A DNA stretch of 64,000 nucleotides from NCBI GenBank assembly GCA_965227295.1, contig OZ245742.1, forward strand, positions 2,336,001-2,400,000. Reading direction: 5' to 3'. Below, piece after piece: positions 1 through 64,000 of the stretch. The translations under genes were made by a program, and so were the position numbers. Below the pieces are notes generated by a model, which was given only the letters and a program-made list of their open reading frames with translations, was not told where the DNA came from and searched no databases. This DNA comes from Leptonemataceae bacterium (GTDB taxonomy: Bacteria; Spirochaetota; Leptospiria; Leptospirales; Leptonemataceae). The first letter of the stretch is position 1, and each line of letters begins with the position of its first letter.

Positions 1-422
1 TCGTGAAAGTCGGCGAAGATCTTCGAGAAACGATCCGAGTGTTCCCAGTTGTCGCAGCCGTTCCGCGGATCGCCGACCCAGGCGGCCAGTTCGGGAAAGT
101 GCAGGGCGACGTCCGGCCGGCGCGCGGGATTCTTATGCGTGGCCAGGGCCTCGTAGTAAAGCAGCGGCTGGATCTTGCTTTCGAAGAGCGGGGACTCGTG
201 CCACACCTCCGCGAAGGACGCGAGCACGGCCTCGGGTTCCGGGGATTCCCGCGTAAACGAAAAGCCGGCCTTGTGAATCTTACGCAGCGCGGGCAGGGCC
301 AGGCCCAGGGTTTCCAGTTGCGTGCCGTAGATCGACCGGCGTTTCGCGGCGACGTCCTTCGAAATGCGCGCGGCCTTTGCGGCGGAACGGCAGGCGGCAT
401 CGACTTCGGCGGCGGGAGACAT
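1..422 (-). CDS. Partial (3'-truncated by window) DNA alkylation repair / AlkD-like HEAT protein
   Basis: Read manually from ATG at 422: MSPAAEVDAACR...GLALPALRKIHK...CDNWEHSDRFSKIF, open to the window edge. The DNWxHSD motif resembles the AlkD family. Not in the ORF track. Confidence 0.6.
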   Translation of the reverse strand, partial: MSPAAEVDAACRSAAKAARISKDVAAKRRSIYGTQLETLGLALPALRKIHKAGFSFTRESPEPEAVLASFAEVWHESPLFESKIQPLLYYEALATHKNPARRPDVALHFPELAAWVGDPRNGCDNWEHSDRFSKIFADFH

Positions 423-553
423 GGTCGGAATCGCGCAAACTGGAAATCGGTTCGTCAACGGAAAATTCAAGGCGGCGCCTCCGCGGTAACCATGCCCCGA
501 TCGACACCAGAAATTGTGCTTGTTTCTCCATGCGATCTGATTTGCATTATATC

Positions 554-1153
554 ATGAGCGGAACGGCCGGAACGAAGACGGGCATGGGCATCGCCGCGTG
601 CCGGGACTACGCGCAGCGCCTGGCGCGCGTCCTCGATCAGCAGGATTGGAGCGGCGTCGAACGTCTCGCCGAAGACATGCGCGCGGCCTGGACGTTTCAC
701 CGGCAAATCTTTCTGTGCGGCAACGGCGGGAGCGCGGGCAACGCGGTCCATCTCGCCAACGACTTCGTCTACGGCGTCGCAAAGAACAACAACGGCCAGG
801 GCATGCGCATCCACGCGCTACCGGCGAACACCGCCGTGATGACCTGCCTGGCCAACGACATCTCCTACGACGAAGTTTTCTCACAGCAACTCAAAGTCAT
901 GGCTCAGAAGGACGACGTGCTGGTGGTCCTCTCCGGCAGCGGGAACTCGCCGAACGTCGTCCGCGCCCTGGAAGTGGGTCGGGACCTCGGCATGCGGACC
1001 TCGGCCATCCTCGGTTACTCCGGCGGTAAGTGCAAAGAACTCGCCGACAACGTCATTCACGTTCCCGTGGACGACATGCAGATCAGTGAAGATATGCAGT
1101 TGATCGTCGGGCACATGTTGATGCAGCAACTGTGTGATCATCCGCCGGGTTGA
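554..1153 (+). CDS. gmhA: SIS-domain sugar isomerase, phosphoheptose isomerase-like
   Basis: CGNGGSAGNA, TCLANDISYDEVFSQQ, SGSGNSPNV and QISED motifs. Start placed at ATG 554. Confidence 0.8.
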   Translation: MSGTAGTKTGMGIAACRDYAQRLARVLDQQDWSGVERLAEDMRAAWTFHRQIFLCGNGGSAGNAVHLANDFVYGVAKNNNGQGMRIHALPANTAVMTCLANDISYDEVFSQQLKVMAQKDDVLVVLSGSGNSPNVVRALEVGRDLGMRTSAILGYSGGKCKELADNVIHVPVDDMQISEDMQLIVGHMLMQQLCDHPPG

Positions 1154-1159
1154 TGGGTG

Positions 1160-1609
1160 TTAGTCTGCGTCGAGGGGCGGGGTTCTTGATTCAATCTTCT
1201 TGATTCCAATGAGGGCCAGATCCAGGGCCGATACTTTGAGAATCTTGATTTCACCCGAAGCCAGCCAGAATAAGCGTTTCGGGTAAGATTTATACTTCGC
1301 GATTTTCTTTTTGAGCCATTCGGTTTTCTTTTTCATCTCCTGGATGTGTTTGCCGCTTGTTGCCGGATGGACCTCAATACATACGATCTCCTCGTACCGT
1401 TTACGTTGTATGATTGTGAAGTAGTCCCACCGTGCTTCATTGGGTTCGCTCTTCTTGAAGCAGGTATCGAGGTCGAGGCTATGAGTTAGTGCGCCTGGTT
1501 TGCGGAGGCGGATCTGCTTCCGGTGTTTTTTCTGAATTGCTTGCCAGTTGGGTTGAAGGCATTCCCTTAAATTTGGGTCATTACGGATTGTCGCAATCAG
1601 TTTCGACAT
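1160..1609 (-). CDS. Small basic protein with PD-(D/E)xK-like motif, partner of the adjacent ATPase
   Basis: MSKLIATIRND...; RWDY(x)nCIEVHP. Low GC. Start codon lies 2 nt after the ATPase stop. Confidence 0.6.
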   Translation of the reverse strand: MSKLIATIRNDPNLRECLQPNWQAIQKKHRKQIRLRKPGALTHSLDLDTCFKKSEPNEARWDYFTIIQRKRYEEIVCIEVHPATSGKHIQEMKKKTEWLKKKIAKYKSYPKRLFWLASGEIKILKVSALDLALIGIKKIESRTPPLDAD

Positions 1610-1611
1610 GT

Positions 1612-2757
1612 TCAGTCCTGATACAAGTCCGCAATCGTATCCTGAATTCGGTCCGTGAATTCGGTCATACCGCCCCAACTGGATACTTCATCTTCGTCGG
1701 CAGATAAGTCCAGAGAAGATATGTCAATTGTATCAACACCTCGATTGCCCGGCTTGAAGTAGTAGGTTTTAAAACTCTTCGTCAAGCATTCTTCTGCGAG
1801 TTCTTTGGACTGTCCCGATAGATCGAATAATTCCATAAAGGCACGAATGCGGCCCCGCGGTTCTCCTTCCTGAATGCGTTGAATTGCCCATTGCAATTCC
1901 AATACATGATACGAATGTGTTGAGACAATCACCTTGTAGCCGCGGTTCAGTAGTTCCATTACTGCAAGCATGATTGAGCGAATTGCGCGAGGATGGAGAC
2001 CCATCTCGGGTTCCTCGATAATTATTGTTTCGATCTTGCCCCGCGTTGATATTGCGGCAGAGGGGAGCAGATAATAGAGACCTAAGAGGAGTGGGGTAAA
2101 CTCCCGTTGTCCCGTGGACCAGAGCATGATAGGTAGAGTCGTATCACTATTTGCAGGAGTCAGTACCAATCTCTTTTTCAGGCCGGTCTTTTCAAGGCTC
2201 AGTTTGGCGCCTCGAAATAGGCTTTTGTCAAGCGATGCCCGAATCGCCTTCTTCAGGCGATCCTGCGGAAAAACGAAACGCCCACTACCAAGGCCCTGAT
2301 CCATAAGATAGCGAATGTTCTCGCTAAAATCCTTTAGTACAAATGGATAAGAAAGGTCGAAGCCCTGAAAAGGCGTCGGCCAGCCTGACGCAATCATCAG
2401 AACCCGTTGCGCAGGCACGTAAAAGGTTCGATTGTCCGAGCCATCTGTACGAATTTTGCTGTTGATCTTTTGTTCGATCGCAAATCTCTGTTTGTCTATG
2501 CGCAGTTCCGAGTCGGCTCTGGCAATCTGTGACATGCCTTCTCCTAGATAAGCTTCCAGGAAATTTGCACCATTGCCGTCCCAATCAAAGCCGTGGCGCC
2601 TCAGCGTCTTAACGATATAACGATAATCCTGCACAAGTCGCAAGAACTGCAGAAAGATGCTCTTCCCCGTTGCCTGAGGCCCCACCAGAACCGTGAGATC
2701 CCCCAGTTCGACGTCGGCCCGGCGAATCGGGCCGAGTTCGTCAATCTCTAAGCGCAT
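1612..2757 (-). CDS. ABC-type (AAA_15/AAA_21-like) ATPase
   Basis: Walker A GPQATGKS, signature-like WSTGQRE, Walker B IIIEEPEMGLHP, switch STHS. No TM segments. Confidence 0.85.
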   Translation of the reverse strand: MRLEIDELGPIRRADVELGDLTVLVGPQATGKSIFLQFLRLVQDYRYIVKTLRRHGFDWDGNGANFLEAYLGEGMSQIARADSELRIDKQRFAIEQKINSKIRTDGSDNRTFYVPAQRVLMIASGWPTPFQGFDLSYPFVLKDFSENIRYLMDQGLGSGRFVFPQDRLKKAIRASLDKSLFRGAKLSLEKTGLKKRLVLTPANSDTTLPIMLWSTGQREFTPLLLGLYYLLPSAAISTRGKIETIIIEEPEMGLHPRAIRSIMLAVMELLNRGYKVIVSTHSYHVLELQWAIQRIQEGEPRGRIRAFMELFDLSGQSKELAEECLTKSFKTYYFKPGNRGVDTIDISSLDLSADEDEVSSWGGMTEFTDRIQDTIADLYQD

Positions 2758-2768
2758 GTTCTTAACTT

Positions 2769-3551
2769 CTACCGGTACTGACCTATCTCAGGCATCACCA
2801 TCTCACCCCAGGAACGATAGCCCTCTTCGCCGAAGTGAATGAAGTCGATGCCCCCGCCCGGCAGGGGTTGTTTGTAGCCCTCGCGAATTTCCGGAAACTC
2901 GTGCGAGGCGATCTCGCGCCAGAAATCCACGTAGGTGACGTAGCTGTAATCCTCGGTGGCGTACTTAAGCAGCCAGTTGTAGTACGGGGCGATGGCGTTG
3001 GCCTTCCACATGAGCGTCGGCGGCATCGAAGACTGGTAGATTTGCACGCCCGGTACGCCCTGGCGAATGCTCTGCCAGATTTTGCGCGTGTTCTCCAGGG
3101 TTTCGGGAATGCAGCGCCCCTGTAAAAGATCGTTGCCGCCGATGGAAATCAGCACGGCCCGCGGGCGCCGCGCGACGATGTCGTCCTGGACGCGTTGTTG
3201 CAACATGACGGTGGTGTCCCCGCCGATGCCGGTGTTCGCGACGTCGACGCCCGGCAGGTACTGTTCCATACGCGGCGGAGTGAATAACGCGGCGATAGAG
3301 TCGCCGGTGATGATGACCTTCGCCGTGGGTTTCTGCGCCGCCTGCTGGGCCAGCAGCGCGCGGAAGGCCGTCCAGTGCTTGAGGTACTCCTCGTCCTTTT
3401 CACGGAAGAGCAGTTCCTTCTCGCATTTCTTTTCGGTCTGGAAGTAGTCGAAGCCGTATCCGGCGCCGCGGCGGTTGGGCCCGCAGGCGGCGAGCAGCGT
3501 GAGCGTCGTCGCGGCGATGACTAATAGCTTGTAAGTGGATGTTAGTTGCAT
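2769..3551 (-). CDS. GDSL/SGNH hydrolase lipoprotein
   Basis: Lipobox LAAC; GDSI, GIGGDTT, GGND and DFIH blocks. Confidence 0.85.
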   Translation of the reverse strand: MQLTSTYKLLVIAATTLTLLAACGPNRRGAGYGFDYFQTEKKCEKELLFREKDEEYLKHWTAFRALLAQQAAQKPTAKVIITGDSIAALFTPPRMEQYLPGVDVANTGIGGDTTVMLQQRVQDDIVARRPRAVLISIGGNDLLQGRCIPETLENTRKIWQSIRQGVPGVQIYQSSMPPTLMWKANAIAPYYNWLLKYATEDYSYVTYVDFWREIASHEFPEIREGYKQPLPGGGIDFIHFGEEGYRSWGEMVMPEIGQYR

Positions 3552-3584
3552 ATCGATTCCTTTGAATGTTTGCGCGGTGCGCCG

Positions 3585-4886
3585 TCAGGCCTGGATCACC
3601 CCGCTCAGTTTCGGGTCCGTACGATGTTTGCCGGGCAGGGTATTTTTGCGTTTGCGCTTACGTTCCCGACGTTTGCGCACGCCGTGCATGATGCGGGCGA
3701 AGAAGTTGCGTGCCCGTTTTTCCCGGCCGTGGGTTTCCAGCCAGTCCAGCACGAGCGGGTAGACGTCCTGAATGGCCCGGTCGCCCAGAACCAGACCGGT
3801 GTGACAGTAGTCCAGTTCCACGCCGGTGTCCCGGCCGAGGATGACGAACTTTTTCTTTTTGCTGCGCGCCCTGTCGTAGGCGAAGCGGACCGACTCGGGC
3901 AGGGCCACGTGATCCCGCGCCCCGGCGACGAAGAGCGACGGCGCGCTGATGTTCTTCAGGCCCTCGCGATAGTCGTGGCTGCCGTCGACGGTGGTCTCGC
4001 GGTTGGTGTTGATCCAGCCCATGAACTGCCGCGCCAGCCCGGCGGAGATGTTTTCAATGCCGTTTTTCATTAAGCGGCGGATGGTGCGCGAGCTTACGTT
4101 CTCTTTGCTGTAGATTAGTTCTTCGACGGGCGTGGTGAGCCGGCCGGTGAGCGGTGAGATGACCTGCGCGCCGAACTTGAAGTCGATGATGTCGTTCATC
4201 CAGGGATGATTCGAAAGCGCGCCCCACATGGTACGCTTCGCGTGATCGATGCGCCCGGGCCCGCCCAACGATACGAACGCCGCGATGTCTTCGGAGCCGG
4301 GCAGTTCGCGACCCATGAAACCGTAGCAGATCATGGCACCCATGCTGTGGCCGACCCAGGAAATCTTCGGGGCGCCGGTGAGTTCCCGGGCCTTGCGAAT
4401 GACGGCGGGTACATCGTACTGCACCAGGTCGTCGAAGTTGAAGTCCTTGTAACGATGGCGGGAGGAGTGATACGACTTGCCCACGCCGCGGAGCGACAGT
4501 ACAAAGACCGGGAAGCCGTGCTGCTTTAAAAAGAAGGCCACGCTGTGGGAATGATCCAGGTCCACGCCGTACTTATTGTTGGCGATGCCGTGGCTTACGA
4601 TCACCGGAAACGCGCCGACCCGCGGATACGACGGGCGATGGAAGTGCATGGCGATGTTCCAGCCGTCCTCGGTGTGCGCGTAAAAGACTTGATCGGAGAT
4701 GTCTTCGACGCCGTAGAGCTTGTCCCAGACGATCAGGAAGATCGGGTAGAAGAGCAGGATCAGCAGGATGACCAGGGCGAGGACCACGGCCGCGCTGCCC
4801 AGGAGCACGGCCAGGAGCGCGATGACGAGCATCGACGTGGCGATGTAGATCGGGTCCTTCTTTTTTTTCTGCGGGCCGAAGAGCAT
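3585..4886 (-). CDS. Membrane-anchored alpha/beta hydrolase (lipase/esterase)
   Basis: Two N-terminal TM helices, HG oxyanion motif, GHSMG nucleophile elbow, later D and H. Start uncertain (4886 or 4904). Confidence 0.8.
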   Translation of the reverse strand: MLFGPQKKKKDPIYIATSMLVIALLAVLLGSAAVVLALVILLILLFYPIFLIVWDKLYGVEDISDQVFYAHTEDGWNIAMHFHRPSYPRVGAFPVIVSHGIANNKYGVDLDHSHSVAFFLKQHGFPVFVLSLRGVGKSYHSSRHRYKDFNFDDLVQYDVPAVIRKARELTGAPKISWVGHSMGAMICYGFMGRELPGSEDIAAFVSLGGPGRIDHAKRTMWGALSNHPWMNDIIDFKFGAQVISPLTGRLTTPVEELIYSKENVSSRTIRRLMKNGIENISAGLARQFMGWINTNRETTVDGSHDYREGLKNISAPSLFVAGARDHVALPESVRFAYDRARSKKKKFVILGRDTGVELDYCHTGLVLGDRAIQDVYPLVLDWLETHGREKRARNFFARIMHGVRKRRERKRKRKNTLPGKHRTDPKLSGVIQA

Positions 4887-5018
4887 CGGCGAGCATTCCA
4901 GCACCGCGTCGACCGGCGGTCATCTAAAAAACGCGGCCTGGCGCTGCCGCCACGGCTTATCAAATGAGGGGTACCCACTTGACGTACCGCTCCCGCGCGC
5001 CATTATGTCGCCCCGGCC

Positions 5019-5456
5019 ATGAACGTTTTCCAGGGTCCATTCTTCGAACTCCAGGTGCCCGAGGACTGGGAGCAGGAGATCATCGAAAACATTCCGGCCT
5101 TCTACGACCTGGACGCCGGCTGGGTCCTGCAAATCGCCGCCACAAGCAATCCCGGCGGTGCCGCCTACGATCCCGACACGCAAATGCGCACCTACCTCGA
5201 ACAGAACGGCCTGGAGTACCAGGACGACCGGGTCATGCGCTATCAAAACGCCTCGGGCCTGGAATGCCTGGCCTGTGAGTTCATCAAAGACAATCGCTTC
5301 TGGCTGGTGCAGATCATCGTGCGCGGCCCGCGCATGTTGCTGATCATCTTCAATTCCGACGAAACGCCGGCGGCGGAGCTGGCCCGGGACATTTCCGGGG
5401 CGGTGGGGTCGATCCGCTTCTTCGAACCCGTGGAAACCCCGGAGAACTCTAACTGA
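5019..5456 (+). CDS. Hypothetical protein upstream of purN
   Basis: 145-aa ORF with host-like codon usage, 6 nt before purN. Confidence 0.6.
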   Translation: MNVFQGPFFELQVPEDWEQEIIENIPAFYDLDAGWVLQIAATSNPGGAAYDPDTQMRTYLEQNGLEYQDDRVMRYQNASGLECLACEFIKDNRFWLVQIIVRGPRMLLIIFNSDETPAAELARDISGAVGSIRFFEPVETPENSN

Positions 5457-5462
5457 ATTTGC

Positions 5463-6092
5463 ATGAATGTTAAGCGCGCAGTGGTCCTCGCGTCCGGCCG
5501 CGGCAGCAACTTCGCCGCGGTGCTGGAGGGTGTACGCACGGGCGGCATCCGTAACTGCGAGATCGCGACGCTGATTGTTGACCGCCGGGGCACGGGCGCA
5601 GAAGAAATCGCGACGGCGGCGAACGTGCCGGTCCGGGTAATCGCATACAAAGATTTCGCCGAACGCAGCGAGTACGATGCCGTGTTGCTTGCGGCCCTGC
5701 GCGAACTGCAGCCGGATTTTATTCTGACGCTGGGTTACATGCGCATCCTCGCCCCGGAGCTCGTGCGCAGTTTCGCCGGGCGCATCATCAACATTCATCC
5801 GTCGTTGTTGCCGGCTTTTCCCGGCATTCATTCGGCGCGTCAGGCCTTCGAATACGGCGTAAAGCTTGCCGGTGCCACGGTGCACTTCGTCGACGAGGGC
5901 GTGGACACGGGGCCCATTATTTTGCAGGCGGCGGTGGATGTCCCGGAGGGCGGCACGGCCGACGATCTGGCGGAACTCATCTTAACTGAGGAACATCGCA
6001 TCTTAGTGCGTGCGGTGGATTTGTTTTGTAACGATCGGCTGAGCCTGGAAGCGGGCGCCGATCAACGAAAAAAAGTAAGGATATACACATGA
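5463..6092 (+). CDS. purN: Phosphoribosylglycinamide formyltransferase
   Basis: SGRGSNF, GYMRIL, NIHPSLLPAFPG, GATVHFVDEGVDTGPII. Confidence 0.97.
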   Translation: MNVKRAVVLASGRGSNFAAVLEGVRTGGIRNCEIATLIVDRRGTGAEEIATAANVPVRVIAYKDFAERSEYDAVLLAALRELQPDFILTLGYMRILAPELVRSFAGRIINIHPSLLPAFPGIHSARQAFEYGVKLAGATVHFVDEGVDTGPIILQAAVDVPEGGTADDLAELILTEEHRILVRAVDLFCNDRLSLEAGADQRKKVRIYT

Positions 6093-7675
6093 GCGACATC
6101 ATCAAAGTGCAGCGGGCGTTGCTTTCGGTTTCGGACAAAACGGGACTCACGGATTTCGGCCGTTTTCTGGCGGATGAGGGCGTGGAGCTAATTTCCACCG
6201 GCGGTACATTACGGGCGCTGAAGGACGCCGGTGTGCCGGCCCTCGCCATCGAGGACTACACGGGCTTCCCGGAGATCATGGACGGGCGCGTGAAGACGCT
6301 GCACCCGCGCATTCACGGCGGCCTGCTGGCGTTGCAGGACAACGCCGATCACGTGCAGGCCATGCAGGACAACGACATCCCCGGCATCGATCTTGTCTGC
6401 GTGAACCTCTATCCCTTCGCCGAAACCATCGCGAAGCCAGGCGTGAGTTTCGAAGACGCCGTCGAGAACATCGACATCGGCGGGCCCACCATGTTGCGGG
6501 CGGCGGCCAAGAACTACGGCTTCACCACGGTCATCTGCGATCCCGCGGACTACGCGGCGGCCATGGAAATGATCATCAAACACGGCGGCATTCCGCGGGA
6601 TGCGTCGCTGGAGTTCGCGCGCAAAGTGTTCAATCGCACCGCCGCTTACGACGCGCTCATCGCCGGTTACTTAAATGATCGGGCGGGGGATCGTTTTCCC
6701 GAACGCCTCACGTTAACGTACGAAAAATCCCAGCCCTTGCGCTACGGCGAGAACCCGCACCAGAACGCGAACCTGTATCGCCCGGCGCTGGACCTGGCCA
6801 AAGAGCGGCACGTCGGAAGGGCGAGCATTGAACAGTTGCAGGGCAAAGAGCTGTCGTTCAACAATCTGCTCGACTTCAACGCCGCGTTGCGCGCGGTGCT
6901 GAGTCTTCCGAAAGAGGGCGCGGTCATCGTCAAACACCTGAATCCCTGCGGCGCCGCCGTCATGAAAAACGGCGGCAGTTTGAACGACGCGTTCCTGCGC
7001 GCGCGGGCGTGTGATCCGGTGTCGGCCTTCGGCGGCATCATCGCGCTCGGCACGCGCTGCGACGAGGAGACCGCGAAGAGCATCACCGAAAACTTCGCCG
7101 AGGTCATCGTCGCCCCGGAGTACGACGAGGCGGCGCTCGGGGTGTTCGCGGCGAAGAAAAACCTGCGCGTGATCCGCATCAAAGACGCGAGCGCTTACCT
7201 CGCAGGCGAGCCGCGGGAAATCCGCACGATTCTCGGCGGCGCGCTGTACCAGGACCTGGACGTGCGCGTGGCGCAACGCTCCGAATGGAAGGTCGTCACT
7301 AAAGTACAGCCGGATGAAGCTACGCTCGACGCTCTGGATTTTGCCTGGCGCGTGTGCAAACACGTGAAGTCCAACGCCATCGTTTTTACCGGTGACGCGG
7401 AGACCCTGGCCATCGGCGCGGGGCAGATGTCGCGCATCGATTCGGTGGAGATCGCGGCGTCGAAAGCGAAGAAAGCCGGCCTGGAACTGAAAGGATCGGT
7501 GGTGGCCTCGGACGCCTTCTTTCCGTTTCGTGACGGCCTCGACGCCCTCGCGAACGCCGGTGCCCGCGCCGTGATTCAGCCGGGCGGTTCCGTGCGCGAC
7601 GAGGAAGTCATTGCCGCGGCGGACGAGCACGGCGTGGCGATGGTGTTCACCGGCATGCGGCACTTCTTGCATTGA
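6089..7675 (+). CDS. purH: Bifunctional AICAR transformylase / IMP cyclohydrolase
   Basis: [43 protein letters not shown]. Confidence 0.98.
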
Positions 7676-7720
7676 GGGGATTTTTGTAGACAGGGCGTCG
7701 TCAGGGGTTCGTATGATGTT

Positions 7721-7900
7721 ATGGCGAGCGTAAAACGTGTGGTCCTGGATGCGATTGAGCAACTGCCGGAGACGGCGGGGTACGACGAAATCATGTACCA
7801 GCTCTATGTCATGCAAAAGGTCGAGGCCGGCAGGGACGCCGCCCGGCGTGGTGACACACTGAACGTCGATGAATTGCGTAAAGAGATGGAGGCATGGTAA
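7721..7900 (+). CDS. Small antitoxin-like protein (59 aa) of the type found upstream of ParE/RelE toxins
   Basis: Manually read [59 protein letters not shown]; below the ORF-track cutoff. Confidence 0.65.
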
Positions 7901-7977
7901 GATGGACCAGGCCTGCGTCGCGCGATCACGGTCGATCTATGATGGGTCGCACGGAAAATTGCCCGAGTCCGGTATAA
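7894..7977 (+). pseudogene. Degenerate ParE/RelE-like toxin fragment
   Basis: ATG overlaps the antitoxin stop and reads [11 protein letters not shown], continuing RSIYD in a shifted frame. Ends shortly before the structured repeat. Confidence 0.45.
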
Positions 7978-7989
7978 CTCTTCGCGCAA

Positions 7990-8101
7990 GGGATTGGAAG
8001 GGTCGCGGCTTTAGCCGCGAGTCCGGAGCGTAGCGGAGGACCGAAGCCGTAAGGCGGAGCCCTGGAAAGCCCGGTCGCCGCCGCAGGCGGCGATGCGCCC
8101 A
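7990..8101. repeat. Multi-hairpin REP/MITE-like element related to the cassette-junction module
   Basis: Stems tcgcggct/agccgcga, gtcc/ggac, gcc-gtaa-ggc and tcgccgcc/ggcggcga. Shares GCGGAGCCC and terminal CGCCCA with 31726-31839, 41486-41603 and 45392-45509. Confidence 0.65.
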
Positions 8102-8283
8102 AAAATGTGTTTAACTGATTGTGGACTTCGCTCTTTGAATTAAGCCCCCGCCTCCCCCATCCAATACGACAACGCCAGCACCGGCCGCTCGCCGAGTTCC
8201 CGGCGCCGGTAGTTCACGAACGCCGGAAGACACTTCGCGCGGAGCGTGCTGGAAAAAAACTATAACTTTATTATCTTGCGACG

Positions 8284-9129
8284 GTGAACACCGGCCATTC
8301 CACCATCGACGTCGATCTCATTCAAAAGATTGTCGGAGGGGCGCCGGTTTCCGGGGTGTCGCGCGCGGAGGCCATTCGCCTGTACCGCAATGAAGGCCGT
8401 CGTCTGTATCCGCTGCTCCTCGAACAACTCACGTTCCAGCGTTGGGACGAAGACGAGGCCGAAGATTTGTGGCACGGCATGCTGCGACACAAGCGCGAAC
8501 TGCGCCGTAAACTCGGTCGCAATCCCGGCGTCTTCGTTGCGGCCCTGGACTATCTTTCCAACGTTCGGAATATCTTAAAAGATCCGGCCATCATGTCGCG
8601 GGATACCGCGGAGACCATCGTCGTGTCGGCCGTGGCGGACGATTTGACCGGACTCATGGACCGGCGCGCCGCTTACGTGCGCCTGGGTAGCATCAAACAA
8701 AATTGCCAGGAGAACGGTAAGTCGTTCAGTGTGATCATGCTGGACCTGGATCACTTCAAGAACTTGAACGATACCTACGGCCACGAAACCGGCGACGCGG
8801 TGCTCAAACACTTTGCCGATGAAATGCGCTCCGTCGTCCGCCGGAGCGATCTCGTGGCTCGTTTCGGCGGCGAAGAGTTTCTCATGGTCATCAGTGAGTG
8901 TTCCTTCGGCGGCGCGAAGAAGGTCCTCGAACGCCTGCGCAAGAATTTACGCGAGGCGCGCTTCGATCCGCCGTACACGTTCAGCGCCGGCATCATTGCG
9001 TATCCCGAGTACAGCCTTTCGAACAAGAAGCTCATCCGCTGCGCCGACGCCGCGCTGTATGCCGCGAAAGAGCGCGGGCGGGATCGCGCCGTGGCCTTCG
9101 AGCCCGGGCACCTGGATCTCATTGAATAA
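8284..9129 (+). CDS. Diguanylate cyclase (GGDEF domain)
   Basis: DDLTGL, DLDHFKNLNDTYGHETGD, I-site RRSD, RFGGEEF, ADAALYAAKERGRD. Confidence 0.92.
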   Translation: MNTGHSTIDVDLIQKIVGGAPVSGVSRAEAIRLYRNEGRRLYPLLLEQLTFQRWDEDEAEDLWHGMLRHKRELRRKLGRNPGVFVAALDYLSNVRNILKDPAIMSRDTAETIVVSAVADDLTGLMDRRAAYVRLGSIKQNCQENGKSFSVIMLDLDHFKNLNDTYGHETGDAVLKHFADEMRSVVRRSDLVARFGGEEFLMVISECSFGGAKKVLERLRKNLREARFDPPYTFSAGIIAYPEYSLSNKKLIRCADAALYAAKERGRDRAVAFEPGHLDLIE

Positions 9130-9230
9130 ATAGAGTTGATCAGCCGGCCTGTTTCAGTTCTTCGTCGGGGGCGCAGGACTCGTTCTGGATTTCCTCGGTG
9201 AAGTAAATACGTCACATGTCCGGGCTGCGA

Positions 9231-9863
9231 CTACGGACAGCCGCTTTGTCTCGTCAAAGTTAACTGACTCGTATCAAAACCTAAGCCGCCGGCCGTGCTC
9301 AAGAGACTGTTGTACGTCGCGCTATCCATCGTTGTCGTCCGCGAGAGCACGAACAAACTGCGACGCAAGCGGTCGCCGACCAGGGCGTAGCTGTAATCAC
9401 TCGCGAGGGCGATGATGTAATAGTCCGAACCGAAGGGACCGAAGAACGCGACCTGTAACTTTGCGTTCACCCCGGGGTCCGTGACGACGGCCGTGCCGTT
9501 GATGGTACTCAACGATCCGTCCACGCTGTTCAGCCGGCATTGATTAAACACGCTGATGGTCGTGGAATCGATGATGCCGTAGGTGGCCGTGGTACACAGG
9601 CAGTTCGTATTAAAAAACTGCGGAATCGAAGCGATTTCGTACCACAGCCCGATGTACCGCGACGGGTCGACGAACGCCACGGTCTCCAGGGACGGCTTTG
9701 CCAGTTCCTGGCCGACGGCGATGCCGAGGACGAGCCGATCGACGGAGTCGTTCACCGCCGCGGAGTCGACGGCCTTGCAACCCATGCCGGTGAAAAACGT
9801 TCCGGCGAGAAGGGCGCAGGCCGGTATAAAAGTGCGTGCACCTTGCAAACATTTTTGAATCAT
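9231..9863 (-). CDS. Lipocalin (Blc-like) lipoprotein
   Basis: VDPSRYIGLWYEIA, DYSYALVG and LFVLSR lipocalin motifs; N-terminal signal with Cys. Confidence 0.88.
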   Translation of the reverse strand: MIQKCLQGARTFIPACALLAGTFFTGMGCKAVDSAAVNDSVDRLVLGIAVGQELAKPSLETVAFVDPSRYIGLWYEIASIPQFFNTNCLCTTATYGIIDSTTISVFNQCRLNSVDGSLSTINGTAVVTDPGVNAKLQVAFFGPFGSDYYIIALASDYSYALVGDRLRRSLFVLSRTTTMDSATYNSLLSTAGGLGFDTSQLTLTRQSGCP

Positions 9864-9877
9864 GTTGCAACCTAATC

Positions 9878-10318
9878 ATGCGCGCGCCGAACAGCCCCCG
9901 AAAAATTTCGCAGCGTGAATTCCTGTACGCAATGCTCATCGTGATGGCGGCCGGTCGTTGCGTCTCGTACGTGGACGTCGCCCCGGATCGCCCGGGCGGG
10001 GTGAACGCGCCGGTGCGCTGCGCATCCGCGGAAGATCAGCGCGGTTATCTCAAACGTTTGCGTTCTTCCGAACGTCCCGACGAGCGCCTGGACTACGAGT
10101 ACCTGGACGCGGTCCTGGGGCCGGAGGACGTGGTGCTGGATCGTTTCCGGGTGGAGAATCCGCTACCGGACGAACGCGGTCCGTTTGCGGTGTTGTTCGA
10201 TCTGTTTCGATTTGAGCCGGACTATGCGCCGGCGTATCGGGTGTACCTGAGCATGTACGGGGACGATCCGCTCTGCGGGACCGAGGCGCCGCCGGGGTAC
10301 GAGTTGCTGCAAGAGTGA
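9878..10318 (+). CDS. Hypothetical protein, possible lipoprotein
   Basis: Hydrophobic stretch ending AAGRC. Start uncertain (9878 or 9932). Confidence 0.45.
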   Translation: MRAPNSPRKISQREFLYAMLIVMAAGRCVSYVDVAPDRPGGVNAPVRCASAEDQRGYLKRLRSSERPDERLDYEYLDAVLGPEDVVLDRFRVENPLPDERGPFAVLFDLFRFEPDYAPAYRVYLSMYGDDPLCGTEAPPGYELLQE

Positions 10319-10337
10319 AGGGACCACTTAAGTGATC

Positions 10338-11117
10338 TCAGTAGGGATCGTCGCCCCGCTCGCGCAGGTCGCTGTCGTCCGCCCCGGCTCCGGTATCCAG
10401 CTCAATGTCCTGCGGTTCCATGCCCCCGCCGTCGAAGTCTCCGACATCTCCCGGCCCTTCGTCGTAATTGTCGTCGTAACTCTCCGCCGCGCCGTAGCCG
10501 CCGCCGTAATCGTCGTAGAACTCGTCGTCGTTCTCCTGCGCGGCGAGATGCAGGCGGTAGCCGCCGTAGATGAAGCACAGTCCGGCGTTGATCGAAGCGA
10601 AGAGGAACGTCATTTCGTGATACACGCCCCAGGTCGTTAAGTTGATCGCGCCTAAAGCTACGGCCAGCCCGAAGAAGAACGGCGTTTCCGCGGAGGCCAG
10701 GCGCGCCGGAAAACCGTCGGGGCCGCCCTGATCGAGGGCCGTGTCCCGGAGGGACGGCCAGACGACGTGCAGGATCACCAGAAAGAGAATCGATTGAAAG
10801 AAGTAGTTCGGGACCTGGTTCTCCGCGTGGTCGGGGGCGTGGGGCATGACGTTCGGCGAAAGCAGGCCGCCGAAGAGCGTGAGCACCCAGGCGATCAGGA
10901 TGCCCGCGCCGAACATGATGTAGGCCGGGCCGGGGTCCCCGCGCCGGCCGGTGAGGCGCTCCACCTGGCGGAGCAGGATGTCCATGAAGTTCAGCAGTTC
11001 GTCGCGAGTGTAGGTGTCCTTGGAACGCACGAGTCCGCCCCAGTAGTCGAGGACGAGGATCACCCCCGCGAAGATCGCGAAGATCGTGAGCCAGACGATG
11101 ATTTCTATGAATATCAT
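10338..11117 (-). CDS. Hypothetical multi-pass membrane protein with acidic C-terminal tail
   Basis: About 5 TM segments; D/E/G/Y-rich tail. Confidence 0.7.
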   Translation of the reverse strand: MIFIEIIVWLTIFAIFAGVILVLDYWGGLVRSKDTYTRDELLNFMDILLRQVERLTGRRGDPGPAYIMFGAGILIAWVLTLFGGLLSPNVMPHAPDHAENQVPNYFFQSILFLVILHVVWPSLRDTALDQGGPDGFPARLASAETPFFFGLAVALGAINLTTWGVYHEMTFLFASINAGLCFIYGGYRLHLAAQENDDEFYDDYGGGYGAAESYDDNYDEGPGDVGDFDGGGMEPQDIELDTGAGADDSDLRERGDDPY

Positions 11118-11140
11118 GTTAATTTAAGCTGCCGGGAGCC

Positions 11141-11920
11141 TCAGCGATCATTGACCAGCATCTGCACCAGCGGCTGAAAGCGATCGTTGCCTCCCGGTTC
11201 CGGGTAGCGTGTATACGCCTTAACTTTCGATAAAGTTACCTCGGCCAGGGAGCCTTTGTGATCGAGGCTCACCCTGGCGCCGGTTTCGAGTTCGGTCCAG
11301 TTTTCGAATGTAAACTCGAGTCCCTTCAGCGGGAGAATCTGCACCCACATGTTCCAGCGTTGGGGCAGGCCGTTTTCGTCGGTGATGATTAAGTACGCAT
11401 CGCCGGGGGTTACGCCGCCGCTTTCGAAGGTGAGCAGCAGCGCGCGGTCGCCGGCTTTTTTCACGACGGCACCGGGAGCGTTGAAAGTGGCGAAGGGATT
11501 GAGCCAGAAGAAATCGTTCACGTGATACTTGCGCGCCAGTTCGAAGGCCTCGGCGGCTTCGGCTCCGTCCAGCCGGCGTTCACCGTTCTCGCCGCGCTGG
11601 AAGGCGACGTACTTTAAGCTGCGATTGTCGTAGAGGACGCGGGTTTCCCGGCCCCCGGCGCCGAAGATGACCTCGACGAAGTCGCGTTCGAAGTCGCGGA
11701 AGTGCCGGTTGCCGCGCAGGTCGAAGACGAAAGAAACCGCGGCGGTGTTCTGCCAGCGATTCAGGCGGACGGCGCGTTCGATTTTGTCCGCCAGGGCTTC
11801 GGCGTCCGGGCCGGCCTGGGCTTCCGGAATCTCCGGTTCGAGGACTTTCACGGTAACGATGACGATGAGGCCGCCGAAGATGAGGATGGCGAGCAGGGCG
11901 ATGAGGAGTTTGCGAATCAT
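11141..11920 (-). CDS. Hypothetical membrane-anchored protein
   Basis: N-terminal TM helix; NDFFWLNPF and GGVTPGDAY motifs; overlaps the upstream ORF by 4 nt. Confidence 0.7.
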   Translation of the reverse strand: MIRKLLIALLAILIFGGLIVIVTVKVLEPEIPEAQAGPDAEALADKIERAVRLNRWQNTAAVSFVFDLRGNRHFRDFERDFVEVIFGAGGRETRVLYDNRSLKYVAFQRGENGERRLDGAEAAEAFELARKYHVNDFFWLNPFATFNAPGAVVKKAGDRALLLTFESGGVTPGDAYLIITDENGLPQRWNMWVQILPLKGLEFTFENWTELETGARVSLDHKGSLAEVTLSKVKAYTRYPEPGGNDRFQPLVQMLVNDR

Positions 11921-12252
11921 GTGATTGTGGTGAGTCGCCGGAAGTCGCGCCAGATGATGCGCAGCGAGTCCACGGCGTCCTGAATGTTTAACTGAACCGG
12001 ATCGCCCTTATCGTCGCTTTTTTCAATCAAAATCAGGTGCGGGGCAAACATGCGGCCGGATTGTTCCGCTTCTTTTTGGGAAAGCGGACGCGCCTCGTAG
12101 CCGGGCAGGAGATTCACGGCGTTCAGGATCATTTCCCGGGCCTGGTGATCGTCCAGTTCGTCCTCACCGAGGGAGGCGAGTTCTTTGCGCAGCGCGTGGT
12201 AGACGACGAGGGCGAAGGCCCGGCTTTCCTTTTCTTTTTCGGACAGGGCCAC
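11917..12252 (-). CDS. Hypothetical protein
   Basis: 111-aa ORF in operon-like spacing with both neighbours. Confidence 0.6.
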   Translation of the reverse strand: MALSEKEKESRAFALVVYHALRKELASLGEDELDDHQAREMILNAVNLLPGYEARPLSQKEAEQSGRMFAPHLILIEKSDDKGDPVQLNIQDAVDSLRIIWRDFRRLTTIT

Positions 12253-12264
12253 GCGATCTCGTTA

Positions 12265-12903
12265 TCAGCGCACGCAGCGTACGTAGTGTACGGTGTCTTT
12301 GCGCACGGTGTTCTCCGTGTTGAAGTTGTTCTCGGCGACGGCGTAGGCGTAGGCCTCGGAGCCGTCACTTTCGTTGGGATTGCCGGTGCCGGTCCAGAGG
12401 AACTTGTCGTCCGGCGTTTCGGGAAACCAGATCAGCAAATTGGAGCGCGTCTGGATGGTGGTCAGAAGGCCGCTCAGTTCGGTTTGTGACGGGAGGCGCC
12501 AGTCGTCGAATCCGGCGAAGGAGAGCTGGTCGCAGGAATCGAAGGCCGCGCCGGAGGTGGCCGTGGGGGCCACGGTGTTCGCGTCGGTGCAATCGGCGTA
12601 GTTGCCGGTGAGGGCGGCGCAGAAGGTCAGCGAGACCGCTCCGTAGACCGTGCCGCCGCCGGTGCCGGCGCAGTTGTTCAGGCCGCCGTTCCAGACCTGG
12701 CCCTGGACGCACTTCATCCAGGTGAGCCCGGTGTTCTGGGCGATGGTGCCGTTGTTGTTGTCCGTGAGCACACCGCTGATGGTCGCCAGGCTGAGGAGGC
12801 TGAGTTCCTCGTCGCCGTCCTCGCTTTCATCGCAGCCCGCCAGGAGCAGCGCCGCGGCCAGCGCCAGTATCCACAGAATCCGCTCTTTATTAGAAGATTT
12901 CAT
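12265..12903 (-). CDS. DUF1566 (Lcl-like) lipoprotein
   Basis: Lipobox LAGC; DNNNGTI...TGLTWMKC, FDDWRLPSQTEL, terminal YVRCVR. Confidence 0.85.
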   Translation of the reverse strand: MKSSNKERILWILALAAALLLAGCDESEDGDEELSLLSLATISGVLTDNNNGTIAQNTGLTWMKCVQGQVWNGGLNNCAGTGGGTVYGAVSLTFCAALTGNYADCTDANTVAPTATSGAAFDSCDQLSFAGFDDWRLPSQTELSGLLTTIQTRSNLLIWFPETPDDKFLWTGTGNPNESDGSEAYAYAVAENNFNTENTVRKDTVHYVRCVR

Positions 12904-13088
12904 AGTTCCACCGGGGATTTATACTAACATCGTCCATTTGACGAGATTTTCAAGTGAAAGATCGGGGGGCGATTCCTGCGATCGGGACGTTTTTACCGCG
13001 GAGACGCCGGGGGTTTGGAAGAAGCCGGAACGGTTATTCTACTTGCAGCATTCTCGGAAATTCGTCAGGAGGTTAATGTCGACTAATC

Positions 13089-13604
13089 ATGGGGCGATTC
13101 TCTCAAATGTCCGCTGTGTCGCTGTTTGCGGCAGTCCTGGTGTGTGCTCCGTTCGGCGCGCTCTTCGCCGCGGATGAGGCCGTGGACCCGTTTCTGCACG
13201 CCCAGGTGGCCGAGTTCCTGGCCGGGGAAAATCTCCCCGCGGACGACCTCTCGCTCCGCACGGACATCGACACCGAGCTGGACGAGGAGTTCGACGCGGC
13301 CTTCGAACAGTACCGCAAACTCCGCGCGCTCGTGGACCGCGAGGCCGAAGACGAGCAACGCAAAGAATCGTGGGGCTGGCAGTCGGGGTCCGCGCCGTTC
13401 GCGCTCGGTATCTTCGGCGACTCCGTGCCGTTTGCCATGCCGCCGCCTGCATCGCGGGCGCTCTTAGCTGAATCTCACACGTACTTAAGCAACTTCTCTT
13501 TCGCGGACGCGCAGGTTCTCGCCGCGATTCCGCTCCGGCCGGATGTGCCGGATCATCTTCGTAATTATCTGGCGAGGCTCCAGCACGCGGGGCCCGTTCA
13601 CTAA
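13089..13604 (+). CDS. Hypothetical secreted protein directly upstream of the giant gene
   Basis: Signal-peptide-like N-terminus (..GALFA); stop lies 19 nt before the giant gene ATG. Confidence 0.65.
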   Translation: MGRFSQMSAVSLFAAVLVCAPFGALFAADEAVDPFLHAQVAEFLAGENLPADDLSLRTDIDTELDEEFDAAFEQYRKLRALVDREAEDEQRKESWGWQSGSAPFALGIFGDSVPFAMPPPASRALLAESHTYLSNFSFADAQVLAAIPLRPDVPDHLRNYLARLQHAGPVH

Positions 13605-13623
13605 CTTTCTACGAGTAAACTCT

Positions 13624-16600
13624 ATGAATTTCCGTTTCGCATTCCCTCGATCATTCCTGTCCCTGCGGCGGCGCTATCGGCGCTTCGCCCGCAAATCCAG
13701 ACTCCACCGTCGTTCCCTCAGTTCGTTCATGTCACTGCTCTTTCTCGTGCAGTTCGTCCTCGCGCCGACGGGCGTCTTCGCGCAGACGTTCGATCGTCTC
13801 GATGAGGATGTGAACAAGAATCGCATCGGCGATTACGCGAACGCCGTCGAGGGCGCGGATGACGAGGATGATTGGAATGAGTTCGTCGGCAGCGGTGCGG
13901 ATTTGTTGCGCGCGGAGTGGGAGTATCGCGCGGATCTGTTGCTCGAACAGGAAGTGACTGCCGGCGCGGCGCGGGAAGACCTCGAAGCGGAGAAGGCCCT
14001 CGCTCGTGAAGCCTGGGAAGCGGAACTGGACGACGAGATCGATCAGCGGCGCGGTCGGTGGCGGGCACGCACGGCGGCGCAGTCCCTCGACTCGTTGCTC
14101 GATGACATCGATTACGACGAACTGGTCGCCGCGGTGAACGATGCGAACGCGCTCATGTTCACCGACGCGGACGATGCGGCGACTCGCGTGGCGGCGTGGG
14201 ACGCGATCGCGGGGAATCGCGCGGCGCTTGCGAAGGCGGCGTGGGAATCGCAGCTGGACGCGGAGATGGCGGCGCTGCAATCGCAGGGCGTCGCGCTGGG
14301 TGCCGAAGAACAGGCGGCGTTTCTGAGCGAGCTGGAGCGGCAGCGTTCGCTGGCGGAGTCTGTCTATAAATCCGAAGAGAGTGTTTTCGTAACTTCTGCG
14401 CGGCGTAAGTTTGTAACCGAGGCGAATGCCGGCGATGACCTGGCGCGGGCCCTGGCGCAGAGCACGGACCCCGCCGAGATCGCGCGTTTGCTCGTGCAGC
14501 AGACCGAGCTGGAGATGGAACGCCTGGGCGTGTTACCGGGCGATGTGCGGTTTGACGGTGTCGATGCGCAGTTGATTCTGACCGGCGCGGGGGATTATCA
14601 GGACCAGGTCTCGCAGGCGCTCGAGGCCGGGCAGTCGGCGTGGAAGTCGGCGATCGATGAGTTGATTGCGCGCAAGATCGGCTTTGATGAGCAGGTGGCG
14701 GCGTCGCGCCAGGCCGGGGAGAACCAGTGGGCGACGGCGTATACGACGATCTTAGATGCGCGTGAAACGTGGTTAGCGGACGTCGAGGCGCAGATTCAAC
14801 GTGGTCTCGAAGCCTGGGACGCGGCGGAGTCCGGGCTCGCGGAGAACCGGCAGCTCGCCGAAGAAGAACTCGCGCGGCTGATCGAGAGTGATCGGCGGGA
14901 GTTTCAGGAACACAACCGCGGCATCGGCCAGCTGGTGAGCGGGGCCTCGCAGACGCTCGAAACGATCGTCGAAAACCAGCGCTGGTTTCAACACAAGATC
15001 GCCGATCTCCAGGCCGACATCGTGCGTTTGAACGGGGAATCGGAGAGCTTCGCCGACGGCCTGGCCATCGGCGGCACGCCGGAGTGGACGGCCTGGTATA
15101 ACGCGCATCGGACGGATCATACGAACGCGGAGATGCAGGAGCGGCAGAATCGCATCAACGTCTATACCGGAGAACTGAACTACTGGAACAGCCTCGAAGC
15201 GGAGTACCGGCAGATCATTACGGACGCCGAGAGCGTCGTCCACGACCAGGACATGCGCGACGGCGGTAGCGGGCCCGGCTATTTTCACGATGACGGCACC
15301 GAGGGCGACGTGCTGCTCTTAACCGCCACGGAGTTTGAGTTAAAGCTGGCCCGGGCGCGCCTGGCGGTGCTCGAAGAAGAACGCAGTCGCGCGAAAGAGG
15401 TCTATGACTACGCGCTGGCCGCGACGAAGTTGAGCGCCGCGGAGATCGAGACGCAATTGGCGACCGCGAAGGACGCCTATGATCTGGCGGAGACCGAGTA
15501 TTTGACGGAACTCTCGGCGCTGAACGGCGGCGGTTCGCAGAGCCTTACGCGGGTGGGGCTCTCCGATGAAAGCAGTCGCGCGGCGGGGGAGACGACGGAC
15601 CTCGGCCCGACGCTGCTGGACGACGTGAACACGCGGGCGGCGGAACTGGAAACGGAGGCCCTGGAACTGGAGCGGGCGCGCACGGCCCTGGATAACGCGC
15701 GGCAGGCCTACGAACAAACCGTAAAGCTCCAGGTGTTAATTCAAAATCCGCAGATGTTAAGCGACATCGGCCTGTTGTCCACGGACCCGTACGAAGTCAA
15801 CGAGGACGGCGAGAACGAGGGCCTGCGCTACGAGATCTTCAAGGCCGAAAAGGATCTGGCCGAGGCGCGGGAAAAGATGCGCCAGCAGGAGAAGGCCTAC
15901 GTGCGCCTGCTGTACGAACGCGAGACGGCGCTGCGCAGTACGGGCTTTTTTAATCAGACCAACGAACGCATCATCTTACACGAGGAGACGAAGGATCGCC
16001 TGGCGGAGTTGAGCGCGATCATCGGCGGCGGCGATGCGCTCGAGGACAAACTCACGGCGCTCGCCGCGGGCACCACGCTTACGGATCTCTACGGCAACCA
16101 GGCGGCGGACGCGCTCCGGGATCGCATTACGGAACTGGCGGACGCTCTTGCGAACGCGGCCGGGCCGGTAACTTCGGAAACGCAGAACTTAAACACGGGC
16201 CTCGGCGACTTCGGGCCGGCCCACGCCGTGTTGGACGCGAACTTCACGGGGGCGGAGCGCGCAAGACTCACGCAGTACGCGGACCGGGTGGACGGCGTGC
16301 TGGACGCGCTTGCGGACATTAGCGGGCTCGACTGGACCGGTCTGGGTCTGCCGGACATGCGCGCGCTGGCGACTTCGCTCCGGGACCATTCGACGGAACC
16401 GGGCACGCTCGCCGCCGACTACAGCACAGCCTTTAATGATTTGCAAACAGAACTTACGGCGTACCAGGCCTACGCCGCGGCGAACGCGGGGGCCGAAGCG
16501 AGCGCGGACTACCAGGCGCGCACGGCGGCCGTGTTGATTGCGACGGATGAGTATCGCCTGGCGGCGGCACGCTACGAACAGCGTTACCAGCTCGCCCGGA

Positions 16601-19600
16601 GCGCGCAGGCGCAACTGGAGACGTTGCTGGATCGCGCGCTCACGAGCGGGCCGATTCTTACGGATGCAACGTTGACCGGGGACGCGCGGAGTGCGGCCCT
16701 CGCGACGATCACGGCGCAGAAAGACGAACACACGGCCGTGAAGGCGGAAGCGCTCGCGGCGATCGAGTCCGTGGACGCGGGTTTCGAGGCGCTGGTGGAG
16801 GCCTTTACGAATCACGGTGAACGGTTGGGCGAGTATCGCACGGCCCTCGGGGAACGCAATCTGGCCTACCGTGAGGCGGGGGATTTCTTAACCGAACTGC
16901 ACGAGAACTTACGCGGCAGCCTCGCGTCCCAGCGTTCGCAACTGGGTTTTCTGCTGGATGAGAACGCGGACGAGGCGTTGCTCGAATCCATGGACGCGGA
17001 ACACCGGCGGGGCCTCGCGACGGCGGCGGCGGAGACGAACCTGCGGGCGATCGAACTGCTCGAGGGTTATCTCGGCGTGGATCGTGACGTGAATGTGCTG
17101 TTGATTGAAGTGACCGAGGACATCAACCATCGTCTGGCAAACTATGACGCCACGGACGCGGGCCAGCGGCGGGAGCTGACGGCGCTGCGGGCCGTGGAGC
17201 AATACGTGGGGCGGAGCGCCAATCTGCTGGCGAATCTGTCGGAGGACGAGCGCGCGGAGTTGCTCGCGGGCCTGGCGGACGAGCGGGACTTCGCGATCGC
17301 TCTGCGGGATTTCTACGTTTCGGACGGCGTGATGGACGACGCCGAACAACTGGCGATTCGCAGCGGCGGCAACCCGGAAGAACGGCGGTTGCTGTCGGCG
17401 TACTTCAACCCGCCGGCGCAGATGATGTTCGGTGAGGCCGCCTTCGGCGCGACGGCGGCGGAATCGTACTTAACTTCTCAACACCGTAGGTTTGCGGAGC
17501 AGGTGCGCGCGGGGCTGATCCAGAGCGCGATTACGGATCGGTACCACGAGGAGCAGGAAAACAAGATCACCGGCCTGATCCAGGAAATGAAAACGGCCGT
17601 GCCGGCGCTCGCGAGTCTGTCCGCCTCGCAGCTCTACAACGACAGCGAACCGGTGGATCCGAGCGGCCTCGCTCACGATACGGACGCAGAGGACGCGCGC
17701 CGGGCGATTCTCGCCTCGCTTTTGAGTGCGGCGGGCAGCGAAACCGGCGATCGTCTGACGGCGTTGTATGACATTGCGCAGCTGGAAACGATCTACGGGC
17801 CGGCGATTGCCGTGGAAGTGTACACGGACCTCGCCCGGGTGGTGGACGGTTACGGGAGCGCCGGGCAAGAACTGGTGCGCGCGTCCCAGGCGATTGTCGA
17901 CCAGGCCGCGGAGTTCGACGCCGAAGTGGACGCGCTCTTAGATGCGTACGATGCAAAGTTAAGCTACGAAGGGCAACGGGATCGCGTGGCGGCGGCGCTG
18001 GCGCTTTTGGAGTACGAGGACCCGGCGAGCGGTTCGACGGCAGCCGTGGGGCAGGCGGACGTGGACGCGCACGTGGCGAACCTCGACATTCCCGGCGGCG
18101 ATGATCCGGCGGTGGATCATCCCGCGGACTGGACGCCGGTGGACGATACCGACGGGGACTCGCCGGGAGATGCGGGCTGGGATCCGTCGTACGAAACGGA
18201 AGTTTTTGTGCAGCCGTACGCGGGGCTCGACGCGAGCGAACTGGAACAGGATCGCGACGACCTGAATACAGCGCTCGCCGATTGGGACAACAAACGCACG
18301 GAGCTGGATACGGCGATTGCGACGTACCGCGCGGCGAAGGCGACGTTCGACGCGTTCGTGGCGGCGAACCCCGGCAGCGAGGGCACGCCGGCCTACGAGG
18401 CCGAGATTACGACCTATGCCGCAGCCGTGAACGATATGTACTTCGCGTACCGGGAGCATAATAACTTTTTTACGGCTCTCGAGTTCGTGGCGGAACGCAG
18501 TGCGGCTTCCGGGGCGACATTTTTCGCGGCGGCGCAGGCGATCGATGCGAGCGCCGTGGTAACCACGGAAGAGTCGGCGTTCTTAAGTGCGGCGGATGTA
18601 TTGTTAACGGAGCGGGACGACCGGGCGCAGACGGAGTTTGATTTTACGCAGGCCGCGGTGGACGTGGGCACGGCGCGCAACCGTTACACGGAGGCGGAGA
18701 GCGCGCTCGCGACGGAAACGACCGAGGCGGATGATTTTATTGCGGACCTGGGGGACCGGGTGGATGTACGGATCAGCGCGGTGAGCACGGACGCGGTGAG
18801 CGCGAATGAGTTGATCGACGTGCTTGCGGAGCTGCGCCGGTTTTTTACGGAGAAGCAGGCGCGCGGGGAGGAGATCAATCCGACCATCGTGAATTCGCTG
18901 GAAGCGGCCGGCCAGGTGCTGGACGAACTGGCAGCGCTCAAGGATTACCAGGCGCGGGGCGCGAGCGTGAGCGTGGAGGATGCGCGGCAGGAACGGACCG
19001 ACGCTCAGGAAGAGAGCGAGCAGATGCAAAAGTTCGGTGAGGTGCTGTTAGAGCTACAGCAGTTCATTGCGAACACGGAGGCGGCCGGCGCCGGCCTGCA
19101 CGAGCAGGGCGCGAAGATCAAAGAGCTGCTCGCGAAGTACGAGAAGGCTAAAGACGATTACGGCAGCGTGTATACGTTCAGCGCCGAAGTGGAAGACGCG
19201 ATGACGCTCTTGCGCGATCACGCCTGGGCGCAGCACAAACGGCAACTGGTGGACGCGTATCTTGCAAAGCGCGGGCAGCTGAGTGTGGACGAGTTCATGG
19301 AGGACGTGGTGGAGGGCCGCTTCTTTAGCCAGCCGGTGAACCCGAATCAGACGGAAGCGCCGACAGTAACGTTCGGCGGCGGGGTTGCGCCGGAAGCGGA
19401 AGAAATCAGCGGCGATTTCCTGGGCCAGACCCTCGACGCGGCGCAGCTAAGTGAGGTTCGCGCACTGTTAAGCGAGTACGCGGCGCGGGCGCGGATCGAC
19501 GACGCCGGCATTGTGGCGGACATTGACGCGTTGCTGGCGACGGAAGACGCGGCGGTGCGCGCGGCGATCGAAGACGAGGCACTGGTGACGGTCTTTAATA

Positions 19601-22600
19601 ACTTCAACAGCGCGAACGCCGTGGGGGTGGGCAATCATGCGCAGCTTCCGGATGTTTTGAAAAACTACGGCCTCGTGAGCGCGTATGAAAGTTACGCGGT
19701 GTTGCTGCAACTGGATCTGGACGACGCCGACGACCGTACGCTGGCGATGCAACGCTTCCTGGACACGATGACGACGGAGAACCGCGCGGCGGCGGAGCCG
19801 GTCTTAAGTGAATATCTTACGAACTTTGACGCGCGAAACCCTTCGTTTTACCTGCCGGCCGAATTGAAAGCGCGGCACGCGAAAGAGCGCTACTTTGCGA
19901 TGCGCTACACGGACGAGCTGAGCCCGGGGGACGTGACGGCGCTGAACGACTGGCTGGCCGCGGAGAAATACGACGCGGGCGTGAGCGGGGCCGTGGGTGA
20001 AGCGGTGCGCACGGCGTACATTCTGGATAACTACTATGGTGAGAGCGCCGACGATTACTTAGATTCTATTGATGCGGACTTAACGGCGCTCACCGGGACG
20101 GGGGTGAATGCGACGGAACGACAGGCGTTCGTGCTGGGGCTCACCGGATTGTTGAGCGCGGCCGGGGACGCGTACGTGGAGCCGGAGGCGATGATCGCGG
20201 GGGAGGTTGTGTATGACAACTTTACGTTCGCGGACAACACGCAGGCGTTGAAAGAGGCGCTGCGCAACGAACAGATCGCACACACGGTGGAGCTGGCCGC
20301 GGCCGAACGCGCGGCGGTGCGGGCCGGGTACTTTTATGATTATAAGAGCGGGGCGCGGACGATTCGTTCGTTCAAGAGTTATGTGAACATCGGCCTGGGC
20401 GGTCTCGCGGAACCGGACGAGGCGACGCAGATCGCGGGGCAACTGGCGGAGCTGGAACATCAGGCGGAGCACCGCCTGGGAGCGTTCGTGGGTTTGGTGG
20501 AGCAGTACTCGAGCTTCGCGTACAATCCGGACCCGGCGTACGACAACAACCTGAACATCCGCGATACGATCGCCGAGATCAATACGGACTTTGTGCTGCA
20601 AGACGGGCAGTACGCGAAGAACCCGGACGGCAGCTACGTTTTTGAAGGCGGCTTAAATAACACTCAGGTGCGGTTAGACGAGTACGTGAACGCGAACACG
20701 GCGGCGTTTACGGCGGCGGACCGCGACGCCTACGCCCAGGTGCAGAAGTGGGAAGGGCAGGTGGATCAACTGCAGGAGACGATCGTTACCGCCGGCCAGG
20801 AGGCGGTGATCGTGAGCAACGCCCTCGGGACCTACGGCTCGGACGTGGGGGCGATAACGAACGCATTGCAAGGCGCGCGGGAGGAGTTTGAGCAACGCGA
20901 GAGAGACTTCGGCGAGGCGGAAGAGGAGTACGAGAACGCCGAAGACAACCTGCGCGACGCGCGCAACGCGTATCGGGCGCAGCAGGAGCTGGTGCTCACG
21001 AATTACAATGCGCTAAAGTCGGCCGAGGAAGAGTTAGACCGGCTGAGCGGGCTGCATGATCAGGCGGTGCTGGAGGAGTACTCGCAGCAGACGAACGAGC
21101 AGGGCGAGGTGGAGACGATCGGCGATACACTGGAAACGGTGCAGGCGCGTTATGAAGCGGCGGACGAGGCTTATCAGACTCAACTGGAAAAGATCCAGGC
21201 GCTCGAAGAGAAGTTAGACCGGCAGGTGACGAAGGCGGAGCTGGCCGCGGCGGCGGAGGTGCAGACGAATCGCCAGGAGACGGAAGACTGGGCCATGCAC
21301 GCGATGCGGTTCTCGCGCGCCGAATCTATATTAGAAGATAAGATCAACGATCTGCATGTGCAGATCGACAACCTGAAAGGCCAGATGGAGTACGCGGGCC
21401 TGGGGCAACACTTTGATATATCGCGGAGTCGCTTCGTCGGCAAACGCCAGGACCTCGACGGATACCTGGATTACGGGAGCGCGGCCTACATCGACAGCGA
21501 ACGCATGCATCGCGCACGGTACCGACACTTAGAAGGATTTTTGCGCGGGGAGATTGGTCCGTGGGATTTGATTTACAGTTCGCTCGGCGGCATCTACGCG
21601 AAACCGTATCTGGGAGTGACGATCAACTTCACGGAGGCAAGCGGCGGAATATATTACACGGATGTACCGGGCTGGAGCGAGGGCCTGCGCGTAAACAGCG
21701 GCGGACGGTACGATCTCTACGGCTTTGCGCAGGAGTACAACCAGGGCAAGACCGGTACGAATGATATTCTTTTGAATCTTGTAAAGGATCAGTTTCCCAC
21801 CGCCTGGGACGGCGAGGCATGGGCGTATGCTCGCGCAACGACGGACGCGGCGAGTTTCAACAACGGCATGACGGCGTTGTACAACAGCGACGTCGCGGGA
21901 CAGGCGGTGATCTACGCGGCGATGGGCGCGGCGGGCCTGGGATTTCTGTTTCAGTTGTATGCGAAGGATACGGCTTTTAAGGATCAACTGGATCGTGCGA
22001 TGGATCGGCTGTACGGATTGCCGACGACGAACCTGGTGCAACAGGGCAACGAACTGAAGAACCTGTACGCGGAACTGCACCGGCTCACGGACATAGACAG
22101 CGTGGAGAAACTGCGGGACGTGCTGGACGATCCGGAGTACGGCTTAACCGCGGATGATGTGGCGTTAATCCAGGGCAGCGGAACGTTAGATCAACTGATC
22201 TGGAAGGGCGGCAAAGAGGACTTAAGCCTGGATGATGTGGTGGGCGCGAACGGCCTGCCGATTGCGCAGGATAAGGCGATTCATGATGAGTTTGGATTCT
22301 ACGTGCGGGACGGGGAGTTCAGCGCGGGGAACATAACCGCGAATCCGACGGGGACGGACAAGTACGGACGGAGAACCGCACTGATGGTGAGCGCCGATGA
22401 ATTCACGGACGCGCTTGCCGCGATGAGCCAGACACAGTATGAGATCGAACGCGAAGAGTATTTCAGAGCCGCGGAGACAATGACGGAAGACCGCGTTCAG
22501 GCGGACACGGTGACGATCCTGGATGAACGCGAAGAGTTCTATGGCACGTTGATGCAACAGGCCGCCAGCGTGGGCGTGCAGTTCGAGATGTACCGCGCAC

Positions 22601-25600
22601 TCGCCGAAGACTATCACGGCGAAGGCGGCGTGGTAGACCAGGTGGCGGAGCTGGAGATCCAACAGCGAGTCGCATCCCAGAGACACGAATGGGACCTGCG
22701 CATGGAACAGTTCCGCAAGAAACGCCAGGAGTGGGGTGAAAACATTGCGCAGCTTACGAACGTGGGCGAGCAGAAGTGGAGCGACATGACCACCGAGATG
22801 GCCACGGCATGGAACGAGTGGCGGAAAGACTTCGACGCCGAAGCTAAGGCAGCGGAGGACCTGTACCTCGAACGTATTTCGGAAGCGATTGTAGACGAGC
22901 AAGAGTGGACGCAGGAATTCACGACGCTGGCGGCGCAAGGGACGGATGAGCAGACATTAAGAGAGCTGTACGAAGAAATCAACGCGATGGTGACAAACCT
23001 GAGAAGCGGACTACCGGCGGATATGCAGGTGGACATTAACGCGAACGAGATCCTGAACCGCGTGCTGGCGAACAAACCGGACACGCTGAATGAAAGCGTG
23101 GTGATGGCCGGGGAGTACGCGAACACGCAGATTTTCCTCAATGAACTGAAGGACCAGAACTTCGACAACAGCATCCAGGATCGTTATGATGATCTCAATG
23201 AACGTTACGGAGAAATGGCGCAGCGGCTCGTTAGACTGCAAAGCCTGGATAGTCTGTACGGATTGATTGACCTGTTCGATGAAACGATCGCAGAAGCGAA
23301 CGCCAGATTACAGTTGCAGATGGACCAGAAGATGGGCCAGACGAACTGGGTGAAGATGGGTGATTTGTATACGAAGCAGATCAAAACGGCACAGGCAGTG
23401 CTTACGGGACAGCCGAGCATTCCTGTATTTGCGCCGTCGTTCCACGATTACTTTTACTTAAAGCCGGACCTGCGCAGCGAGGCGGTGGTGAAGGATTCGG
23501 AAGGCAAAGAGTGGAACCTAACAGACACTGAGTCCATATTAGCGGACGGCGGACCGAACAGCGCGGAACTGGAAAGCATGGTGCGGCTTGTGCGCAACAA
23601 ACTGGAGAAGGAGTTCGAGCAAACCTACGATCCGGACGAGGAGGTGGACTACGAGGGCACCAGTGGGTTGGTGTTCATTAACTGGCAACAGGCGCTGGCC
23701 GATGCGAGTGCGGCGGCGATTAACCCCTCCACGTGCAACTTAGCCGAGTCCATGGATGAGTGCGCGCGGAACATTATGCAGTCCGGGTACACCGTGGGCC
23801 TCGTGGAAGGCGGGACGTTTGGACGGCACCACTTCGAGGAGTACTACCGCGCACTGACAATCCGCAATTTCTTCGACCAGATGGAAGCAGACGGTAGAGC
23901 CATGCGCGAGTCTACGGGCGGACGGATGGGGCGGGATTTCGGGACGAATTTGACGGCCTTGCACCGCGGTGCGGTGCGGAACATGAGTTCCGCTCTCGAT
24001 GTGCTGGAACGTAATTCGAAGTACGTCCAGATGCTTCAGGTTGCGAACAGGCAGTTACCGATTGCTCAGGCGCAAATCGGCGCGGCGCGGCGCGGACTGG
24101 ATCAATACGAAGACATGAACCAGCGTGTGCGAGTGGGCCTGAGCAAAGGCTGGCAGCGGAACGACGATGAGATCGATGCGGTGATTAAAGTCGGCGGCAC
24201 GATTGTGGCGGGTGTGCTGTATGCCGTCTCGTTCGTCTTTCCTCCGGCTGCAGCCATCGCCTCCGGTGTTCTTGCGGCAGTAGGTTCGTACTCCGGAGTG
24301 CGCGGTAGCTACGAAGGCGGCACGAAAGGCGCGCTGGCGGGAGCGGCGAGTGTGGTGCCGGCGATCGTTAGTAAAGGTGCGGTGAATACAAACTTAAGCT
24401 ACACGTTTCAGGAGGGCTGGAGTGTCGGTGTGGGCGCGGAGGTTTCGAAAGGCGTCGGCCTTGGTGTGAGCTATTCGGAACAAGCGGGTTGGGGTGGTAG
24501 CATCTCTCTCAGCGGCTCTCAGGGTGTCGGTCTTGATTTCAGCATTGGTGAGCAGGGTCGTTACGGTGTGGGCTTGAGTGTCGGCGGCTTATGGCAGACA
24601 GGGGATGCGAGTGGCGGTGCAGACCTGGGCTGGCGCGTTGGTTACAACACGGGGCCGGAAGGCGAAACCTATAGTGTCGGTCTGACGGGGTATGGCGGAG
24701 AGAAATACGGTCCGAATGGCAACGTCGGTATCGGTGTAACCTACAATCAGAATTTAGGTAACGGCTATTACATTAGTGGCGGAGCGAACGGCGGCGCCGG
24801 GTCCGGTTACTTCGGTGGAACGGCAAGCTGGAACTGGACGCGTTTCGGCGGCAGTTCGGCCACGTTCGGTCTGACGTATAAGCCGCCGCGGCCTGATGAT
24901 GACGGCAGTCCGATCGATACGCCGGAGGAGAAAACGGCGTTGGATATGTTTCTCGCCGCCGCACGGCGTGAGGCCGGTGAGGTCTGGGATGATGTCGGCG
25001 GCGGGCTTGGATGGCTGGGCGAGCAGGTGGCCGGCGGGTTTGGATGGTTGGGTGGTGCCGTTACTGGCGGTCTCGCGAGTGTGGCCGGAGCGCTGGGTTG
25101 GGAGAGTGGTGCGAATTGGATCCGAGGAAAGGGGTACTACGAGAACGCGTTGGTCGGAAATCTCGATTACTTCATGGATACTTCCGACGGGAGGCGAGTA
25201 TACTGGGATCCCGAGAAAGGGGCGTTCTTTACAGAGAATCCCAATGGCAATGGGCTGATCCTGAGCAACGCTCTTGGCGAACCTGAGTATCTTGCCGGGC
25301 CTGGTAGTGAGGTTATGTTTCAGCAAATCCAAAAAGATCCTGAACTAGGTCCCTATGTTCATTACTTAAGAGACCTCTCTCATGAGATTGCGGTTCAGCT
25401 TGGAATTGAACCACCGGAAATGCCCGACCCGAGGGACCCAAACTTTGCGCAGAAATTTGAGGAATGGAAAGATATATTCCGAGCGTGGAAGCATGCTACA
25501 GGTACATCGGATCTTGTTGGGATGACCGGAGGGCCTATAAGGCAGCCGCCAAAATTACTTGACGTTCTCAGAAAGCTTCACACGGCCGAAGGTTGGCGTG

Positions 25601-26256
25601 ATCTAAAGACTTATTTGAAAATCGCCTCAGGATTCGATGACACCAACGGGATGCGAGCACTCTTTGTTGGCTCCAAAGCTCCGAGTCTTCAAGACCTGGC
25701 AATGTTTGCGGCCATGAAAGATTGGAACGTCATTCATAGCGGCGGAACTAGAGTCACATTCGTTGACAGAGCCGGCAAGACTCAGTTGAATGTTCACACA
25801 CTTGCTTTCGAAGGTAAAGAACGAGCTTTTCATCATGTATATAATCGAGATGGAATTCGGGTCGACCCCGTGACAGGGGATGCTATACCCGTGGGAGATT
25901 TTACTGGCCTCAAGGGGGCAAGCCTGGATAAACTGATGCAACGCATTCCTTCTCCGCACGAAGTGCAGGACTGGAGAATTCGAAAATTAACTCCGGACAC
26001 TCACGGTGCCCTTGAGGGCTGGGAGTTTGTATGGCGTGAAAACGGTACAACAAAACGTTTGAGAATTCATTCGCCCGACGTTAAACGATCCGAGCATACG
26101 CATGCGGGTAGTGGTTGGACATTTAGATTGCAAGTAGGTAGACGCTATGTGGATAGCGACGGGCATATTCATGCAGCAGGAATCGGTAATGTGGATAGCC
26201 CGAACTACAATCCCGATGCAATAAATGAGACGCATATTCCGATTTACCTGGATTAA
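13624..26256 (+). CDS. Giant (~4210 aa) secreted polymorphic toxin-like protein with C-terminal Ntox30-type tip; architecture reminiscent of Leptospira TIGR04388 'longest' proteins
   Basis: Uninterrupted ORF. Basic-then-hydrophobic N-terminus, long acidic helical body, hydrophobic hairpin, Gly-rich beta region, and a lower-GC tip with RIH and THIP motifs. Family link is from recollection only. Confidence 0.8.
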   Translation: MNFRFAFPRSFLSLRRRYRRFARKSRLHRRSLSSFMSLLFLVQFVLAPTGVFAQTFDRLDEDVNKNRIGDYANAVEGADDEDDWNEFVGSGADLLRAEWEYRADLLLEQEVTAGAAREDLEAEKALAREAWEAELDDEIDQRRGRWRARTAAQSLDSLLDDIDYDELVAAVNDANALMFTDADDAATRVAAWDAIAGNRAALAKAAWESQLDAEMAALQSQGVALGAEEQAAFLSELERQRSLAESVYKSEESVFVTSARRKFVTEANAGDDLARALAQSTDPAEIARLLVQQTELEMERLGVLPGDVRFDGVDAQLILTGAGDYQDQVSQALEAGQSAWKSAIDELIARKIGFDEQVAASRQAGENQWATAYTTILDARETWLADVEAQIQRGLEAWDAAESGLAENRQLAEEELARLIESDRREFQEHNRGIGQLVSGASQTLETIVENQRWFQHKIADLQADIVRLNGESESFADGLAIGGTPEWTAWYNAHRTDHTNAEMQERQNRINVYTGELNYWNSLEAEYRQIITDAESVVHDQDMRDGGSGPGYFHDDGTEGDVLLLTATEFELKLARARLAVLEEERSRAKEVYDYALAATKLSAAEIETQLATAKDAYDLAETEYLTELSALNGGGSQSLTRVGLSDESSRAAGETTDLGPTLLDDVNTRAAELETEALELERARTALDNARQAYEQTVKLQVLIQNPQMLSDIGLLSTDPYEVNEDGENEGLRYEIFKAEKDLAEAREKMRQQEKAYVRLLYERETALRSTGFFNQTNERIILHEETKDRLAELSAIIGGGDALEDKLTALAAGTTLTDLYGNQAADALRDRITELADALANAAGPVTSETQNLNTGLGDFGPAHAVLDANFTGAERARLTQYADRVDGVLDALADISGLDWTGLGLPDMRALATSLRDHSTEPGTLAADYSTAFNDLQTELTAYQAYAAANAGAEASADYQARTAAVLIATDEYRLAAARYEQRYQLARSAQAQLETLLDRALTSGPILTDATLTGDARSAALATITAQKDEHTAVKAEALAAIESVDAGFEALVEAFTNHGERLGEYRTALGERNLAYREAGDFLTELHENLRGSLASQRSQLGFLLDENADEALLESMDAEHRRGLATAAAETNLRAIELLEGYLGVDRDVNVLLIEVTEDINHRLANYDATDAGQRRELTALRAVEQYVGRSANLLANLSEDERAELLAGLADERDFAIALRDFYVSDGVMDDAEQLAIRSGGNPEERRLLSAYFNPPAQMMFGEAAFGATAAESYLTSQHRRFAEQVRAGLIQSAITDRYHEEQENKITGLIQEMKTAVPALASLSASQLYNDSEPVDPSGLAHDTDAEDARRAILASLLSAAGSETGDRLTALYDIAQLETIYGPAIAVEVYTDLARVVDGYGSAGQELVRASQAIVDQAAEFDAEVDALLDAYDAKLSYEGQRDRVAAALALLEYEDPASGSTAAVGQADVDAHVANLDIPGGDDPAVDHPADWTPVDDTDGDSPGDAGWDPSYETEVFVQPYAGLDASELEQDRDDLNTALADWDNKRTELDTAIATYRAAKATFDAFVAANPGSEGTPAYEAEITTYAAAVNDMYFAYREHNNFFTALEFVAERSAASGATFFAAAQAIDASAVVTTEESAFLSAADVLLTERDDRAQTEFDFTQAAVDVGTARNRYTEAESALATETTEADDFIADLGDRVDVRISAVSTDAVSANELIDVLAELRRFFTEKQARGEEINPTIVNSLEAAGQVLDELAALKDYQARGASVSVEDARQERTDAQEESEQMQKFGEVLLELQQFIANTEAAGAGLHEQGAKIKELLAKYEKAKDDYGSVYTFSAEVEDAMTLLRDHAWAQHKRQLVDAYLAKRGQLSVDEFMEDVVEGRFFSQPVNPNQTEAPTVTFGGGVAPEAEEISGDFLGQTLDAAQLSEVRALLSEYAARARIDDAGIVADIDALLATEDAAVRAAIEDEALVTVFNNFNSANAVGVGNHAQLPDVLKNYGLVSAYESYAVLLQLDLDDADDRTLAMQRFLDTMTTENRAAAEPVLSEYLTNFDARNPSFYLPAELKARHAKERYFAMRYTDELSPGDVTALNDWLAAEKYDAGVSGAVGEAVRTAYILDNYYGESADDYLDSIDADLTALTGTGVNATERQAFVLGLTGLLSAAGDAYVEPEAMIAGEVVYDNFTFADNTQALKEALRNEQIAHTVELAAAERAAVRAGYFYDYKSGARTIRSFKSYVNIGLGGLAEPDEATQIAGQLAELEHQAEHRLGAFVGLVEQYSSFAYNPDPAYDNNLNIRDTIAEINTDFVLQDGQYAKNPDGSYVFEGGLNNTQVRLDEYVNANTAAFTAADRDAYAQVQKWEGQVDQLQETIVTAGQEAVIVSNALGTYGSDVGAITNALQGAREEFEQRERDFGEAEEEYENAEDNLRDARNAYRAQQELVLTNYNALKSAEEELDRLSGLHDQAVLEEYSQQTNEQGEVETIGDTLETVQARYEAADEAYQTQLEKIQALEEKLDRQVTKAELAAAAEVQTNRQETEDWAMHAMRFSRAESILEDKINDLHVQIDNLKGQMEYAGLGQHFDISRSRFVGKRQDLDGYLDYGSAAYIDSERMHRARYRHLEGFLRGEIGPWDLIYSSLGGIYAKPYLGVTINFTEASGGIYYTDVPGWSEGLRVNSGGRYDLYGFAQEYNQGKTGTNDILLNLVKDQFPTAWDGEAWAYARATTDAASFNNGMTALYNSDVAGQAVIYAAMGAAGLGFLFQLYAKDTAFKDQLDRAMDRLYGLPTTNLVQQGNELKNLYAELHRLTDIDSVEKLRDVLDDPEYGLTADDVALIQGSGTLDQLIWKGGKEDLSLDDVVGANGLPIAQDKAIHDEFGFYVRDGEFSAGNITANPTGTDKYGRRTALMVSADEFTDALAAMSQTQYEIEREEYFRAAETMTEDRVQADTVTILDEREEFYGTLMQQAASVGVQFEMYRALAEDYHGEGGVVDQVAELEIQQRVASQRHEWDLRMEQFRKKRQEWGENIAQLTNVGEQKWSDMTTEMATAWNEWRKDFDAEAKAAEDLYLERISEAIVDEQEWTQEFTTLAAQGTDEQTLRELYEEINAMVTNLRSGLPADMQVDINANEILNRVLANKPDTLNESVVMAGEYANTQIFLNELKDQNFDNSIQDRYDDLNERYGEMAQRLVRLQSLDSLYGLIDLFDETIAEANARLQLQMDQKMGQTNWVKMGDLYTKQIKTAQAVLTGQPSIPVFAPSFHDYFYLKPDLRSEAVVKDSEGKEWNLTDTESILADGGPNSAELESMVRLVRNKLEKEFEQTYDPDEEVDYEGTSGLVFINWQQALADASAAAINPSTCNLAESMDECARNIMQSGYTVGLVEGGTFGRHHFEEYYRALTIRNFFDQMEADGRAMRESTGGRMGRDFGTNLTALHRGAVRNMSSALDVLERNSKYVQMLQVANRQLPIAQAQIGAARRGLDQYEDMNQRVRVGLSKGWQRNDDEIDAVIKVGGTIVAGVLYAVSFVFPPAAAIASGVLAAVGSYSGVRGSYEGGTKGALAGAASVVPAIVSKGAVNTNLSYTFQEGWSVGVGAEVSKGVGLGVSYSEQAGWGGSISLSGSQGVGLDFSIGEQGRYGVGLSVGGLWQTGDASGGADLGWRVGYNTGPEGETYSVGLTGYGGEKYGPNGNVGIGVTYNQNLGNGYYISGGANGGAGSGYFGGTASWNWTRFGGSSATFGLTYKPPRPDDDGSPIDTPEEKTALDMFLAAARREAGEVWDDVGGGLGWLGEQVAGGFGWLGGAVTGGLASVAGALGWESGANWIRGKGYYENALVGNLDYFMDTSDGRRVYWDPEKGAFFTENPNGNGLILSNALGEPEYLAGPGSEVMFQQIQKDPELGPYVHYLRDLSHEIAVQLGIEPPEMPDPRDPNFAQKFEEWKDIFRAWKHATGTSDLVGMTGGPIRQPPKLLDVLRKLHTAEGWRDLKTYLKIASGFDDTNGMRALFVGSKAPSLQDLAMFAAMKDWNVIHSGGTRVTFVDRAGKTQLNVHTLAFEGKERAFHHVYNRDGIRVDPVTGDAIPVGDFTGLKGASLDKLMQRIPSPHEVQDWRIRKLTPDTHGALEGWEFVWRENGTTKRLRIHSPDVKRSEHTHAGSGWTFRLQVGRRYVDSDGHIHAAGIGNVDSPNYNPDAINETHIPIYLD

Positions 26257-26263
26257 TATCACC

Positions 26264-26716
26264 ATGCTTGACCTGGAAGGAATAAGAACTCGCTTCAAAT
26301 CAACTGATCGCGAAGTTCGCATCGCGCAGATTCATACCGTGGGAGATCATATCTACCCTCGCGGCGAACCACAGGAGATATATATTGATAACTTTGACGA
26401 AATTATCGATTTCCTAATTGGAGTGGTCGGTTACGAAAAGGATGAGGATGTCCGAGAGGAAGTTTTAACGGCGTTGTTCTATGCTTGCTCTTCCAGTACG
26501 CGAATTGAGAAGCATGACATATCCGCACTCCTTGAGGTCCTTTCCGACCTGAGTGACCAATCGCTGGAGTATGCCCTATCCTGCATTGGCTTTACGCATG
26601 ACCCTCAGCATTTGGAAACTCTAAGGCGGTTCCTGGATCATACGTCGCCAATCGTAATGGACGCTGCACACGAAGCTATTTTTGAGATCGAAAATAGAAA
26701 GAACCGGGAGCTGTAA
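26264..26716 (+). CDS. HEAT-repeat-like candidate immunity protein
   Basis: Starts 7 nt after the toxin stop; helical repeats (DEDVREEVLTAL, SPIVMDAAHEAIFEI); no signal peptide. Confidence 0.7.
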   Translation: MLDLEGIRTRFKSTDREVRIAQIHTVGDHIYPRGEPQEIYIDNFDEIIDFLIGVVGYEKDEDVREEVLTALFYACSSSTRIEKHDISALLEVLSDLSDQSLEYALSCIGFTHDPQHLETLRRFLDHTSPIVMDAAHEAIFEIENRKNREL

Positions 26717-26782
26717 TGCCGAAAACCTATCTCAGGTGACCTCCCGCCATTCATAACGATCATGACTCCCTCGCACGTGTCG

Positions 26783-27066
26783 CCGATTGTAGTTGCAAAC
26801 GTAGATTGCTCGTCGCATACTTGCGAAAATGTGCCCAACAGGCACACCGAAATGTCTGATGTAATGGAGACGTTTCGGATGAGATCAGAGGATCTTTAAC
26901 AGGCAAGCAGTGATAGTCTGAACGGACTGACTGCGGCGAGAAGAAACAGCAGAGGTTCGCCTCTGCCGAAACGATATGCTGAATTCCGCACACGTGTGCG
27001 GAATTCGCCGCTCCGTAAGCGCGGACCGTTCAGTTCTTTGCGGCTAATATCTGATTCACAAGCGTT
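26783..27066. repeat. Junction element copy A (core only)
   Basis: Near-identical to the cores of copies B-D; palindrome at 26981-27006; fused directly to cassette 1. Confidence 0.9.
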
Positions 27067-30000
27067 GTGCTGGCGAACAAACCGGACACGCTGAATGAAA
27101 GCGTGGTGATGGCGGGAGAATACGCGAACACGCAGATTTTCCTCAATGAACTGAAGGACCAGAACTTCGACAACAGCATCCAGGATCGTTATGATGATCT
27201 CAACGAACGTTACGGGGAAATGGCGCAACGACTCGTTAGACTGCAAAGCCTGGATAGTCTGTACGGATTGATTGACCTGTTCGATGAAACGATCGCAGAA
27301 GCGAACGCCAGATTACAGTTGCAGATGGACCAGAAGATGGGCCAGACGAACTGGGTGAAGATGGGTGATTTGTATACGAAGCAGATCAAAACGGCACAGG
27401 CAGTGCTTACGGGACAGCCGAGCATTCCCGTGTTTGCACCGTCGTTCCACGATTACTTTTACTTGAAGCCGGACCTCCGCAGTGAAGCGGTGGTGAAAGA
27501 CTCGGAAGGCAAAGAGTGGAACCTAACAGACACTGAGTCCATATTAGCAGACGGCGGACCGAGCAGCGCGGAACTGGAAAGTATGGTGCGGCTGGTGCGC
27601 AACAAGCTGGAGAAAGAGTTCGAAGCGACATACGATCCGGATGAGGAAGTGGACTACGAAGGAACGAGTGGGCTGGTGTTTATTAACTGGCAACAGGCCC
27701 TTGCGGATGCCAGCGCGGCCGCGATTAACCCATCCACCTGTAACTTAGCAGAAAGCATGGATGAATGCGCCCGGAACATTATGCAGTCCGGGTATACCGT
27801 GGGCCTTGTGGAAGGCGGGACGTTTGGACGGCACCACTTCGAGGAGTACTACCGCGCACTGACAATCCGCAATTTCTTCGACCAGATGGAAGCAGACGGT
27901 AGAGCTATGCGTGAAAGTACCGGCGGTCGCATGGGGCGGGACTTCGGGACGAATTTGACGGCCATACACCGCGGTACGGTGCGAAACATGGACTGGGCGT
28001 TGAATACTCTGGAACGTAATTCGAAGTACGTCCAGATGCTTCAGGTTGCGAACAGGCAGTTACCGATTACTCAGGCGCAAATCGGCGCGGCGCGGCGCGG
28101 GCTGGATCAATACGAAGACATGAACCAGCGCGTGCGGGTGGGACTGAGCAAAGGCTGGCAGCGGAACGACGATGAGATAGATGCGGTGATTAAAGTGGGC
28201 GGCACGATTGTGGCGGGTGTGCTGTATGCCGTCTCGTTCGTCTTTCCTCCGGCGGCAGCCGTCGCTTCCGGAATCTTAGCAGCAGTAGGTTCGTACTCCG
28301 GAGTGCGTGGAAGTTATGAAGGCGGCACAAAGGGCGCGCTGGCGGGAGCGGCGAGTGTGGTGCCGGCGATCGTTACCAAAGGTGCGGTGAATACAAACTT
28401 AAGCTACACGTTTCAGGAGGGCTGGAGCGCCGGTGTGGGCGCGCAGGTGACAAAGGGCATTGCCGCCGGTGTGAATTACTCCGAACAGGCCGGTTGGGGC
28501 GGCAATGTTAGCATCGGCCTCGGCGATTCACCGTTCGCTCTTGATTTGAGCGTGGGTGAATACGGCCGGTACGGCGCGGGGCTGACGTATAACTTTATTC
28601 AGTCGCCGAATGACGTCAGTAATCAACTGACCAGCGGCTTACGCGTGGGTTTTAATCAGGGGCCGGAAGGTAATACGTATAGCCTGGGGCTGAATGCTTC
28701 ACTGGTGGATACCGTGAACAGCACGAGTGGGAGCCTGGGTCTGGGGCTGACTTACAACAAGAACTTCGGAACCGGCTTTTATGTGAGCGGCGGGGCCGGC
28801 GGCGGTACGCATAGCGGCGGTCTCGGTACAACAGCGCAGTATAACTGGAGCAGATTCGGGGAGGACTCGACGACATTCGGTCTGACGTACAGCAAGCCGC
28901 GGGATTGGGATGGTTCTGACGGTCCGAATACTCCTGCGCAGAAGAATCTGCTCGACCTGTTTTTGGCGTCCGGCACAGGGCGGACGATGCGGGAGTTCTT
29001 TGGGGATGTCAGCCGGATGGGTATGACCGACGCGGAGAAAGAACAGGAGTATCAACAGTACCTTGCGGCGAAAGAGAAGGCGGAGTTCAACCGATTGCTG
29101 AGTCTGGAGGGTTTCTCCAGCATTGGAGATGCCGCGTTGATGGGCGTCGCCATTCTTCGTAACAACGACTTTGAGCCGGATTCCAAGCAAGGGAATCATG
29201 AACAATACGAAGAGATGGTGGATCGCCTGGAGCAGCGGAAGCTGGAGAAGGGCGATGAGCTATCGAAACTCGACGTCGCCGCTGTTGCGCAAGAGATGGC
29301 CGGGGAGGCCGAACTCAGCATCAATTGGATCGATACGCACGAGCGAGCTGTTGCTATTAAGCAGCAGGATATTCGGGAAGAGAGGTTGGCGAATGCGCCT
29401 GCGGATTCTTCCGAGGAAGGTGTTGCTTTCTACGGAGAAGGGGGCAGTGGATCCTGGCCATCACCTCAGCCAACCATTGTCGGTCCCGGTTATCACATTC
29501 CCGGGCCCGATATTAGCTTTCCTGATTTATGGGATAATCCGAATACGAAAGATGATAACTCAAACCCGTGGCAGTTGGATTGGAATCTTGACCGTTCGAA
29601 CGAAATTCCGGATTGGGGGGACTATGGAGCTACGGGAGAATGGGAAGGATACGATGGGGGCGGGGGCCGCTTTGGTGGTCACGGAGCTTCTTATGGAGTT
29701 GAAGATAAGGAATGGGATGTAGTATTCTTCCAGACTAACGTTACCTTCGGTATTGGCGTTGGCGGCTCAGCCGGATGGGGCGGGGCAATTGACCTCGGAA
29801 ATTTGAATTATGCCTTTGGGACACCAGCAGGTATCTATTATGGTTTGGATGACGGCCTTTCCGGAACAATCGGTATGTCTAATGTGCAAAACCCAAGAAG
29901 TCTCTTTACTAATGCCACAACCGATACTTCAATGGTTTTTCTAGTCGGTGGTAACCATAAGGTCATCCATGAGACCCATGATCCCAATACTGCGAGGCAT

Positions 30001-30123
30001 GCCTTAGGCGTTGTCATTGGCGCCAGAGTTGCCGCAACAACAACGCCAGGGTTTCAGACAGTCGATCCATGGAGCGCCTATCTAAAATGGAGGGAGGATT
30101 TGCGTCAATCAATGATGCAGTAA
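27067..30123 (+). CDS. Orphan toxin cassette 1 (5'-truncated copy plus alternative C-terminus)
   Basis: Matches the giant gene from 23062 (VLANKPD) and diverges after about LDLFLA (~28970). No clear native start. Confidence 0.85.
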   Translation: MLANKPDTLNESVVMAGEYANTQIFLNELKDQNFDNSIQDRYDDLNERYGEMAQRLVRLQSLDSLYGLIDLFDETIAEANARLQLQMDQKMGQTNWVKMGDLYTKQIKTAQAVLTGQPSIPVFAPSFHDYFYLKPDLRSEAVVKDSEGKEWNLTDTESILADGGPSSAELESMVRLVRNKLEKEFEATYDPDEEVDYEGTSGLVFINWQQALADASAAAINPSTCNLAESMDECARNIMQSGYTVGLVEGGTFGRHHFEEYYRALTIRNFFDQMEADGRAMRESTGGRMGRDFGTNLTAIHRGTVRNMDWALNTLERNSKYVQMLQVANRQLPITQAQIGAARRGLDQYEDMNQRVRVGLSKGWQRNDDEIDAVIKVGGTIVAGVLYAVSFVFPPAAAVASGILAAVGSYSGVRGSYEGGTKGALAGAASVVPAIVTKGAVNTNLSYTFQEGWSAGVGAQVTKGIAAGVNYSEQAGWGGNVSIGLGDSPFALDLSVGEYGRYGAGLTYNFIQSPNDVSNQLTSGLRVGFNQGPEGNTYSLGLNASLVDTVNSTSGSLGLGLTYNKNFGTGFYVSGGAGGGTHSGGLGTTAQYNWSRFGEDSTTFGLTYSKPRDWDGSDGPNTPAQKNLLDLFLASGTGRTMREFFGDVSRMGMTDAEKEQEYQQYLAAKEKAEFNRLLSLEGFSSIGDAALMGVAILRNNDFEPDSKQGNHEQYEEMVDRLEQRKLEKGDELSKLDVAAVAQEMAGEAELSINWIDTHERAVAIKQQDIREERLANAPADSSEEGVAFYGEGGSGSWPSPQPTIVGPGYHIPGPDISFPDLWDNPNTKDDNSNPWQLDWNLDRSNEIPDWGDYGATGEWEGYDGGGGRFGGHGASYGVEDKEWDVVFFQTNVTFGIGVGGSAGWGGAIDLGNLNYAFGTPAGIYYGLDDGLSGTIGMSNVQNPRSLFTNATTDTSMVFLVGGNHKVIHETHDPNTARHALGVVIGARVAATTTPGFQTVDPWSAYLKWREDLRQSMMQ

Positions 30124-30130
30124 GAGAAAG

Positions 30131-30439
30131 ATGGTACAAATCTTGGCGCTAATATTCGTAGCTTTGGTGATTGCCATTCTTGGTGTGTCGACGTATTGGT
30201 TTCACCATTATTCAAAGCTGGTGCGAGAGCATATGCGCGAGAATGGGTATGAAATGGAAGGGTACATTTCTATCGGTTACCCCTGGCTCTATTTGCAATA
30301 TAGCATGTATCTTGAAGAAAATAATAAGAAGCTCCCCACGGAGCTATATCGGTGCCTTTGGATCCCATTCGTCGGTGTCGTCCTCTGTATGCTATTCACG
30401 TTTGGTTTCATACATCTGGTAACGACTGTCTTTCGTTAA
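30131..30439 (+). CDS. Two-TM candidate immunity protein of cassette 1
   Basis: 7 nt after the cassette stop; two hydrophobic helices; low GC. Confidence 0.65.
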   Translation: MVQILALIFVALVIAILGVSTYWFHHYSKLVREHMRENGYEMEGYISIGYPWLYLQYSMYLEENNKKLPTELYRCLWIPFVGVVLCMLFTFGFIHLVTTVFR

Positions 30440-30463
30440 TTCCTCAGTGGGAGTGATGTTCGT

Positions 30464-30706
30464 ATGAACGAAGAGAATATTGACTTTTATGCTAATCAGA
30501 TTGCGGTAAATATGAATCCGCTTGAAGTAGAGATTGATGCAAAGATTATCAGATCAGATGGCAATGAGGGGGGCCGGCTATTCTTGCGATTGCCGCCAGC
30601 GCTGGCACTAGGATTAGTTCATGGTCTCTCTGCTCAGCTTGATGCATTCCAGGAGCAATTTGGTGAGATTAAACTCCCGGAAGGCTTAGTTCAGAGAAAA
30701 AAATGA
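30464..30706 (+). CDS. DUF3467-like small protein
   Basis: FYANQIAV...RLPPALA...L...FQEQFGEI pattern; GGGAG upstream. Confidence 0.6.
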   Translation: MNEENIDFYANQIAVNMNPLEVEIDAKIIRSDGNEGGRLFLRLPPALALGLVHGLSAQLDAFQEQFGEIKLPEGLVQRKK

Positions 30707-30717
30707 CGGTTCTGAGG

Positions 30718-31245
30718 TCATAGTTTCCGCTCTACCTTCTGTAGAGCGGACTTGATGCCAGACTCGAATTGACGTTTTTTGAAAGCAGGTACGAGGGTGG
30801 TTGCGATCACATCGTTGAAATAGTCGTTCCGAATTGATTGTGCGAGTTTCCGATCTGCTTCAATTCGAATTTTTCCATCACGAGTGGCAATCACAATAAG
30901 CATGGACATATTCTCCGCCGGAATGTGCCCAGCTGAGTCCCACTGTCTGGCAGCTGTTAAAGAGAAGTCCTCAATTGGGATACCGTTCGTAGTTTCTACA
31001 ATAAGAATAGCCGATGATAAACGTTTGTTTTTTTCCAACTTTTCGATAGTGGATTCAATGCGAAGGATGCTATCGGCTGCGAGAATCTCTGCGTAATCGT
31101 TCACAGATCCCTGTACTGTGGTCGCAAGTTGCTGTGAATTGATCGGAGAGTCCTTTGCTTCTGGGAAGAAATTGCACTGCACACGTGGGAAGCAACTCAC
31201 AATGAATGCAAGGACAATAATGAGAGCGACTCTGCTGCGGATCAT
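30718..31245 (-). CDS. TPM-domain (DUF477) lipoprotein
   Basis: MIRSRVALIIVLAFIVSC; VNDYAEIL, IEDFS, RIE, VPAFKKRQFESGI. Start placed at 31245. Confidence 0.8.
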   Translation of the reverse strand: MIRSRVALIIVLAFIVSCFPRVQCNFFPEAKDSPINSQQLATTVQGSVNDYAEILAADSILRIESTIEKLEKNKRLSSAILIVETTNGIPIEDFSLTAARQWDSAGHIPAENMSMLIVIATRDGKIRIEADRKLAQSIRNDYFNDVIATTLVPAFKKRQFESGIKSALQKVERKL

Positions 31246-31331
31246 TAGTGTTTTATCGATGCTCTCCTTTACTTCGTCAACTGGAATTGGTCTATGAAAA
31301 TTGAAAATCTTTTTGGATGTGTCGAATAGGG

Positions 31332-31839
31332 TGTAAGCTTGAAATACTCGTCGACGCCTCCAGGCGGCCCCACGCCGGGTTATCCCTTGCGAGTCTTTGA
31401 ATGAGCCGGATTTCTTCGACTGGAATTCGCGGCCGGCGCGGTCGATTGTAGTTGCAAGGGAAGATTGCTCGTAGCCTACTTGCGAAAATGTGCCCAACAG
31501 GCACGCCGGAATGACTGCTGTAACAGAGACATTTCGGATGAGATCAGGGGATCTTTAACAGGCAAGCAGTGATAGTCTGAACGGACTGACTGCGGCGAGA
31601 AGAAACAGCAGAGGTTCGCCTCTGCCGAAGCGATATACCGAATTCCGCACACGTGTGCGGAATTCTCCCTTCGAGAGTCGGGGCCGCTGAGTTCTTTGCG
31701 GCTAATGTCTGATTCACAAGCGTTAGCGATGCGGAGGGTGGCGCGCAGCGCCAGTCTCGCGTCTTCGCGAGACCGCAGCGAAGCGGAGCCCGTAGCAGCG
31801 CGACGGCCCGCCGCCTCCGCGGCGCGGCGGGCCGGAACG
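31332..31839. repeat. Junction element copy B (IS end + transposase scrap + core + hairpin module), interrupted by the intron
   Basis: Begins TGTAAGCTTGAAATAC; minus strand reads RPRIPVEEIRLIQRLARDNPAWG; palindrome at 31640-31665. Confidence 0.9.
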
Positions 31840-33723
31840 GTGTGCCCGGCATGGGCGATGACTACCGGTGAGAGTCCGGAACCGTAGGTCAGCAAAACGG
31901 TTAGCAGAGGGCAAGGGTTCCATCGCGAGGTGTGGCCTGAAGGAAGCCGTATGCGAAATTCCGATCCGACGAACAGGAATCTGATGAGGCTGGTGTCCCC
32001 GGGCAAGTCTGCCGTACAAGACGAAGCCCGCTGACCGAATGGGGGCACGAGTAGATCAGGCGGGTGCGGAAGGAAAGCCATCGTTCTTACCCGGGGAGGT
32101 CTGCGTGCACGGCGTCTTAAATGGCGCGGAAGATCGGGCGACCGATATTCCAGGGTGCGCGCAGAAGTCAGCAGAGGCCATAGTAAGCCGTGCGATGCAG
32201 TTTCCAGAGCGATAGGCATCAAACGGACGAAGGGCCGAACGATATTTCAGAGGGGAAAGCGGTAATCCTGAATCATGCAGTATGAGCTGGACTTCGTGTT
32301 GGCGGTATCATGCCCGGCGATTACCGGTGGAAACCTCGCGGATGAATCGAGGATGAGTGATAAGAATCACGCAACGACGAATCTGATGGATCGGATTCTT
32401 GAGCGCGAGAACATGGAACGTGCGTTGCGCCGGGTCATTTCCAATAAAGGGAAGCCCGGCGTGGACGGTGTAACGGTGGAGGCGCTCAAGCCGTATCTTA
32501 AGGTACATTGGGAACGTATTAAGCAAGAGCTTCGTGACGGTCGCTACCGACCGCAGCCGGTGCGCCGGGTGGAAATCCCGAAGCCGGACGGCGGCGTGCG
32601 TCTGCTGGGTATCCCATGTGCCGTGGATCGTTTGATCCAGCAGGCCGTGTTACAGGTTCTGAATCCGATCTTCGATGCGAAATTCTCGGAATCCAGCTAC
32701 GGTTTCCGGCCGGGGCGCAGTGCTCACGATGCGGTGCGCGCGGCCCGGGATCACGTACGCGCCGGATTCACGATCGTCGTGGACATCGACATCGAAAAGT
32801 TTTTCGACAACGTAAACCACGACATCTTGATGGCCCGGGTTGCACGCACGCTCAAAGACAAAGCGGTGCTGAAGCTGCTGCGTCGCTATCTCCAGGCGGG
32901 CGTGCTGATTAACGGCGTGCGTCTGGTGGGCGAAGAGGGTGTGCCGCAGGGTGGGCCGATCAGCCCGCTGCTGGCGAACATCATGCTGGACGACCTGGAC
33001 CGGGAACTGGAAAAACGCGGCCATCGCTTCTGTCGTTACGCCGATGATTGCAACATCTATGTGCGATCCATGGGCGCGGGACGCAGGGTGAAGGCGAGCA
33101 TTACTAAGTTCCTGGAAAAGAAACTTAAGCTGCGGGTGAACCCGGCGAAGAGTGCGGTGGATTATCCCCGGAAACGTAAGTTCCTGGGGTTTCGCATCCT
33201 GCGCCGCAAGAAGGGCGGGGTGCAAATCTTTATCGCGGAGCGTTCCATCGAACGACTGAAGGACGGCATCCGGCGGCTCACCAGAGCCCGGACGCCGATC
33301 TCATTCGAGGAACGCATCCGCCGACTGGTCGTGTATCTGCGCGGCTGGGCGGCATATTTCGCGCCGGGCGAAAACACCGCGGCCTTGAGCAAGATCTCCC
33401 AGTGGATGCGCCATCGGCTGCGCATGTGTCTGTGGCGACAGTGGCGACTCCCGCGAACTCAGATTCGGGAACTCACCAACAGAGGGCTCTCCTTGCGAGA
33501 TGCATTCCGGCTCGTCACCATGGCACGCAGCAAAGGCCCCTGGCGCATCTCCGGCACTCACCTGATGGGAATCGCCTTCTCTCCCGGCTACTTTCGCCGG
33601 CTCGGCCTCCTGAACATCGAAGAATTTTGCTTACGTAGCCGTCAAGGATATCGAACCGCCGTATACGGACCCGTACGTACGGTGGTGTGAGGGGCGGCGG
33701 GGAGAACCCGCCGCCTACTCGAT
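31840..33723 (+). mobile_element. Group II intron, bacterial class C (IIC)
   Basis: 5' GTGTGCCCGGCATGGG, GTGAGAGTCC, TTCTTACCCGGGGAGGTCTG; short domain V GAACCGCCGTATACGGACCCGTACGTACGGTGGTGTGAGGGG; domain VI ending CCTACTCGAT. Removal recreates GGAACG|CCCA as in the empty copies. Confidence 0.95.
32353..33690 (+). CDS. ltrA: Group II intron reverse transcriptase/maturase without endonuclease domain
   Basis: NKGKPGVDG, IPKPDGGVRLLGIP, SYGFRPGRS, PQGGPISPLLANI, RYADD; stop inside domain V. Start may be 32275, 32353 or 32386. Confidence 0.95.
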   Translation: MSDKNHATTNLMDRILERENMERALRRVISNKGKPGVDGVTVEALKPYLKVHWERIKQELRDGRYRPQPVRRVEIPKPDGGVRLLGIPCAVDRLIQQAVLQVLNPIFDAKFSESSYGFRPGRSAHDAVRAARDHVRAGFTIVVDIDIEKFFDNVNHDILMARVARTLKDKAVLKLLRRYLQAGVLINGVRLVGEEGVPQGGPISPLLANIMLDDLDRELEKRGHRFCRYADDCNIYVRSMGAGRRVKASITKFLEKKLKLRVNPAKSAVDYPRKRKFLGFRILRRKKGGVQIFIAERSIERLKDGIRRLTRARTPISFEERIRRLVVYLRGWAAYFAPGENTAALSKISQWMRHRLRMCLWRQWRLPRTQIRELTNRGLSLRDAFRLVTMARSKGPWRISGTHLMGIAFSPGYFRRLGLLNIEEFCLRSRQGYRTAVYGPVRTVV

Positions 33724-33751
33724 CCCACATGCTTCTCGCGCGTAAACGCAA

Positions 33752-36700
33752 ACGGCGAGGCCTGGGCCTATGCGCGCGCAACGACGGACGCGGCGAGTTT
33801 CAACAACGGCATGACGGCGTTGTACAACGCCGACGTTGCGGGACAGGCGGTGATCTACGCGGCGGGGCTGGGATTTCTGTTTCAGTTGTATGCGAAGGAC
33901 ACGGCGTTCAAGGATCAACTGGATCGTGCGATGGATCGGCTGTACGGATTGCCGACGACGAACCTGGTGCAACAGGGCAACGAACTGAAGAACCTGTACG
34001 CGGAACTGCACCGGCTCACGGACATAGACAGCGTGGAGAAACTGCGGGATGTGCTGGACGATCCGGAGTACGGCTTAACCGCGGATGATGTGGCATTAAT
34101 CCAGGGCAGCGGAACGTTAGATCAACTGATCTGGAAGGGCGGCAAAGAGGACTTAAGCCTGGATGATGTGGTGGGCGCGAACGGCCTGCCGATTGCGCAG
34201 GATAAGGCGATTCATGATGAGTTTGGATTTTATGTGCGAGACGGGGAATTTTCGGCCGGCAATATCACTGCGAATCCGACAGGGACGGACAAATACGGCC
34301 GCAGAATCGCACTGATGGTGAGCGCCGATGAATTCACGGACGCACTCGCGGCGATGTCACAGACGCAGTACGAGATCGAACGCGAAGAGTACTTCCGGGC
34401 AGCAGAGACAATGACGGAAGACCGTGTACAGGCGGACATGGTGACGATCCTGGATGAACGCGAAGAGTTCTATGGCACGTTGATGCAACAGGCCGCCAGC
34501 GTGGGCGTGCAGTTTGAAATGTACCGCAAACTCGCGGAAGACTATCACGGCGAAGGCGGCGTGGTAGACCAGGTGGCGGAGCTGGAGATCCAACAGCGAG
34601 TCGCATCCCAGAGACACGAATGGGACCTGCGCATGGAACAGTTCCGCAAGAAACGCCAGGAGTGGGGTGAAAACATTGCGCAGCTTACGAACGTGGGCGA
34701 GCAGAAGTGGAGCGACATGACCACCGAGATGGCCACGGCATGGAACGAGTGGCGGAAAGACTTCGACGCCGAAGCTAAGGCAGCGGAAGATCTGTACCTC
34801 GAACGTATTTCGGAAGCGATTGTAGACGAGCAGGAGTGGACGCAGGAATTCACAACGCTGGCGGCGCAAGGGGCGGACGAGCAGACGTTAAGAGAGCTGT
34901 ACGACGAAATCAATGAGATGGTGACGAATCTCAGAAGCGGCCTAGCGGCGGATATGCAGGTGGAGATCAACGCGAATGAGATCCTGAACCGCGTGCTGGC
35001 GAATAAACCGGACACACTGAACGAAAGCGTGGTGATGGCGGGGGAGTATGCCAACACGCAGATTTTCCTGGATGAGCTGAAGGACCAGAACTTCGACAAC
35101 AGCATTCAGGATCGTTATGATGATCTCAATGAACGTTACGGAGAAATGGCGCAGCGGCTCGTTAGACTGCAAAGCCTGGATAGTCTGTACGGATTGATTG
35201 ACCTGTTCGATGAAACGATCGCAGAAGCGAACGCCAGATTACAGTTGCAGATGGACCAGAAGATGGGCCAGACGAACTGGGTGAAGATGGGCGACTTGTA
35301 TACGAAGCAGATCAAAACGGCACAGGCAGTGCTTACGGGACAGCCGAGCATTCCCGTGTTTGCGCCTTCGTTCCACGATTACTTTTACTTGAAGCCGGAC
35401 CTCCGCAGTGAAGCGGTGGTGAAAGACTCGGAAGGCAAAGAGTGGAACCTAACAGACACTGAGTCCATATTAGCAGACGGCGGACCGAGCAGCGCGGAAC
35501 TGGAGAGCATGGTGCGCCTGGTGCGCAACAAACTGGAGAAGGAGTTCGAGCAAACCTACGATCCGGATGAGGAGGTGGACTACGAGGGCACCAGTGGATT
35601 GGTGTTCATTAACTGGCAACAGGCGCTGGCCGATGCGAGTGCGGCGGCGATTAACCCCTCCACGTGTAACTTAGCGGAAAGCATGGATGAATGCGCCCGG
35701 AACATTATGCAGTCCGGGTATACCGTGGGCCTTGTGGAAGGCGGAACGTTTGGACGCCACCACTTCGAGGAATACTACCGCGCACTGACAATCCGCAACT
35801 TCTTCGACCAGATGGAAGCAGACGGTAGAGCTATGCGCGAGAGTACCGGTGGACGCATGGGCCGGGACTTCGGGACGAACTTAACGGCCTTGCACCGTGG
35901 TGCGGTGCGGAACATGAGTTCCGCTCTCGATGTGCTGGAACGTAATTCGAAGTACGTCCAGATGCTTCAGGTTGCGAACAGGCAGTTACCGATTGCTCAG
36001 GCGCAAATCGGCGCGGCGCGGCGCGGACTGGATCAATACGAAGACATGAACCAGCGTGTGCGGGTGGGACTGAGCAAGGGCTGGCAGCGGAACGACGATG
36101 AGATCGACGCCGTGATTAAAGTCGGCGGCACGATTGTGGCGGGTGTGCTGTATGCCGTCTCGTTCGTCTTTCCTCCGGCGGCAGCCATCGCTTCCGGTGT
36201 TCTTGCAGCAGTAGGTTCGTACTCCGGAGTGCGGGGTAGCTACGAAGGCGGCACGAAAGGCGCGCTGGCGGGAGCGGCGAGTGTGGTGCCGGCGATCGTT
36301 AGTAAAGGTGCGGTGAATACAAACTTAAGCTACACGTTTCAGGAGGGCTGGAGTGTCGGCGTGGGCGCGGAGGTTTCGAAAGGCGTCGGCCTTGGTGTGA
36401 GCTATTCGGAACAAGCGGGTTGGGGTGGTAGCATCTCTCTCAGCGGCTCTCAGGGTGTCGGTCTTGATTTCAGCATTGGTGAGCAGGGTCGTTACGGTGT
36501 GGGCTTGAGTGTCGGCGGCTTATGGCAGACAGGGGATGCGAGTGGCGGTGCAGACCTGGGCTGGCGCGTTGGTTACAACACGGGGCCGGAAGGCGAAACC
36601 TATAGTGTCGGTCTGACGGGGTATGGCGGAGAGAAATACGGTCCGAATGGCAACGTCGGTATCGGTGTAACCTACAATCAGAATTTAGGTAACGGCTATT

Positions 36701-38217
36701 ACATTAGTGGCGGAGCGAACGGCGGCGCCGGGTCCGGTTACTTCGGTGGAACGGCAAGCTGGAACTGGACGCGTTTCGGCGGCAGTTCGGCCACGTTCGG
36801 TCTGACGTATAAGCCGCCGCGGCCTGATGATGACGGCAGTCCGATCGATACGCCGGAGGAGAAAACGGCGTTGGATATGTTTCTCGCCGCCGCACGGCGT
36901 GAGGCCGGTGAGGTCTGGGATGATGTCGGCGGCGGGCTTGGATGGCTGGGCGAGCAGGTGGCCGGCGGGTTTGGATGGTTGGGTGGTGCCGTTACTGGCG
37001 GTCTCGCGAGTGTGGCCGGAGCGCTGGGTTGGGAGAGTGGTGCGAATTGGTTGGCAGGGAATGGGTATGTCGACAACGCCACGGCGGAAGCGAATCAGCT
37101 GGCGGAGTTTCGGGCTTATGCCGCGAGAAAAGCGGAATTGGAACAATTAAAGCTAGGGCTAAGAGAAGGGAAAGTCCTAGTTAGAGAAACGGAAGATGGC
37201 CGTTGGATCTTTGTGGATGTCGAAACAGGAGAGTTCTATACTGACGATCCATTCGTTGGAGGACTCGTTCGTTCCGATGAAGAAGGTGTCTTCTATCTAG
37301 CTGGTCCGGTGGTTCCCCCGGCTTTGGCGGAAGCTATCGCGAAAGTGGAACAAACTATCGAAGATAGTGAACCCTTCCCGGATGCTGGAGATGCTGGCGA
37401 CGTTCTCGAGACAAGCGAAAAAATTCTTGAACAAGCAGAGCGACTGAAGAATTTCCGTAAGGCGTTGGGTGCACTCGGCAAGCTTCTTTCCGCGTATGAT
37501 ACTATTAATGATTCGGTGACAAGCATTAAGACACTGTCTGAGCGAGCAGAGGTGCAGGAGGAAATTGAGAGACTTGCCTTGAAGGAAATAGTTCATGACG
37601 AATGGGCCCGGAATACTGAAGCACGATACCGAGTGTCCCAGCGACTAAAAGAGCTAAACTCGGAACTGGGGAAAGTTACGACTACGGAGCAGCGGGAAAC
37701 TCTGACTCGGAGAATCCAACGGTTAGAGAGATTCCGTGATGAGGTACTATTACCTGCTAAACAGGAGCTTCTAATCCTAGAACGATTGAATCAATCTGTC
37801 GATAGAAGGCATAGCGGAGTCGGGGCGGCATTCAACGACTACTTAGAAATCGCCTATCCTTCAAAGGGAGCAGATCCATTCTACGATCCCCATTCAACAT
37901 TCGATTATGATGGGAACCCTCATGAACTGAATCTGACTGATCAAAGGAAGTTGAGGCTTCGGAGTGAGTATTACTCTGCTGTCGCATTGGGAGAGCAATA
38001 CTTCAATGAGACAGGTGCGAATGTGCGTTCACGGAGCATCTTTGGATGGCTTCCTTTTGGGGAATGGGGAAGCAAGGCTGGGAGAAAGCTCGATCAGCGC
38101 GGGTACGCGAGTCTCGATACGACTTTAAAGGGCTACTTGTGGCAAATGGCTTATCGGGCAGAAACTCTTCCAAACTGGCATGTGCGATATATCGATTTCG
38201 TTTCTGATAACTACTAA
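33752..38217 (+). CDS. Orphan toxin cassette 2 (longest; first ATG at 33811) with alternative helical C-terminus
   Basis: Matches the giant gene from 21809 (GEAWAYARA) to 25119 (ESGANW), with a 9-nt in-frame deletion; then a different tip. Confidence 0.88.
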
Positions 38218-39197
38218 TGAAGATCTATATAGTCGGTTTCAGTAGTCTATGCTTTGCTATTCTTGGGGGCATCCATTTCATTCTAGCTGATAGTTTGCTA
38301 GAAGTTGATTCTGGACGACCCGTTCGAAGCATCTTGGTGAATCGGGATCCATCTTTTGTGGCCATAGGTTCCGATTCAGTAGGCTTTCGTAGCAATATCG
38401 CAGTATTCTGGCCTGGTAAGACAAGACCGACTCGGCTTTCTGGAGAGCGGGCTGTATATGCGATGGTTTTTCATCAAGGCTCTAGAACTCTTTATGCTGC
38501 AGGTGAATTCGGATATATTGAGAGCTTTCGATTGCCGACTGGCAATAGGCTTAGGCCGATTAGTTTTCCCGATGTCGAAATTCTGGCCTTAACCAAGGCA
38601 GGAACTGACAAACTGATAATTGCCGGGCACAATACGCACAGTAATCAGCCGTACTTGGGCCTGTACAGTATTCGACAGAAAAAGGTGAGCAACTCTGTCT
38701 TGTTCGCTGAAACGCGTGGGCAGGCGTTCGTATCTGACGTACATTATCATGAGAAATCAAAGTTACTTTTGGTTATGTTGCAAAGGCGAATGTACGTCTA
38801 CGAACTACCGGATTTTGATAGAAAATATGACAGACAGTTGCGAGGTACAGTGATTAGGCAGGCCGTTTTTTCCAAAGATGGTGGAACAATCATCTGGGGC
38901 GGTCTGTTTGGCGAGCTTGGCGCAATCCAGATTGCAGCAAGCGGTTCGAGCTTGGTTAAAGCAGCTCATGAAGGAGAAATCTTGGGGTTGGCTGAGAGCG
39001 ATGACGGTCTACTCGTCACATCTGGAGATGATAAACAAGTCAAGGTGTGGTCTTCTTATTCTGGCGGTCTTGCGTTGGTCGGGACCTGGCAGAGCCCTAC
39101 GGTTGTTACAGAAATAGTCGCGGAAGCTGGGCGTTTGTATCTAGGTATGGCGGATGGAAACCTTGAAGTGCTAGCGATGGAAGATTTTATGAAGTGA
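38217..39197 (+). CDS. WD40-like beta-propeller with N-terminal signal/anchor; candidate immunity protein of cassette 2
   Basis: TAATG overlap with the cassette stop; AHEGEILGLA...LVTSGDDKQVKVW repeat. Confidence 0.75.
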   Translation: MKIYIVGFSSLCFAILGGIHFILADSLLEVDSGRPVRSILVNRDPSFVAIGSDSVGFRSNIAVFWPGKTRPTRLSGERAVYAMVFHQGSRTLYAAGEFGYIESFRLPTGNRLRPISFPDVEILALTKAGTDKLIIAGHNTHSNQPYLGLYSIRQKKVSNSVLFAETRGQAFVSDVHYHEKSKLLLVMLQRRMYVYELPDFDRKYDRQLRGTVIRQAVFSKDGGTIIWGGLFGELGAIQIAASGSSLVKAAHEGEILGLAESDDGLLVTSGDDKQVKVWSSYSGGLALVGTWQSPTVVTEIVAEAGRLYLGMADGNLEVLAMEDFMK

Positions 39198-40349
39198 AAT
39201 AGTCAAGATTCCATCTGACACTCCGATATAATTTGTATCGGAGGAAAGAGATGACAGCAGAACAAAAAATCGTAAAGCACCGGGTGGGCATCTTGAGGCT
39301 GGCCCGTACTCTGAATAACGTTGCAGAGGCTTGCCGGGTGATGGGCGTATCACGCGATACGTTCTACCGGTATCAGCGGTTGTACGAGACCGGAGGCGAA
39401 GAGGCCCTGAAGGATCTCACGCGGCGCAAGCCGAACAAGAAGAACCGGATTCCGGCGGATGTGGAAGACGCGGTGATCGAGTTCACGTTCGAGAAGCCGG
39501 CGCACGGTCAATTGCGCGTGTCGAATGAGCTGCGCAAGCGCGGCGTTTCGATCTCACCGGGCGGCGTGCGTCAGGTCTGGTTGCGGCACGACATGGAGAC
39601 GTTCAAGAAGCGTCTGAAGGCCCTGGAAGCCCGCGTCGCGCAAGAGGGGATCATTCTCACCGAGGCACAGGTCGCGGCGCTTGAGAAAGGCCGCCAGGAC
39701 AAAGAAGCGCACGGCGAGGTCGAATCGCACCACCCCGGCTATCTGGGCTCGCAGGACACGTATTACGTGGGCAATATCAAGGGCGTGGGGCGGATCTACC
39801 AGCAGACCTTCATCGACACGTACGCTAAGGTCGGCTTTGCAAAACTTTACGATCGCAAGAACGCACTGACGGCGGCCGACTTGCTGAACGATCGTGTGTT
39901 GCCGTTCTACGCGGACTACAACATCCCGCTGCTGCGCGTGCTCACCGATCGCGGCACGGAGTACTGCGGCAAGCCGGAGAATCACGAGTACGAGTTGTAC
40001 CTCGCGATGGAGGACATCGATCACACCAAAACCAAAGCGCGGCATCCGCAAACGAACGGCGTCTGCGAACGCTTTCACAAGACGATTCAGGAAGAATTCT
40101 ACGCCGTCGCGTTTCGCAAGAAACTTTACTCAAGCATCGAGGAGCTGCAAGCCGATCTGGATGAATGGATGCTCGAGTATAACCAGGAACGGACGCACAG
40201 CGGCAAGTACTGCTTCGGCAAGACGCCGGCGCAAACGTTCGCTGAATCCATCGCCGTGGCGCGTGAAAAGATGCTGCATAAACAGCATCAGGTATCGACC
40301 TGATCATATCTGACAGGCAGGAGTGTCAGATCGGGTGTTGGCTAGTACA
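39195..40349 (+). mobile_element. IS481-family insertion sequence with 7-bp target duplication TATGAAG
   Basis: Imperfect 26-bp IRs TGAAATAGTCAAGATTCCATCTGACA / TGTCAGATCGGGTGTTGGCTAGTACA; TATGAAG at 39188-39194 and 40350-40356. Confidence 0.9.
39251..40303 (+). CDS. IS481-family DDE transposase
   Basis: HTH (NVAEACRVMGVSRDTFYR), GSQDT, LTDRGTEY, PQTNGVCERFHKT; GGAGG RBS before ATG 39251. Confidence 0.95.
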   Translation: MTAEQKIVKHRVGILRLARTLNNVAEACRVMGVSRDTFYRYQRLYETGGEEALKDLTRRKPNKKNRIPADVEDAVIEFTFEKPAHGQLRVSNELRKRGVSISPGGVRQVWLRHDMETFKKRLKALEARVAQEGIILTEAQVAALEKGRQDKEAHGEVESHHPGYLGSQDTYYVGNIKGVGRIYQQTFIDTYAKVGFAKLYDRKNALTAADLLNDRVLPFYADYNIPLLRVLTDRGTEYCGKPENHEYELYLAMEDIDHTKTKARHPQTNGVCERFHKTIQEEFYAVAFRKKLYSSIEELQADLDEWMLEYNQERTHSGKYCFGKTPAQTFAESIAVAREKMLHKQHQVST

Positions 40350-40370
40350 TATGAAGCGAGTACATTCGCA

Positions 40371-40550
40371 ATGAGATTACTTCAGCGTTCCGCTATTGCT
40401 CAGGCAATTCTTACAGTAGTATGTTTCATTTTCTTTTCTCTCTTTGGGCCGGACATATGGCATGGTGATCTTAAAGCAGGATTATTCGTAGCCGGTGTGA
40501 TCATTTTTTTCGTTGTGCTTTTCTTGCTTGGGAAAGTCGGCCAAAACTAA
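40371..40550 (+). CDS. Small two-TM protein (possible orphan immunity)
   Basis: MRLLQRSAIAQ...; its ATG overlaps the pre-insertion stop of the WD40 gene. Confidence 0.5.
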   Translation: MRLLQRSAIAQAILTVVCFIFFSLFGPDIWHGDLKAGLFVAGVIIFFVVLFLLGKVGQN

Positions 40551-40574
40551 ATTCGAAATCCGTCCCCGATTACC

Positions 40575-40901
40575 ATGGCGATCGAAACGCAACCTAGTCG
40601 TAGCCGAATCCTGGCGATTTTCCTTATAGGAATTGCCGTAGTTAGCTTTGCCGGCATGACCTGGAATCTTTCCGGGAAGAGATCCGTTCTCGAAGAAGTA
40701 GGTGTATTTGAGTTATTGATAGCTGCTGCTCTTTTTGGGCTTCCCTTTATTTCTGCATGGGGTCTTTGGTTTCATCGGCCATGGAGCTACTTTTCTGCCC
40801 TACTTGTAGCTATCGGTTATGTATTCAATTTCCCAGTCGGAACAGTCGTTGCCGCAATTGTTTTTTGCCTTCTGATACTGTCCTGGTCCGAAAGGGATTA
40901 G
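40575..40901 (+). CDS. Small multi-TM protein (possible orphan immunity)
   Basis: 108 aa, 3-4 hydrophobic helices, low GC. Confidence 0.6.
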   Translation: MAIETQPSRSRILAIFLIGIAVVSFAGMTWNLSGKRSVLEEVGVFELLIAAALFGLPFISAWGLWFHRPWSYFSALLVAIGYVFNFPVGTVVAAIVFCLLILSWSERD

Positions 40902-41034
40902 TTGTCTCTTCCGGTCGATGTGTAAAGGAGCAGTTAAATGCTTGCAAGTCGGCGCGAGCCAATCGAGTCCTTCAGCCAGACTGGCACCAGCAATACATAT
41001 TCGAAATCATTCAGAGGACGTCTTATGATTAGGT

Positions 41035-41607
41035 TGTAAGCTTGAAATACTCATCCACGCCTTCAAGCGGCTTCCCAATGATAAGTAGAATGCAGCCCGC
41101 CGAGCACAGGTCTTCGCAAGACCCGTACGTTATTTTTTTGGTGGCGGTTCTGTCTGACGGCCCTCCGGCGAACCGAGGTCCACAGACGCGTGCGTGCGGT
41201 GCCGATTGTAGTTGCAAACGTAGATTGCTCGTCGCATACTTGCTGAAATGTGCCCAACAGGCACGCCGAAATGGCCACTGTAACGGAGACGTTTCGGATG
41301 AGATCAGAGGATCTTTAACAGGCAAGCAGTGATAGTCTGAACGGACTGACTGCGGCGAGAAGAAACAGCAGAGGTTCGCCTCTGCCGAAGCGATATGTTG
41401 AATTCCGCACACGTGTGCGGAATTCGCCCTTCGAGAGTCGGGGCCGCTGAGTTCTTTGCGGCTAATATCTGATTCACAAGCGTTAGCGATGCGGAGGGTG
41501 GCGCGCAGCGCCAGTCTCGCGTCTTCGCGAGACCGCAGCGAAGCGGAGCCCGTAGCAGCGCGACGGCCCGCCGCCTCCGCGGCGCGGCGGGCCGGAACGC
41601 CCAGAGC
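41035..41607. repeat. Junction element copy C (IS end + transposase 3' scrap + core + hairpin module; empty intron site 41599|41600)
   Basis: TGTAAGCTTGAAATACTCATCC; minus strand reads VLRRPVLGGLHSTYHWEAA; palindrome at 41400-41425. Confidence 0.9.
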
Positions 41608-41611
41608 AGCA

Positions 41612-44410
41612 GAAACAATCGCAGAAGCGAACGCCAGATTACAGTTGCAGATGGACCAGAAGATGGGCCAGACGCACTGGGTGAAGATGGGCGATGTGTA
41701 TACGAAGCAGATCAAAACGGCACATGCGGTGCTCACGGGACAGCCGAGCATTCCTGTATTTGCGCCGTCGTTCCACGACTACTTTTACTTAAAGCCGGAC
41801 CTGCGCAGCGAGGCGGTGGTGAAAGACTCGGAAGGTAAGGAGTGGAACCTAACAGACACCGAGTCTATATTAGCAGACGGCGGACCGAACAGCGCGGAAC
41901 TGGAAAGCATGGTGCGGCTGGTGCGTAACAAGCTGGAGAAAGAGTTCGAACAAACCTACGATCCGGATGAGGAAGTGGACTATGAAGGAACGAGTGGGCT
42001 GGTGTTTATTAACTGGCAACAGGCCCTTGCGGACGCGAGTGCGGCCGCGATTAACCCATCCACGTGTAACTTAGCAGAATCCATGGATGAATGTGCGCGG
42101 AACATTATGCAGTCCGGGTATACCGTGGGCCTCGTGGAAGGCGGGACGTTTGGACGGCACCACTTCGAGGAGTACTACCGCGCACTGACAATCCGCAATT
42201 TCTTCGACCAGATGGAAGCAGACGGTAGAGCTATGCGTGAGTCTACGGGTGGTCGCATGGGCCGGGACTTCGGGACGAATTTGACGGCCTTGCACCGTGG
42301 TGCGGTGCGAAACATTGACTGGGCGTTGAATACTCTGGAACGTAATTCGAAGTACGTCCAGATGTTACAGATTTCTCAAGGCCAGCCCCCGATGTTCCGG
42401 TCGCAAGTCGGAGCAGCAAGACGCGGGCTGAGTGAGTTTGACGACTTCAACCAGCGTGTGCGGGTGGGACTGAGCAAGGGCTGGCAGCGGAACGACGATG
42501 AGATCGACGCCGTGATTAAAGTGGGCGGGACCGTTGTTGCCGGGGCACTGTATGCACTTTCGGCTGTATTGCCATTCCTGGCACCCGCGTTAGTGCCCGT
42601 GGCCAGCGGAATTATGGCCGGGGTGGGTGCGTACTCCGGAGTGCGTGGTAGTTATGAAGGCGGCACGAAAGGCGCGCTGGCGGGAGCGGCGAGCGTGGTG
42701 CCGATGATAATCTCCAAAGGTGCCATCAACACGAACTTAAGCTACACGTTTCAGGGTGGCTGGAGCGCCGGTATAGGCGCGCAGGTTACCGAAGGTGTGG
42801 GTGTCGGTGCGAATTACTCGGAGCAGGGCGGCTGGGGCGGCAATGTTAGCATTGGCCTCGGCGATTCACCGCTCGCTCTTGATTTGAGCGTGGGCGAGTA
42901 CGGGCGTTACGGCGCGGGGCTGACGTACAGCTTTGTGAAGTCACCGGAAACTGCGAAGATTCAGAAACATCTGGGCCTGCGTTTTGGGTATGATCGTGGA
43001 CCGGAAGGCGTAACGTACAGCGCCGGTCTCGTGGGCAGCGTGGGTAACAAGGCCAACGGCTACGCCGGCGGCGGGAACATCGGTCTGACTCACAATCATT
43101 TGAACGGGACCGGCTTTTACCTCGGTGCGAGCGGCAGCGGCGGCGATTATTCGCAGGGCCTCGGCGGGCAGGCGAGCTACAACTGGAGTCGCTTCGGTGG
43201 CAGCTCTACGACCTTCGGCATTACGTATACCCGTCCGCCGGAGGAACACGGGAGTCCGCTGGACAGCCCGTATGAAAAAAATATGTTCGACACGTTCATG
43301 GCGGCGACACGCCGGAATGTAGATGAGTTCTGGGGTGATGTCGGCGGTGGGCTTAGCTGGTTCGGAGAGCAAGTTACGGGCGGTCTCGCAAGCGTGGCCG
43401 GGGCTCTGGGCTGGGAGAGTGGCGCGAACTGGTTGGCGGGTAGAGGATATGTCGACAACGCCACGGCAGAAGCGAATCAGCTTGCGGAGTTTCAGGCGTA
43501 TGCGCTGGAACGTGATACAGAGGAATTTATTCGGCTCGGTGTCCAGGACCGTGCCGTTCCAGTGGGGGAAACACCTGAAGGTAAATGGCTGTTCTATGAT
43601 CCGGTTACAGGAGATTTCTGGTCAGAGAACGGGGATGGTGGACTGAAGCTGGTAACCGAAGATGGTGAGGAAGTTCAGTACGTTCGGGGCAAGAAAAGTC
43701 GCAAGGGAAATAGGTTCCGGTCGGGCAAAAGCTCTGGGGTCAAGAACTCGAAGCGACAATATGCCAAGGCCAAAGAATTCTTTGCGAATCAGCTCAAGAA
43801 TGATTCAAATGCAAAAAGACATCAGGAAAAACAATATAACAATGCGAATATGACAGCGGAGGATAAATTGAATCTTTCTCGGTCACTGGCTGAAAAGCAC
43901 TTGCGAGAAAACTCATCGCAACCAGGAACTCGACCGACTTTACTGGGCGAAGTCATTGCGGAGGGATTAGTATGGTCAGAGGAAATCTTGGCTCAGAAAA
44001 CTATGGATGCTCTTGATAGCGAGTATGAAGATTTAGTTGAATTGCATAGAGAATCGTACACGTCAGGATCGGTAACGACGGATGCGCCAGGACTGGGGGA
44101 CTTAGTAAGGACTCAACTATCAAATAATCGCAGAAAGATCCTTGATCGCGAAGTAGCTAGAGTGGTTGAGAGTACGGAAGTCGCATGGAGCCTCGAAAAT
44201 GGACTCGATCCGGCTACAGCTATTGATCGAGCTATCGACAGTAGCGTGCGATCCTTTGAGTCGAGTATCAGACCGGCTCCTCTGCCGGGTGAGAATACCT
44301 ATTGGAAAGACATCTGGTATGATTCGTTAACTACGGTTGAAGTTAAAATGATCAAGAATCGCGCGTTAAAAGAGTTGATGATTCGAAACCGAAAGAGGAT
44401 GGACCGATGA
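41612..44410 (+). CDS. Orphan toxin cassette 3 with a third alternative C-terminus
   Basis: Matches the giant gene from 23281 (ETIAEANARL); the reading frame is open back into the junction element (ORF 41456). Confidence 0.85.
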   Translation, partial: ETIAEANARLQLQMDQKMGQTHWVKMGDVYTKQIKTAHAVLTGQPSIPVFAPSFHDYFYLKPDLRSEAVVKDSEGKEWNLTDTESILADGGPNSAELESMVRLVRNKLEKEFEQTYDPDEEVDYEGTSGLVFINWQQALADASAAAINPSTCNLAESMDECARNIMQSGYTVGLVEGGTFGRHHFEEYYRALTIRNFFDQMEADGRAMRESTGGRMGRDFGTNLTALHRGAVRNIDWALNTLERNSKYVQMLQISQGQPPMFRSQVGAARRGLSEFDDFNQRVRVGLSKGWQRNDDEIDAVIKVGGTVVAGALYALSAVLPFLAPALVPVASGIMAGVGAYSGVRGSYEGGTKGALAGAASVVPMIISKGAINTNLSYTFQGGWSAGIGAQVTEGVGVGANYSEQGGWGGNVSIGLGDSPLALDLSVGEYGRYGAGLTYSFVKSPETAKIQKHLGLRFGYDRGPEGVTYSAGLVGSVGNKANGYAGGGNIGLTHNHLNGTGFYLGASGSGGDYSQGLGGQASYNWSRFGGSSTTFGITYTRPPEEHGSPLDSPYEKNMFDTFMAATRRNVDEFWGDVGGGLSWFGEQVTGGLASVAGALGWESGANWLAGRGYVDNATAEANQLAEFQAYALERDTEEFIRLGVQDRAVPVGETPEGKWLFYDPVTGDFWSENGDGGLKLVTEDGEEVQYVRGKKSRKGNRFRSGKSSGVKNSKRQYAKAKEFFANQLKNDSNAKRHQEKQYNNANMTAEDKLNLSRSLAEKHLRENSSQPGTRPTLLGEVIAEGLVWSEEILAQKTMDALDSEYEDLVELHRESYTSGSVTTDAPGLGDLVRTQLSNNRRKILDREVARVVESTEVAWSLENGLDPATAIDRAIDSSVRSFESSIRPAPLPGENTYWKDIWYDSLTTVEVKMIKNRALKELMIRNRKRMDR

Positions 44411-44940
44411 AGTCTATACCGTTAAGAACTACAATATTGATATTACTCTTGCTGATGCCGTGGACAGTCGACTGTCGGCCGCAAAGTGAAAACCACTCTA
44501 ATACAAGCTGTGAGATAAACATTGACTTCGAAAAGGGTACGAAGGAGTTCCCAATAGGTCAAAAGTTCACGCCTGAGTCAATACGAGCCTATGGATTTAC
44601 GAAGCTAGAAATGGGCGATGATTTTCTGGAAGGCTCAGGATTGCGAAATTTCTATCACAACGGCACCAAGACAATTCTGATTGCTTATTCCGATGAGGAT
44701 GTACTGGTTCATGTCTCTATCGAGGCAAAGGAAGACGTTTGCTTTCGGGGGCAACTGATTCGAGATCATAATCCGTACGCCTTTTACGAGGCCTTACAAC
44801 AGGCTGGAGCTTCCATTCCGATACAGGATGCAGATGAAATTCGAGACGGCTTTCGGGTTCCCGGGCCTCGGGTTGAAATTCGGGTGGTAACAGAAAACGA
44901 TTCGATACAGAGAATTTTAGTTAGTGAGTATGTCGAATAA
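44407..44940 (+). CDS. Exported/lipoprotein-like candidate immunity protein of cassette 3
   Basis: ATGA overlap; MKSIPLRTTILILLLLMPWTVDC signal. Confidence 0.7.
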   Translation: MKSIPLRTTILILLLLMPWTVDCRPQSENHSNTSCEINIDFEKGTKEFPIGQKFTPESIRAYGFTKLEMGDDFLEGSGLRNFYHNGTKTILIAYSDEDVLVHVSIEAKEDVCFRGQLIRDHNPYAFYEALQQAGASIPIQDADEIRDGFRVPGPRVEIRVVTENDSIQRILVSEYVE

Positions 44941-44996
44941 GTCAGATTGGGCTGCTGAATGCGACTCTGACTTTGTGTAAATAGATTCTTGCACTC

Positions 44997-45513
44997 TGTA
45001 AGCTTGAAATACACATCAAAGCCTCCAGGCGGCCCCACGCCGGGTTATCCCTTGCGAGTCTTTGAATGAGCCGGATTTCTTCGACTGGAATTCGCGGCCG
45101 GCGCGGTCGATTGTAGTTGCAAACGTAGATTGCTCGTCGCATACTTGCTGAAATGTGCCCAACAGGCACGCCGAAATGTCTGACGTAATGGAGACGTTTC
45201 GGATGAGATCAGAGGATCTTTAACAGGCAAGCAGTGATAGTCTGAACGGACTGACTGCGGCGAGAAAAGGCAGCAGAGCTTCGCCTCTGCCGAAGCGATA
45301 TGCTGAATTCCGCACACGTGTGCGGAATTCGCGTCTCGGTTCCCGGAGGATGTTCAGCTCTTTGCGGCTAATGTCTGATTCACAAGCGTTAGCGATGCGG
45401 AGGGTGGCGCGCAGCGCCAGTCTCGCGTCTTCGCGAGACCGCAGCGAAGCGGAGCCCGTAGCAGCGCGACGGCCCGCCGCCTCCGCGGCGCGGCGGGCCG
45501 GAACGCCCAGAGC
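44997..45513. repeat. Junction element copy D (empty intron site 45505|45506)
   Basis: TGTAAGCTTGAAATAC start; same transposase scrap as copy B; palindrome at 45305-45330. Confidence 0.9.
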
Positions 45514-45666
45514 CGCAGAAGCGAACGCACGCCTGCAACTCCAGATGGACCAGAAGATGGGCCAGACGAACTGGGTGAAGATGGGCGACTTGTACACGAA
45601 GCAGATCAAAACGGCACAGGCAGTGCTTACGGGACAGCCGAGCATTCCCGTGTTTGCGCCTTCGTT
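45514..45666 (+). pseudogene. Orphan cassette 4 stub truncated by IS
   Basis: AEANARLQLQ...VFAPSF matches the giant gene from 23289 and stops at the IS end (45667). Confidence 0.85.
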
Positions 45667-46680
45667 TGTAAGCTTGAAATACTCATCCACGCCTTCAAGC
45701 GGCCTCCCAATGATACGTAGAATGCAGCCCGCCGAGCACAGGTTTTCGCAAGAGCCGCACGTTATTACCGGGTGGCGGTCCTGTCTCACGGCCCTCCGGT
45801 GAATCGAGGTCCACAGACGCGTGCGTGCGGTGCTGATTGTAATACGCCATGTATTCCAGCAGGCGTTGGCGCACCACGGTCTCGCTCAACGGCAGCATGA
45901 ACTGCAGCAGTTCTTCCCGCACGGTCCGGACGAACCGTTCGGCAATCCCATTCTGCCAGGGGCTTGCGATCTGCGTGCACAGAGAAACAAGGTCGAGCGT
46001 GCCTTCGATAAACTCCCGAACAGGCTGAAACAGAACGTCGTTATCCGAGATCAAGAACCGCAATATATGCGGTTGGCCGACGAATGCCTGAATCAATTGC
46101 TCGCGAATCCAGTCGGCAGTGGGACGTTCGGTAACATTCAAACAGAGCAACTTACGACGTTCGTGCTGGATGACGAAGAAACCAAACAAAGGGTTTTTCC
46201 CGATCCGCGGAATTGCAAAGAAATCCATGGCCGAAATACTCGGACAGTGCAATTTAAGAAATGTCGCCCAACTGAGAACGCGCCGCGGGTCCGGGTTGCG
46301 CTTCGGCCTGTATTTGCGAACGGTGTCTATATGAAGCCGTTCACCCAGGACGCGGAAGACTTCGCCCTGGATTCTGCGTGGCTGCCACGATGGATTGTCG
46401 CGGGCAAGGCGGCCGATGAATTCTTTAACATGTTCAGGAATGCACGGGCGACCGCCGCGCTTACGGAAACTGGTGACGAACGTCCAGAAGTCTTTGTATC
46501 TTCGCCTGTGCCAGTCGAGGACGGTGGCGGGGGTTACGAACAATGTCACGCTCCGCCAGGCGTCGGGAAACAGGCGCACGGTGCACATACAGAAAACGCT
46601 GATGATAAACAAGCGTAAGGATTACGCAGACGAGGAAGATTGTCACGAACCAGAGTCTGTCGCTAACGAGAAGATGCAAT
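45667..46680 (-). mobile_element. IS with integrase-core (rve, DDE) transposase, ORF 45695-46612, possibly frameshifted at its 5' end
   Basis: WHRR..GRP, LARDNPSW, MDFF, ISDND, PWQNGIAERFVRTVREE, YYNQHRTH, LGGLHSTY. Right end at 45667 is clear; left end not resolved. Confidence 0.85.
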
Positions 46681-46894
46681 ACATTCCCGGCAGGGGCGCT
46701 GAGAACAACCAGTCCGGCCCGGAGCGCGAAGCGCGGAGGGTGTACATCAGGCTGGCATCGTTGCTACGGCTGTCGCATGATCACGGACATGATTCGATGT
46801 CTGTCACTCGACAGATGATGCTCAGGAAAGGCGCTCAGGCTAATTCGTCCAGTACTGAGCGCGTTTTTTGGCTGAGGTTCGAAGCTGTCCGGAC

Positions 46895-47269
46895 TCAGCC
46901 GGGCATTCCTATAAAGACCCGCTCGCCGTCGATGCGAACGCCGTAGGTCGCGATGCGAAACTCCGGATCGCTGAGGCATTCCCCGCTTTCGAGGGCGAAG
47001 GTCTTTTTGTGCATGGGGCACGCGACTTTGGGGACACCGCCGGCGTCTCCCAGCAGGCCGCGGGCGAGCACGTTTTCTTTCTTATGCGGACACGTGTTAT
47101 CGCAGGCGAACCAACGCCCCTGCGCTCGAAAGTTATACACGGCGATCTGCCGCCCTTCGATCTTAACGGCGAGGCCGCCGTCCTCGGGGAAGTCGTCGAC
47201 CGTGCCCGCTTCCATCCACACCAGATTCTGTTGTTCCTGTTTCATTGCCACCGGCATATCGTGCTCCAT
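46895..47269 (-). CDS. nirD: Nitrite reductase small subunit (Rieske-type)
   Basis: NTCPHK, LARGLLGD, VACPMHK; follows nirB. Confidence 0.92.
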   Translation of the reverse strand: MEHDMPVAMKQEQQNLVWMEAGTVDDFPEDGGLAVKIEGRQIAVYNFRAQGRWFACDNTCPHKKENVLARGLLGDAGGVPKVACPMHKKTFALESGECLSDPEFRIATYGVRIDGERVFIGMPG

Positions 47270-47299
47270 TTACTAGAATAATCTACCCGAATGTTAGTA

Positions 47300-49801
47300 T
47301 CACTCGGGCCACGCCACGGGGACCTTCTGCCCGCGCTGGCGTTCAAATTGAATGTTATCGTCGGTATCGTTGCTGTTCGCGAAATGGCGGAAACGCATGC
47401 GCAGCTCCGGATCCTGGACGACCTTCGTCCATTCGCAGTGATACGTCGCCACGTGGCGCTCCATATCCGCCTCCAGTTCCGCGCAGATGCCGAGTTTGTC
47501 TTCGATGATCACGTCGCGCAGATGATCGATGCCGCCTTCCAGGCGATTGAACCACCACGCCGTGCGTTCGAGTTTGTCGGCCGTGCGCACGTAGTACATC
47601 AAGAAGCGGTCGATGTAACGAATGAGCGTTTCGTCGTCCAGGTCGCCGGCCAATAGCAGGGCGTGCTGCGGTTTCGCACCCCCGTTGCCGCAGACGTAGA
47701 GATTCCAGCCCTTCTCCGTGGCGATGACGCCGAAGTCTTTGCTCTGGGCCTCCGCGCATTCGCGAATGCAACCCGAGACGGCCGACTTGATCTTATGCGG
47801 CGAACGCAGACCGCGATAGCGCTGTTCAATGAGAATGGCCATGGACGTGGAATCCTGCACGCCGTAGCGACACCAGGTGGAACCCACGCAGCTCTTCACG
47901 GTACGTAACGCCTTGCCGTAGGCGTGACCGCTTTCCAGGCCGACCTCGACGAGTTCTTCCCATATGTCCGGTAACTGGTCGACCCGCGCCCCGAACAAAT
48001 CAATGCGCTGGCCGCCGGTAATCTTCGTGTAGAGATCGTACTTCTTCGCCACCTCGCCGATGCGAATCAATTGGTCCGGTGTGATCTCACCCCCCGGCAC
48101 CCGCGGCACCACCGAGTAAGTACCACCTCGCTGAATGTTAGCGAGAAAACGATCGTTGGTATCCTGAACAACGGCATGTTCCGGCTTCGCGATGAGATCG
48201 TTCCACACCGACGCGAGAATGGAAGCGACGGCCGGCTTGCAGACCTCACAACCGCTGCCGCTGCCGGCCTCGGCCAGCACCGCGGCGTAAGTTTTCAGTT
48301 CTTTTACCTTAATGATGGCGAAGAGATCCTGGCGGCTGTAGTCGAAGTGTTCGCAGAGGCGCGGGTTCACTGCCACGCCCAGGTTCTTCATCTCCGCGTT
48401 CAGAATGTCCTTCACCTGCGGGACACAGCCGCCGCAACCGGAGCCGGCCGACGTGCAGGACTTGAGCTCGCCCATGTCGTGGGCGCCGCCCCGAATGGCC
48501 TCGACGATCATGCCCTTCGAGACGTTGTTGCACTTGCAGATCTGCGTATCGTTGGAGACCTCGACCTCGAAAGAACCGCCGCCGCTGAACAACAACGCGT
48601 CGATCTCCTTCGGCAGTACGATCTCGTTTTCGTAGATCTGCACCAGTTTCGGATAATCCCCGACGTCGCCGACCAGAATGCCGCCCAGGAGATGTTTGCC
48701 CTCGGAATCCAGGACTAACTTTTTGTACACAGAACCTTGCGGATTGATGAAACGCACCACCTCGGCACCTTCGCTTTCCGCGAAGGCGTCGCCGAAGCTC
48801 GCGACGTCGATGCCGATCAACTTCAACTGCGTCGCCAGATCGGCGCCCTCGAAGTAGCTGTCCTCGCCCATGAGATTGCGCGCGACGACGTCGGCCATGT
48901 CGTAACCGGGCGCCACGAGACCGTAGCAGCGACCGTCAAAAACGGCGGCATCCCCGATGGCGTAGACGTGCGGGTCCGTGGTCTGCAACTTCTCGTTCAC
49001 GACGATTCCGCCGCGCGGCCCCGTTTCCAGGCCGGAGTCCGCGGCCAGCTCGTCCCGCGGACGAATGCCCGCCGAGATGATGACCATGTCCACGTCGAGG
49101 GTCTCCCCGACGTCGAAGTCCCGGCGATCGATGCGCACACCGGAGACGGCCTCGTCGCCGACGACGGCCTTCGTGTTCACCGAGGTGTGCACCTTAACAC
49201 CCATCGATTCGATCTTATCGCGCAGGAAGCGCGCGCCCTGTTCGTCGAGCTGGCGCGGCATGAGGCGCGGCGCCATCTCGATGACGTGGGTCTCCAGGCC
49301 CATGTCCAGCGAGGCCTTCGCCGCTTCCAGGCCCAGGAGGCCGCCGCCGATGATCGCCGCCGACGAAGCACTCTGCGCGTAGTCGATGATCGCTTCCAGG
49401 TCGTCGATGGTGCGATAGACGAAAACGCCGGGTAGATCGCTGCCGGGAATCGGCGGCACGAACGGCGACGCCCCCGTGGCAATGATCAGTTCGTCGTAAT
49501 CGAAACGTTCGCCCTGGTCGTCGACGACGTACTTTTCGATGTGTTCGATTTCCTTAATGCGACTGCTGGTATGCAAACGCAGGCCGCGTTCGGCATACCA
49601 CTCCGCGCTGGTGAGCATGAGCGGATCGGCGCTGAGCTTCTCGAAGTACTCCGAGAGCTTGACGCGATTGTAGGCCGGGCGGGCTTCCTCGCCGAACACC
49701 GCAACATCATAACGTTCCACGGCACCCAGATCGACGAGCTTCTCGCAGAAACGATGCCCGACCATGCCGTTACCGATGACAATAATCTTCTTTTTATCCA
49801 T
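47300..49801 (-). CDS. nirB: NAD(P)H-dependent nitrite reductase large subunit
   Basis: IGNGMVGHRF, GGGLLGLEAA, BFD-like cysteines, TVKSCVGSTWC, VSGCIREC. Confidence 0.97.
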   Translation of the reverse strand: MDKKKIIVIGNGMVGHRFCEKLVDLGAVERYDVAVFGEEARPAYNRVKLSEYFEKLSADPLMLTSAEWYAERGLRLHTSSRIKEIEHIEKYVVDDQGERFDYDELIIATGASPFVPPIPGSDLPGVFVYRTIDDLEAIIDYAQSASSAAIIGGGLLGLEAAKASLDMGLETHVIEMAPRLMPRQLDEQGARFLRDKIESMGVKVHTSVNTKAVVGDEAVSGVRIDRRDFDVGETLDVDMVIISAGIRPRDELAADSGLETGPRGGIVVNEKLQTTDPHVYAIGDAAVFDGRCYGLVAPGYDMADVVARNLMGEDSYFEGADLATQLKLIGIDVASFGDAFAESEGAEVVRFINPQGSVYKKLVLDSEGKHLLGGILVGDVGDYPKLVQIYENEIVLPKEIDALLFSGGGSFEVEVSNDTQICKCNNVSKGMIVEAIRGGAHDMGELKSCTSAGSGCGGCVPQVKDILNAEMKNLGVAVNPRLCEHFDYSRQDLFAIIKVKELKTYAAVLAEAGSGSGCEVCKPAVASILASVWNDLIAKPEHAVVQDTNDRFLANIQRGGTYSVVPRVPGGEITPDQLIRIGEVAKKYDLYTKITGGQRIDLFGARVDQLPDIWEELVEVGLESGHAYGKALRTVKSCVGSTWCRYGVQDSTSMAILIEQRYRGLRSPHKIKSAVSGCIRECAEAQSKDFGVIATEKGWNLYVCGNGGAKPQHALLLAGDLDDETLIRYIDRFLMYYVRTADKLERTAWWFNRLEGGIDHLRDVIIEDKLGICAELEADMERHVATYHCEWTKVVQDPELRMRFRHFANSNDTDDNIQFERQRGQKVPVAWPE

Positions 49802-50594
49802 GAGTGGTTCCTTCCAGAATAGAATGATTTACTAACATAACTTCCGCGCAACCTTGTCCCGCCTGACGCAAGACCTGCACGACCTTACCGATGTAGATGA
49901 TGCCGGGTCCGGCGCATAACGCCGTCGGCGGCGCGGACTGCGCATCACCCAGCACACCGAAGTGCGTACGTTGTTCCACCGAAGACGCGCTCTCAACGAG
50001 AGCGAACGGCAGCGACGGCGCGGCGCCGTGCCGTAACAATTCCCCGGCAATCTCTACGAAACGATGCTTGCCCATAAAGATCACCACGGTGCCCGCGAAA
50101 CTTGCGACCGCCGCCCAGTCCTGCTCGCGATCGTGACCGTTGAGGACCATGACGGCCCCGGCCACCCCGCGATGCGTCAGCGGAATGCCGGCCAGGGCCC
50201 CGGCCGCGTTCAACGCGGACATGCCCGGCACGACCTCGCAATGAATGCCGCGCTCTCGAAGATACAGCAGCTCTTCGCCGCCGCGACCGAAGACAAACGG
50301 ATCCCCGCCCTTCAGGCGGACCACGCGCAAGCCTGCCGCCGCGTGTTCGTAGAGGATCGCCTGGATCTCTTCCTGCGAACAGGCGTGGGCACCGCAGCGC
50401 TTGCCGACGTACATCAGCTTCGCGTGCGCCGGAAAGACTTCGTGAAACGAAGCGTCGATCAGTGCGTCGTAGAGAATGACCTCGGCCTGTTGTAAGATGC
50501 GCAGGCCCTTCACGCTCAGATAATCCACGTGTCCCGGCCCGGCGCCGACTAACGTTACCGAACCGGAAGTTTGTAGCGTTTGCGTCGTCATCAT
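49794..50594 (-). CDS. cobA: Uroporphyrinogen-III C-methyltransferase (siroheme synthesis)
   Basis: LVGAGPG, RLKGGDPFVFGRGGEE, GIPLTHRG. Confidence 0.93.
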   Translation of the reverse strand: MMTTQTLQTSGSVTLVGAGPGHVDYLSVKGLRILQQAEVILYDALIDASFHEVFPAHAKLMYVGKRCGAHACSQEEIQAILYEHAAAGLRVVRLKGGDPFVFGRGGEELLYLRERGIHCEVVPGMSALNAAGALAGIPLTHRGVAGAVMVLNGHDREQDWAAVASFAGTVVIFMGKHRFVEIAGELLRHGAAPSLPFALVESASSVEQRTHFGVLGDAQSAPPTALCAGPGIIYIGKVVQVLRQAGQGCAEVMLVNHSILEGTTHG

Positions 50595-52036
50595 ACCAGG
50601 GCCTCCGTGGGCTTCCAGGGCTGGAACGCGTTCGCCGGGGCGTTGCATACGGGGCACCGATAGTCCTCGCCCAGTTCTCCGAACGCGATGCCGGGCGCCA
50701 CGTCGCTCAGGTCGTCACCGTAACGCGGGTCGTAGACGTTCCAGCAGCGCACGCACTGGAACGCGCCCGCGTCGGGTAAATTCGCCGGCGCCCGGTTCCC
50801 TTGCGAAGCACCGCGTTCTTCGACGACGGCCGGCGGTTCGAGCGAAAAGTGATTGCGATAGCGCTCGCACAATCTTGCAAAACGGCGGCCCAGTTCCCGC
50901 ACACCGCAGTGCGCGGCCTCCGCAATCCAGCCGCTGCCCGGGTGAAAATCGCGCCGCTGATAGAGCGAATAGCGAGGGCGTCCGAAGAGCCCGCTCCGGT
51001 GCACGACGACGGCCACGATGGTGTCGGCCGCATCCAGAGAGGTGCAGATGGAAAACGAGAGGCCCTCCACGGCGGCGTCTTGCTGCCGCAGCAACCGCAG
51101 CAGGCGGCGGCGTAGCGTTTCGAAACGCCGCACGTTGTCTAATGTGTACTGATCTTCGATTAAGCGCCATACCAGGGAAGCCGAGTTGTGGCGCAGATTC
51201 ACACCGTGCCGGGCGACGAAGCGCCGCCACTCCGGCAGGTTCTCCGGAGAAATTCCCTTAAGCATGAGAGCGTGACAGGCCGTGAAATAGATGCGCCCCA
51301 GGTTATGCTTGCGCGCCAGATACGCGAGTTCATCGAGAAACAGCACCGGATAACGCAGGGATTCCCGGGCAATGCCCAGACGAAAACGCCCGCCGTTCAT
51401 CTCGTGAAAGCCTTCGAACTTTCCGGGCTCGGCCGTGAACGCTTCGGCGGACGGCGCCTCGGAGAGCGGGAGCAGGGAATCGCTGTGCTCGGTGGCGATC
51501 GTTTCCACGCTACGGCCGGCCGCCACCTCCGCGAGTAAGAACGAGGGCACGAGAAACGGAGCCGGCGTGTGCGCGTCCCAATGCAAGAACCAATGATGGC
51601 GGATGGGCGAAGCCGTAAAGTTCACATCCTGTACACTTAGCGGCAGGAGCGTGCCGGGCGAGTCGAGCAGGCGCACCCGGCGCTCCGCCCGGCGCAGGGC
51701 GAAGGCGTCGAAGATATCGAAGAACACGCTCTCACTCAGCCAGGGCGCGGTATCGAGCACACCCACCGCGGCGACGGACGACATGAGGTTCGGCGCACCC
51801 ATTACTCGCGAAAGCTCGCGTCCCACCGGGGTTTCCACGAAGCTGCGCGCGCGCACGGCATCGGGAAAGTCGATCCACAAACTCTGTCGCGCACCGATGC
51901 GCAGTTCTTCCACGCCGCACTGATGGGCGGAGCGCGCAATCTCTCCCAGCATTCCCGGCGCAATCACGCCGCCCGGACAGGGGATTTCGAGGGAACGTTG
52001 TTTGCCGCGAAACAACTTGCGAAAACGAAGACTCAT
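50591..52036 (-). CDS. Nitrite/sulfite-reductase-like half domains fused to a C-terminal rubredoxin
   Basis: PGGVIAPG..L..I..A..G...IGARQ at the N-terminus; CVRC..YDP..GD...F...CPVC at the C-terminus. Confidence 0.8.
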   Translation of the reverse strand: MSLRFRKLFRGKQRSLEIPCPGGVIAPGMLGEIARSAHQCGVEELRIGARQSLWIDFPDAVRARSFVETPVGRELSRVMGAPNLMSSVAAVGVLDTAPWLSESVFFDIFDAFALRRAERRVRLLDSPGTLLPLSVQDVNFTASPIRHHWFLHWDAHTPAPFLVPSFLLAEVAAGRSVETIATEHSDSLLPLSEAPSAEAFTAEPGKFEGFHEMNGGRFRLGIARESLRYPVLFLDELAYLARKHNLGRIYFTACHALMLKGISPENLPEWRRFVARHGVNLRHNSASLVWRLIEDQYTLDNVRRFETLRRRLLRLLRQQDAAVEGLSFSICTSLDAADTIVAVVVHRSGLFGRPRYSLYQRRDFHPGSGWIAEAAHCGVRELGRRFARLCERYRNHFSLEPPAVVEERGASQGNRAPANLPDAGAFQCVRCWNVYDPRYGDDLSDVAPGIAFGELGEDYRCPVCNAPANAFQPWKPTEALV

Positions 52037-55000
52037 CGATGCACCGCCTCCGCCGAAATTTCACGCGCTGCCTGCGCTTCGAATTGCTGCAGCAGGCGAC
52101 GCACCTCGGGTTTGCAGCTCCCGCAACCGGTACCGGCGCCGGTTTTGCGCACCACCGCTTCGAAGTCGATGCCGCCGTCCGCGGAACGCGCCTCGGCCGC
52201 CGCCGCGGCGATATTGCCGGTGCCGACCTGATTGCACGAGCACACCAGTTCGCCCGCGACGGCCGGTGCCGTACTGCCGCCGTGCAACAAGCGCCCGCGC
52301 TGATCCCCCAACTCCACGCCGCTTTCAAGAAGATCGCGCAGGCGCGCCAGGTCCGCCGTATCGCCGGCCAAAATCGCGCCGACCAGGCGCTCGTTACGAA
52401 CGATGCACTTTTTGTAAATGCCGCTCGCCGGATCACTGAGTACGACACAATCATCGCCGTCCTGCGCGACGACCGTACCCATGCTCACCAGGGGAAAACC
52501 TTCGAGCTTAAGTACGTTTAAATCAATGCTACCGTCGTAAAACTCGGCGGGGTCACCGGCGAGCACGCCCGCCAGGACGCGCGCCTGGTCCGAGGCGGCC
52601 AGCGTGGTACCGAACGTCTGGTGCCGAAACTCCACACACTCACCGATGGCATACACATCCGGCACGCTCGTGCGCAGATACTCGTCGACGACGATGCCGA
52701 AGTTCGTTCGCAGCCCGCACGCCGTCGCGAGATCGATGCGCGGCTCCGTGCCGAGCGCGCAGATCACCGAAGAACACGACACGCGTTTGCCGCTCGAAAG
52801 ATAAGCCGTGAACGCATTGCCGGCCGGAAACACGCCGATGACCTCATCGTTCAAAAACAGTTCGATGCCGCGCTCATTCACGGCCCGGCCGAGCAAATCA
52901 CCGGCGCTGGCATCCAACTGGCGGCTCATCAAGCGCGCGGAACGATGGACCAGGCTCACGCGCCGACCGGTGGCCGCGAGCGCGCCGGCCAGCTCCACGC
53001 CTAACAGACCGCCGCCGACGATTAGCGCGTCGGTGCCCGCGTTTTGTAAGATGCGATCCGCGTCGCGCCGATCGCGCAGGTACATCACGCCGCTGCTGTT
53101 CAAACGCGCGTGGCGCCGCGGGCGACTGCCCGTGGCGAAGACCAGCACGTCGAAGTCGTGCTCGACACCGGCCTCCGTGCGCAGCGACCGCGCGGCCAGG
53201 TCCACGGACTCCACCGCGCAGCCGGTGTGCACCTGCAACCGGGGGACGCCTTCGTCCGCAAAACGCAGACTCTCGAACGAGCGCGATCCCTGAATGTAAT
53301 CGGGCAGCAGGATGCGATTGTAGAACGGATCCGCTTCTTTCGAAAATATGTGGATCTCGTCTCGATCGTTTTCCCGGCGATGGGCCTCCACAAACGCAAA
53401 GGCCGCGGCCCCCGCGCCGATGACGGCGATCTTGCGCCGCGGCGCCTCGAACCTCGTAACTTCTACCGCGGAAAACTTAAAGTCCGGCTCTTTCGACACC
53501 GGGTCGAACAGCGGATTGGTGACGTTGTTGGCCCGGGCCTGGGTGTTTTGTAAGATCTTCCCCCAGTGCATCGGGGCGAACACCACGCCGCGCTTGATCG
53601 AATCGCGCAGCCGCACGCGCAGTTGAATTTCACCGCGCCGGCTCGTAATGCGCGCCACGTCGCCGTCACCCAGGCACCGCAACTCCGCATCGTCGGGATG
53701 CATTTCCAGGAACGGCCGCGGGATGTGCCGGCCGAGCTTGCGAACCTTGCCGCTGCGCGTCATCGTATGCCACTGATCCCGGATGCGCCCCGTGGTCAGG
53801 ACGAGCGGGAAGTCCGGGGCCGTGGGTTCCGAGGCCAGGGCGTCGTCGCAGCCGAAGAGCTTCGCGCGCTGGTTGTCCGTGAAGAAGCGCCCGTCGGCAA
53901 ACAGCCGCGGCGTCCCTCTGTGATTTTGTGATAGAACAGGCCATTGCATGCTGCCTTCGGCCCGGAGACGATCGTAGCTCAGCCCCGAGACGTCCAGGTT
54001 CGTACCGCGGGTGAGGCCGCAGTGCTCGTCGTAAATCTCCGCGGCGGAAGCGTACTCGAAGGCCCGGCCGAAACCCATGGCCCGGCCGAAGCGGGCGAGG
54101 ATCTCGGCGTCCGGCAACGCTTCCCCCGGCGCCTCCACGAACTTCGGCAGATACGCCACGCGGCGCTCCGAGTTCGTCATCGTACCTTCTTTTTCGAGCC
54201 AGCCCGCGGCCGGTAAGATCAAATCAGCGTACTCTAAGCTGTCCGAGCGCCGGGAGATGTCCTGCACAATGACGAAGCGCGCGCGCCGCATGGCCTGGGC
54301 GACCTTCGTGGAATTCGGCAGGCTCACCAGCGGGTTCGTGCAGATGATCCAGACGGCCTTGAGCGAGCCGTCGTGCAGGGCGTCGAACATCTCCACGGCG
54401 CTGAGGCCCTGCTGCGCCGGAATATTCTCCGGCGGCACGTCCCAGTACGCCGCTACTTCACGGCGATGATCGGCATTGCCGAGATCCCGGTGCGCGGCAA
54501 GCATCGAAGAGAGGCCGCCGACCTCCCGGCCGCCCATGGCGTTCGGCTGACCCGTCAGCGAAAAGGGACCGCTGCCCGGCCTGCCGATCTGCCCGGTGAT
54601 GAGGTTCAGGTTGATCAGCGCGAGGTTCTTATTGACGCCGGCCGCGCTCTGGTTGAGCCCCATGGCCCACAGCGTTAAAAAAGTCCGCGCCTCACCGATC
54701 CAGCGCGCCGCGAGCTCCAGGTCCGTAACCGCAACTCCACAAATGTTAGCGGCCTCGTCGATACTGCGCGCGAACGCCGCCGCGCACAGTTCTTCGAAGC
54801 CGTCGGTATGATTTTCAATAAAAGTGCGATCGATCCGGCCGTATTCGATCAGCAGCCGCGCAATCGCATTGTAAAGCGTAACGTCGGTGCCCGGGGCGAT
54901 CTGCAAATGCAGGTCCGCGGACTCGCAGGAGTCGGTGCGCCGCGGGTCCACGACGATGATCTTCGCCTCCGGACGCTCCGCTTTACGCGCCTCAATGCGC

Positions 55001-55554
55001 CGAAACAGAATCGGGTGACACCAGGCCGGGTTCGCTCCCGCGATCAAAAAACAGTCGCAGTGGTCGATGTCCTCGTAAGCGATCGGAACGGAATCTTCGC
55101 CGAGCGCCTGCTTGTAACCGACCACCGCGGACGACATGCACAGTCTGGAGTTAGTATCAATGTTCGCCGTGCCCAGAAAGCCTTTCGTGAGCTTGTTGGC
55201 GAGGTAGTATTCTTCCGTAAGTAACTGGCCCGAGACATAGAAACCGACGGCGTCCGGGCCGTGTTCGTCGATAATGCCGCGGAAGACCGCGGCGGCGCGA
55301 CCGATGGCCGTATCCCAGTCCACGCGTTGCAACGGAGCGTTGCGGCTCCAGCGCATCTCCGGATACAGCAAACGATCGCTTTGATCCGTCACCGTGTGAT
55401 GCAGGTTCATGCCCTTCGAACAAAGCAGGCCGCGATTCGAGGGATGCTGCTCATCCCCGCGCAGGCTCAGGCGCCCGTCCGCGGCGCGCTCCACCACCAC
55501 GCCGCAACCGACGCCGCAGTAAGAGCACGTGCTTTTGATTTGTTCGGTGGACAT
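52033..55554 (-). CDS. nasA: Assimilatory nitrate reductase (Mo-bisPGD) fused to FAD/NADH oxidoreductase and BFD-like [2Fe-2S] domains
   Basis: CSYCGVGC..CSKG, DTNSRLCMSSA, TGQPNAMGGRE, TTGRIRDQWHTMTR, then IGAGAAA, GGGLLG, CSC..GCGSC. Confidence 0.92.
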   Translation of the reverse strand: MSTEQIKSTCSYCGVGCGVVVERAADGRLSLRGDEQHPSNRGLLCSKGMNLHHTVTDQSDRLLYPEMRWSRNAPLQRVDWDTAIGRAAAVFRGIIDEHGPDAVGFYVSGQLLTEEYYLANKLTKGFLGTANIDTNSRLCMSSAVVGYKQALGEDSVPIAYEDIDHCDCFLIAGANPAWCHPILFRRIEARKAERPEAKIIVVDPRRTDSCESADLHLQIAPGTDVTLYNAIARLLIEYGRIDRTFIENHTDGFEELCAAAFARSIDEAANICGVAVTDLELAARWIGEARTFLTLWAMGLNQSAAGVNKNLALINLNLITGQIGRPGSGPFSLTGQPNAMGGREVGGLSSMLAAHRDLGNADHRREVAAYWDVPPENIPAQQGLSAVEMFDALHDGSLKAVWIICTNPLVSLPNSTKVAQAMRRARFVIVQDISRRSDSLEYADLILPAAGWLEKEGTMTNSERRVAYLPKFVEAPGEALPDAEILARFGRAMGFGRAFEYASAAEIYDEHCGLTRGTNLDVSGLSYDRLRAEGSMQWPVLSQNHRGTPRLFADGRFFTDNQRAKLFGCDDALASEPTAPDFPLVLTTGRIRDQWHTMTRSGKVRKLGRHIPRPFLEMHPDDAELRCLGDGDVARITSRRGEIQLRVRLRDSIKRGVVFAPMHWGKILQNTQARANNVTNPLFDPVSKEPDFKFSAVEVTRFEAPRRKIAVIGAGAAAFAFVEAHRRENDRDEIHIFSKEADPFYNRILLPDYIQGSRSFESLRFADEGVPRLQVHTGCAVESVDLAARSLRTEAGVEHDFDVLVFATGSRPRRHARLNSSGVMYLRDRRDADRILQNAGTDALIVGGGLLGVELAGALAATGRRVSLVHRSARLMSRQLDASAGDLLGRAVNERGIELFLNDEVIGVFPAGNAFTAYLSSGKRVSCSSVICALGTEPRIDLATACGLRTNFGIVVDEYLRTSVPDVYAIGECVEFRHQTFGTTLAASDQARVLAGVLAGDPAEFYDGSIDLNVLKLEGFPLVSMGTVVAQDGDDCVVLSDPASGIYKKCIVRNERLVGAILAGDTADLARLRDLLESGVELGDQRGRLLHGGSTAPAVAGELVCSCNQVGTGNIAAAAAEARSADGGIDFEAVVRKTGAGTGCGSCKPEVRRLLQQFEAQAAREISAEAVHR

Positions 55555-55581
55555 GATTGCTTCCAGGATCGGGCGGCGGAC

Positions 55582-56922
55582 TCAGGCCGCGTGCGAGGCG
55601 GCCTCCGGCATGAGTTCGTCCAATTCGTCCTGAACGGCATTTTCTTCGGCCTGGGAGAAACGCACGACCAGGGACAGGCCCGCCGCGACTAAGACGACGA
55701 TACCGATCACTAACAACGCTTCCTGGTAACTTAGCGATCCACGAAAGAGGAAGCCGGCCGCCACGGCGCCCGCGTTGCCGCCGGCGCCGACGATGCCGGA
55801 AACGGCGCCCACGGCTTTGCGGTTCACGAACGGCACCACTGAAAACGTCGCGCCCTCGGACATCTGCACGAAGAGGCTGAAGAGCACCATGGTGCCCACG
55901 GCCAGGTACAGGACGTTCATCTGCGAAAAGAGGATGAGCAGCAGGCCTTCGCCGCACAGGACAATGGCCAGCCAGCGCACACGACCCTTGAGACCGCCGG
56001 CGTTGCCGAAGCGGTCACCGAAGAAACCGCCCAGGGTCCGGGCGAAGATGTTCATGAGACCGAAGAGGCCGGCAATGAAACCCGCCGTCGCCGGCTCTAA
56101 CTGAAACTCGTCTACATAGTAGAGGGCCGCAATGTTGTTGATCGTCAGTTCTACGCCGAAGCACGCGCCGTAGATCACGAAGAGGGCCCACACCCGCGGA
56201 TCGGCGGCGACAGCCATGAAGTTCTTAAGCGAGTTTTTTGAAGCGCCCTGAAACTTCGGGTGCGACTCGCGGATATCCTTAAAGTTGCCCCCGGGGGTAT
56301 CCTGCGTGCCGAAGTAGTAGATCAAGCCCATCAGCAACAGGGCGATGCCGGGCACGATCATCGCGTACCGCCAGCTCAGCGCCGCCGTAAAACCGAACGC
56401 CGCGAAGAAACCGAAAATAGACGGCATCACCATCTGGGTGACGCCGCCGCCCATGTTTCCCCAGCCGGCCGTGGTGGCGTTCGCGGTGCCGACGACGTTC
56501 GGCGCGAACATCACCGAGGTATGGTACTGAGTAATGACAAACGAAGCGCCGATGACGCCGATCGCCAGGCGAAACAGCAGAAAGCTCAAATAGCTGTCCG
56601 CCAGGCCGATGCCCATCACCGGCAGCGAACCGAACAACAGCACCCCGCTGTAGGTCAGTCGCGGGCCGATCTTGTCGCACAGCCAGCCGACGAACAGGCG
56701 GGCAAACACCGTGATGGCGACCGAGGCGATGATGATGTTGCCGACCTGGGCCTTCGAGAGGCCGAGCTCGTCCCGCACGTAGACCATGAGCGGGGCGATG
56801 CCGAACCAGCCGAAGAAACACAGAAAGAATGCGATCCAGGTGAGGTGAAACGTCCGCATCTGCGGGGTGGCGAGGCTGAATAAATGAATGCGTGTGGCTT
56901 TCGAGCCGGGTTGCGTGGTCAT
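55582..56922 (-). CDS. narK: Nitrate/nitrite MFS transporter (NarK/NRT2)
   Basis: NNP signature AGWGNMGGG and GAGGNAG; 12 TM; AAGGAG RBS. Confidence 0.93.
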   Translation of the reverse strand: MTTQPGSKATRIHLFSLATPQMRTFHLTWIAFFLCFFGWFGIAPLMVYVRDELGLSKAQVGNIIIASVAITVFARLFVGWLCDKIGPRLTYSGVLLFGSLPVMGIGLADSYLSFLLFRLAIGVIGASFVITQYHTSVMFAPNVVGTANATTAGWGNMGGGVTQMVMPSIFGFFAAFGFTAALSWRYAMIVPGIALLLMGLIYYFGTQDTPGGNFKDIRESHPKFQGASKNSLKNFMAVAADPRVWALFVIYGACFGVELTINNIAALYYVDEFQLEPATAGFIAGLFGLMNIFARTLGGFFGDRFGNAGGLKGRVRWLAIVLCGEGLLLILFSQMNVLYLAVGTMVLFSLFVQMSEGATFSVVPFVNRKAVGAVSGIVGAGGNAGAVAAGFLFRGSLSYQEALLVIGIVVLVAAGLSLVVRFSQAEENAVQDELDELMPEAASHAA

Positions 56923-56949
56923 TGCAAATCTCCTTTTCGAGACCTACAG

Positions 56950-56965
56950 TGCAACCGCCGTGCCA
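56950..56965 (-). promoter_or_regulatory. Sigma54 (-24/-12) promoter of the nitrate assimilation operon
   Basis: Minus strand reads TGGCACGGCGGTTGCA, an exact TGGCAC-N5-TTGCA match, 27 nt upstream of the narK ATG. Confidence 0.8.
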
Positions 56966-57387
56966 CTGAGCACATGCCTTGAAATTCAGCAGTACGACCA
57001 CTCCAGGGGCATGCGGTCCGGAGGACCCTCCGATGCCAGCTTTCAAATGCTGAAAATCATTTTTTGATATGTATATGCTTGCACCGTACGCAGAATCAAC
57101 AAAAATTGTGCGCGATATTGCAGCACTTTGCCGTTAGATTGTTTTGCCCGGCACCAGGGGCCGATTTTCTTGTCCGCTCCGGGATCGAAAAAAATAATTT
57201 TTTCGAAATTCAAGAGAATCCTGGCATAAAAGCGCAAAAAGTACGCGCTTTCCCGGATTTCCGCCCGGCCCGCGCGTGTGCTACGGGCGACCTTCGGCGG
57301 CGCGCGGGTGCGGAAAGTTGCCTGGATTCGCCCGCGCCACGGCGACCTGTTAGAAATTGTTGGAATCTTTCAGTATGTGTCCGTGAT

Positions 57388-58320
57388 TCAGCGTCTGCCG
57401 GAGTCCGCCGGAAGATTCGCATGAATCTGCTGATTCAACGCCGCAAAAGAATCCCCGGCGAAGTAGGAACTCCGCACCAGCGGCCCGGCTTCCACGTGCA
57501 GGAAACCCTGATCGAGGGCATACTCTTTCAATTCCTGAAAGACCTCCACGGGGATGTAGGCCTTGAGCGGGGCGTGCTTCGCAGACGGCTGGAGATACTG
57601 GCCGATCGTGAGCATGTGACAGCCGTTCGCCGCCAGATCGCGGATGACCGCGCGGACCTCTTCAAGCTCCTCGCCCAGGCCCAGGATCAGGCCGCTCTTC
57701 GTAAGAAAGCCGGCCTGAGCCGAGGTGCGCAGCACGTCCAGGGAGACCTGGTAGTTCGACTGCGGGCAAATGCTTCGAAACAGAGACGGCACCGTCTCGA
57801 CGTTGTGATTGATGATGTCCGGTTTCTCGGCGCGGATGCGCGCGAGATTCTCTTCGCGACCCTTGAAATCCGGGATGAGCACTTCGATCGTGGTCTGCGG
57901 ATTCACCGCGCGCACCCGTTCGATGACCCGCGCAAAGTGCGTGGACCCGCAGTCTTTCAGATCGTCGCGGTCCACGCTGGTGATGACGGCGTGCTTCAGA
58001 CCCAGCTCGCGGATGGTCTCCGCGATGCGCTGCGGTTCCCGGGGATCGAGCAGGCTCGGGCGCGCGGTGTGTACGTCGCAGAAGCCGCAACTGCGCGTGC
58101 AGTTCTTGCCCATGATCATGAACGTGGCGCTACCCTGGGACCAACAGTGACCCAGGTTCGGACAGGACGCTTCTTCGCACACGGTGTTCAGCCGGGCGCC
58201 GTGGACTGTCTCCCGCACGCGATCCGCCGTCTCGGGCCGGCCCTCGGTCATGCGCAGTCGCACCTTCATCCATTCGGGCGGCGGGGGAGGCGTGGTCTCG
58301 GGGTACTTGATGCTCACCAT
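57388..58320 (-). CDS. lipA: Lipoyl synthase
   Basis: CEEASCPNLGHCW, CTRSCGFC, GQYLQP, PLVRSSY. Confidence 0.97.
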   Translation of the reverse strand: MVSIKYPETTPPPPPEWMKVRLRMTEGRPETADRVRETVHGARLNTVCEEASCPNLGHCWSQGSATFMIMGKNCTRSCGFCDVHTARPSLLDPREPQRIAETIRELGLKHAVITSVDRDDLKDCGSTHFARVIERVRAVNPQTTIEVLIPDFKGREENLARIRAEKPDIINHNVETVPSLFRSICPQSNYQVSLDVLRTSAQAGFLTKSGLILGLGEELEEVRAVIRDLAANGCHMLTIGQYLQPSAKHAPLKAYIPVEVFQELKEYALDQGFLHVEAGPLVRSSYFAGDSFAALNQQIHANLPADSGRR

Positions 58321-58444
58321 CGAAACGTACTGCGATCCACCCCGGCACTCAAGCCTTTTTCTTGCTTTTCAATCGCGACGAAGGTTTCATATTTGCCGTC
58401 CTGTCTCAGGACGTCGGTCGTCGCGCTTTACATCAGGGGGAATT

Positions 58445-59884
58445 ATGTCGGGACCGGAAAAGCTGCCGTTCAGCAAACAAGTCGCATACGCGGTGGGCCA
58501 GTTCGGCTGGTCCACGCTCATGAATCTCGTCAACCTGACGCTCGTTTACTTTTACATTCCGCCGGACACCGCCTGCCTGCCGTTCTTTGTAACGCAGGAA
58601 CAGTTCTTCGTAGTTCTGAACATCATCACGCTGATCCTGGCCAGCGGCCGGCTCTTCGATGCCGTCACCGATCCGCTCATCGCCGGTTTCAGCGATCATT
58701 CCAAACACCGCAAGGGCCGACGCATCCCGTTCATGTTCTGGAGCACGGTACCGGCGGCGTTGTTCTGCGCGCTGTTGTTCTTTCCGCCCACGGCGAGCGA
58801 GTCGGTCACTAACATCTTCTGGCTGGTTGTTATCCAGTTCCTGTTCTTTTTGTTCATCACCGTCTACGTTACGCCGTACTTCGCGCTCATCGCCGAGCTG
58901 GGTCAGACCCCCAAAGAGCGTCTTAATCTTTCCACGTACATCTCGATCACCTACGCCCTGGGCATCGTTCTGGCCGCCCAGACGCCGCAGATCGGCAACG
59001 CCCTGAGCGCCGGCATGGAGCTGGACAAAGTCACCGGCCTGCAATTCGCCGTGGCCCTGGTCTGTGTCATCGCGGTGATCATGATGATCGTGCCCACGTT
59101 GTTCATCGACGAGCGGCGCTACTGCCGACCGGTGGAATCCAACGTGCCGATCATGGAGTCGCTGAAGACGTGCCTTAAGAATCCGAACTTTGTACCGTAC
59201 GTCGTCGCCGACCTCGCGTACTTCATGGGCCTCACGGTCATCATGACCGGTATGCGCTATTACATCGAGGTGTTGCTCGGAATCGGTGTCCTGCCCGCGG
59301 AGGGCGCCACGGCCGGGTCCGACGGCTGCGCCCAGGAGGCCGGCGCGGCGGAGCAACTGCTCGGCGGCGTAATGACGGCCATCGTGGTGGTCTCGTTCTT
59401 GTTTTATCCGGTGGTGAATTTGCTCGCAACGCGCATTGGAAAGAAGCCGCTGGTATTGTTCGCCTTTCTATGGTTCGGCGGGGTCTTCTTTCTCGTGTAT
59501 TTCCTGGGGCAGTTGCCGCTGGCGAAGGAACTTCAGATCTACGTCGTCGCCATGCTCGCTTCGATTCCCATGGCCTTTCTCGGTGTGCTGCCCAACGCGA
59601 TCCTCGCGGACATCGCGGAGCACGACGCGCTCAAAACCGGCGTGCGTCAGGAGGGCATGTACTTCGGCGCCCGGACGTTATTGCAAAAAGTCGGCGTCAC
59701 CGGCGGCGTGGTGGTCTTCGCGGGGCTCACGAACTTCGGCAAGGACATCGGCGACGACCTGGGCATTCGCCTTTCGGGCATGGCCGGGATGGCGCTCTGT
59801 GTTCTGGCATTCATGGCGTTCTCGCGTTATCGTGAACGGGAAGTTCTGGCCGAGATCAAACAAATGGAAGAGAAGGCCGAATGA
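58445..59884 (+). CDS. GPH-family (MelB-like) MFS transporter
   Basis: GRLFDAVTDPLIAGFSD, GRRIPF, TGVRQEGMYFG. Start placed at ATG 58445. Confidence 0.88.
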   Translation: MSGPEKLPFSKQVAYAVGQFGWSTLMNLVNLTLVYFYIPPDTACLPFFVTQEQFFVVLNIITLILASGRLFDAVTDPLIAGFSDHSKHRKGRRIPFMFWSTVPAALFCALLFFPPTASESVTNIFWLVVIQFLFFLFITVYVTPYFALIAELGQTPKERLNLSTYISITYALGIVLAAQTPQIGNALSAGMELDKVTGLQFAVALVCVIAVIMMIVPTLFIDERRYCRPVESNVPIMESLKTCLKNPNFVPYVVADLAYFMGLTVIMTGMRYYIEVLLGIGVLPAEGATAGSDGCAQEAGAAEQLLGGVMTAIVVVSFLFYPVVNLLATRIGKKPLVLFAFLWFGGVFFLVYFLGQLPLAKELQIYVVAMLASIPMAFLGVLPNAILADIAEHDALKTGVRQEGMYFGARTLLQKVGVTGGVVVFAGLTNFGKDIGDDLGIRLSGMAGMALCVLAFMAFSRYREREVLAEIKQMEEKAE

Positions 59885-60372
59885 AACTCGCCATCTATCC
59901 CGGTTCCTTCGATCCCATCACCAACGGCCATCTCGACATCATCGAGCGGGCCGCGCGCATCTTCGATCGCCTGGTCGTCGCCGTGGCCTTCAACTCCGCG
60001 AAGCAGGGCCTGTTCTCCATCGAAGAGCGAGTGGACTTCATTCGGGAGACGGTCAAGGACATGCCCGGCGTGGAAGTGGCGACGTTCTCCGGACTGCTGA
60101 TCGACTACGCCCAGGAACGCGGCGCCGCGGCCATCATTCGCGGACTGCGGGCCGTCACGGACTTCGACTACGAGTACGCCATGCATCAAATGAACCAGGA
60201 AATGTCGCCGGACATTGAGACGCTGTTCCTCGTAGCCTCGAAGGAGTTCTCGTATCTTTCCAGCACCATCATCAAGGAATTCGCGCGCTACGGTCGCCCC
60301 GTGGCGAACTTCGCGCCGCGCGTCGTGAGCGAGGCCCTGCTGCTGCGCTTCGGACACAAGGACGGCGATTAA
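59881..60372 (+). CDS. coaD: Phosphopantetheine adenylyltransferase
   Basis: AIYPGSFDPITNGHLDII, IRGLRAVTDFDYE, LSSTIIKE. Confidence 0.97.
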   Translation: MKLAIYPGSFDPITNGHLDIIERAARIFDRLVVAVAFNSAKQGLFSIEERVDFIRETVKDMPGVEVATFSGLLIDYAQERGAAAIIRGLRAVTDFDYEYAMHQMNQEMSPDIETLFLVASKEFSYLSSTIIKEFARYGRPVANFAPRVVSEALLLRFGHKDGD

Positions 60373-60417
60373 GTTTTGCTGATGTGATCTTACGCAGCCG
60401 CACAACGCCCCATACGA

Positions 60418-61257
60418 ATGAAAGCGAGTTCCAGCACGACATACTTCGACACGAACTTCGAGATCCCGGCCCCGGAGTACATCCTCTTTCGGTACAGCCT
60501 GGCCGGTCCGTGCACCCGGCTCTTCGCGGTGCTGCTGGATCACGCGATTCTCTTCGGATTGCTCCTGGTTTCGTTTTTGATTTTGCAGATATTGTTCGGC
60601 ATCAGTCTGTTCTCCGGTCTCGAAGCGGCGGCCGGGCTCTTTCAGTTTCTCACGTTCATGGCGCTCTTCTTCTTGAACTGGTTTTACTTTCTGTCCTTCG
60701 AGTGGGCCAACCGCGGACGCACCCCGGGTAAGATGGCCCTGGGAATCCGCGTCGTCTCGGTGGACGGTACGTCCCTCGACCCCGTGCAGGTCATGATTCG
60801 CAACCTGGTGCGCGTGGCGGACATGTTCCCCATGACGATTACGCTCTTTCCTTCGTACGTCGCCGGCGGCCTGTCTGCCTTTCTGAGCGGCTCGTCGTTC
60901 CAGCGCCTGGGCGATCTCGCCGCGGGCACCATCGTAGTACGCGAACAACGTCCGGTGATGGACGACATTCCCGTGGAAGACGTTCCGAAGATTCGCCGCA
61001 TCGTGAGCGAACTGCACATGCGCGTGTTTCCCTCGGCGTCGTTGACCCAGGGACTCAACGACTTCGTGGCCCGGCGTGCGAAGTTGAACCCGGCCCGGGC
61101 CCAGGAGATCGCGGAGCAGGTCGAGCCCCAGGTGCGGCGTTTCTTCGGCGCCGGGGAAATCGATTGCAACGCCGTGGAGCTGCTGCTCGCGGCCCATCAC
61201 TATCTCTACAGCATGTCCCGCGAAGAATTTACCGGCTTTGCCCTGGGGCGACGCTGA
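60418..61257 (+). CDS. RDD family membrane protein
   Basis: AG..TRLFAVLLD, GRTPGKMALGIRVV, QRLGDLAAGTIVV. Confidence 0.9.
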   Translation: MKASSSTTYFDTNFEIPAPEYILFRYSLAGPCTRLFAVLLDHAILFGLLLVSFLILQILFGISLFSGLEAAAGLFQFLTFMALFFLNWFYFLSFEWANRGRTPGKMALGIRVVSVDGTSLDPVQVMIRNLVRVADMFPMTITLFPSYVAGGLSAFLSGSSFQRLGDLAAGTIVVREQRPVMDDIPVEDVPKIRRIVSELHMRVFPSASLTQGLNDFVARRAKLNPARAQEIAEQVEPQVRRFFGAGEIDCNAVELLLAAHHYLYSMSREEFTGFALGRR

Positions 61258-61297
61258 GTTTCTCCTGTAAGATTCTACCGAATAAAAGTTATTCAGC

Positions 61298-62359
61298 ATG
61301 ACGCCCGCAAAATTCATCGAACGCCGCCGCAGCGACTGGCAGGAACTTCACGGCCTCCTGGATCGTCTGGAGAACCGCGCGGATCACGCCTTGAGCCCGG
61401 ACGACTATCTGCGCTTCGGCCGATTGTACCGTTCGGCGTGCACGGACCTCAGTCTCAGCAATACCTGGCGCCTGCCCCGGGACGTGCAGCTCTACCTGGA
61501 AGACCTGGTGTCCCGCTCGCATTCGCATCTCTACTCGTTTCACCGCGACCACTGGCTGCGCGTGAAGGAATTCTTTACGAAGCTCATGCCCCGGGCGGTC
61601 TTCGCCGACGTCTACGTGCGCATATGCGTTCTGGCGTTTTACGTGCCGCTCCTCTTCAGCGCTTACCTGGCCTACGAGTCCCGGGCCTTTGCCGTGGCCG
61701 TCATCGGCGAGGCGGAGATGGAGATGTATCAGGACATGCACGCCATGCGGGAGGACGAGAATCCCGCGGCCGCGGACATGATGGCCGGCACGGGCTTCTA
61801 CGTCTGGAACAACGTCAGCATCGCTCTCTTAACATTCGGTGTCGGAATCTTAGGCGGGGTGTTGTCCCTGGTGCTGGTATTGTTCAACGCGGTCTACCTG
61901 GGGGCGGTGCTGGGCTTTCTTTTGACCGGGCCGGCCGCGGAGAACATCCTGTCCTGGATTCCCGGTCACGGCCCGTTCGAACTTACCGCCATCGCCATTG
62001 CCGGCGGCGCGGGCTTGCGCATGGGCTTTTCGTTTATTGCGCCCGGCGGACGGCGTCGCTTGCGGGCGCTGCGCGAAGAAGCCGAGGGGGCCGTTCCGAT
62101 CATTGCGGCGGCGGTGGTCTTGCTGTTCCTGGCGGCTTTTCTGGAAGCGACGGTGGCGCCGTCGGCTCTGCCGCTCTACGTAAAATTTGCCGTGGGCGGC
62201 GCGTCTTTTCTTTCGATGATCGCTTACTTCGGAATCTACGGCGGTTATCTGCACTACCGCGAACAGCGGGAAGAAGCCGTGCGTTTGCAACGACTGCGGG
62301 CCCGGCCCACGGCCGGCCGCGGCGGCGATGCCCGGAGGTGGGAACCTGGACATTCGTAA
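61298..62359 (+). CDS. SpoIIM-family (DUF95) membrane protein
   Basis: FIERRRSDWQEL, YR....DLS, NNVSIA, HGPFELTAIAIAGGAG, AAFLEA. Confidence 0.88.
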   Translation: MTPAKFIERRRSDWQELHGLLDRLENRADHALSPDDYLRFGRLYRSACTDLSLSNTWRLPRDVQLYLEDLVSRSHSHLYSFHRDHWLRVKEFFTKLMPRAVFADVYVRICVLAFYVPLLFSAYLAYESRAFAVAVIGEAEMEMYQDMHAMREDENPAAADMMAGTGFYVWNNVSIALLTFGVGILGGVLSLVLVLFNAVYLGAVLGFLLTGPAAENILSWIPGHGPFELTAIAIAGGAGLRMGFSFIAPGGRRRLRALREEAEGAVPIIAAAVVLLFLAAFLEATVAPSALPLYVKFAVGGASFLSMIAYFGIYGGYLHYREQREEAVRLQRLRARPTAGRGGDARRWEPGHS

Positions 62360-63167
62360 CATCCAGTACCAGTTGCGCCCGCGGCGGCTGGACGAGGTCT
62401 TCGACTTCGCCCTGCTGGTCATTCGTCGGCACCTGGGCCTGTTCTTGCTCGTGGGCCTGCCGCCGGTGATTCTGTTTACCGCGCTGAACACGGTGCTGAT
62501 CTTCTACCTGAACGGCGGCTGGCTCGATGAGCCCGAGTCTTCCTCCTGGTTGCATCTGTTCGTATTGGTTTTGCTTTTTTTCGAACGCAGCGTCTTAGCT
62601 TTACCTGTGTTGTTGTTAAACGGCACGCTCCTCTTCGACGATCGTCCGCGGTTGCGGCAAATCTTGCGCACGTCCCTCTCCGTCTATCCGCGCTATCTCA
62701 TGCACCAGGCTGTGCTGCGCAGCGTACTCTGCGTGGGGCTCGGCTGGACGATCATCGCGCCGTGGTGGGCCGTCGTAACGCATTTCTTCAAGAGCGAGGT
62801 CATTGCCCTGGAACGATTGCAGGGCGCACAAATCGGCCGGCGCCTGTCCGCGATGACCGCCGGGCAGAACGAGCGTACGTTCGGATTCTTGATCATTGAC
62901 GCCGCCTTTTTCGTACTCGTGGTGCTCGCGGCGTCGTACGGTTGGAACTATCTCCTCGATACCCTCAAGCTTGCGGAACGCTACTGGTGGCTGGACGCGC
63001 AGCCCATGCTGCTCGCCCCGATCATGCACGTCTTTATCTTGAGCTACGCGATCTTTCACACGACGGCGAAGTTCTTGTTTTACATCGATTCACGTTCGTT
63101 GCGCGAGGGCTGGGACGTGGAACTCAGCCTGGTGAAAGGCATCCGCGAAACCGAGGAGGTCGCGTGA
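62328..63167 (+). CDS. Hypothetical membrane protein of the RDD/SpoIIM operon
   Basis: LRPRRLDEVFD N-terminus and YIDSRSLREGWDVEL C-terminus; several TM segments. Confidence 0.75.
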   Translation: MPGGGNLDIRNIQYQLRPRRLDEVFDFALLVIRRHLGLFLLVGLPPVILFTALNTVLIFYLNGGWLDEPESSSWLHLFVLVLLFFERSVLALPVLLLNGTLLFDDRPRLRQILRTSLSVYPRYLMHQAVLRSVLCVGLGWTIIAPWWAVVTHFFKSEVIALERLQGAQIGRRLSAMTAGQNERTFGFLIIDAAFFVLVVLAASYGWNYLLDTLKLAERYWWLDAQPMLLAPIMHVFILSYAIFHTTAKFLFYIDSRSLREGWDVELSLVKGIRETEEVA

Positions 63168-63991
63168 AATATTCACCGCTCTCTTTGAGTCGCGCAATGT
63201 TCGTGCGTGTGCTGGCCGTGCTGGTACTTACGGCGCCGCCCGTCGCCGTGAACACCATCGATCTTTTCGCGCAGGGGAACGAAGCCGGGCGTGAAGCGGT
63301 CCGCGAGTCCCTGGGCGAAAGCGAATGGTACGATTCCCAACGCGACGATTACCGACGCTATGCGCCGGAGGACATCGAACTGCCCGAGGAAAGCGACGGC
63401 CCGCGCTGCAACCGTGCGCCGAACATGGCGCCGACCTCGGGGCTTTCTCCGGTGATCCTCAATTTCCTGGCCTACGGTTTGATCGCCGGCCTGTGCGCTT
63501 TGATTCTGTACTTAATCGCGCGGATCGTAATGGAACGTCGGAACGAGGAGCGTATTTCGCTCGAAGACCTGGAGGCCGCCGAAGTCGTGCACGAGGAACT
63601 GCCGGACGAGATTGCCGGCCAGGCCGGAATTGATCTGGCGAGCAAAGAACCGCTGAACCTGAAACGCCTGAGAGACATGATCGAGGGTGCATTGCGCGAC
63701 GGTGAACTCGGCCGGGCCTGCGTGTACATGTTCCTGTTCGCCTTGCTCGGGTTTCATCATCTCGGCCACCTGGAGTTGCATCGGGATCGGACCGCCCGGG
63801 AGTACGTCCGTTCATTGCAGGGAGGCGGTCCCGCGGGCGGCCTGGTGGACTTGTTTGCGGATCTCGCCCGGCTCTTTGAATATGCCCTGTACCGCGGTCA
63901 TTTGCCGGAAACCGTGGACTCCACGGACGTGCGGGACCGCTGGTCGCGATTGCGGGCGGCCATCGACGGCGAGGCGGCGGCGCCTCGCTGA
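63164..63991 (+). CDS. DUF4129-like membrane protein
   Basis: GTGA overlap with GGAGG RBS; signal plus TM; DRTAREY...FEYALYRG motif. Confidence 0.75.
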   Translation: MKYSPLSLSRAMFVRVLAVLVLTAPPVAVNTIDLFAQGNEAGREAVRESLGESEWYDSQRDDYRRYAPEDIELPEESDGPRCNRAPNMAPTSGLSPVILNFLAYGLIAGLCALILYLIARIVMERRNEERISLEDLEAAEVVHEELPDEIAGQAGIDLASKEPLNLKRLRDMIEGALRDGELGRACVYMFLFALLGFHHLGHLELHRDRTAREYVRSLQGGGPAGGLVDLFADLARLFEYALYRGHLPETVDSTDVRDRWSRLRAAIDGEAAAPR

Positions 63992-64000
63992 GTAAGTGTA

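Follow-up and report, generated by a model that had tools for sequence, protein, structure and literature searches.

Does a giant gene whose 3' part recurs downstream in truncated copies encode a polymorphic toxin with a store of interchangeable tips, and on what kind of carrier would such a toxin be built? The question is raised by a locus in a 64,000-nt stretch of a Leptonemataceae genome (contig OZ245742.1; hereafter the window, whose numbering is used throughout), in an organism with a GC content of ~60%. From the letters alone, an earlier note had recognized there the layout of an orphan toxin/immunity array, and our analysis supports this reading: the locus is very probably a real, chromosomal polymorphic toxin array, consisting of a toxin gene with spare tip/immunity cassettes, on an undescribed carrier class. 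The main gene, its parts and the small gene that follows it are located as follows:

13624..26256, + strand, main, putatively expressed gene: carrier with Ntox30 tip (open reading frame; database form P0001)
13624..13785, + strand, N-terminal export signal or anchor (hydropathy scan)
13786..24171, + strand, predicted all-helical carrier body of ~3,460 aa (AF2 model, composition)
24172..24288, + strand, hydrophobic Gly/Ala-rich helix pair directly before the beta region (hydropathy scan, model)
24382..24879, + strand, Gly/Ser/Tyr-rich region, candidate membrane beta-barrel (AF2, Foldseek)
25147..26253, + strand, tip 1, 369 aa, with its Ntox30 domain at 25969-26244
26264..26716, + strand, immunity candidate 1, cytoplasmic HEAT-repeat protein (alternative start 26225)

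The database form of the carrier comprises 4,210 aa from a start at 13624, in agreement with the size of ~4,200 aa and the start given before, and the open reading frame from the first ATG (13543..26256; alternative upstream start) encodes 4,237 aa. Its N-terminus carries a basic stretch followed by a hydrophobic segment ending in ..VFAQ (aa 58-83 of the 4,237-aa form; hydropathy scan), at which the protein may be cleaved. The model of aa 1-600 contains helices only (mean pLDDT 71.4) and has no fold match in the PDB at E <= 0.001; the body as a whole contains 1.8% Pro and 48% A+E+L+Q+R+K, and a profile search returned weak matches to SMC/Rad50 coiled-coil families. YD, FHA, LXG, VgrG and Hint motifs had been reported missing, and no RHS/YD, FHA, LXG, VgrG or Hint family matched the window proteins at E <= 0.01; judged by sequence, the carrier is not that of Rhs, CdiA, MafB, LXG or VgrG systems.

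Between body and tip lies a distinctive module. The hydrophobic helix pair (aa 3544-3582 of the 4,237-aa form in the hydropathy scan) is also helical in the AF2 model, and 12 beta strands are predicted at aa 3587-3752, with low model confidence (mean pLDDT 46.9; strands 45-55). All 13 PDB matches of the beta region at E <= 0.001 in Foldseek are transmembrane barrels, including KdgM (TM 0.58-0.63) and NanC (TM 0.47-0.48), and the region has Gly/Tyr columns that are invariant across the carrier family. No outer-membrane or autotransporter family in Pfam or NCBIfam matched the window proteins. On this low-confidence model, the Gly-rich region before the tip is a candidate 12-strand membrane beta-barrel.

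The tip of the main gene is the best defined of the cargoes. The Ntox30 assignment and the RxH/THIP signature proposed for it are borne out by a match at aa 4143-4234 of the whole protein (E = 1.2e-24; 87 bits against a cut-off of 25), by 91 bits for tip 1 alone (PF15532) and by RIH and THIP in the protein's tail; excerpts of PMC3482391 list Ntox30 for spirochaetes. The first immunity candidate matches HEAT_2 (33.6 bits against a cut-off of 27.7), lies 7 nt past the main-gene stop if it starts at 26264, and has a GC content of 0.468; the same excerpts name HEAT repeats among the classes of immunity protein.

Downstream of this pair, the array continues with truncated carrier copies, their small genes, spacers and mobile elements:

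26782..27066, + strand, spacer repeat copy 1, partial (self-blastn)
27067..30123, + strand, spare cassette 1, intact 1,018-aa open reading frame ending in Gly-rich tip 2 (self-blastn)
30131..30439, + strand, immunity candidate 2, 102-aa membrane protein (hydrophobic N-terminus)
31332..31839, + strand, spacer repeat copy 2, full, 509 nt (self-blastn)
31840..33751, + strand, group II intron with RT/maturase gene at 32275-33690 (Rfam, TIGR04416)
33752..38217, + strand, spare cassette 2, intact 1,468-aa open reading frame from 33811, ending in tip 3 (self-blastn)
38217..39197, + strand, immunity candidate 3, 326-aa WD40 beta-propeller (signal-like N-terminal segment)
39209..40333, + strand, complete IS481-family element (NF033577, 284.6 bits against a cut-off of 224)
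41035..41599, + strand, spacer repeat copy 3, interrupted (self-blastn)
41612..44410, + strand, spare cassette 3, 984-aa open frame from 41456, ending in tip 4 (self-blastn)
44407..44940, + strand, immunity candidate 4, 177 aa (signal-like N-terminal segment)
44997..45505, + strand, spacer repeat copy 4, full (self-blastn)
45514..45666, + strand, carrier-copy remnant, 153 nt, ended by an IS (self-blastn)
45667..46612, - strand, second IS481-like element, partial, with rve_3 transposase at 45695-46612 (69.7 bits, below cut-off)

Self-blastn recovered four 5'-truncated copies of the C-proximal part of the carrier (21809-25148 with 33752-37079, 3,340 columns, 95.4%; 23062-24572 with 27067-28580, 1,517 columns, 90.2%; 23281-25119 with 41612-43432, 1,886 columns, 76.8%; 23289-23441 with 45514-45666, 153 columns, 90.9%). 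The number of copies given in the earlier note thus stands, as does their near-identity for three of them; the third long copy, at 77%, is not near-identical. The 153-nt remnant is 91-94% identical to the other copies. In three copies the shared stretch ends after ..GALGWESGANW; spare 1 is divergent from the main gene in the barrel half, and its protein remains carrier-like for ~143 aa past the end of DNA homology. The spares appear to have been kept as coding sequence, because their reading frames are free of stops, whereas the other frames of each tip contain 9-27, and because most substitutions relative to the main gene are at third codon positions (13/12/116, 23/17/100 and 94/73/223 at positions 1/2/3 for the three spares). 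Recombination through the shared stretches, as proposed, has left a trace in the sequence: in a 544-nt tract by the tip junction (24497-25040), the main gene and spare 2 do not differ at all (100% identity, against 95.8% for the pair overall), which points to a recent exchange.

Behind all four tips lies a tightly coupled small gene of lower GC, as described before, at distances of 7 nt (candidates 1 and 2) or with overlaps of 1 nt (candidate 3, with the spare 2 stop) and 4 nt (candidate 4, with spare 3). The GC content is 0.43-0.47 in the small genes (0.434 in candidate 2, 0.446 in candidate 4), 0.48-0.53 in the tips and 0.58-0.63 in the carrier, a difference that suggests a foreign origin of tips and immunity genes. 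Candidate 3 matches WD40 at 33 bits against a cut-off of 27. The tips resemble one another only in a 40-86-aa stretch at the start of tips 1, 3 and 4, and the toxin-family search for which the earlier note had called assigned a family to just one of the four. Neither tip 2 nor tip 3 has a relative by Pfam, PDB or word search, tip 4 has no match in Pfam, PDB or the Atlas, and thus no toxin family, solved structure or other protein was matched by these three, which would be toxins by virtue of their position. The small downstream genes would protect against them; as one encodes a membrane protein and two others carry export signals, envelope-acting tips are suggested among the spares.

A 285-509-nt repeat precedes every truncated copy; this spacer, the group II intron, both IS and an IS remnant had not been described previously. 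Spacer copy 3 is composed of the first 38 nt, a 138-nt remnant of the second IS and spacer positions 107-509, and the second IS481-like element itself adjoins a 38-nt copy of the spacer start. The group II intron sits 5 nt past the terminal GC hairpin of spacer copy 2, begins with GTGTG and ends between ~33728 and 33751 (RF02001, 133.9 bits; RF01998, 48.5; RF00029, 48.5; RT/maturase by TIGR04416, 419 bits). The complete IS481-family element is bounded by terminal inverted repeats ATCTGACACTCC and GGAGTGTCAGAT.

The carrier family is rare, with 88 matches among 1.84 billion representatives, in keeping with its earlier characterization as little described; excerpts of PMC4751964 briefly mention a Leptospira giant with PT-HINT. 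The carrier and other giants can be aligned over their full length, with 25-30% identity across ~3,400-3,800 aa; with the paralog P0089, identity is 62% over aa 1-3841 and is lost exactly at the tip junction. Since all 15 loci of the family recovered from reference genomes belong to Leptospira (10 species), the reading of the carrier class as probably spirochaetal also holds, on the strength of these relatives. The Leptospira loci share the layout of a giant gene, a coupled ORF of 200-290 aa and further truncated copies, and the small ORF that precedes the main gene is not conserved in them. Among the relatives scanned, PT-HINT was present in 10 of 23, 1 of 11 and 2 of 8 proteins, and the tips include barnase-type Ribonuclease, Colicin_E5, Peptidase_M91 and Endonuclea_NS_2; a family search matched no PT-HINT in the window's four copies. 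According to excerpts of PMC4751964, the Leptospira giant LA_3725 has an N-terminal TM segment and a PT-HINT domain near its C-terminus, a description by which it probably belongs to the carrier family. As family membership, the possible kinship with TIGR04388 found no support in the HMM search, in which the window proteins reached at best 8.8 bits (E 0.24-0.69) against a cut-off of 45. Among 16 giant relatives, 15 gave no match and P0017 gave 43.7 bits, below that cut-off, over the last 380 positions of the model, in a region beyond the shared core where the hydrophobic helices and Gly-rich beta region lie. TIGR04388 and the carrier would thus at most share a module, not form one family. A literature search found no published mention of 'TIGR04388'.

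In the mechanism that we favour, the expressed gene would yield a Sec-signal-bearing, all-helical carrier of ~3,500 residues, followed by two hydrophobic helices, the predicted 12-strand barrel, a Gly-zipper-like linker and a tip of ~370 aa, the last 100 residues of which in tip 1 form the Ntox30 domain, which is predicted to act as an RNase independently of metal ions. Protection of the producer would come from the HEAT-repeat gene that follows after 7 nt. The last 600-1,100 codons of the carrier recur in three copies that are intact but lack a promoter and a signal sequence; each with its own tip and then its own small gene, these would be silent spares. Homologous recombination in the shared 1.5-3.3 kb would transfer a spare tip, together with its immunity gene, to the expressed gene, and the immunity genes as a set may also shield against kin expressing those tips. 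For export we prefer a type-V-like route, in which the barrel would lie in the producer's outer membrane and deliver the C-terminal tip to the cell surface in the manner of inverse autotransporters. Release of the tip in the Leptospira relatives would then fall to PT-HINT, which would cleave it off.

The array resembles Rhs, CdiA and MafB orphan loci in the order of a full-length gene and 5'-truncated C-proximal copies, each with its own tip and immunity gene, and in its lower-GC tips, IS elements and recombination traces. In contrast to these systems, the carrier lacks YD/RHS, TPS/FHA and MafB-N domains, has a predicted all-helical body in place of a beta-cage or beta-helix, and shows no recognizable VENN or PxxxxDPxGL-type demarcation motif; no secretion-partner gene such as CdiB or T6SS is seen in the flanks of the locus. 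Inverse autotransporters (type Ve: intimin, invasin) consist of a signal peptide, a periplasmic part, a 12-strand barrel, a linker and an exported C-terminus. The carrier shares this order, and its modelled beta region resembles 12-strand barrels; however, it matches no such family in sequence, its barrel prediction is of low confidence and ~3,500 aa precede the barrel in place of a small LysM domain. The Leptospira PT-HINT giants have in common with it the N-terminal anchor, helical body, Gly-rich region, variable tip, downstream small gene and truncated copies; they differ in that the window's four copies lack PT-HINT and its organism, at ~60% GC, is unlike Leptospira. Streptomyces umbrella toxins (UmbC), as described in excerpts of PMC11062931, likewise consist of a polymorphic toxin at the C-terminus of a large and predominantly helical carrier and are secreted without a dedicated injection machine, but have no detectable sequence relation to the window carrier, which lacks partner lectin genes, has a predicted beta-barrel module and belongs to a diderm.

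The delivery route leaves most room for another reading. The FHA-2 region of CdiA is a proposed conduit for the tip in the target-cell envelope. It is possible, though we think it rather doubtful, that the helices and Gly-rich beta region similarly enter the target envelope, with the helical body as exported stalk: the module immediately precedes the tip and has been kept in every spare cassette and in short relatives, the flanks show no partner secretion genes, and the model places the longer loops (7-9 residues) on the side of the chain ends, unlike in usual outer-membrane proteins. The loop argument, however, derives from a low-confidence model, and a 3,500-aa helical stalk would have no evident route across the outer membrane. 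That the array is decaying debris, i.e. tandem duplications and foreign 3'-end fragments broken by IS and intron that have ceased to act as a tip reserve and of which at most the immunity genes are still useful, is unlikely. The intron between spacer 2 and spare 2, the two IS481-type elements and IS remnant, the 153-nt stump, the absence of signal peptides from the spares and the 77% identity of spare 3, a poor substrate for homologous recombination, would fit such decay; yet the three long spares are uninterrupted over 984-1,468 aa, substitutions concentrate at third codon positions, the identical tract adjoins the tip junction and no tip or immunity gene is interrupted by a mobile element.

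A structural or adhesive envelope protein, with an end that varies for surface variation or host/substrate binding and Ntox30 as one cargo among non-toxic ones, appears very unlikely. Three of four tips lack a toxin family, the helical, rod-like body is huge, a possible barrel in the outer membrane would expose the C-terminus, and a similar L. interrogans locus was once annotated otherwise (excerpts of PMC2387172), but the private, coupled, lower-GC small gene after every tip is a toxin/immunity hallmark not needed by adhesins, the relatives carry nucleases and a peptidase behind PT-HINT, and the Ntox30 match is clear. We regard it as highly improbable that alleles of several strains were stitched in tandem during assembly. 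Short reads resolve repeats of 1.5-3.3 kb at 90-95% identity poorly, and draft contigs of Leptospira often end at such genes (matches at contig ends); here, however, the window's proteins lie on one contig of 5,938,550 nt, flanks, spacer junction and mobile element are unique to each copy, and copy identities range from 77 to 95%, unlike a near-identical allele set. On our preferred reading of a polymorphic toxin array with a self-exporting carrier, the locus would be a bacterial weapon of a familiar type, built on a rare, unstudied carrier family that Leptospira also has.

The earlier note had proposed a polymorphic toxin system with an array of C-terminal cassettes, and this is borne out by the carrier, its variable tips, a recognised toxin domain, the downstream genes, the intact spares and a trace of recombination; the locus is a genuine polymorphic toxin locus carrying an array of spare cassettes, in the sense of the 2012 survey of such systems (Zhang et al. 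2012; PMC3482391). In a window of about 60% GC, a very long open reading frame (ORF) runs on the plus strand (13543/13624-26256). Its start is placed at 13624 because the public protein set holds the 4,210-aa form, in agreement with the start chosen earlier. Self-comparison of 13,000-47,500 by blastn mapped four downstream copies of its C-proximal region, interspersed with a spacer repeat and mobile elements, as follows:

26782-27066, 31332-31839, 41196-41599 and 44997-45505, plus strand, spacer repeat (285-509 nt, 90-95% identity) before every truncated copy
27067-28580, plus strand, copy of main gene 23062-24572 (spare 1; 1,517 nt aligned, 90.2% identity)
31840-33751, plus strand, group II intron in copy 2, between the spacer and the carrier fragment, with its reverse transcriptase/maturase at 32275-33690
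33752-37079, plus strand, copy of main gene 21809-25148 (spare 2; 3,340 nt aligned, 95.4% identity)
39209-40333, complete IS481-family element directly after the third small gene, with 12-nt terminal inverted repeats
41612-43432, plus strand, copy of main gene 23281-25119 (spare 3; 1,886 nt aligned, 76.8% identity)
45514-45666, plus strand, copy of main gene 23289-23441 (fourth copy; 153 nt aligned, 90.9% identity)
45695-46612, minus strand, second IS481-like transposase gene (rve), which cuts off the 153-nt carrier stump

All four copies are standalone 5'-truncated cassettes that share the pre-tip region with the main gene over the aligned lengths listed. The three long copies are unbroken ORFs of 1,018 (spare 1), 1,468 (spare 2) and 984 aa (spare 3), and past the shared part each has its own end of about 325-378 aa (tips 2, 3 and 4; tip 1 is that of the main gene). 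Mutual likeness of the tips is limited to a stretch of 40-86 aa that opens tips 1, 3 and 4. A small gene comes after each tip: for tips 1 and 2 it starts 7 nt past the tip stop, and for tips 3 and 4 it overlaps the stop by 1 and 4 nt, respectively. The carrier has a GC content of 0.58-0.63, the tips 0.48-0.53 and the small genes 0.43-0.47. The comparison, the ORFs and the GC profile confirm the layout described from the sequence alone, namely one full-length gene, four truncated C-proximal copies and a coupled low-GC small gene per tip. The description of the copies as near-identical holds for the others (90-95%) but not for the third long copy (76.8%).

The flanks hold the following genes:

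1612-2757, minus strand, AAA_21/AbiEii-type ATPase gene near the left end of the window, where GC is lower (0.48-0.52)
10338-11117 and 11141-11920, minus strand, two adjacent 259-aa ORFs matching no family
12265-12903, minus strand, Lcl_C (DUF1566-type) protein in the left flank
13089-13604, plus strand, 171-aa signal-bearing ORF ending 20 nt before the giant gene
46895-56922, minus strand, assimilatory nitrate/nitrite cluster in the right flank

The region of the ATPase gene may be a defence or toxin-antitoxin-related island unrelated to the toxin array. The 171-aa ORF was considered as a conserved upstream partner and rejected, being unlike the ORFs upstream of two Leptospira giants, which are also unlike each other. 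The nitrate/nitrite cluster encodes a NirD-like Rieske protein, a NirB-like nitrite reductase, a tetrapyrrole methylase, a rubredoxin-domain protein, a fused molybdopterin nitrate reductase and an MFS transporter, indicating that the array sits in ordinary chromosome.

Toxin identity is clearest for the expressed gene. At E ≤ 0.01, Pfam finds nothing on the whole 4,237-aa form besides Ntox30 (PF15532) at aa 4143-4234 (E 1.2e-24; 87 bits against a cut-off of 25; score range 87-91 bits). The tail of tip 1 contains RIH and THIP, which correspond to the RxH and THIP motifs named for Ntox30 in a table row of the 2012 survey (PMC3482391), so the signature recognised earlier in the main tip is confirmed. 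The search against toxin families that had been called for thus places Ntox30 above its cut-off on the main tip, and Pfam recognises no toxin domain on tips 2-4. The RHS/YD, TPS/FHA, MafB-N, LXG, VgrG and Hint families are likewise without a match on the 4,237-aa protein (Pfam, E ≤ 0.01), in keeping with the earlier reading of the carrier motifs. The carrier is distinguished in this way from Rhs, CdiA, MafB, LXG and VgrG systems, whose carrier domains it lacks. It differs equally from PT-HINT-processed toxins, in which a HINT domain precedes the tip: Pfam finds PT-HINT in none of the four window copies, even at E ≤ 5.

Searches with the remaining tips found no relatives. Word-based relative searches retrieved the window's own proteins only, both for tip 2 (length band 559-1,782 aa) and for tip 3 (807-2,569 aa). 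Atlas look-alikes gave nothing usable for tip 4 or for the piece spanning helices, barrel and linker (best score 0.76), and neither the C-terminal 1,064 aa nor tips 2-4 retrieved any PDB sequence below E 0.19. The sole PDB matches of a profile of alignment A1 were HINT/intein chains, owed to the contribution of relatives to that alignment. Among the four tips and four small genes of the array, the searches run here found relatives for none of three tips and none of two small genes, making the array a source of candidate toxin and immunity folds.

The small genes are candidate immunity genes of differing character. Candidate 1 (26264-26716) is a HEAT-repeat protein predicted to be cytoplasmic, which fits the nuclease-type Ntox30; HEAT repeats are a listed immunity class in the 2012 survey (PMC3482391). 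Candidate 2 is a 102-aa membrane protein beside a Gly-rich tip. Candidate 3 is a WD40 propeller (38217-39197), and both it and candidate 4 open with a signal-like segment, which suggests that tips 3 and 4 act in the envelope. The survey reports beta-propellers as not found among immunity proteins (PMC3482391), and candidate 3 would have just such a fold. A coupled ORF is present after all four tips, one of these in a listed immunity class, and the small genes would confer immunity by neutralising their tips. Two low-GC ORFs after the IS481 element, at 40352-40550 (about 57 aa) and 40575-40901 (108 aa), encode membrane proteins and possibly represent stray immunity genes; of the two, the longer was rejected as a copy of candidate 2, to which it shows no similarity.

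The spares appear to be maintained as coding sequence, and spare 2 to have recombined recently with the main gene. Differences at codon positions 1/2/3 number 23/17/100 between the main gene and spare 1, 13/12/116 for spare 2 and 94/73/223 for spare 3, a third-position excess indicating that the shared parts diverged under selection for protein. None of the tips or small genes is interrupted by a stop in its own frame, against 4-28 stops in the two alternative frames. Within their shared stretch, the main gene and spare 2 vary between 87 and 100% identity (95.8% overall), and the 544 nt adjoining the tip junction (24497-25040) are identical where about 23 differences would be expected at the overall rate; this stretch is accordingly read as a probable tract of recent gene conversion or crossover.

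The spacer repeat meets carrier sequence at three different points. It looks non-coding, is rich in stem-loops and has a GC hairpin at its end, and no protein family matched it. A known structured RNA was considered and rejected, given no Rfam match at E ≤ 1, covariation at 1 of 87 predicted pairs across the four copies and a terminal hairpin no better than shuffles (z = -0.36). Possible roles for the spacer are those of a recombination arm, a 3' UTR or a component of a mobile unit. The 16-mer that opens it occurs four times on the plus strand (31332, 41035, 44997 and 45667) against 0.16 expected, a count reached in none of 100 shuffles; in two cases the spacer follows, and in two the end of the rve-transposase insertion sequence (IS). 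Either the IS struck the spacer twice at the same spot or the junction was duplicated. A 138-nt piece of the second IS lies within spacer 3. The group II intron is complete, with three Rfam models above the gathering score, D1-D4 plus domain V/VI motifs, and a reverse transcriptase/maturase matching TIGR04416 (419 bits against a cut-off of 300). Its 5' GTGTG begins 5 nt past the terminal GC hairpin of the spacer. On its 3' side, about 23 unrelated nt lead into carrier sequence from position 21809 rather than into a continuation of the spacer, which suggests that a rearrangement took place at the intron or through it.

The carrier belongs to a small protein family. An exhaustive HMMER search with aa 2757-3868 against 1.84 billion representatives, from which the spread of the family beyond reference genomes was judged, returned 88 proteins at E ≤ 0.001, of which 28 reached E ≤ 1e-30; by this sequence search, the family is rare. 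It includes giants of 3,500-5,000 aa alongside numerous proteins of 900-1,700 aa. The giants align nearly end to end with the window carrier, at 25-30% identity over 3,400-3,800 residues (local blastp). The paralog P0089 (4,322 aa) is 62% identical to the carrier over aa 1-3841 and diverges exactly at the tip start, ending in a 494-aa tip that differs from the window tips and matches no Pfam family. Since P0089 is a second full-length carrier gene, on a contig of equal length (5,938,550 nt), the genome probably carries at least two such loci. A constant carrier with variable C-terminal domains is evident from the divergence of P0089 at aa 3841, the four window tips and the five known tip families in relatives. 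PT-HINT occurs in 13 of 42 relatives overall: in 10 of a first 23, 1 of 11 further giants and 2 of 8 proteins sharing the Gly-rich region only. Known toxin ends (barnase-type Ribonuclease, Colicin_E5 and Peptidase_M91) were found in 3 of the 23, with no match for 12, and Endonuclea_NS_2 in 1 of the 11, with nothing in 9.

An initial scan of genome contigs with a single protein yielded 81 pattern matches and no relatives. A search of one genome per species for a single peptide pattern recovered 15 related loci, every one of them in Leptospira (10 species); this distribution relies on that one pattern and may miss other taxa. In Leptospira, a coupled ORF of about 200-290 aa lies downstream of the giant gene, and several loci add further truncated copies, each with its own small ORF. 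In the L. gomenensis locus L014, the long ORF downstream of the giant (14780-19255) is a LIC12048-family lipoprotein (2,007 bits) and not a spare cassette; long downstream ORFs in such loci are therefore not all array members. Eleven truncated representatives from other sources begin within query residues 468-489 (7 of the 11 with Met), within about 20 residues of the starts of spare 3 and the fourth copy (window 23062-23290). This shared left start is the beginning of a conserved alpha/beta domain, and, from these alignments, cassettes throughout the family seem to favour one left border.

One study concerns a large L. interrogans protein that has an N-terminal transmembrane segment and PT-HINT, and ties it to polymorphic toxins (PMC4751964); a preprint reports validation of a Leptospiraceae-specific toxin domain, PT8 (10.1101/2021.10.19.465003). 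The term TIGR04388 was not found in the literature searched, in which the L. interrogans locus is named by four papers only. The earlier note had suggested that the carrier is possibly a TIGR04388 (Lepto_longest) relative. As a claim of membership this is rejected: none of 14 window proteins matches at E ≤ 0.01, and the best pieces, from spares 1 and 3 (E 0.24 and 0.69), reach 8.8 and 7.3 bits against a cut-off of 45. Among 12 giants only P0017, a carrier-family protein, approaches the model (43.7 bits against 45, over its last 380 positions), and neither four giants from Leptospira nor three shorter proteins encoded in the loci gave a match. At most, the carrier family and TIGR04388 have a C-terminal module in common.

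The carrier is a rare, essentially undescribed helical giant, common to the window and Leptospira. By hydropathy scan, its N-terminus has a basic stretch and then a hydrophobic segment ending in VFAQ. A model of residues 1-600, from an alignment of 14 giants, consists of helices only (mean pLDDT 71.4; 76-96 over residues 60-300); a fold search with it against the PDB returned generic helical bundles, none of them at E ≤ 0.001. Residues 61-3440 contain 1.8% proline. The model of the last 1,064 residues, from 22 sequences, is poor (mean pLDDT 46.9, pTM 0.31) and comprises an alpha/beta domain of moderate confidence, long helices, two hydrophobic helices that are also found by hydropathy scan, and then 12 predicted strands at aa 3587-3752 (pLDDT 45-55). 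In a Foldseek search of the PDB with this model, all 13 matches at E ≤ 0.001 were transmembrane beta-barrels, including a designed 10-strand barrel, KdgM (TM 0.58-0.63), NanC (0.47-0.48), VhGalP, OmpF and a Rhodopseudomonas porin. By our own reading, the strands alternate hydrophobic or aromatic residues with Gly/Ser, and the last ends in ATFGLTY; many of the columns that are invariant in the family alignment fall in this Gly-rich region. The region did not stand out in a beta-amphipathicity scan, charged helices scoring higher, and it matches no Pfam or NCBIfam family. The Gly-rich region is likely, but unproven, to be a membrane beta-barrel.

Inverse autotransporters pass part of their own chain outward through an outer-membrane barrel. 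On the model of the carrier, the expressed giant protein would be exported by Sec, and its barrel would insert in the outer membrane of the producer and pass the tip outward; PT-HINT would release the tip in the Leptospira relatives, and the downstream proteins would neutralise their own tips. Any likeness to type V secretion would lie in the 12 predicted strands and the KdgM/NanC-type fold matches, set against the low pLDDT of the strands and the missing family match. The principal rival view of delivery draws on the same predicted elements, with the hydrophobic helices and barrel inserting into the target cell rather than the producer membrane. Insertion in the producer would, at its fullest, amount to a new self-contained form of toxin delivery in spirochete-type diderms: a single chain of about 4,200 aa, anchored N-terminally, with a periplasmic helical rod and its own 12-strand outer-membrane barrel threading the C-terminal toxin, type-V-like in inverse orientation and operating without a partner transporter, type VI secretion system or phage-like machine. 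In such a scheme each spare would have to retain the barrel module, which would account for truncated copies starting at closely matching positions in the window and in Leptospira. We hold this full scheme to be possible, though on balance unlikely.

Spare tips are a familiar feature of polymorphic toxins on Rhs, CdiA, MafB and LXG carriers, all of which go with a known export machine. In the present locus, the spare-tip arrangement recurs on an essentially undescribed carrier family without a solved relative. The closest kin of the carrier are in Leptospira, a genus that includes species infecting people and animals. To our knowledge, almost nothing is known about interbacterial competition in spirochetes. 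If the predicted built-in barrel is real, the carrier would represent a new way to export polymorphic toxins and would offer a handle on such competition.

Follow-up and report, generated by a model that had tools for sequence, protein, structure and literature searches.

The stretch of Leptonemataceae bacterium DNA analysed here (64,000 nt of contig OZ245742.1; hereafter the window) contains a locus that very probably encodes a polymorphic toxin system serving interbacterial competition, in which a C-terminal tip poisons, the adjoining gene protects and tips are exchanged by recombination. In the sections of Zhang et al. (2012; PMC3482391) available to us, polymorphic toxins are described as joining a constant 5' body to a variable C-terminal toxin, with toxin-immunity pairs serving as cassettes. 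The initial annotation had read the locus as such a system, and the constant body, varying C-terminus, coupled partners and downstream orphan cassettes found here agree with it. The carrier belongs to an unnamed toxin-carrier family spread across Leptospira and its relatives, and the junction repeat at the starts of its orphan modules is new beyond that annotation.

The main gene lies in an open reading frame at 13543–26256 (4237 aa); counted from the ATG at 13624, as in the database call P0001, the full-length carrier-toxin occupies 13624–26256 and has 4210 aa. Carrier residues are numbered here from the ATG at 13543, and features are on the forward strand unless stated otherwise. The variable tip (25150–26256) ends in an Ntox30 domain (25969–26244) and is followed by a gene for a HEAT-repeat protein (26264–26716; PF13646). 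Immediately upstream of the carrier is a 171-aa gene with a hydrophobic N-terminal stretch (13089–13604), possibly an accessory gene. Two further full-length giant paralogs, each with its own array, are found elsewhere in the same genome, and copies of the 171-aa gene (89% and 74%) precede both of them; no match to it was found at the other fetched loci, where the upstream flanks covered just 1–4 kb.

Behind the main gene and its partner, a long-form junction repeat (26782–27066), which breaks off a few bases into its structured part, leads into orphan module 1 (27067–30123). This module runs from carrier residue 3174 onward (27067–28580, 90.2% identity) into a new tip without a known family, and is followed by a 102-aa partner with two hydrophobic stretches (30131–30439, candidate immunity gene 1) and by passenger genes (30464–31330) comprising an 80-aa ORF and, on the reverse strand, a TPM-domain gene. 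An IS end (TGTAAG...) and a second long-form repeat come next (31333–31839), with a group II intron (31840–33723; RT/maturase at 32275–33690) sitting in the 3' end of the repeat; an identical intron copy occupies the same spot of another repeat copy in the genome. Orphan module 2 (33752–38217) holds carrier residues from about 2756 to 3869 (33752–37079, 95.4% identity) and a new tip, and its partner is a WD40 beta-propeller protein with a hydrophobic N-terminal stretch (38217–39197, candidate immunity gene 2). After an IS481 element (39195–40350; 6 copies genome-wide), an IS end and a long-form repeat (41037–41604, structured part 41480–41604) precede orphan module 3 (41612–44410), which runs from carrier residue 3247 onward through a diverged barrel to a new tip, followed by a 177-aa partner whose N-terminus looks lipoprotein-like by eye (44407–44940, candidate immunity gene 3). 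The array closes with an IS end and a long-form repeat (44998–45509) and a 153-bp carrier remnant without a tip (45514–45666, 90.9% identity), cut by an rve_3-type IS on the reverse strand (45668–46681; transposase 45695–46612). The two IS types and the group II intron within the array had not been noted before, nor had the repeat ahead of each orphan and the two other full-length paralogs of the genome.

The count of one full-length gene and four 5'-truncated copies given initially thus stands, except that the fourth copy is tipless and IS-cut; the description of the copies as near-identical does not extend to the third (41612–43432), which is 95% identical to the carrier at its 5' end and 76.8% overall. 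The four tips of the window are unrelated to one another, and a partner gene is located behind each of them, with gaps of 7 nt for the main tip and orphan 1 and overlaps of 1 and 4 nt for orphans 2 and 3, and the GC content of the partners is 0.43–0.47 versus 0.62 for the carrier body. The coupling and low GC of the partners had been recognized, together with a small size that does not fit the WD40 protein (326 aa).

In the toxin-family HMM search that the initial annotation had proposed, the main tip matched Ntox30 (PF15532) with 87 bits (cut-off 25), and both elements of the RxH/THIP signature it had pointed out were located, RxH at residues 4174–4176 and THIP at 4230. The HEAT-repeat protein is predicted to bind this tip. 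The modelled complex scored 0.85 against 0.02 for the best control (51 of 78 solved pairs and 2 of 108 mismatched pairs attain the mark for such scores), the runs agreed in at least 97% of contacts, the pLDDT of the partner was at least 89, and the conserved-motif residues R4174 and H4231 lie in the interface. Longer homologs of the tip were not found, which is weak evidence, and the HEAT partner weakly resembles the gene after Ntox30 in genome G421. On the basis of the model, the HEAT-repeat gene is a candidate immunity protein for Ntox30, whereas the table of Zhang et al. (2012), in the portion accessible to us, lists no immunity family for this toxin (PMC3482391). The Ntox30 tip is predicted to poison the target and the HEAT-repeat protein to guard the producer; for the other pairs we infer the same roles.

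None of the three orphan tips matched a Pfam family or had a homolog better than E 3e-4 in the 190 genomes of the class, and the Atlas matches of orphan tip 1 were under 0.9. A word-indexed homolog search with the carrier returned only itself and one paralog, so that a search of the class and phmmer were needed. Relatives of the carrier, labelled hypothetical throughout, were found in 48 of the 190 genomes of the class, in line with the earlier suggestion of a spirochete carrier class. Most of their tips match no family; the others include PT-HINT (in G073 and G066), M23, C39 and lipase domains, with Imm35 or Imm-NTF2-2-like partners. Instead, the tips could be non-toxic and the product a variable surface protein or an adhesin, or the product could be an effector against eukaryotes such as protists; the three orphan tips without a toxin family would fit either. 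The accessible part of one preprint reports that the Leptospiraceae toxin domain PT8, whose tie to the carrier is conceivable, harmed fungi too (bioRxiv 2021.10.19.465003). We consider both improbable, as a coupled partner stands behind every tip, and Ntox30, PT-HINT, M23 and Imm35 are antibacterial polymorphic toxin families.

Tip exchange in the toxin system, the swapping that had been proposed from the window, is shown by comparison of genomes and evidently goes through homologous recombination within the shared stretch. Unrelated tips are found on paralogs B and C, whose identity reaches 95.5% over 3,971 aa; the main tip of G080 is 85.5% identical to an orphan tip of G074, with the same MORN partner behind both; and in orphan module 2, right next to the tip, 690 nt are identical to the main gene, with P about 1e-12 if mismatches are uniform. 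The array layout with downstream orphans recurs in G074 and G080 (3 contigs each), where tip and partner travel together. This recurrence also argues against an assembly artefact that strings strain alleles together, as do the single 5.94-Mb contig and the non-random junctions with their unique passenger genes. The depths of the main and orphan-1 tips are alike in two runs (178 versus 214 and 17 versus 15), a weak comparison because both runs come from one study and may themselves be the source. With a completeness of 93.6% and a contamination of 3.5%, and with no bridge over the first junction among the contig pieces listed, the genome leaves an artefact some small probability; we regard it as very improbable.

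The carrier opens with a signal-peptide h-region (residues 58–83) and an N-terminal helical domain (together 13693–14352), delineated by hydropathy, HHalign, HMM ranking and an all-helical model; this model had no fold-search match at E up to 0.001, and Atlas matches for the N-terminal part were under 0.9. The signal suggests that the carrier is exported by Sec. A long, mostly helical stalk follows (14353–24000), collinear with Leptospira homologs, in which every 300-aa block up to residue 3600 matches 11 or 12 homologs; beyond residue 600 its helical nature is deduced from composition. The stalk, of about 3,400 aa, would keep the business end off the producer. Pfam listed Ntox30 alone on the carrier and no RHS, FHA, LXG, VgrG, PAAR, MafB or HINT family, in keeping with the lack of YD, FHA, LXG, VgrG and Hint motifs noted initially (some relatives do have PT-HINT). 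The locus thus resembles the orphan arrays of Rhs, CdiA and MafB in its constant body, variable toxin tip, cassette pairs and Ntox30 with RxH and THIP, and differs from them in a giant carrier devoid of those families, with a helical stalk and a built-in predicted barrel. The barrel module may parallel the FHA-2 domain of CdiA.

Behind the stalk come a hydrophobic helical hairpin (residues 3544–3582, 24172–24288) and a Gly-rich beta module (residues 3611–3783, 24373–24891), which AlphaFold2 predicts to be a 12-stranded membrane-type barrel (alignment of 15 sequences, block pLDDT 56–84, mean pLDDT 57). In structure it came closest to autotransporter barrels and small porins (168 residues aligned at rmsd 3.7, Z 14.6), with moderate confidence in the model. 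The likeness to type V autotransporters (AIDA-I, BrkA, EstA; invasin/intimin) lies in the predicted 12-stranded barrel (Z 13–15) and in itself shows no function; identity is about 10%, the barrel lies inside the chain, preceded by 3,600 aa and followed by 450 aa, and the carrier matched no autotransporter family. Hairpin and barrel are predicted to insert in a membrane and let the C-terminal tip pass through. Like that of inverse autotransporters, the barrel might sit in the outer membrane of the producer itself, with the stalk in the periplasm and the tip alone displayed and released. The autotransporter and invasin/intimin barrels among the top matches suit this arrangement, as does the lack of a match in the genome to a TpsB-type transporter (PF03865), in a search whose controls were equally blank; we identified no export partner for the carrier. 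A helical part of 3,500 aa would, however, be hard to fit in the periplasm, and the barrel sequence changes with the cassette (66% identity for orphan 1, 60% for orphan 3). We hold the producer's membrane to be a possible but rather doubtful site and tentatively favour entry of the barrel into the target's outer membrane.

The carrier had been suspected to be a relative of TIGR04388 (Lepto_longest), and this proved right at the level of homology. It is a homolog of these proteins at two modules and stands outside the family. Membership was rejected, as the TIGR04388 model (cut-off 45 bits) matched neither the whole carrier, nor four pieces of it, nor six relatives. The N-terminal helical domain aligned with TIGR04388 proteins in HHalign at 98.6% (E 9e-16), all 13 TIGR04388 copies of the genome ranked directly below the giants in a genome-wide HMM search, and the hairpin-plus-beta module is common to both. 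TIGR04388 proteins, found in 92 of the 190 genomes of the class, likewise feature tips that vary, orphan modules and the junction repeat seen here, whereas the giant carrier is about twice as long and this copy lacks HINT. The TIGR04388 model presumably describes a HINT/intein ahead of the tip. No tips common to the giant carriers and TIGR04388 genes of the same genome were found, and our literature search returned no paper on TIGR04388 (Lepto_longest) by name. In the excerpt of PMC4751964 available, LA_3725 of L. interrogans is said to bear a HINT domain; nothing on proteins of this kind came up in the available part of PMC4758666. Our searches for an interbacterial toxin system of Leptospira gave a single remark on HINT and a single toxin domain, and otherwise nothing.

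In this genome 14 orphan modules were found, and the junction repeat stands directly ahead of every one, on the same strand, at a chance of 6e-4 per site. It also stands ahead of 15 of the 23 orphan starts in other genomes, the remaining 8 having no model match. The Leptospira junction copies (G074, G080) exceed the gathering score of Rfam Flavo-1 (RF01705, 42 bits), whereas copies in the window and its genome fall below 42 bits (150 of 384 candidates scored). The window repeats nevertheless align with the Leptospira copies and share their three-way junction fold, compensatory pairs and terminal motifs, differing from Flavo-1 in greater length, an extra second hairpin and a closing stem. A consensus fold computed from a MAFFT alignment of the junction copies was unsuccessful (–0.78 kcal/mol, zero compensatory pairs), so single folds and an alignment of dispersed copies were used instead. 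The function of Flavo-1 has been stated as unclear in the part of PMC9723704 accessible to us, and the accessible Flavo-1 literature yielded no tie to toxin cassettes.

This small folded repeat may be the site at which new tips are added: incoming DNA would recombine with the carrier at one end and join behind the Flavo-1-type repeat at the other, moving the old tip downstream. The association of repeat and orphan start is observed; for the joining itself there is about an even chance that the repeat is passive within the same toxin system, marking where deletions or exonucleases stop or mobile DNA lands, with no dedicated enzyme. The linkers between repeat and orphan (3–28 nt) have no fixed cut site or long microhomology, most of the 214 model matches in the genome are distant from toxin genes, IS elements and introns abound in the arrays, and a Y1 HUH transposase had 0 matches in the genome (93.6% complete; control found in 6 of 14). 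A passive hairpin should act either way round, yet the repeat is on the carrier strand at 14/14 junctions here and in 20/20 model matches at other loci, whereas for dispersed copies the strand preference is slight (73 versus 48; 55 versus 77). In addition, at 9 of 14 loci a DUF1016/SNase gene in the same orientation lies no more than 420 nt ahead of the repeat; no solved relative of its protein was found. REP/RAYT and ISCR/IS91 systems likewise involve dispersed structured repeats, with some copies in inverted pairs and junctions at one end. They differ in the lack of a Y1 transposase here; a search for Y2 HUH enzymes, also without a match in the genome, was uninformative. Repeat pairs in inverted arrangement number 22 convergent and 14 divergent. 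An integron attC identity of the repeat was dropped by eye, and two unassigned tyrosine recombinases scored far below the integron integrase cut-off. An active role, in which Flavo-1-type repeats and a DUF1016/SNase unit cut or join DNA behind the repeat and so stack tip-immunity cassettes for a class-wide superfamily of giant carriers and TIGR04388 proteins delivering via a built-in barrel, is speculative and on balance unlikely.

With the polymorphic toxin reading, some of the longest genes of the class, labelled hypothetical, gain a testable role, TIGR04388 (92 of 190 genomes) is united with the giant carriers in one superfamily, and the locus supplies a candidate Ntox30 immunity protein and three tips without a known family. 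To our knowledge, the origin of orphan cassettes is open for all polymorphic toxins; a fixed, oriented repeat at the junction with an adjacent candidate enzyme makes it directly testable. If cassettes are indeed stacked in this way, older tips pushed downstream would form an integron-like ordered record, and Flavo-1 would gain its first function.

The source genome is a single contig (5.94 Mb, 59.8% GC, 93.6% complete), which also carries a dense tRNA gene cluster (at least 29 genes, G000:C1:4547528–4556213). The giant carrier gene of the window is an open reading frame of 4237 codons (13543–26256); the database start at 13624 gives 4210 aa, and carrier residues are numbered here from 13543. 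Comparison of the window with itself establishes the layout of the array: the full-length gene is accompanied by four truncated copies, located at 27067–28580 (orphan 1, 90.2%), 33752–37079 (orphan 2, 95.4%), 41612–43432 (orphan 3, 76.8%) and 45514–45666 (153 bp). The initial annotation had described all four as near-identical; their number stands, but orphan 3 is too divergent for that description, and only three copies continue into unrelated C-terminal tips, the fourth being interrupted by an IS and tipless. It was right that a coupled gene of lower GC follows each of four tips: these partner (candidate immunity) genes lie no more than 7 nt behind the tip or overlap it, and have a GC content of 0.43–0.47, versus 0.62 in the carrier body. 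The annotation called all of them small, which does not apply to the one encoding a 326-aa WD40 protein. Upstream, at 12265–12903 (− strand), lies a gene for an Lcl-domain lipoprotein resembling Lsa25, with a score under the family cut-off.

The stretch 25150–31330 is contained in two runs of one study, which may be the source of the assembly, with depths at the main tip and the orphan-1 tip of 178 and 214, and 17 and 15, respectively; none of the pieces listed from these runs spans the first junction. The same array layout is found in nearly closed genomes, a stronger argument against an artefact than read depth.

The carrier family is broad. A 600-aa N-terminal query found relatives in 48 of the 190 genomes of the class Leptospiria, the complete frames being mostly 3500–5100 aa long, and a phmmer search yielded 61 representatives. 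Relatives at seven loci belong to named records (Leptospira alexanderi, L. borgpetersenii, L. alstonii, L. ellisii and L. gomenensis); for one relative, 10 of the 11 proteins returned had a source name, and all were 'hypothetical' or 'uncharacterized', including those of L. weilii, L. inadai, L. stimsonii and L. yasudae. Of the 20 homologs fetched, 11 or 12 align collinearly with the carrier in each 300-aa block up to residue 3600. The source genome itself encodes two further giants with their own orphan arrays (G000:C1:750773–772385, + strand, and 5004082–5026467, − strand; L001–L004), where weak matches suggest ADP-ribosyl cyclase, papain-fold and metallopeptidase tips and Imm35 scores above its cut-off.

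The suggested kinship with TIGR04388 (Lepto_longest) held, although not by the proposed HMM search: that model matched neither the carrier, whole or in four pieces, nor six of its relatives. A profile comparison (HHalign) of the N-terminal parts of the giant and TIGR04388 scored 98.6% (E 9e-16). When a giant N-terminal profile was run against the genome's 13,377 ORFs, it ranked the three giants first and then all 13 true TIGR04388 genes (E 6e-20 to 1e-4), followed by noise at E above 0.5; the best reversed control reached 0.44. The corresponding profile for the C-proximal module matched eight of the 13 as well as two TIGR04388 orphans, and reversed controls gave nothing; it missed the more distant giants of genomes G020, G006, G189, G034 and G039 and incomplete frames of G133 and G024. 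On sequence grounds, giant carriers and TIGR04388 proteins are homologous, the carrier being a relative of that family and not a member. Four of the 13 genes are clustered at G000:C1:5063716–5126838, and at three TIGR04388 loci orphan modules follow the junction repeat that is also seen with the giants. In G074, two regions (G074:C1:1108001–1188000 and 3365616–3390147; L063–L066, L069–L070) hold tandem TIGR04388 copies lacking only the gene start, each preceded by an rve transposase and a Flavo-1 (RF01705) match; a direct repeat of 15.3 kb, which includes genes for primase and tyrosine recombinase, is also present.

A hydrophobic h-region at residues 58–83 suggests that the carrier is exported by Sec; the genome also encodes a secretin, and a search for a TpsB transporter (PF03865) was blank, as were its controls. 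Residues 82–600 were modelled as all-helical (mean pLDDT 71, pTM 0.43), and a fold search with this model gave no match. A hydrophobic hairpin (3544–3582) is followed by a Gly-rich stretch (3611–3783) modelled from 15 sequences as 12 antiparallel strands (block pLDDT 56–84, whole model 57). Structurally this stretch comes closest to barrels of membrane proteins: AIDA-I (Z 14.6, rmsd 3.7, 168 aligned) is nearly equalled by LpxR, KdgM, BrkA and EstA, and Foldseek puts invasin at the top; the barrel is a predicted fold and says nothing of function. In two carrier relatives PT-HINT precedes the tip.

The only Pfam domain of the carrier is the Ntox30 tip recognized initially (87 bits, cut-off 25), a family with RxH and THIP motifs and no listed immunity family in the consulted part of its description (Zhang et al., 2012; PMC3482391). 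The complex of this tip with its HEAT-repeat neighbour (26264–26716) scored 0.85, versus 0.02 for the best control, on a scale whose mark is attained by 51 of 78 pairs with solved structures and by 2 of 108 mismatched ones. At least 97% of contacts recurred between runs, the pLDDT of the partner was 89 or higher, and R4174 and H4231 lie within the interface. The tip is thus predicted to bind the HEAT partner. Of 301 genomes from the phylum, two contain Ntox30; the second (G421:C2, L087, another family) has it on an unrelated 520-aa carrier before a helical partner, which weakly resembles the HEAT protein (pairwise E 5e-4). Orphan tips 1–3 had no family match and no convincing homolog. Read by eye, the proteins encoded behind them show membrane stretches or a hydrophobic N-terminus, which suggests that these tips are aimed at envelope targets. 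Among 57 tips and partners of other genomes, most had no Pfam match; above cut-off were PT-HINT (2), M23, lipase (2), C39, DUF7587 and Imm-NTF2-2, with TPR, ankyrin and MORN also among partners. Export, delivery and toxicity of the tips would be successive steps of the proposed system.

The proposal that tips are swapped through shared stretches is borne out by several comparisons. The two other giants are 95.5% identical across 3971 aa and have unrelated tips. Among 53 tip regions, the G080 main tip matches a G074 orphan at 85.5% and its own orphan at 97%, and the main tips of G067 and G074 match at 95.5%. Immediately upstream of the tips, orphan 2 is identical to the main gene over 690 bases, with 95% in the rest of the alignment; such a block is a mark of recent recombination. 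Tip exchange is evident from these alignments, and orphans follow 11 of the 20 fetched carriers (doubtful in G024 and G006). The array would work like those of Rhs and CdiA, although its carrier falls outside those classes. The literature searched, mainly open-access (including PMC3482391, PMC4751964, bioRxiv 2021.10.19.465003, PMC9723704, bioRxiv 2023.03.29.534852, PMC4758666 and the supplement of PMC2864571), yielded no account of this family of carriers, none that names TIGR04388 and none that places Flavo-1 at toxin junctions.

In the window, each truncated copy starts after a repeat of ∼ 400 bp. The final 125 bp of this repeat are a member of a dispersed family (214 profile matches in the genome, 185 with a CGCCC end). 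Genome-wide, 15 rows of partial carrier copies come down to 14 orphan starts once two rows are set aside (an internal piece and a 5′ copy of 55 bp) and one orphan known at the protein level only is included. Nine start 3–28 nt past a full repeat; one lies 28 nt past an intron that interrupts the repeat end, and another abuts a cut-off repeat. In the remaining three, carrier-like sequence sets in right behind the repeat. Repeat and orphan share a strand in all 14. With a chance of 6e-4 per site and ∼ 11 independent junctions, these counts demonstrate an oriented association at the sequence level. Two identical group II introns (31840–33723 and G000:C1:2020597–2022482) occupy the same site near the repeat 3′ end, an insertion behind hairpins reminiscent of class IIC introns. 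One of the dispersed copies lies in the window but outside the array (7968–8113, + strand). The long form of the repeat contains a 27-bp perfect palindrome (41400–41426, 31639–31665), a possible protein-binding site.

In Leptospira, the junction elements correspond to Flavo-1, above the gathering score at six junctions of G074 and G080 and under it at all four of G135. The window copies do not reach the model; they align with the Leptospira copies and fold alike. In an alignment of 20 dispersed copies, from which the structure itself was derived, 96.5% of cells are paired and six of nine pairs show double changes (0 of 500 shuffles). A covariance model was then built from 20 copies that lie outside the arrays under test, although some may sit at other arrays; in other genomes it matched 13 of the 26 modules that had been merged automatically. 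The corrected count is 15 of 23 orphan starts (one weak, E 0.065; kin are non-independent), with two G135 modules added via nucleotide-level starts and three rows removed as not separate starts; eight had no match. In 754 kb of other loci all 20 matches are on the carrier strand, five of them away from any detected junction. Judged by eye, a sister hairpin element of similar architecture precedes some model-missed orphans (G080 and G133: L045, L068, L025; G074: L063).

Orphans most plausibly form when one end of incoming DNA recombines into the carrier by homology and the other undergoes illegitimate joining directly after the repeat; equally, a circle closed behind the repeat could integrate by one crossover. 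On either route the old tip would come to lie downstream, following the repeat. Both are modelled on homology-facilitated illegitimate recombination and ISCR elements. A gene with DUF1016_N and SNase-like domains (G000:C1:767002–768012 and L109–L122), present in 48 of 190 genomes, often adjoins TIGR04388 or giant genes. The repeat matches in 11 of its 14 loci, always on the gene's strand, and in nine of 14, from several genera, lies no more than 420 nt behind it. Action of this unit at the repeat is a tentative reading; the repeat has an even chance of being a passive boundary, and the remaining, smallest share falls to other routes such as RNA intermediates. An A directly follows CGCCC in 151 of 185 copies, and RNA-based spread of the repeat is conceivable. 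At the repeat 3′ end (e.g. 41596–41604), CCA and an A-rich tail come after the closing stem in most copies, loosely tRNA-end-like. Flavo-1-type repeats might, though this is less likely than not, play an active role in stacking toxin cassettes.

Follow-up and report, generated by a model that had tools for sequence, protein, structure and literature searches.

A recurrent composite block at the joints of orphan toxin cassettes in a Leptonemataceae bacterium

In CDI, Rhs, MafB and T6SS systems, orphan CT/immunity cassettes lie behind a full-length toxin gene; they are 5'-truncated, share its orientation and each include an immunity gene. They keep a stretch of the conserved region, on which recombination can act (PMC3150448, PMC4287609, PMC5361080), and the published model for such arrays has modules stacking via homology-facilitated illegitimate recombination (PMC5361080). 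The accessible portions of these three papers mention no structured element common to the joints; transposases and insertion sequences go unmentioned in that of PMC3150448, and the word ‘intergenic’ is absent from that of PMC5361080 and concerns other matters in that of PMC4287609. The array analysed here is organised in the same way, but it differs in having one block at 14 of 14 joints across toxin families.

Two further systems invite comparison. The rAID-1 arrays of orphan immunity genes in Bacteroidales have repetitive intergenic sequences described, in the portion of the source available, as ‘reminiscent of integrons’ (10.1101/471110); that portion defines them as low-G+C arrays of short immunity genes with a XerD-family recombinase alongside. 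Repetitive intergenic sequences separate the orphan genes here too, but the units are long toxin fragments with immunity genes, separated by a repeat of about 400 nt that derives from IS and REP sequences. In the silent pilS loci of Neisseria, tandem 5'-truncated silent copies are linked by short conserved repeats, and recombination with the expressed copy is promoted by a structured element acting in cis. These belong to another gene family and organism, their repeats are short, and gene conversion into the main gene is not evidenced at our locus.

Orphan cassettes and their joints

The window, a 64,000-nt stretch of contig OZ245742.1 (positions 2,336,001–2,400,000), carries a full-length giant polymorphic toxin gene (13543–26256, + strand; 4237 aa) ending in a C-terminal Ntox30 domain (Pfam, E 1e-24). 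Directly 3' of the toxin domain lies its presumed immunity gene (26225–26716, + strand), which encodes HEAT repeats (Pfam HEAT_2), and two loci paralogous to the main toxin gene are found elsewhere in the genome. Downstream, also on the + strand, are the orphan cassettes. Homology to the main gene begins at aa 3174 in cassette 1 (27067–30123; blastn 90% over 1517 nt), at aa 2756 in cassette 2 (33752–38217; blastn 95% over 3340 nt), at aa 3247 in cassette 3 (41612–44410; placed by blastn and junction detail) and at aa 3249 in cassette 4, of which a 153-nt fragment is left (45514–45666), cut by an insertion sequence that we call IS_B.

An earlier note on this DNA had proposed that a composite junction element precedes every orphan cassette, with four copies (A–D) at 26783–27066, 31332–31839, 41035–41607 and 44997–45513. 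All four were located there, and the proposal held across the genome: 9/9 copies of the element's core lie directly upstream of a 5'-truncated, co-oriented toxin cassette, in five arrays and at least two toxin families, and all 14 orphan junctions found carry a GC-rich REP-like module or its first bases. Cassette sequence does begin within 30 nt of the element, with homology from 27067, 33752 (after removal of an intron from copy B), 41612 and 45514. Toxin homology starts 0–24 nt behind the element at the window copies and 0–28 nt from the repeat edge over all junctions; the filler at the joints, 3–28 nt long, would fit illegitimate joining or later deletions better than a precise cut.

The 14 junctions fall at 11 distinct toxin breakpoints in at least two toxin families, with breakpoints recurring in pairs (C/D, G/G2 and G3/G4). 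With so many breakpoints in several families, the element is not solely an ancestral junction co-duplicated with one cassette, which was one of the options raised earlier. A core is also present behind the main toxin's immunity gene; none was found behind the last cassette of two other arrays (L001 and L002) or, in this genome, at toxin genes that have no orphans. The giant toxin family and the core were not found in two genomes of the same genus.

The core: distribution, divergence and fold

The window cores, delimited by sequence comparison and blastn, occupy 26783–27066 (A), 31442–31719 (B), 41201–41479 (C, also folded) and 45107–45385 (D), all on the + strand; the 3' end of copy A consists of the opening bases of the REP-like unit, which is otherwise missing. 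They share 87–93% pairwise identity (blastn E 1e-106 to 1e-146). Hairpins and a palindrome are indeed present in all four, as the earlier note had it, but the core is not confined to 26783–45513, since the genome has five more copies at other places. These nine (A–I) are all that an nhmmer profile recovers; they are about 255–280 nt long with fixed 5' and 3' edges and variable flanks, and H and I form a subfamily diverged by about 60%. No relatives were found in 155 other genomes of the order, and the core has no Rfam match, a cmscan at E ≤ 1 over 24000–48000 returning only three group II intron matches. By eye, neither terminal inverted repeats nor target duplications were seen around the block formed by core and module, which leaves no support for its having transposed as a whole. 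As all nine nhmmer copies lie at toxin joints, we rejected the core, with or without the module, as a MITE, and the earlier concern that it might be a widespread one unrelated to cassettes is answered.

The cores are more alike (87–93%) than the 4-fold sites of neighbouring cassettes (67–78%), as would be expected had the core been spared neutral decay; over their first ~600 nt, however, the cassettes are as alike as the core, so that concerted evolution accounts for the similarity as well as selection does. Copies B and D have common upstream IS debris and different breakpoints (aa 2756 vs 3249), C and D have a common breakpoint and different upstream sequence, and informative sites in the four window copies back all three possible groupings (AD|BC 5, AC|BD 4, AB|CD 2).

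These data bear on the idea that the element is functionless, a single ancestral joint of IS debris and REP sequence copied with the cassettes by duplication and homologous exchange, its breakpoints produced by later deletions at a deletion-prone hairpin. Its parts are ordinary, its core is no more alike than the cassette starts and is not found outside this genome, and both the pairwise recurrence of breakpoints and the filler bases at the joints are consistent with such an origin. We nevertheless think it unlikely: cores are found amid unrelated upstream and downstream contexts and different toxin families, and co-duplication alone cannot account for that placement; H and I have kept their hairpins through compensatory changes despite their divergence, with the palindrome unchanged; and an analogous element, described below, exists in another genus.

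The fold shows some compensatory change: it occurs in five core helices, with 93% of cells paired overall, and eight core pairs carry double changes against 3.7 in shuffled alignments, a number that 4 of 500 shuffles reach. A 26-nt palindrome is invariant in the core copies, while H and I diverge elsewhere. Hairpins conserved in this way would be unneeded in a mere block of homology, a hint of another function at the level of RNA or single-stranded DNA.

One such function could be expression: the core would hold a promoter facing outward together with a structured 5' leader or small RNA, the palindrome would serve as operator, and transcription of the orphan immunity genes would not depend on the main toxin operon. 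In the alignment, a TTGCAA hexamer is invariant in 9/9 cores and is followed, after a variable 17-nt spacer, by a -10-like hexamer with A at position 2 in 8/9 and T at position 6 in 9/9; hexamers and spacing are conserved in the nine copies, but the candidate matches the sigma-70 consensus at 8 of 12 positions, and a consensus scan that needs 9 of 12 does not report it. Every copy is co-oriented with its cassette, and the + strand folds better than the - strand in A–G (copy C has z-scores of -4.3 on + and -2.8 on -), but the - strand folds better in H and I and the alignment fold energies are barely apart (-48.2 vs -45.2). A promoter or leader role for the core is possible from its sequence; as the full explanation of the element we regard expression as improbable, since copies D, I and G2 are retained although no immunity gene remains downstream, the analogous element in the other genus lacks a properly spaced -10-like hexamer, and the fixed edge and variable breakpoints are left unexplained. 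In addition, the orphans of E. coli EC93 are, in the portion of the source available, co-transcribed from the upstream cdi promoter (PMC3150448).

IS remnants, REP-like module and intron

In copies B, C and D, the core is preceded, as the earlier note described, by an IS end and a transposase scrap. Copies B (31332–31426) and D (44997–45091) have the same structure, 37 nt of an IS_B end followed by 59 nt from the interior of an IS_C-like transposase gene in antisense, and copy C (41035–41210) has an IS_B end with 176 nt of the transposase 3' region, again antisense, meeting the core at a 7-nt microhomology. Copy A, held to be without such debris, proved to have an IS_C-type right-end scrap directly upstream of its core (26721–26778; blastn 86% over 51 nt to the IS_C region), which we aligned three-way with IS_C and a scrap at C1:42413. 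All these remnants lie on the + strand of the window. A 16-nt IS-end motif occurs at 31332, 41035 and 44997; a fourth occurrence, at 45667, is the end of the IS_B copy itself (45661–46800, - strand; transposase ORF 45695–46612 with an rve_3 domain, by Pfam and IS comparison). No inverted copy of the IS_B right end was found, so this copy appears truncated on the left. Nor did we find an intact IS_B with its two ends and target duplications; of IS_C there is a single full-length copy. The two transposases, both rve_3 (integrase core, DDE), are 41% identical to each other, and the toxin arrays hold every IS_B and IS_C-type DNA match in the genome. Colinear antisense IS remnants lie directly upstream of five of the nine cores, with none upstream of E, F, H and I, and in B/D and G the IS backbone switches to core at about the same IS coordinate. 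A further element, IS_A (39195–40349, + strand), is an unrelated, active-looking IS with six copies and target duplications and is not part of the junction.

The REP-like module follows the core on the + strand in copies B (31720–31839, interrupted by an intron so that its final four bases lie beyond it, at 33724–33727), C (41480–41607) and D (45386–45513), the latter two delimited by blastn against the repeat family. The earlier note's ~115-bp module common to the three is identical between C and D (112/112 positions) and in B as far as the intron (104/104), but it is no cassette-specific sequence, being one member of a dispersed family for which blastn gives 142 HSPs genome-wide, 62 of them at least 90 nt long. 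When the 50 long copies not belonging to the five arrays then known were compared with crude ORF calls, 36 fell outside them; flank types are distributed 15/15/12/8, and both orientations occur. The module is GC-rich and multi-hairpin in the fold of copy C, with end pentamers that covary in three matched forms across subfamilies. In these many (~140) dispersed, mostly intergenic copies in both orientations, and in its GC-rich hairpin palindromes, the family resembles REP/BIME elements.

It departs from them in that this genome has no RAYT (Y1 transposase; PF01797 has 0 matches, while control genomes do match), an association that is common, not obligatory, for REP/BIME, and in that the junction copies have their own 5' flank and a fixed orientation. 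Each of the 13 junction units stands before a 5'-truncated toxin cassette and shares its orientation, and the CTTC 5' flank is found at 0/13 of them vs 24/31 generic copies; on this sequence pattern, the junction units are a separate lineage. REPs are known as join points of duplications and as targets of IS insertion.

In copy B, a group II intron (31840–33723, + strand; RF02001 at 133.9 bits, RF00029 and RF01998 at 48.5 bits each) sits at the 3' edge of the REP-like unit. Its RT/maturase ORF (32275–33690) has the Pfam domains RVT_1 and GIIM and no nuclease domain. An identical second copy, at C1:2020597, lies outside the toxin loci and interrupts the 3' edge of the repeat at the very same bond; the intron targets the REP-like edge, not cassettes. 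Some bacterial group II introns insert behind stem-loops, the class C habit; both copies here likewise lie just behind a GC-rich hairpin and encode RT and maturase functions without a nuclease domain, but their target is a REP-like unit instead of a terminator or attC site. With a generic REP-like module, scraps of decayed IS_B and IS_C and an intron that targets the REP-like edge, the element is not the one dedicated structured spacer first envisaged.

Proposed recombination through the block

If palindrome and hairpins were recognised by a trans-acting recombinase or nuclease, in the manner of attC sites or rAID-1 repeats, the enzyme would excise and insert cassettes. The fixed 5' and 3' edges with variable flanks, the invariant palindrome, the hairpin-seeking intron at the same edge and the integron-like look of rAID-1 arrays would suit such a site-specific system. 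No integrase or recombinase domain was found among the ORFs scanned in the window and in four other array loci (L001, L002, L003 and L022), however; with no XerD-family recombinase at the array head in any of the five, we rejected membership of rAID-1. An integron was rejected as well, the genome's best match to the integron integrase family TIGR02249 scoring 85.6 bits against a cut-off of 265 and lying far from the arrays. The Y1/RAYT transposase is missing too, and joints with filler do not resemble a precise crossover. We consider a dedicated site-specific system very unlikely.

The analogous element bears on this question as well. In a genome of a different genus (G032), a ~430-nt element with a fixed 3' end stands before three PT-HINT orphans with different breakpoints, one of which has IS left-end debris upstream; it contains TTGCAA, but by eye nothing resembling a -10 hexamer follows at a suitable distance. 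Palindromes with the same arms occur in G032 and a second genome (G033) and differ in their centres, which would suit a site-specific system; two of those in G032 belong to the left end of an unrelated IS, which counts against it. A broader proposal is that core and hairpin module form a dedicated cis-acting cassette-boundary element, a toxin counterpart of the integron attC site. Some factor of host or IS origin would recognise the invariant palindrome and hairpins and direct how modules of several toxin families are excised, captured and inserted again, with diverged versions in other genera of the same family. In length the element exceeds an attC site three- to fourfold. We hold this to be decidedly unlikely.

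The account that we tentatively favour, with somewhat less than even confidence, is that of a portable, IS-derived and REP boundary block through which toxin–immunity modules are stacked and exchanged by recombination. The composite would be the standard joint between modules in this genome's polymorphic-toxin arrays, in three layers: a decayed antisense IS of the IS_B/IS_C kind; a structured core, found nowhere else, that was apparently built once into such an IS backbone; and a junction-specific lineage of the genome-wide REP-like repeat, whose 3' edge lies near the truncated toxin fragment. The intron of copy B would be a later arrival. A new joint would form when the block's hairpin end becomes linked to a point inside a toxin gene, through insertion of the block or through illegitimate recombination or template switching at the hairpin. 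The conserved toxin region and the ~400-nt block would then be two homology arms flanking a module, and RecA-type recombination on both could insert, replace, excise and re-order CT–immunity modules, so that the earlier toxin end would come to lie further downstream, now an orphan. Products of such recombination were not observed; the contig joints obtained from two DNA runs are ambiguous. To judge by its sequence, the block may in addition drive or shape transcription of the orphan immunity gene.

The assembly of orphan arrays has so far been explained only generically, by one homologous anchor and an infrequent illegitimate event. In this genome the distal joint is non-random, a single block with a fixed hairpin edge recurring at every orphan joint found, across many breakpoints and several toxin families. 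If the block is a recombination handle or a promoter, array growth and toxin switching would become testable by simple assays, and it would also be a useful marker for orphan arrays in genomes; if it is passive, it would still be a clear case of toxin loci shaped by IS and REP debris.

Orphan joints in the window and across the genome

The polymorphic toxin gene of the window (13543-26256), which encodes a protein of 4237 aa with an Ntox30 end domain and has a HEAT-repeat immunity gene directly behind it, is followed by four orphan cassettes, all co-oriented, that are 5'-truncated C-terminal copies of this main gene. They start at 27067, 33752, 41612 and 45514, corresponding to amino acids 3174, 2756, 3247 and 3249 of the main protein. 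As the earlier note described, a composite element stands before each of them (4/4, copies A to D), built of antisense insertion sequence (IS) debris, a core of ~280 nt and a GC-rich, REP-like module of 115 nt. The core is 87-93% identical between pairs of window copies, and the module proved to be the same in B, C and D, as had been reported by eye (C and D agree at 112/112 positions, and B at 104/104 up to the point where an intron interrupts it).

The element extends well beyond the window. In the genome, a single contig (C1) of 5.94 Mb, blastn identified seven full cores, two more diverged ones (H and I) were added by alignment, and a search with an nhmmer profile of this full set returned those nine only. 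Each of the nine immediately precedes a truncated toxin fragment and is co-oriented with it, which bears out the idea that the core always abuts cassettes and goes against its being a widespread repeat located away from them. Four are in the window, one lies behind each of two giant toxin paralogues (C1:768011 and C1:5008313), and two arrays of another toxin type, PT-HINT, contain the remaining three. The module occurs without the core before five more orphan fragments (F2, G2, G3, G4 and C1:42585), so that it is found, with copy A contributing its first bases only, at 14/14 orphan joints identified in the genome, representing 11 distinct breakpoints. The PT-HINT domain itself has 14 copies in the genome, four of them orphan, and all four orphans sit behind the element. 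No core was found in this genome at toxin genes lacking orphans, nor behind the last cassette in two of the other arrays (L001 and L002).

Several features of these arrays were recorded alongside. The three giant toxin paralogues (window 13543-26256, C1:750677-764000 and C1:5013400-5026602; 4237-4422 aa) are ~63% identical, and a Pfam scan of the full window gene and of the other two in their C-terminal parts matched nothing but the end domain of the window gene; a pre-toxin stretch of ~180 aa is common to giant toxins and PT-HINT toxins (30-36% identity). Where one toxin array ends lies a convergent gene whose product carries a TcA C-terminal TcB-binding domain (Pfam E 2e-102; L002 34-3270, equal to C1:5000033-5003269). 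In L001, between the immunity gene and core E, lie a group II intron ORF different from that of the window (4647-6497, minus strand; RVT_N, RVT_1, GIIM, HNH) and a DUF1016_N/SNase-like ORF (7003-8013, plus strand), a 230-nt remnant of which is also present upstream of core F. Behind a PT-HINT toxin gene in another array, L022, four TPR-repeat paralogues of 335-340 aa stand in tandem (3447-8040), presumably a string of immunity genes.

Composition of the block

What had been read as an IS end plus a transposase scrap is debris of two related elements, here named IS_B and IS_C, whose rve_3 transposases are 41% identical. All three IS_B sites and all IS_C-type matches in the genome fall within toxin arrays, and in every case the debris runs antisense to the cassettes, colinear with an intact element. 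Copy C carries the IS_B end plus 176 nt; copies B and D carry 37 nt of the IS_B end followed by a 59-nt piece resembling the IS_C transposase interior; and copy G carries an IS_C-type transposase remnant (aa 142-340). Copy A, which had been taken to be free of IS sequence, retains 51-58 nt of an IS_C-type right end at 26721-26778. No IS debris was seen at copies E, F, H and I. Since the switch from IS backbone to core occurs at about the same IS coordinate in B/D and in G, the core seems to have been built once into a backbone of the IS_B/IS_C kind and to have spread from there. A third, unrelated insertion sequence, IS_A (39195-40349), was rejected as a part of the element, having six copies with target duplications at unrelated sites. 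A reading of the core as the left-end leader of IS_C was likewise rejected (local alignment score 20, against a shuffled mean of 23).

The core contains several hairpins and a perfect palindrome of 26 nt, identical in eight of the nine copies and with one change in copy G. Across the nine copies 93% of cells pair, compared with 33-46% in slid controls, and changes on both sides were seen at 8/60 pairs, against 3.7 in shuffles, a value that 4 of 500 shuffles reached. Because the number of independent lineages among these copies is only about three, and the same nine sequences served to derive the structure, this amounts to moderate support for compensatory changes in the predicted hairpins. A terminator-like hairpin on the minus strand was set aside, being by eye not conserved in copy E. 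The core matched no Rfam family. Using blastn, no relatives of it were detected in 41 genomes of the family, in 155 genomes of the order (at most four candidates scored per genome), or in plasmids and phages, and two core patterns each gave 0 matches in metagenome contigs. The exact palindrome pattern was found in the species collection at five unrelated loci (Duganella, Rugamonas and a Clostridia MAG) that are otherwise unlike the core; a near-identical 20-nt palindrome lies just 5' of small genes in Duganella and Rugamonas (loci L035-L037 and L039).

The GC-rich module, by comparison, belongs to a dispersed REP/BIME-like family with 142 blastn HSPs in the genome, 62 of them at least 90 nt long. 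Outside the five arrays then known, 36 of 50 long copies lay outside crude ORF calls, with no orientation bias, one of the 50 (C1:42585) later being recognised as a toxin joint too. The units measure ~124 nt (for example 41480-41607), their end pentamers covary in three matched forms and facing pairs are frequent; a RAYT/Y1 transposase gene (PF01797) was not found in the genome. The tetranucleotide CTTC stands immediately 5' of 24/31 generic near-full copies but of 0/13 junction copies, where the flank is ACAA (9), GCGA (2), GCAA (1) or ACCA (1); the junction units are a separate lineage.

The interruption of copy B is a group II intron, identified using Rfam and Pfam (31840-33723), which encodes a reverse transcriptase and maturase with no nuclease domain. 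A second, identical copy is found at C1:2020597-2022480, a generic, non-toxin site, and both copies interrupt a REP-like unit at an identical bond, four bases short of its 3' end; the intron homes to the REP-like repeat, not to cassettes. After splicing, the frame of cassette 2 is predicted to continue from an ATG within the repeat. In five copies (C, at 41490-41612, and B, D, F and G), the 5' part of the unit contains an ATG that shares the reading frame of the cassette, and its use would give an Arg/Ala-rich leader of ~40 aa. Translation of cassettes from this ATG was considered and rejected, as junction frames carry no significant bias (5/9 independent joints in one frame); no ribosome-binding site was seen for it.

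A proposed recombination boundary, a possible promoter and possible constraint

Taken together, the joining of one fixed edge to many different positions within the toxin genes, the uniform orientation, the presence of one block per orphan and its absence behind the last orphan are what would be expected of a distal boundary, and we infer that the block most likely marks the distal boundary of each module-stacking event. In the published model of stacking, as given in the accessible text of PMC5361080, a homologous anchor in a conserved toxin region is combined with an illegitimate join at the far end; in the present arrays, the block's hairpin edge would be this far end. The joints contain 3-28 nt of filler, and microhomologies of 5-7 nt occur where IS debris meets core, both of which fit illegitimate joining. 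Once in place, the block behind the immunity gene and the conserved toxin region could serve as two homology arms, through which ordinary recombination would insert, swap or loop out modules. Copies B and D have upstream debris in common and differ in breakpoint, while C and D have the breakpoint in common and differ in debris, a pattern that, with the mosaic distribution of sites, fits two-arm recombination.

Contig joints in two DNA sequencing runs touch on the same stretches. One in X1 (45091 to 45381) and one in X2 (31426 to 31715) would skip exactly the core, and another (26764 to 45930) would skip the whole orphan array. These joints, annotated "between: not known", have short sides of 29-40 nt and depths close to that of the genome; none of their joined 24-mers occurs in the reference genome. 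They could be variants, other loci or artefacts.

The main rival reading is that the core acts as a promoter or leader. Consistent with this, a TTGCAA hexamer, a 17-nt spacer of variable sequence and a -10-like hexamer are conserved in the nine core copies, but a consensus promoter scan made no call at this site. Such a role and that of a recombination boundary are not mutually exclusive.

In the comparison of core with cassettes that the earlier note had suggested, core pairs show 90-93% identity, against 67-78% at 4-fold sites of the matching cassettes; yet identity is also 90-100% over the initial ~600 nt of the cassettes and the corresponding part of the main gene, so that gene conversion around the joint would account for the core's identity as well as selection does. 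Informative sites within the four window copies support all three groupings, as expected if the copies recombine. The better argument for constraint comes from the comparison between arrays, where H and I are ~60% diverged yet retain the hairpins as well as the palindrome.

An analogous element in a different genus, and known orphan arrays

In G032, a genome of the same family and another genus, a conserved GC-rich, hairpin-rich element of ~330-430 nt stands before each of three PT-HINT orphan cassettes, with a fixed 3' end and breakpoints at amino acids 1190, 1472 and 1503 (numbering of the reference used here). All three cassettes (L065, equal to G032:C5:38000-50930, L084 and L081) have the same frame relative to the end of the element, whose last base is preceded at 9 nt (12 nt in one copy) by an in-frame stop. 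PT-HINT toxins occur in 20 genomes of the family, among which G032 is the one analysed in detail; joints in G012, G024 and G036 were too few for a judgement. Little sequence is common to the G032 and window elements: one copy has a palindrome with identical 8-nt arms, and both elements have a motif of 8 nt preceding the final hairpin block and a REP-like stretch of 40 nt. The palindrome-arm pattern occurs in 3/42 family genomes (reversed control 0). Two of its sites in G032 belong to an IS left end, the transposase of this IS being unrelated to those of IS_B and IS_C, and in the genome studied here a palindrome with the same arms and another centre (L003 2300-2325, equal to C1:2279300-2279325) lies ~100 nt upstream of an AcrB-like efflux gene. 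In light of these sites, homology of the two elements is unproven. The shared-arm palindrome may be a common operator type. A derivation of the core from the leader of a G032-like IS was not supported either, the G032 transposase having no blastp likeness to those of IS_B or IS_C. What recurs in G032 is the architecture: an immunity gene, antisense IS debris, a structured GC-rich block with a fixed edge, and then a truncated cassette.

Orphan arrays, IS debris within them and REP-like repeats are already known. The accessible text on CDI/Rhs, MafB and Vibrio T6SS orphan arrays (PMC3150448, PMC4287609, PMC5361080) does not describe a shared structured joint, and keyword searches of the open-access literature found no description of a comparable element in arrays of polymorphic toxins, which is not proof of its absence. 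Unlike rAID-1, whose array has a recombinase of the XerD family, no such gene was found among the scanned ORFs of the window and the other array loci L001, L002, L003 and L022.

The finding is thus real, statistically beyond chance and wider than previously reported. Ordinary repeats, IS debris and the intron account for part of the element's apparent strangeness; the unusual remainder consists of a structured core confined to the species and, at every orphan joint, a block with a fixed edge.

Follow-up and report, generated by a model that had tools for sequence, protein, structure and literature searches.

The window, by which we mean the whole 64-kb stretch of DNA analysed, contains a polymorphic-toxin locus in which a 400–500-nt repeat precedes three of the four orphan cassettes. 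Within one copy of this repeat lies a complete, intact bacterial group II intron retroelement of class C (IIC) (Table 1). It is situated directly 5′ of orphan toxin cassette 2, whose expression it could affect, and the homology of that cassette to the 4,237-aa parent gene begins at ~33750, matching ~21810. For orphan cassette 1, the ESM Atlas gave no usable match.

The repeat itself is composite. Its upstream unit is present in four copies, one of which (26782–27066) is not followed by the 115-nt module that forms the 5′ exon of the intron. The copy next to the intron, m1, carries a 26-bp perfect palindrome at 31640–31665 and, on the minus strand, a terminator-like hairpin with a T tract at 31627–31606. 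A permissive Rfam search of 41150–41650 (E up to 10) returned no match to the module as a known RNA, and a scan of the window with ARAGORN gave neither a tRNA nor a tmRNA.

Table 1. Positions of the intron, its parts, its exons and the related sites in the window
Feature	Position	Strand	Remarks
Conserved upstream unit, ~285 nt, copy m1	31438–31724	+	Other copies at 26782–27066, 41196–41484 and 45103–45390
Multi-hairpin module, 115 nt, 78% GC	31725–31839	+	5′ exon of the intron; identical at 41485–41599 and 45391–45505
Target hairpin, perfect 11-bp stem, 9-nt loop	31804–31834	+	Arms CGGCCCGCCGC and GCGGCGGGCCG
IBS1 (ACG)	31837–31839	+	Last 3 nt of the 5′ exon
Group IIC intron, 1,884 nt	31840–33723	+	5′ start GUGUG, 3′ end CUACUCGAU
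AGGAA motif	31941–31945	+	Seen as GAAGGAAG across aligned relatives; match at the sequence level
Candidate EBS3 (G)	31955	+	A in every properly aligned relative; the 3′ exon here starts with C
EBS1 (CGU)	32013–32015	+	D1 hairpin loop of 8 nt; placed here through covariation with the 5′ exon
RT/maturase	32353–33690	+	RVT_1 and GIIM, YADD motif; no HNH domain
Domain V, 32 nt	33655–33686	+	CGC in the basal stem; reads ACCGCCGUAU...
Domain VI	33688–33721	+	Position 33717 is a bulged A; 3′ splice site 7 nt away
3′ exon start, CCCA	33724–33727	+	C33724 in the IBS3 position; beyond these 4 nt the sequence is unlike that of the empty sites
Orphan toxin cassette 2	33724–38217	+	5′-truncated copy of the 4,237-aa gene at 13543–26256
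Unoccupied site 1, hairpin + GAACG/CCCA	41564–41603	+	Junction 41599/41600
Unoccupied site 2, hairpin + GAACG/CCCA	45470–45509	+	Junction 45505/45506

The intron and its reverse transcriptase

Three group II matches above the Rfam gathering score are found in the window, all on the + strand, namely D1D4-3 at 31919–32085 (133.9 bits), D1D4-1 at 32127–32235 and D5/D6 (RF00029) at 33654–33723. The boundaries agree with those of relatives. At the 5′ end, for which 55 of the 76 relative loci had upstream sequence long enough to be aligned, the intron reads GTGTGCC from 31840 and the alignment column of the relatives reads GTGYGCC; the 3′ end, CCTACTCGAT, has its final base at 33723 and was aligned in 53 relatives. 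Two further elements bear on the class. AGGAA is described by Toor 2006 (PMC1702495) as the IIC-specific epsilon-prime bulge motif, and the class is defined in the same source by a shortened domain V, with CGC replacing the AGC triad.

The longest RT ORF begins at 32275, with the alignment to the GsI-IIC RT starting near the Met at 32353. Pfam detected RVT_1 and GIIM alone on the 471-aa ORF, and the En (HNH) domain is thus absent. The protein scores 419 bits on TIGR04416 and matches the GsI-IIC RT (6ar1) with an E value of 1.1e-150, the IIC RT of 7uim with 1.9e-104, LtrA with 5.6e-38 and the RT of 6me0 with 2.3e-34. RT identity is at most 57% among those derived from the genome contig scan, and in the protein set it reaches 81% with one metagenomic fragment (P0003) and at most 62% with the rest. 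The 90% RT cluster has one member, on one contig.

The original prediction had proposed an RT phylogeny against IIC-attC introns. An earlier quick tree of 82 rows, built without the close relatives of the window RT, left the latter on a long branch (0.79), and with that set the AU test did not reject a union with the attC pair (p 0.817, the constrained tree being 22 lnL better). It was superseded, after closer relatives had been added, by a careful tree of 55 rows. There, the window RT is nested among IIC RTs, in a clade with P0003, P0005, P0006 and P0012 (support 100/95). The attC introns are represented by two sequences only, labelled by their integron context (L077 beside blaIMP-4, L078 beside arr-2 and intI1); these form a clade of their own (100/96), and the other 51 RTs, the window RT included, form another (96/92). 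Uniting the window RT with the pair costs 14.9 lnL on this set, with a borderline AU p of 0.041. Rfam domains, RT matches, the lack of HNH, the CGC of domain V and the RT tree thus all agree on class IIC, as originally predicted.

By Rfam, the 64-kb window holds no second copy of the intron. In plasmids, the search for near-identical intron DNA returned only D5 matches of 38–49 nt. The intron is presumably still mobile.

Filled and empty copies of the insertion site

The intron is inserted between GGAACG and CCCA, separated from the stem by the 5-nt spacer GAACG (31835–31839). Direct comparison of the flanks bears out both this spacing and the two matching unoccupied sites that the original prediction had named. 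Upstream of the insertion point, the three copies agree throughout the final 115 nt, and when 150 nt are compared a single position separates the filled copy from each empty one. All three downstream flanks open with CCCA, after which the filled one continues with CCCACATGC and the empty ones with CCCAGAGC. Relative to the empty copies, the filled site shows no target-site duplication.

The window has the exact 31-nt hairpin pattern at three positions (31804, 41564 and 45470) against none expected from 100 shuffles; being copies of one 400–500-nt repeat, the three sites do not count as independent occurrences. Only 10 perfect stems of 9 bp or more with loops of 3–10 nt exist in the 64 kb, and three of them are this hairpin. 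Its DNA folding energy of −17.6 kcal/mol (z = −1.6, equalled in 13 of 200 shuffles) is not exceptional at such GC content. It had also been suggested that the intron supports folding of the module as single-stranded DNA. This argument is weak, because a transiently extruded DNA stem-loop is implied by any IIC target, ordinary terminators included, and therefore says nothing special about the module.

From an ATG at 31729, inside the module, the frame stays open past the splice junction and on into the orphan cassette; no Shine-Dalgarno sequence precedes this ATG. Such an arrangement would be atypical for a IIC intron, a class whose members lie outside ORFs.

EBS1 was located through covariation. 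In 46 of the 49 usable relatives, the loop column at 32013 is complementary to the three nucleotides that end the 5′ exon of that same relative, and 30 of the 49 show complementarity over 4 nt. In the window, the IBS1-EBS1 pairing consists of 3 bp, ACG with CGU, the fourth position being A against A. Another candidate for EBS1, CGTTC at 32082–32086, is the complement of GAACG; it was rejected, the motif being conserved in relatives with T-rich exons. For EBS3, which in class C forms a single base pair with IBS3, the same approach applied to the first base of the 3′ exon gave no convincing column among 37 sequences, 27 of which have T.

In geometry the site is typical of its relatives, 40 of 49 of which have a hairpin of at least 6 bp ending no more than 9 nt from the site, with the spacer most often 5 nt long (11 of 49) as in the window. 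In composition it is not. The last 8 nt of its 5′ exon contain no T, whereas 45 of the 49 relatives have at least four (median 6, minimum 2), which makes the flank an outlier and argues that the target is not a typical terminator. The GC-rich stem-loop is present and the T/U tract directly after the stem is absent, the tail reading GAACGCCCA, and the hairpin was not reported by the terminator scan. Nor does a co-oriented gene appear to end shortly before the hairpin: on the + strand, the closest preceding ORFs stop 530 nt (at 44940) to ~1.1 kb (at 30706) ahead of the hairpins, with a minus-strand ORF or an IS fragment in between. The core and inverse-core consensus of attC sites is GTTRRRY and RYYYAAC, and neither motif occurs on either strand of the three modules. 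The target was thus correctly described from the outset as lacking both a U-tract and attC boxes.

It had been further proposed that such a hairpin may constitute a further target class. This is not supported, since inverted repeats other than terminators have already been described as IIC sites. The abstract of Toor et al. 2006 (PMC1702495) places IIC introns after terminator motifs "or other inverted repeats", the site of B.h.I1(X) is described there as a stem-loop without an extended run of U's, and Leon et al. 2010 (PMC3001079) give the position as "usually after palindromic sequences". Standard, too, are the geometry and the IBS1-EBS1 pairing of 3 bp. Apart from the U-less hairpin, the insertion is ordinary IIC behaviour.

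We propose that an intact IIC intron probably inserted, by the normal rule of its class, into one of three identical copies of the module. Going by established IIC biology (PMC1702495, PMC3001079, PMC4424553, PMC7306698), entry would begin with reverse splicing into DNA and be completed by reverse transcription, and three elements would be needed. First, the DNA stem-loop a few nt upstream, which in class C, where EBS2 is lacking, takes the place of IBS2, would be the 11-bp hairpin; this ends 5 nt short of the site and is the final element of the 115-nt GC-rich segment inside the 400–500-nt repeat. Second, the 3–4-bp IBS1-EBS1 pairing would be that of ACG with CGU. Third, IBS3, the first base of the 3′ exon, would here be C. 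Insertion into one of three identical copies would most simply have followed the duplication, an order that we infer together with the mechanism, and the two empty copies would then be bona fide potential targets. The absence of the T tract would reflect the EBS1 of this lineage, which is CGU and not A-rich, along with the lack of a terminator-type tail, and is no sign of a different mode of recognition.

Other readings of the locus

Could the intron instead belong to a IIC lineage that has adapted to the repeat hairpin and ACG followed by C, making this a third kind of IIC target? The EBS1 CGU fits the site, which is present three times in identical form. The G at the candidate EBS3 would pair with the C of the 3′ exon where all aligned relatives have A; the composition of the flank is an outlier among the 49 relatives; and strong perfect hairpins are rare in the window, with this one accounting for three of the 10. 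Nevertheless, only one of the three sites is filled, a single copy of the intron is known and its RT 90% cluster has one member. Furthermore, a relative (L020) with the same EBS1 (CGTA) resides at a T-rich, terminator-like site, from which it follows that this EBS1 is not specific to the module. The EBS3 is a candidate assignment, and hairpins without a T tract are already among the IIC sites described in PMC1702495 and PMC3001079. We consider such specialised homing unlikely. If it did operate, the other copies would be filled in time, and the expression or rearrangement of the orphan toxin cassettes may be affected.

We regard as quite unlikely, too, the related proposal of a divergent IIC lineage with a retuned EBS1 (CGU), and possibly a retuned EBS3 (G), that homes to a non-terminator, non-attC hairpin of the toxin-cassette leader. 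It would make the intron a cassette-junction element of toxin arrays, as IIC-attC introns are of integrons, and one that could gate or rewire cassette expression.

A reading that we judge very unlikely holds that the module is coding and that the intron interrupts an ORF, in which case splicing would be needed to make the protein. The 37 codons that begin with the ATG at 31729 continue across the splice junction into orphan cassette 2 without a change of frame, and the corresponding codons do so into cassettes 3 and 4. None of the three copies breaks the frame or its phase: the ORFs 41456–44410 and 45320–45802 cross the module, and in the filled copy the stretch 31729–31839 measures 111 nt, with 33724 sharing the phase of the ATG at 33811. 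In addition, orphan 1 has as its start an in-frame GTG located precisely at the junction of that cassette (27067). However, neither the module ATG nor this GTG is preceded by a Shine-Dalgarno sequence, which several housekeeping genes in the window possess, and an open frame is expected by chance at 78% GC. The agreement in phase comes from only two independent types of junction and would arise by chance about 1 time in 9. The first 60 codons from the ATG, compared with longer proteins, have no match in a set of 5.8 billion proteins, a result that carries little weight by itself.

Two histories of the junction itself appear highly improbable. In one, two intron copies at different sites recombined and thereby joined the module to a toxin-gene fragment, analogous to a model of cassette formation that Leon and Roy reportedly proposed for IIC-attC introns in J Bacteriol in 2009 (cited in PMC4424553). 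The homology between filled and empty copies does stop just 4 nt past the insertion point, and orphan 2 is joined at ~21810 of the parent gene as opposed to ~23290 for orphans 3 and 4. Yet the 3′ exon opens with the same CCCA as the empty sites, in keeping with an intron that simply inserted into a module already in place; the window has no second intron copy; and the module ends near the insertion point because the hairpin sets both. In the other history, equally improbable in our view, the intron is ancestral, being in the module before its duplication, and was later precisely lost from the lineage that led to the two empty copies, for which a single event would suffice as these copies share the downstream junction CCCAGAGC and hence an ancestor, but precise loss is much rarer than insertion for bacterial group II introns, and flanks as near-identical as these (one difference in 150 nt) suggest recent events.

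Relation to known IIC introns

The value of the locus lies in its matched sites. Filled and empty copies together fix the boundaries of the intron and its target to the nucleotide. They also offer a natural substrate for testing whether a stem-loop and 3–4 paired bases are sufficient without a T tract, a rule that the literature has inferred mostly from terminator sites. Otherwise, the intron behaves as is known for its class.

Its closest counterparts are the terminator-targeting IIC introns, among them GsI-IIC from Geobacillus stearothermophilus and B.h.I1 from Bacillus halodurans. The RT is of the same family and in the tree nests among those of such introns, and the shared features include the lack of En, the CGC of domain V, AGGAA, an IBS1-EBS1 pairing of 3–4 bp and a position a few nt after a stem-loop. 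The window intron departs from them in its EBS1, which is CGU instead of A-rich, and in the missing T tract; moreover, its hairpin lies within a repeat before orphan toxin cassettes, and apparently not after a co-oriented gene. By the account in PMC1702495, the naturally occurring IIC copy B.h.I1(X) is a direct precedent for a site that lacks the U tract. Compared by description, its stem-loop is mispaired and that of the window is a perfect 11 bp (PMC1702495). According to the same source, B.h.I1(X) gave no ligated exons in vitro.

The second point of comparison is the IIC-attC introns (for example S.ma.I2), whose intron-encoded proteins are described as a monophyletic subset and which can influence the expression of downstream cassettes (PMC3001079). 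They are inserted opposite to their cassettes, as in L077 and L078 and as described in PMC3001079, whereas here the + strand carries both the window intron and the toxin cassettes. Among the ORFs of the 64-kb window, Pfam identified no tyrosine recombinase that could be an integrase, the transposases being of the IS481 type only. Since its RT falls outside the integron pair, attC motifs and an integrase are absent and it is co-oriented with its neighbours, the window intron is probably not a IIC-attC intron. Nevertheless, both belong to class C, and in both the target is a structured DNA element where the cassettes of an array meet, and not a terminator.

The class IIC intron and its filled and empty sites

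Assignment of the element to class IIC, as in the original prediction, is supported by both its protein and its ribozyme. Among solved structures, the best relative of the encoded reverse transcriptase/maturase (RT) is the GsI-IIC RT (6ar1, E = 1.1e-150); a second IIC RT, 7uim, gave E = 1.9e-104, while LtrA reached only 5.6e-38. In its account of ribozyme marks, Toor et al. 2006 (PMC1702495) lists for IIC a shortened D5 with CGC replacing AGC, an epsilon-prime bulge bearing AGGAA, an IBS1-EBS1 pairing of 3–4 bp, and the lack of EBS2, with a 5′-exon stem-loop substituting for IBS2. Of these marks, the intron has a short D5 of 32 nt that reads ACCGCC..., AGGAA at 31941-31945 (checked as sequence), an IBS1-EBS1 pairing in the 3–4-bp range, and a stem-loop in the 5′ exon.

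The intron is 1,884 nt long, starting with GTGTG at 31840 and ending with CTACTCGAT at 33723. Its 5′ end was placed by alignment, for which 55 of the 76 fetched relative loci were alignable, and its 3′ end by alignment with 53 relatives; both ends are also fixed by two copies of the flank that lack the intron. The bulged A of D6 lies 7 nt from the 3′ end. The RT ORF carries no HNH domain and scores 419 bits against the NCBIfam group II RT/maturase model. Over 33655-33690 its frame continues through domain V, with the stop at 33688-33690. Since the frame ends earlier in many relatives, the last ~12 residues may be ribozyme sequence that happens to be translated, not conserved protein.

Coordinates of the intron parts and of the repeated features of the toxin locus
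Feature	Position	Strand	Remark
Group II D1D4-3	31919-32085	+	Rfam, above gathering score
Group II D1D4-1	32127-32235	+	Rfam, above gathering score
RT ORF, RVT_1 + GIIM	32275-33690	+	between Rfam domains
Group II D5/D6	33654-33723	+	Rfam, above gathering score
Orphan 1	27067-30123		5′-truncated toxin-gene copy
Orphan 2	33724-38217		5′-truncated toxin-gene copy
Orphan 3	41600-44410		5′-truncated toxin-gene copy
Orphan 4, stub	45506-45666		5′-truncated toxin-gene copy
Conserved unit	26782-27066, 31438-31724, 41196-41484, 45103-45390		precedes each orphan
115-nt segment	31725-31839, 41485-41599, 45391-45505		follows unit
ATG of 115-nt segment	31729, 41489, 45395
26-bp palindrome	26981-27006, 31640-31665, 41400-41425, 45305-45330		in each unit
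Terminator-like hairpins	31627-31606, 41387-41366, 26968-26947, 45292-45271	minus	terminator scan

In the 5′ flank, a perfect 11-bp stem closed by a 9-nt loop occupies 31804-31834, and GAACG comes after it. The window has three exact copies of this 31-nt hairpin (zero expected), and the 115 nt preceding the insertion point are identical in the three copies. Over 150 nt, a single base separates the filled copy from each empty one; CCCA follows the insertion point in all three, after which the filled copy diverges. Comparing the filled copy with the two empty ones, we found no target-site duplication. By flank comparison and alignment to relatives, the position proposed for the intron and its matching empty sites (41599|41600 and 45505|45506) is thus right to the nucleotide.

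The hairpin's folding energy is unexceptional for its composition (z = -1.6, equalled in 13 of 200 shuffles). Only ten perfect stems of 9 bp or more exist in the window, among them the three target-hairpin copies, four copies of another palindrome in the repeat, and the intron's D6. The 10-mer CCCGCCGCCT is found in both the left arm of the target hairpin (31807-31816) and the 3′ strand of D6 (33707-33716), which is probably chance in GC-rich sequence.

The toxin locus and the module carrying the target

The sites lie in a polymorphic-toxin locus (13543-46700), whose main gene (13543-26256) encodes 4,237 aa with a C-terminal Ntox30 as its only Pfam match. The C-termini of the four orphan cassettes are all different, none matches Pfam, and each is accompanied by a small downstream gene, HEAT-repeat and WD40 proteins included. 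IS481-family transposases are also present. One such element on the minus strand (45666-46700) truncates orphan 4 at about 45666; a 177-nt piece of it (41034-41210) lies immediately left of the unit copy at 41196, and 38-nt stretches resembling its end (31332-31369, 44997-45034) lie left of two other copies. A second IS481-family transposase gene, unrelated to the first, is at 39233-40303.

A conserved unit of ~285 nt stands before each orphan and in three of four copies is followed by the 115-nt segment (78% GC, with several hairpins, the target hairpin last); the fourth copy has no such segment and directly adjoins orphan 1. Every unit copy contains the perfect 26-bp palindrome GAATTCCGCACACGTGTGCGGAATTC (DNA fold z = -6.5), with a hypervariable ~25-nt stretch after it, and this palindrome may be a protein-binding site. 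On the minus strand, all four also carry a hairpin and T tract of canonical terminator-like form, facing away from the orphans. The target hairpin is not among the terminator-scan predictions. For the 115-nt segment, an Rfam search relaxed to E 10 gave no family; it is neither a tRNA nor a tmRNA, and has no co-oriented gene closely upstream. Its ATG opens a frame running in phase into the cassette in all three copies, placing a possible start 37 codons upstream of orphans 2–4 (for orphan 2, with 31729-31839 joined to 33724); orphan 1 has an in-frame GTG exactly at the junction, 27067. Neither the module ATGs nor this GTG is preceded by a Shine-Dalgarno sequence, which several nearby housekeeping genes have. 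We provisionally regard the segment as non-coding.

Exon recognition at a site without T's

For EBS1, each alignment column was scanned for bases complementary to the 5′ exon of the same sequence. Counts for EBS1 and flanks refer to 49 relatives, i.e., the 55 aligned minus six loci: L027, L068 and L070, which are misaligned at the boundary, and L029, L048 and L049, in which another intron copy's 3′ end (...CCTACTCGA) makes up the 5′ exon. The single standout column, window position 32013 (8-nt loop of a small D1 hairpin), is complementary to the own exon over 3 nt in 46 of the 49 and over 4 nt in 30. In the window, CGU(A) pairs with the exon end (A)ACG through 3 base pairs; the intron therefore occupies a site recognised by its own EBS1. 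Another candidate, CGTTC at 32082, was rejected, being inside a motif conserved in relatives with T-rich exons. Covariation yielded no column for EBS3 because the first 3′-exon base, T in 27 of 37 sequences, varies too little. At 31955, a candidate EBS3, the window has G where all properly aligned relatives have A, and this G could pair with the C that opens the 3′ exon.

Hairpins of at least 6 bp ending within 9 nt of the site are found in 40 of the 49 relatives, and the modal spacer, 5 nt (11/49), equals the window's. The median T count over the last 8 nt of the 5′ exon is 6 in the relatives (minimum 2; at least 4 in 45/49), and the window has no T there, bearing out the predicted lack of a U-tract. 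The site is thus canonical in geometry but not in its tail. Genome composition alone does not explain this, since GC-rich hosts among the relatives (Acidobacteriota, Bradyrhizobium, delta-proteobacterial MAGs) retain T tracts. In addition, L029, L048 and L049, together with L056, whose 3′ exon consists of the beginning of another copy, are tandem IIC introns, in which the D6 hairpin of one copy is apparently the target for the next.

RT relatives in genome contigs are at most 57% identical, and no near-identical intron copy was found in plasmids. In the protein set, the closest relatives are on contigs of 1.7–2.4 kb, and the window RT's 90% cluster comprises a single member from a single 5.94-Mb contig; the genome therefore has a single copy or identical copies only. 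The host appears to be from a sparsely sampled lineage: the nearest relatives of its PurH (6089-7675) in a set of 5.8 billion proteins are at most 78% identical, the named ones labelled MAG.

Relation to IIC-attC introns and known target types

The window contains no integrase, and attC core motifs are absent from both strands of the module, in line with the expectation of no evident attC boxes. IIC-attC introns were represented by two plasmid introns labelled from their integron context, L077, adjoining a blaIMP-4 cassette, and L078, between arr-2 and aac(6′)-Ib near intI1. Both run opposite to their cassettes, whereas the window intron is co-oriented with its neighbours. The proposed RT phylogeny was run twice. 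In a quick tree of 82 rows, the window was attached by a long branch to the base of the non-attC group, and an AU test did not reject its union with the attC pair (p = 0.817; constrained tree 22 lnL better). A careful tree of 55 rows, with other rows thinned, added the protein-set relatives P0003 (81%), P0005 (62%), P0006 (60%), P0007, P0008, P0010 and P0012. Here the window joins P0003 (100/100), then P0005 and P0006 (100/95), then P0012 (100/95), a clade nested among terminator-associated introns; the 51 non-attC RTs form one group (96/92) that excludes the attC pair (100/96). Forcing this five-member clade with the pair is 14.9 lnL worse (p = 0.041). Given the tree, the co-orientation and the missing motifs, the intron is probably not a IIC-attC intron, a statistically borderline result from two representatives.

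A bolder, less likely reading is that of a IIC lineage specialised on toxin-cassette junctions. The EBS1 match, the candidate EBS3 at 31955 and the outlier 5′ flank are all that speak for it.

The simplest reading is ordinary IIC biology, whereby the element would find a DNA stem-loop, then check 3–4 bases 5′ and one base 3′, and would have entered one of three identical sites of this kind. Published site descriptions support this: PMC1702495 locates IIC introns 3′ of terminator motifs "or other inverted repeats" and reports one natural B.h.I1 copy at a stem-loop without a U run, with a 3-bp IBS1, and PMC3001079 places them usually 3′ of palindromic sequences. Of the original prediction, the observation stands and the interpretation holds in part; the suggested further target class is not supported. 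As for the module folding as single-stranded DNA, use as a IIC target does imply that the hairpin can be extruded in DNA, but this is equally true of any terminator and so adds little.

Zimmerly & Semper 2015 (PMC4424553), in its treatment of target choice, counts three specificities for bacterial introns, namely homing sites, terminator motifs and attC; measured against these three, a hairpin that lacks U's and is not attC extends the list slightly and does not make a new class. The window intron is a new, fairly divergent IIC intron, and its type of site is atypical yet has precedents.
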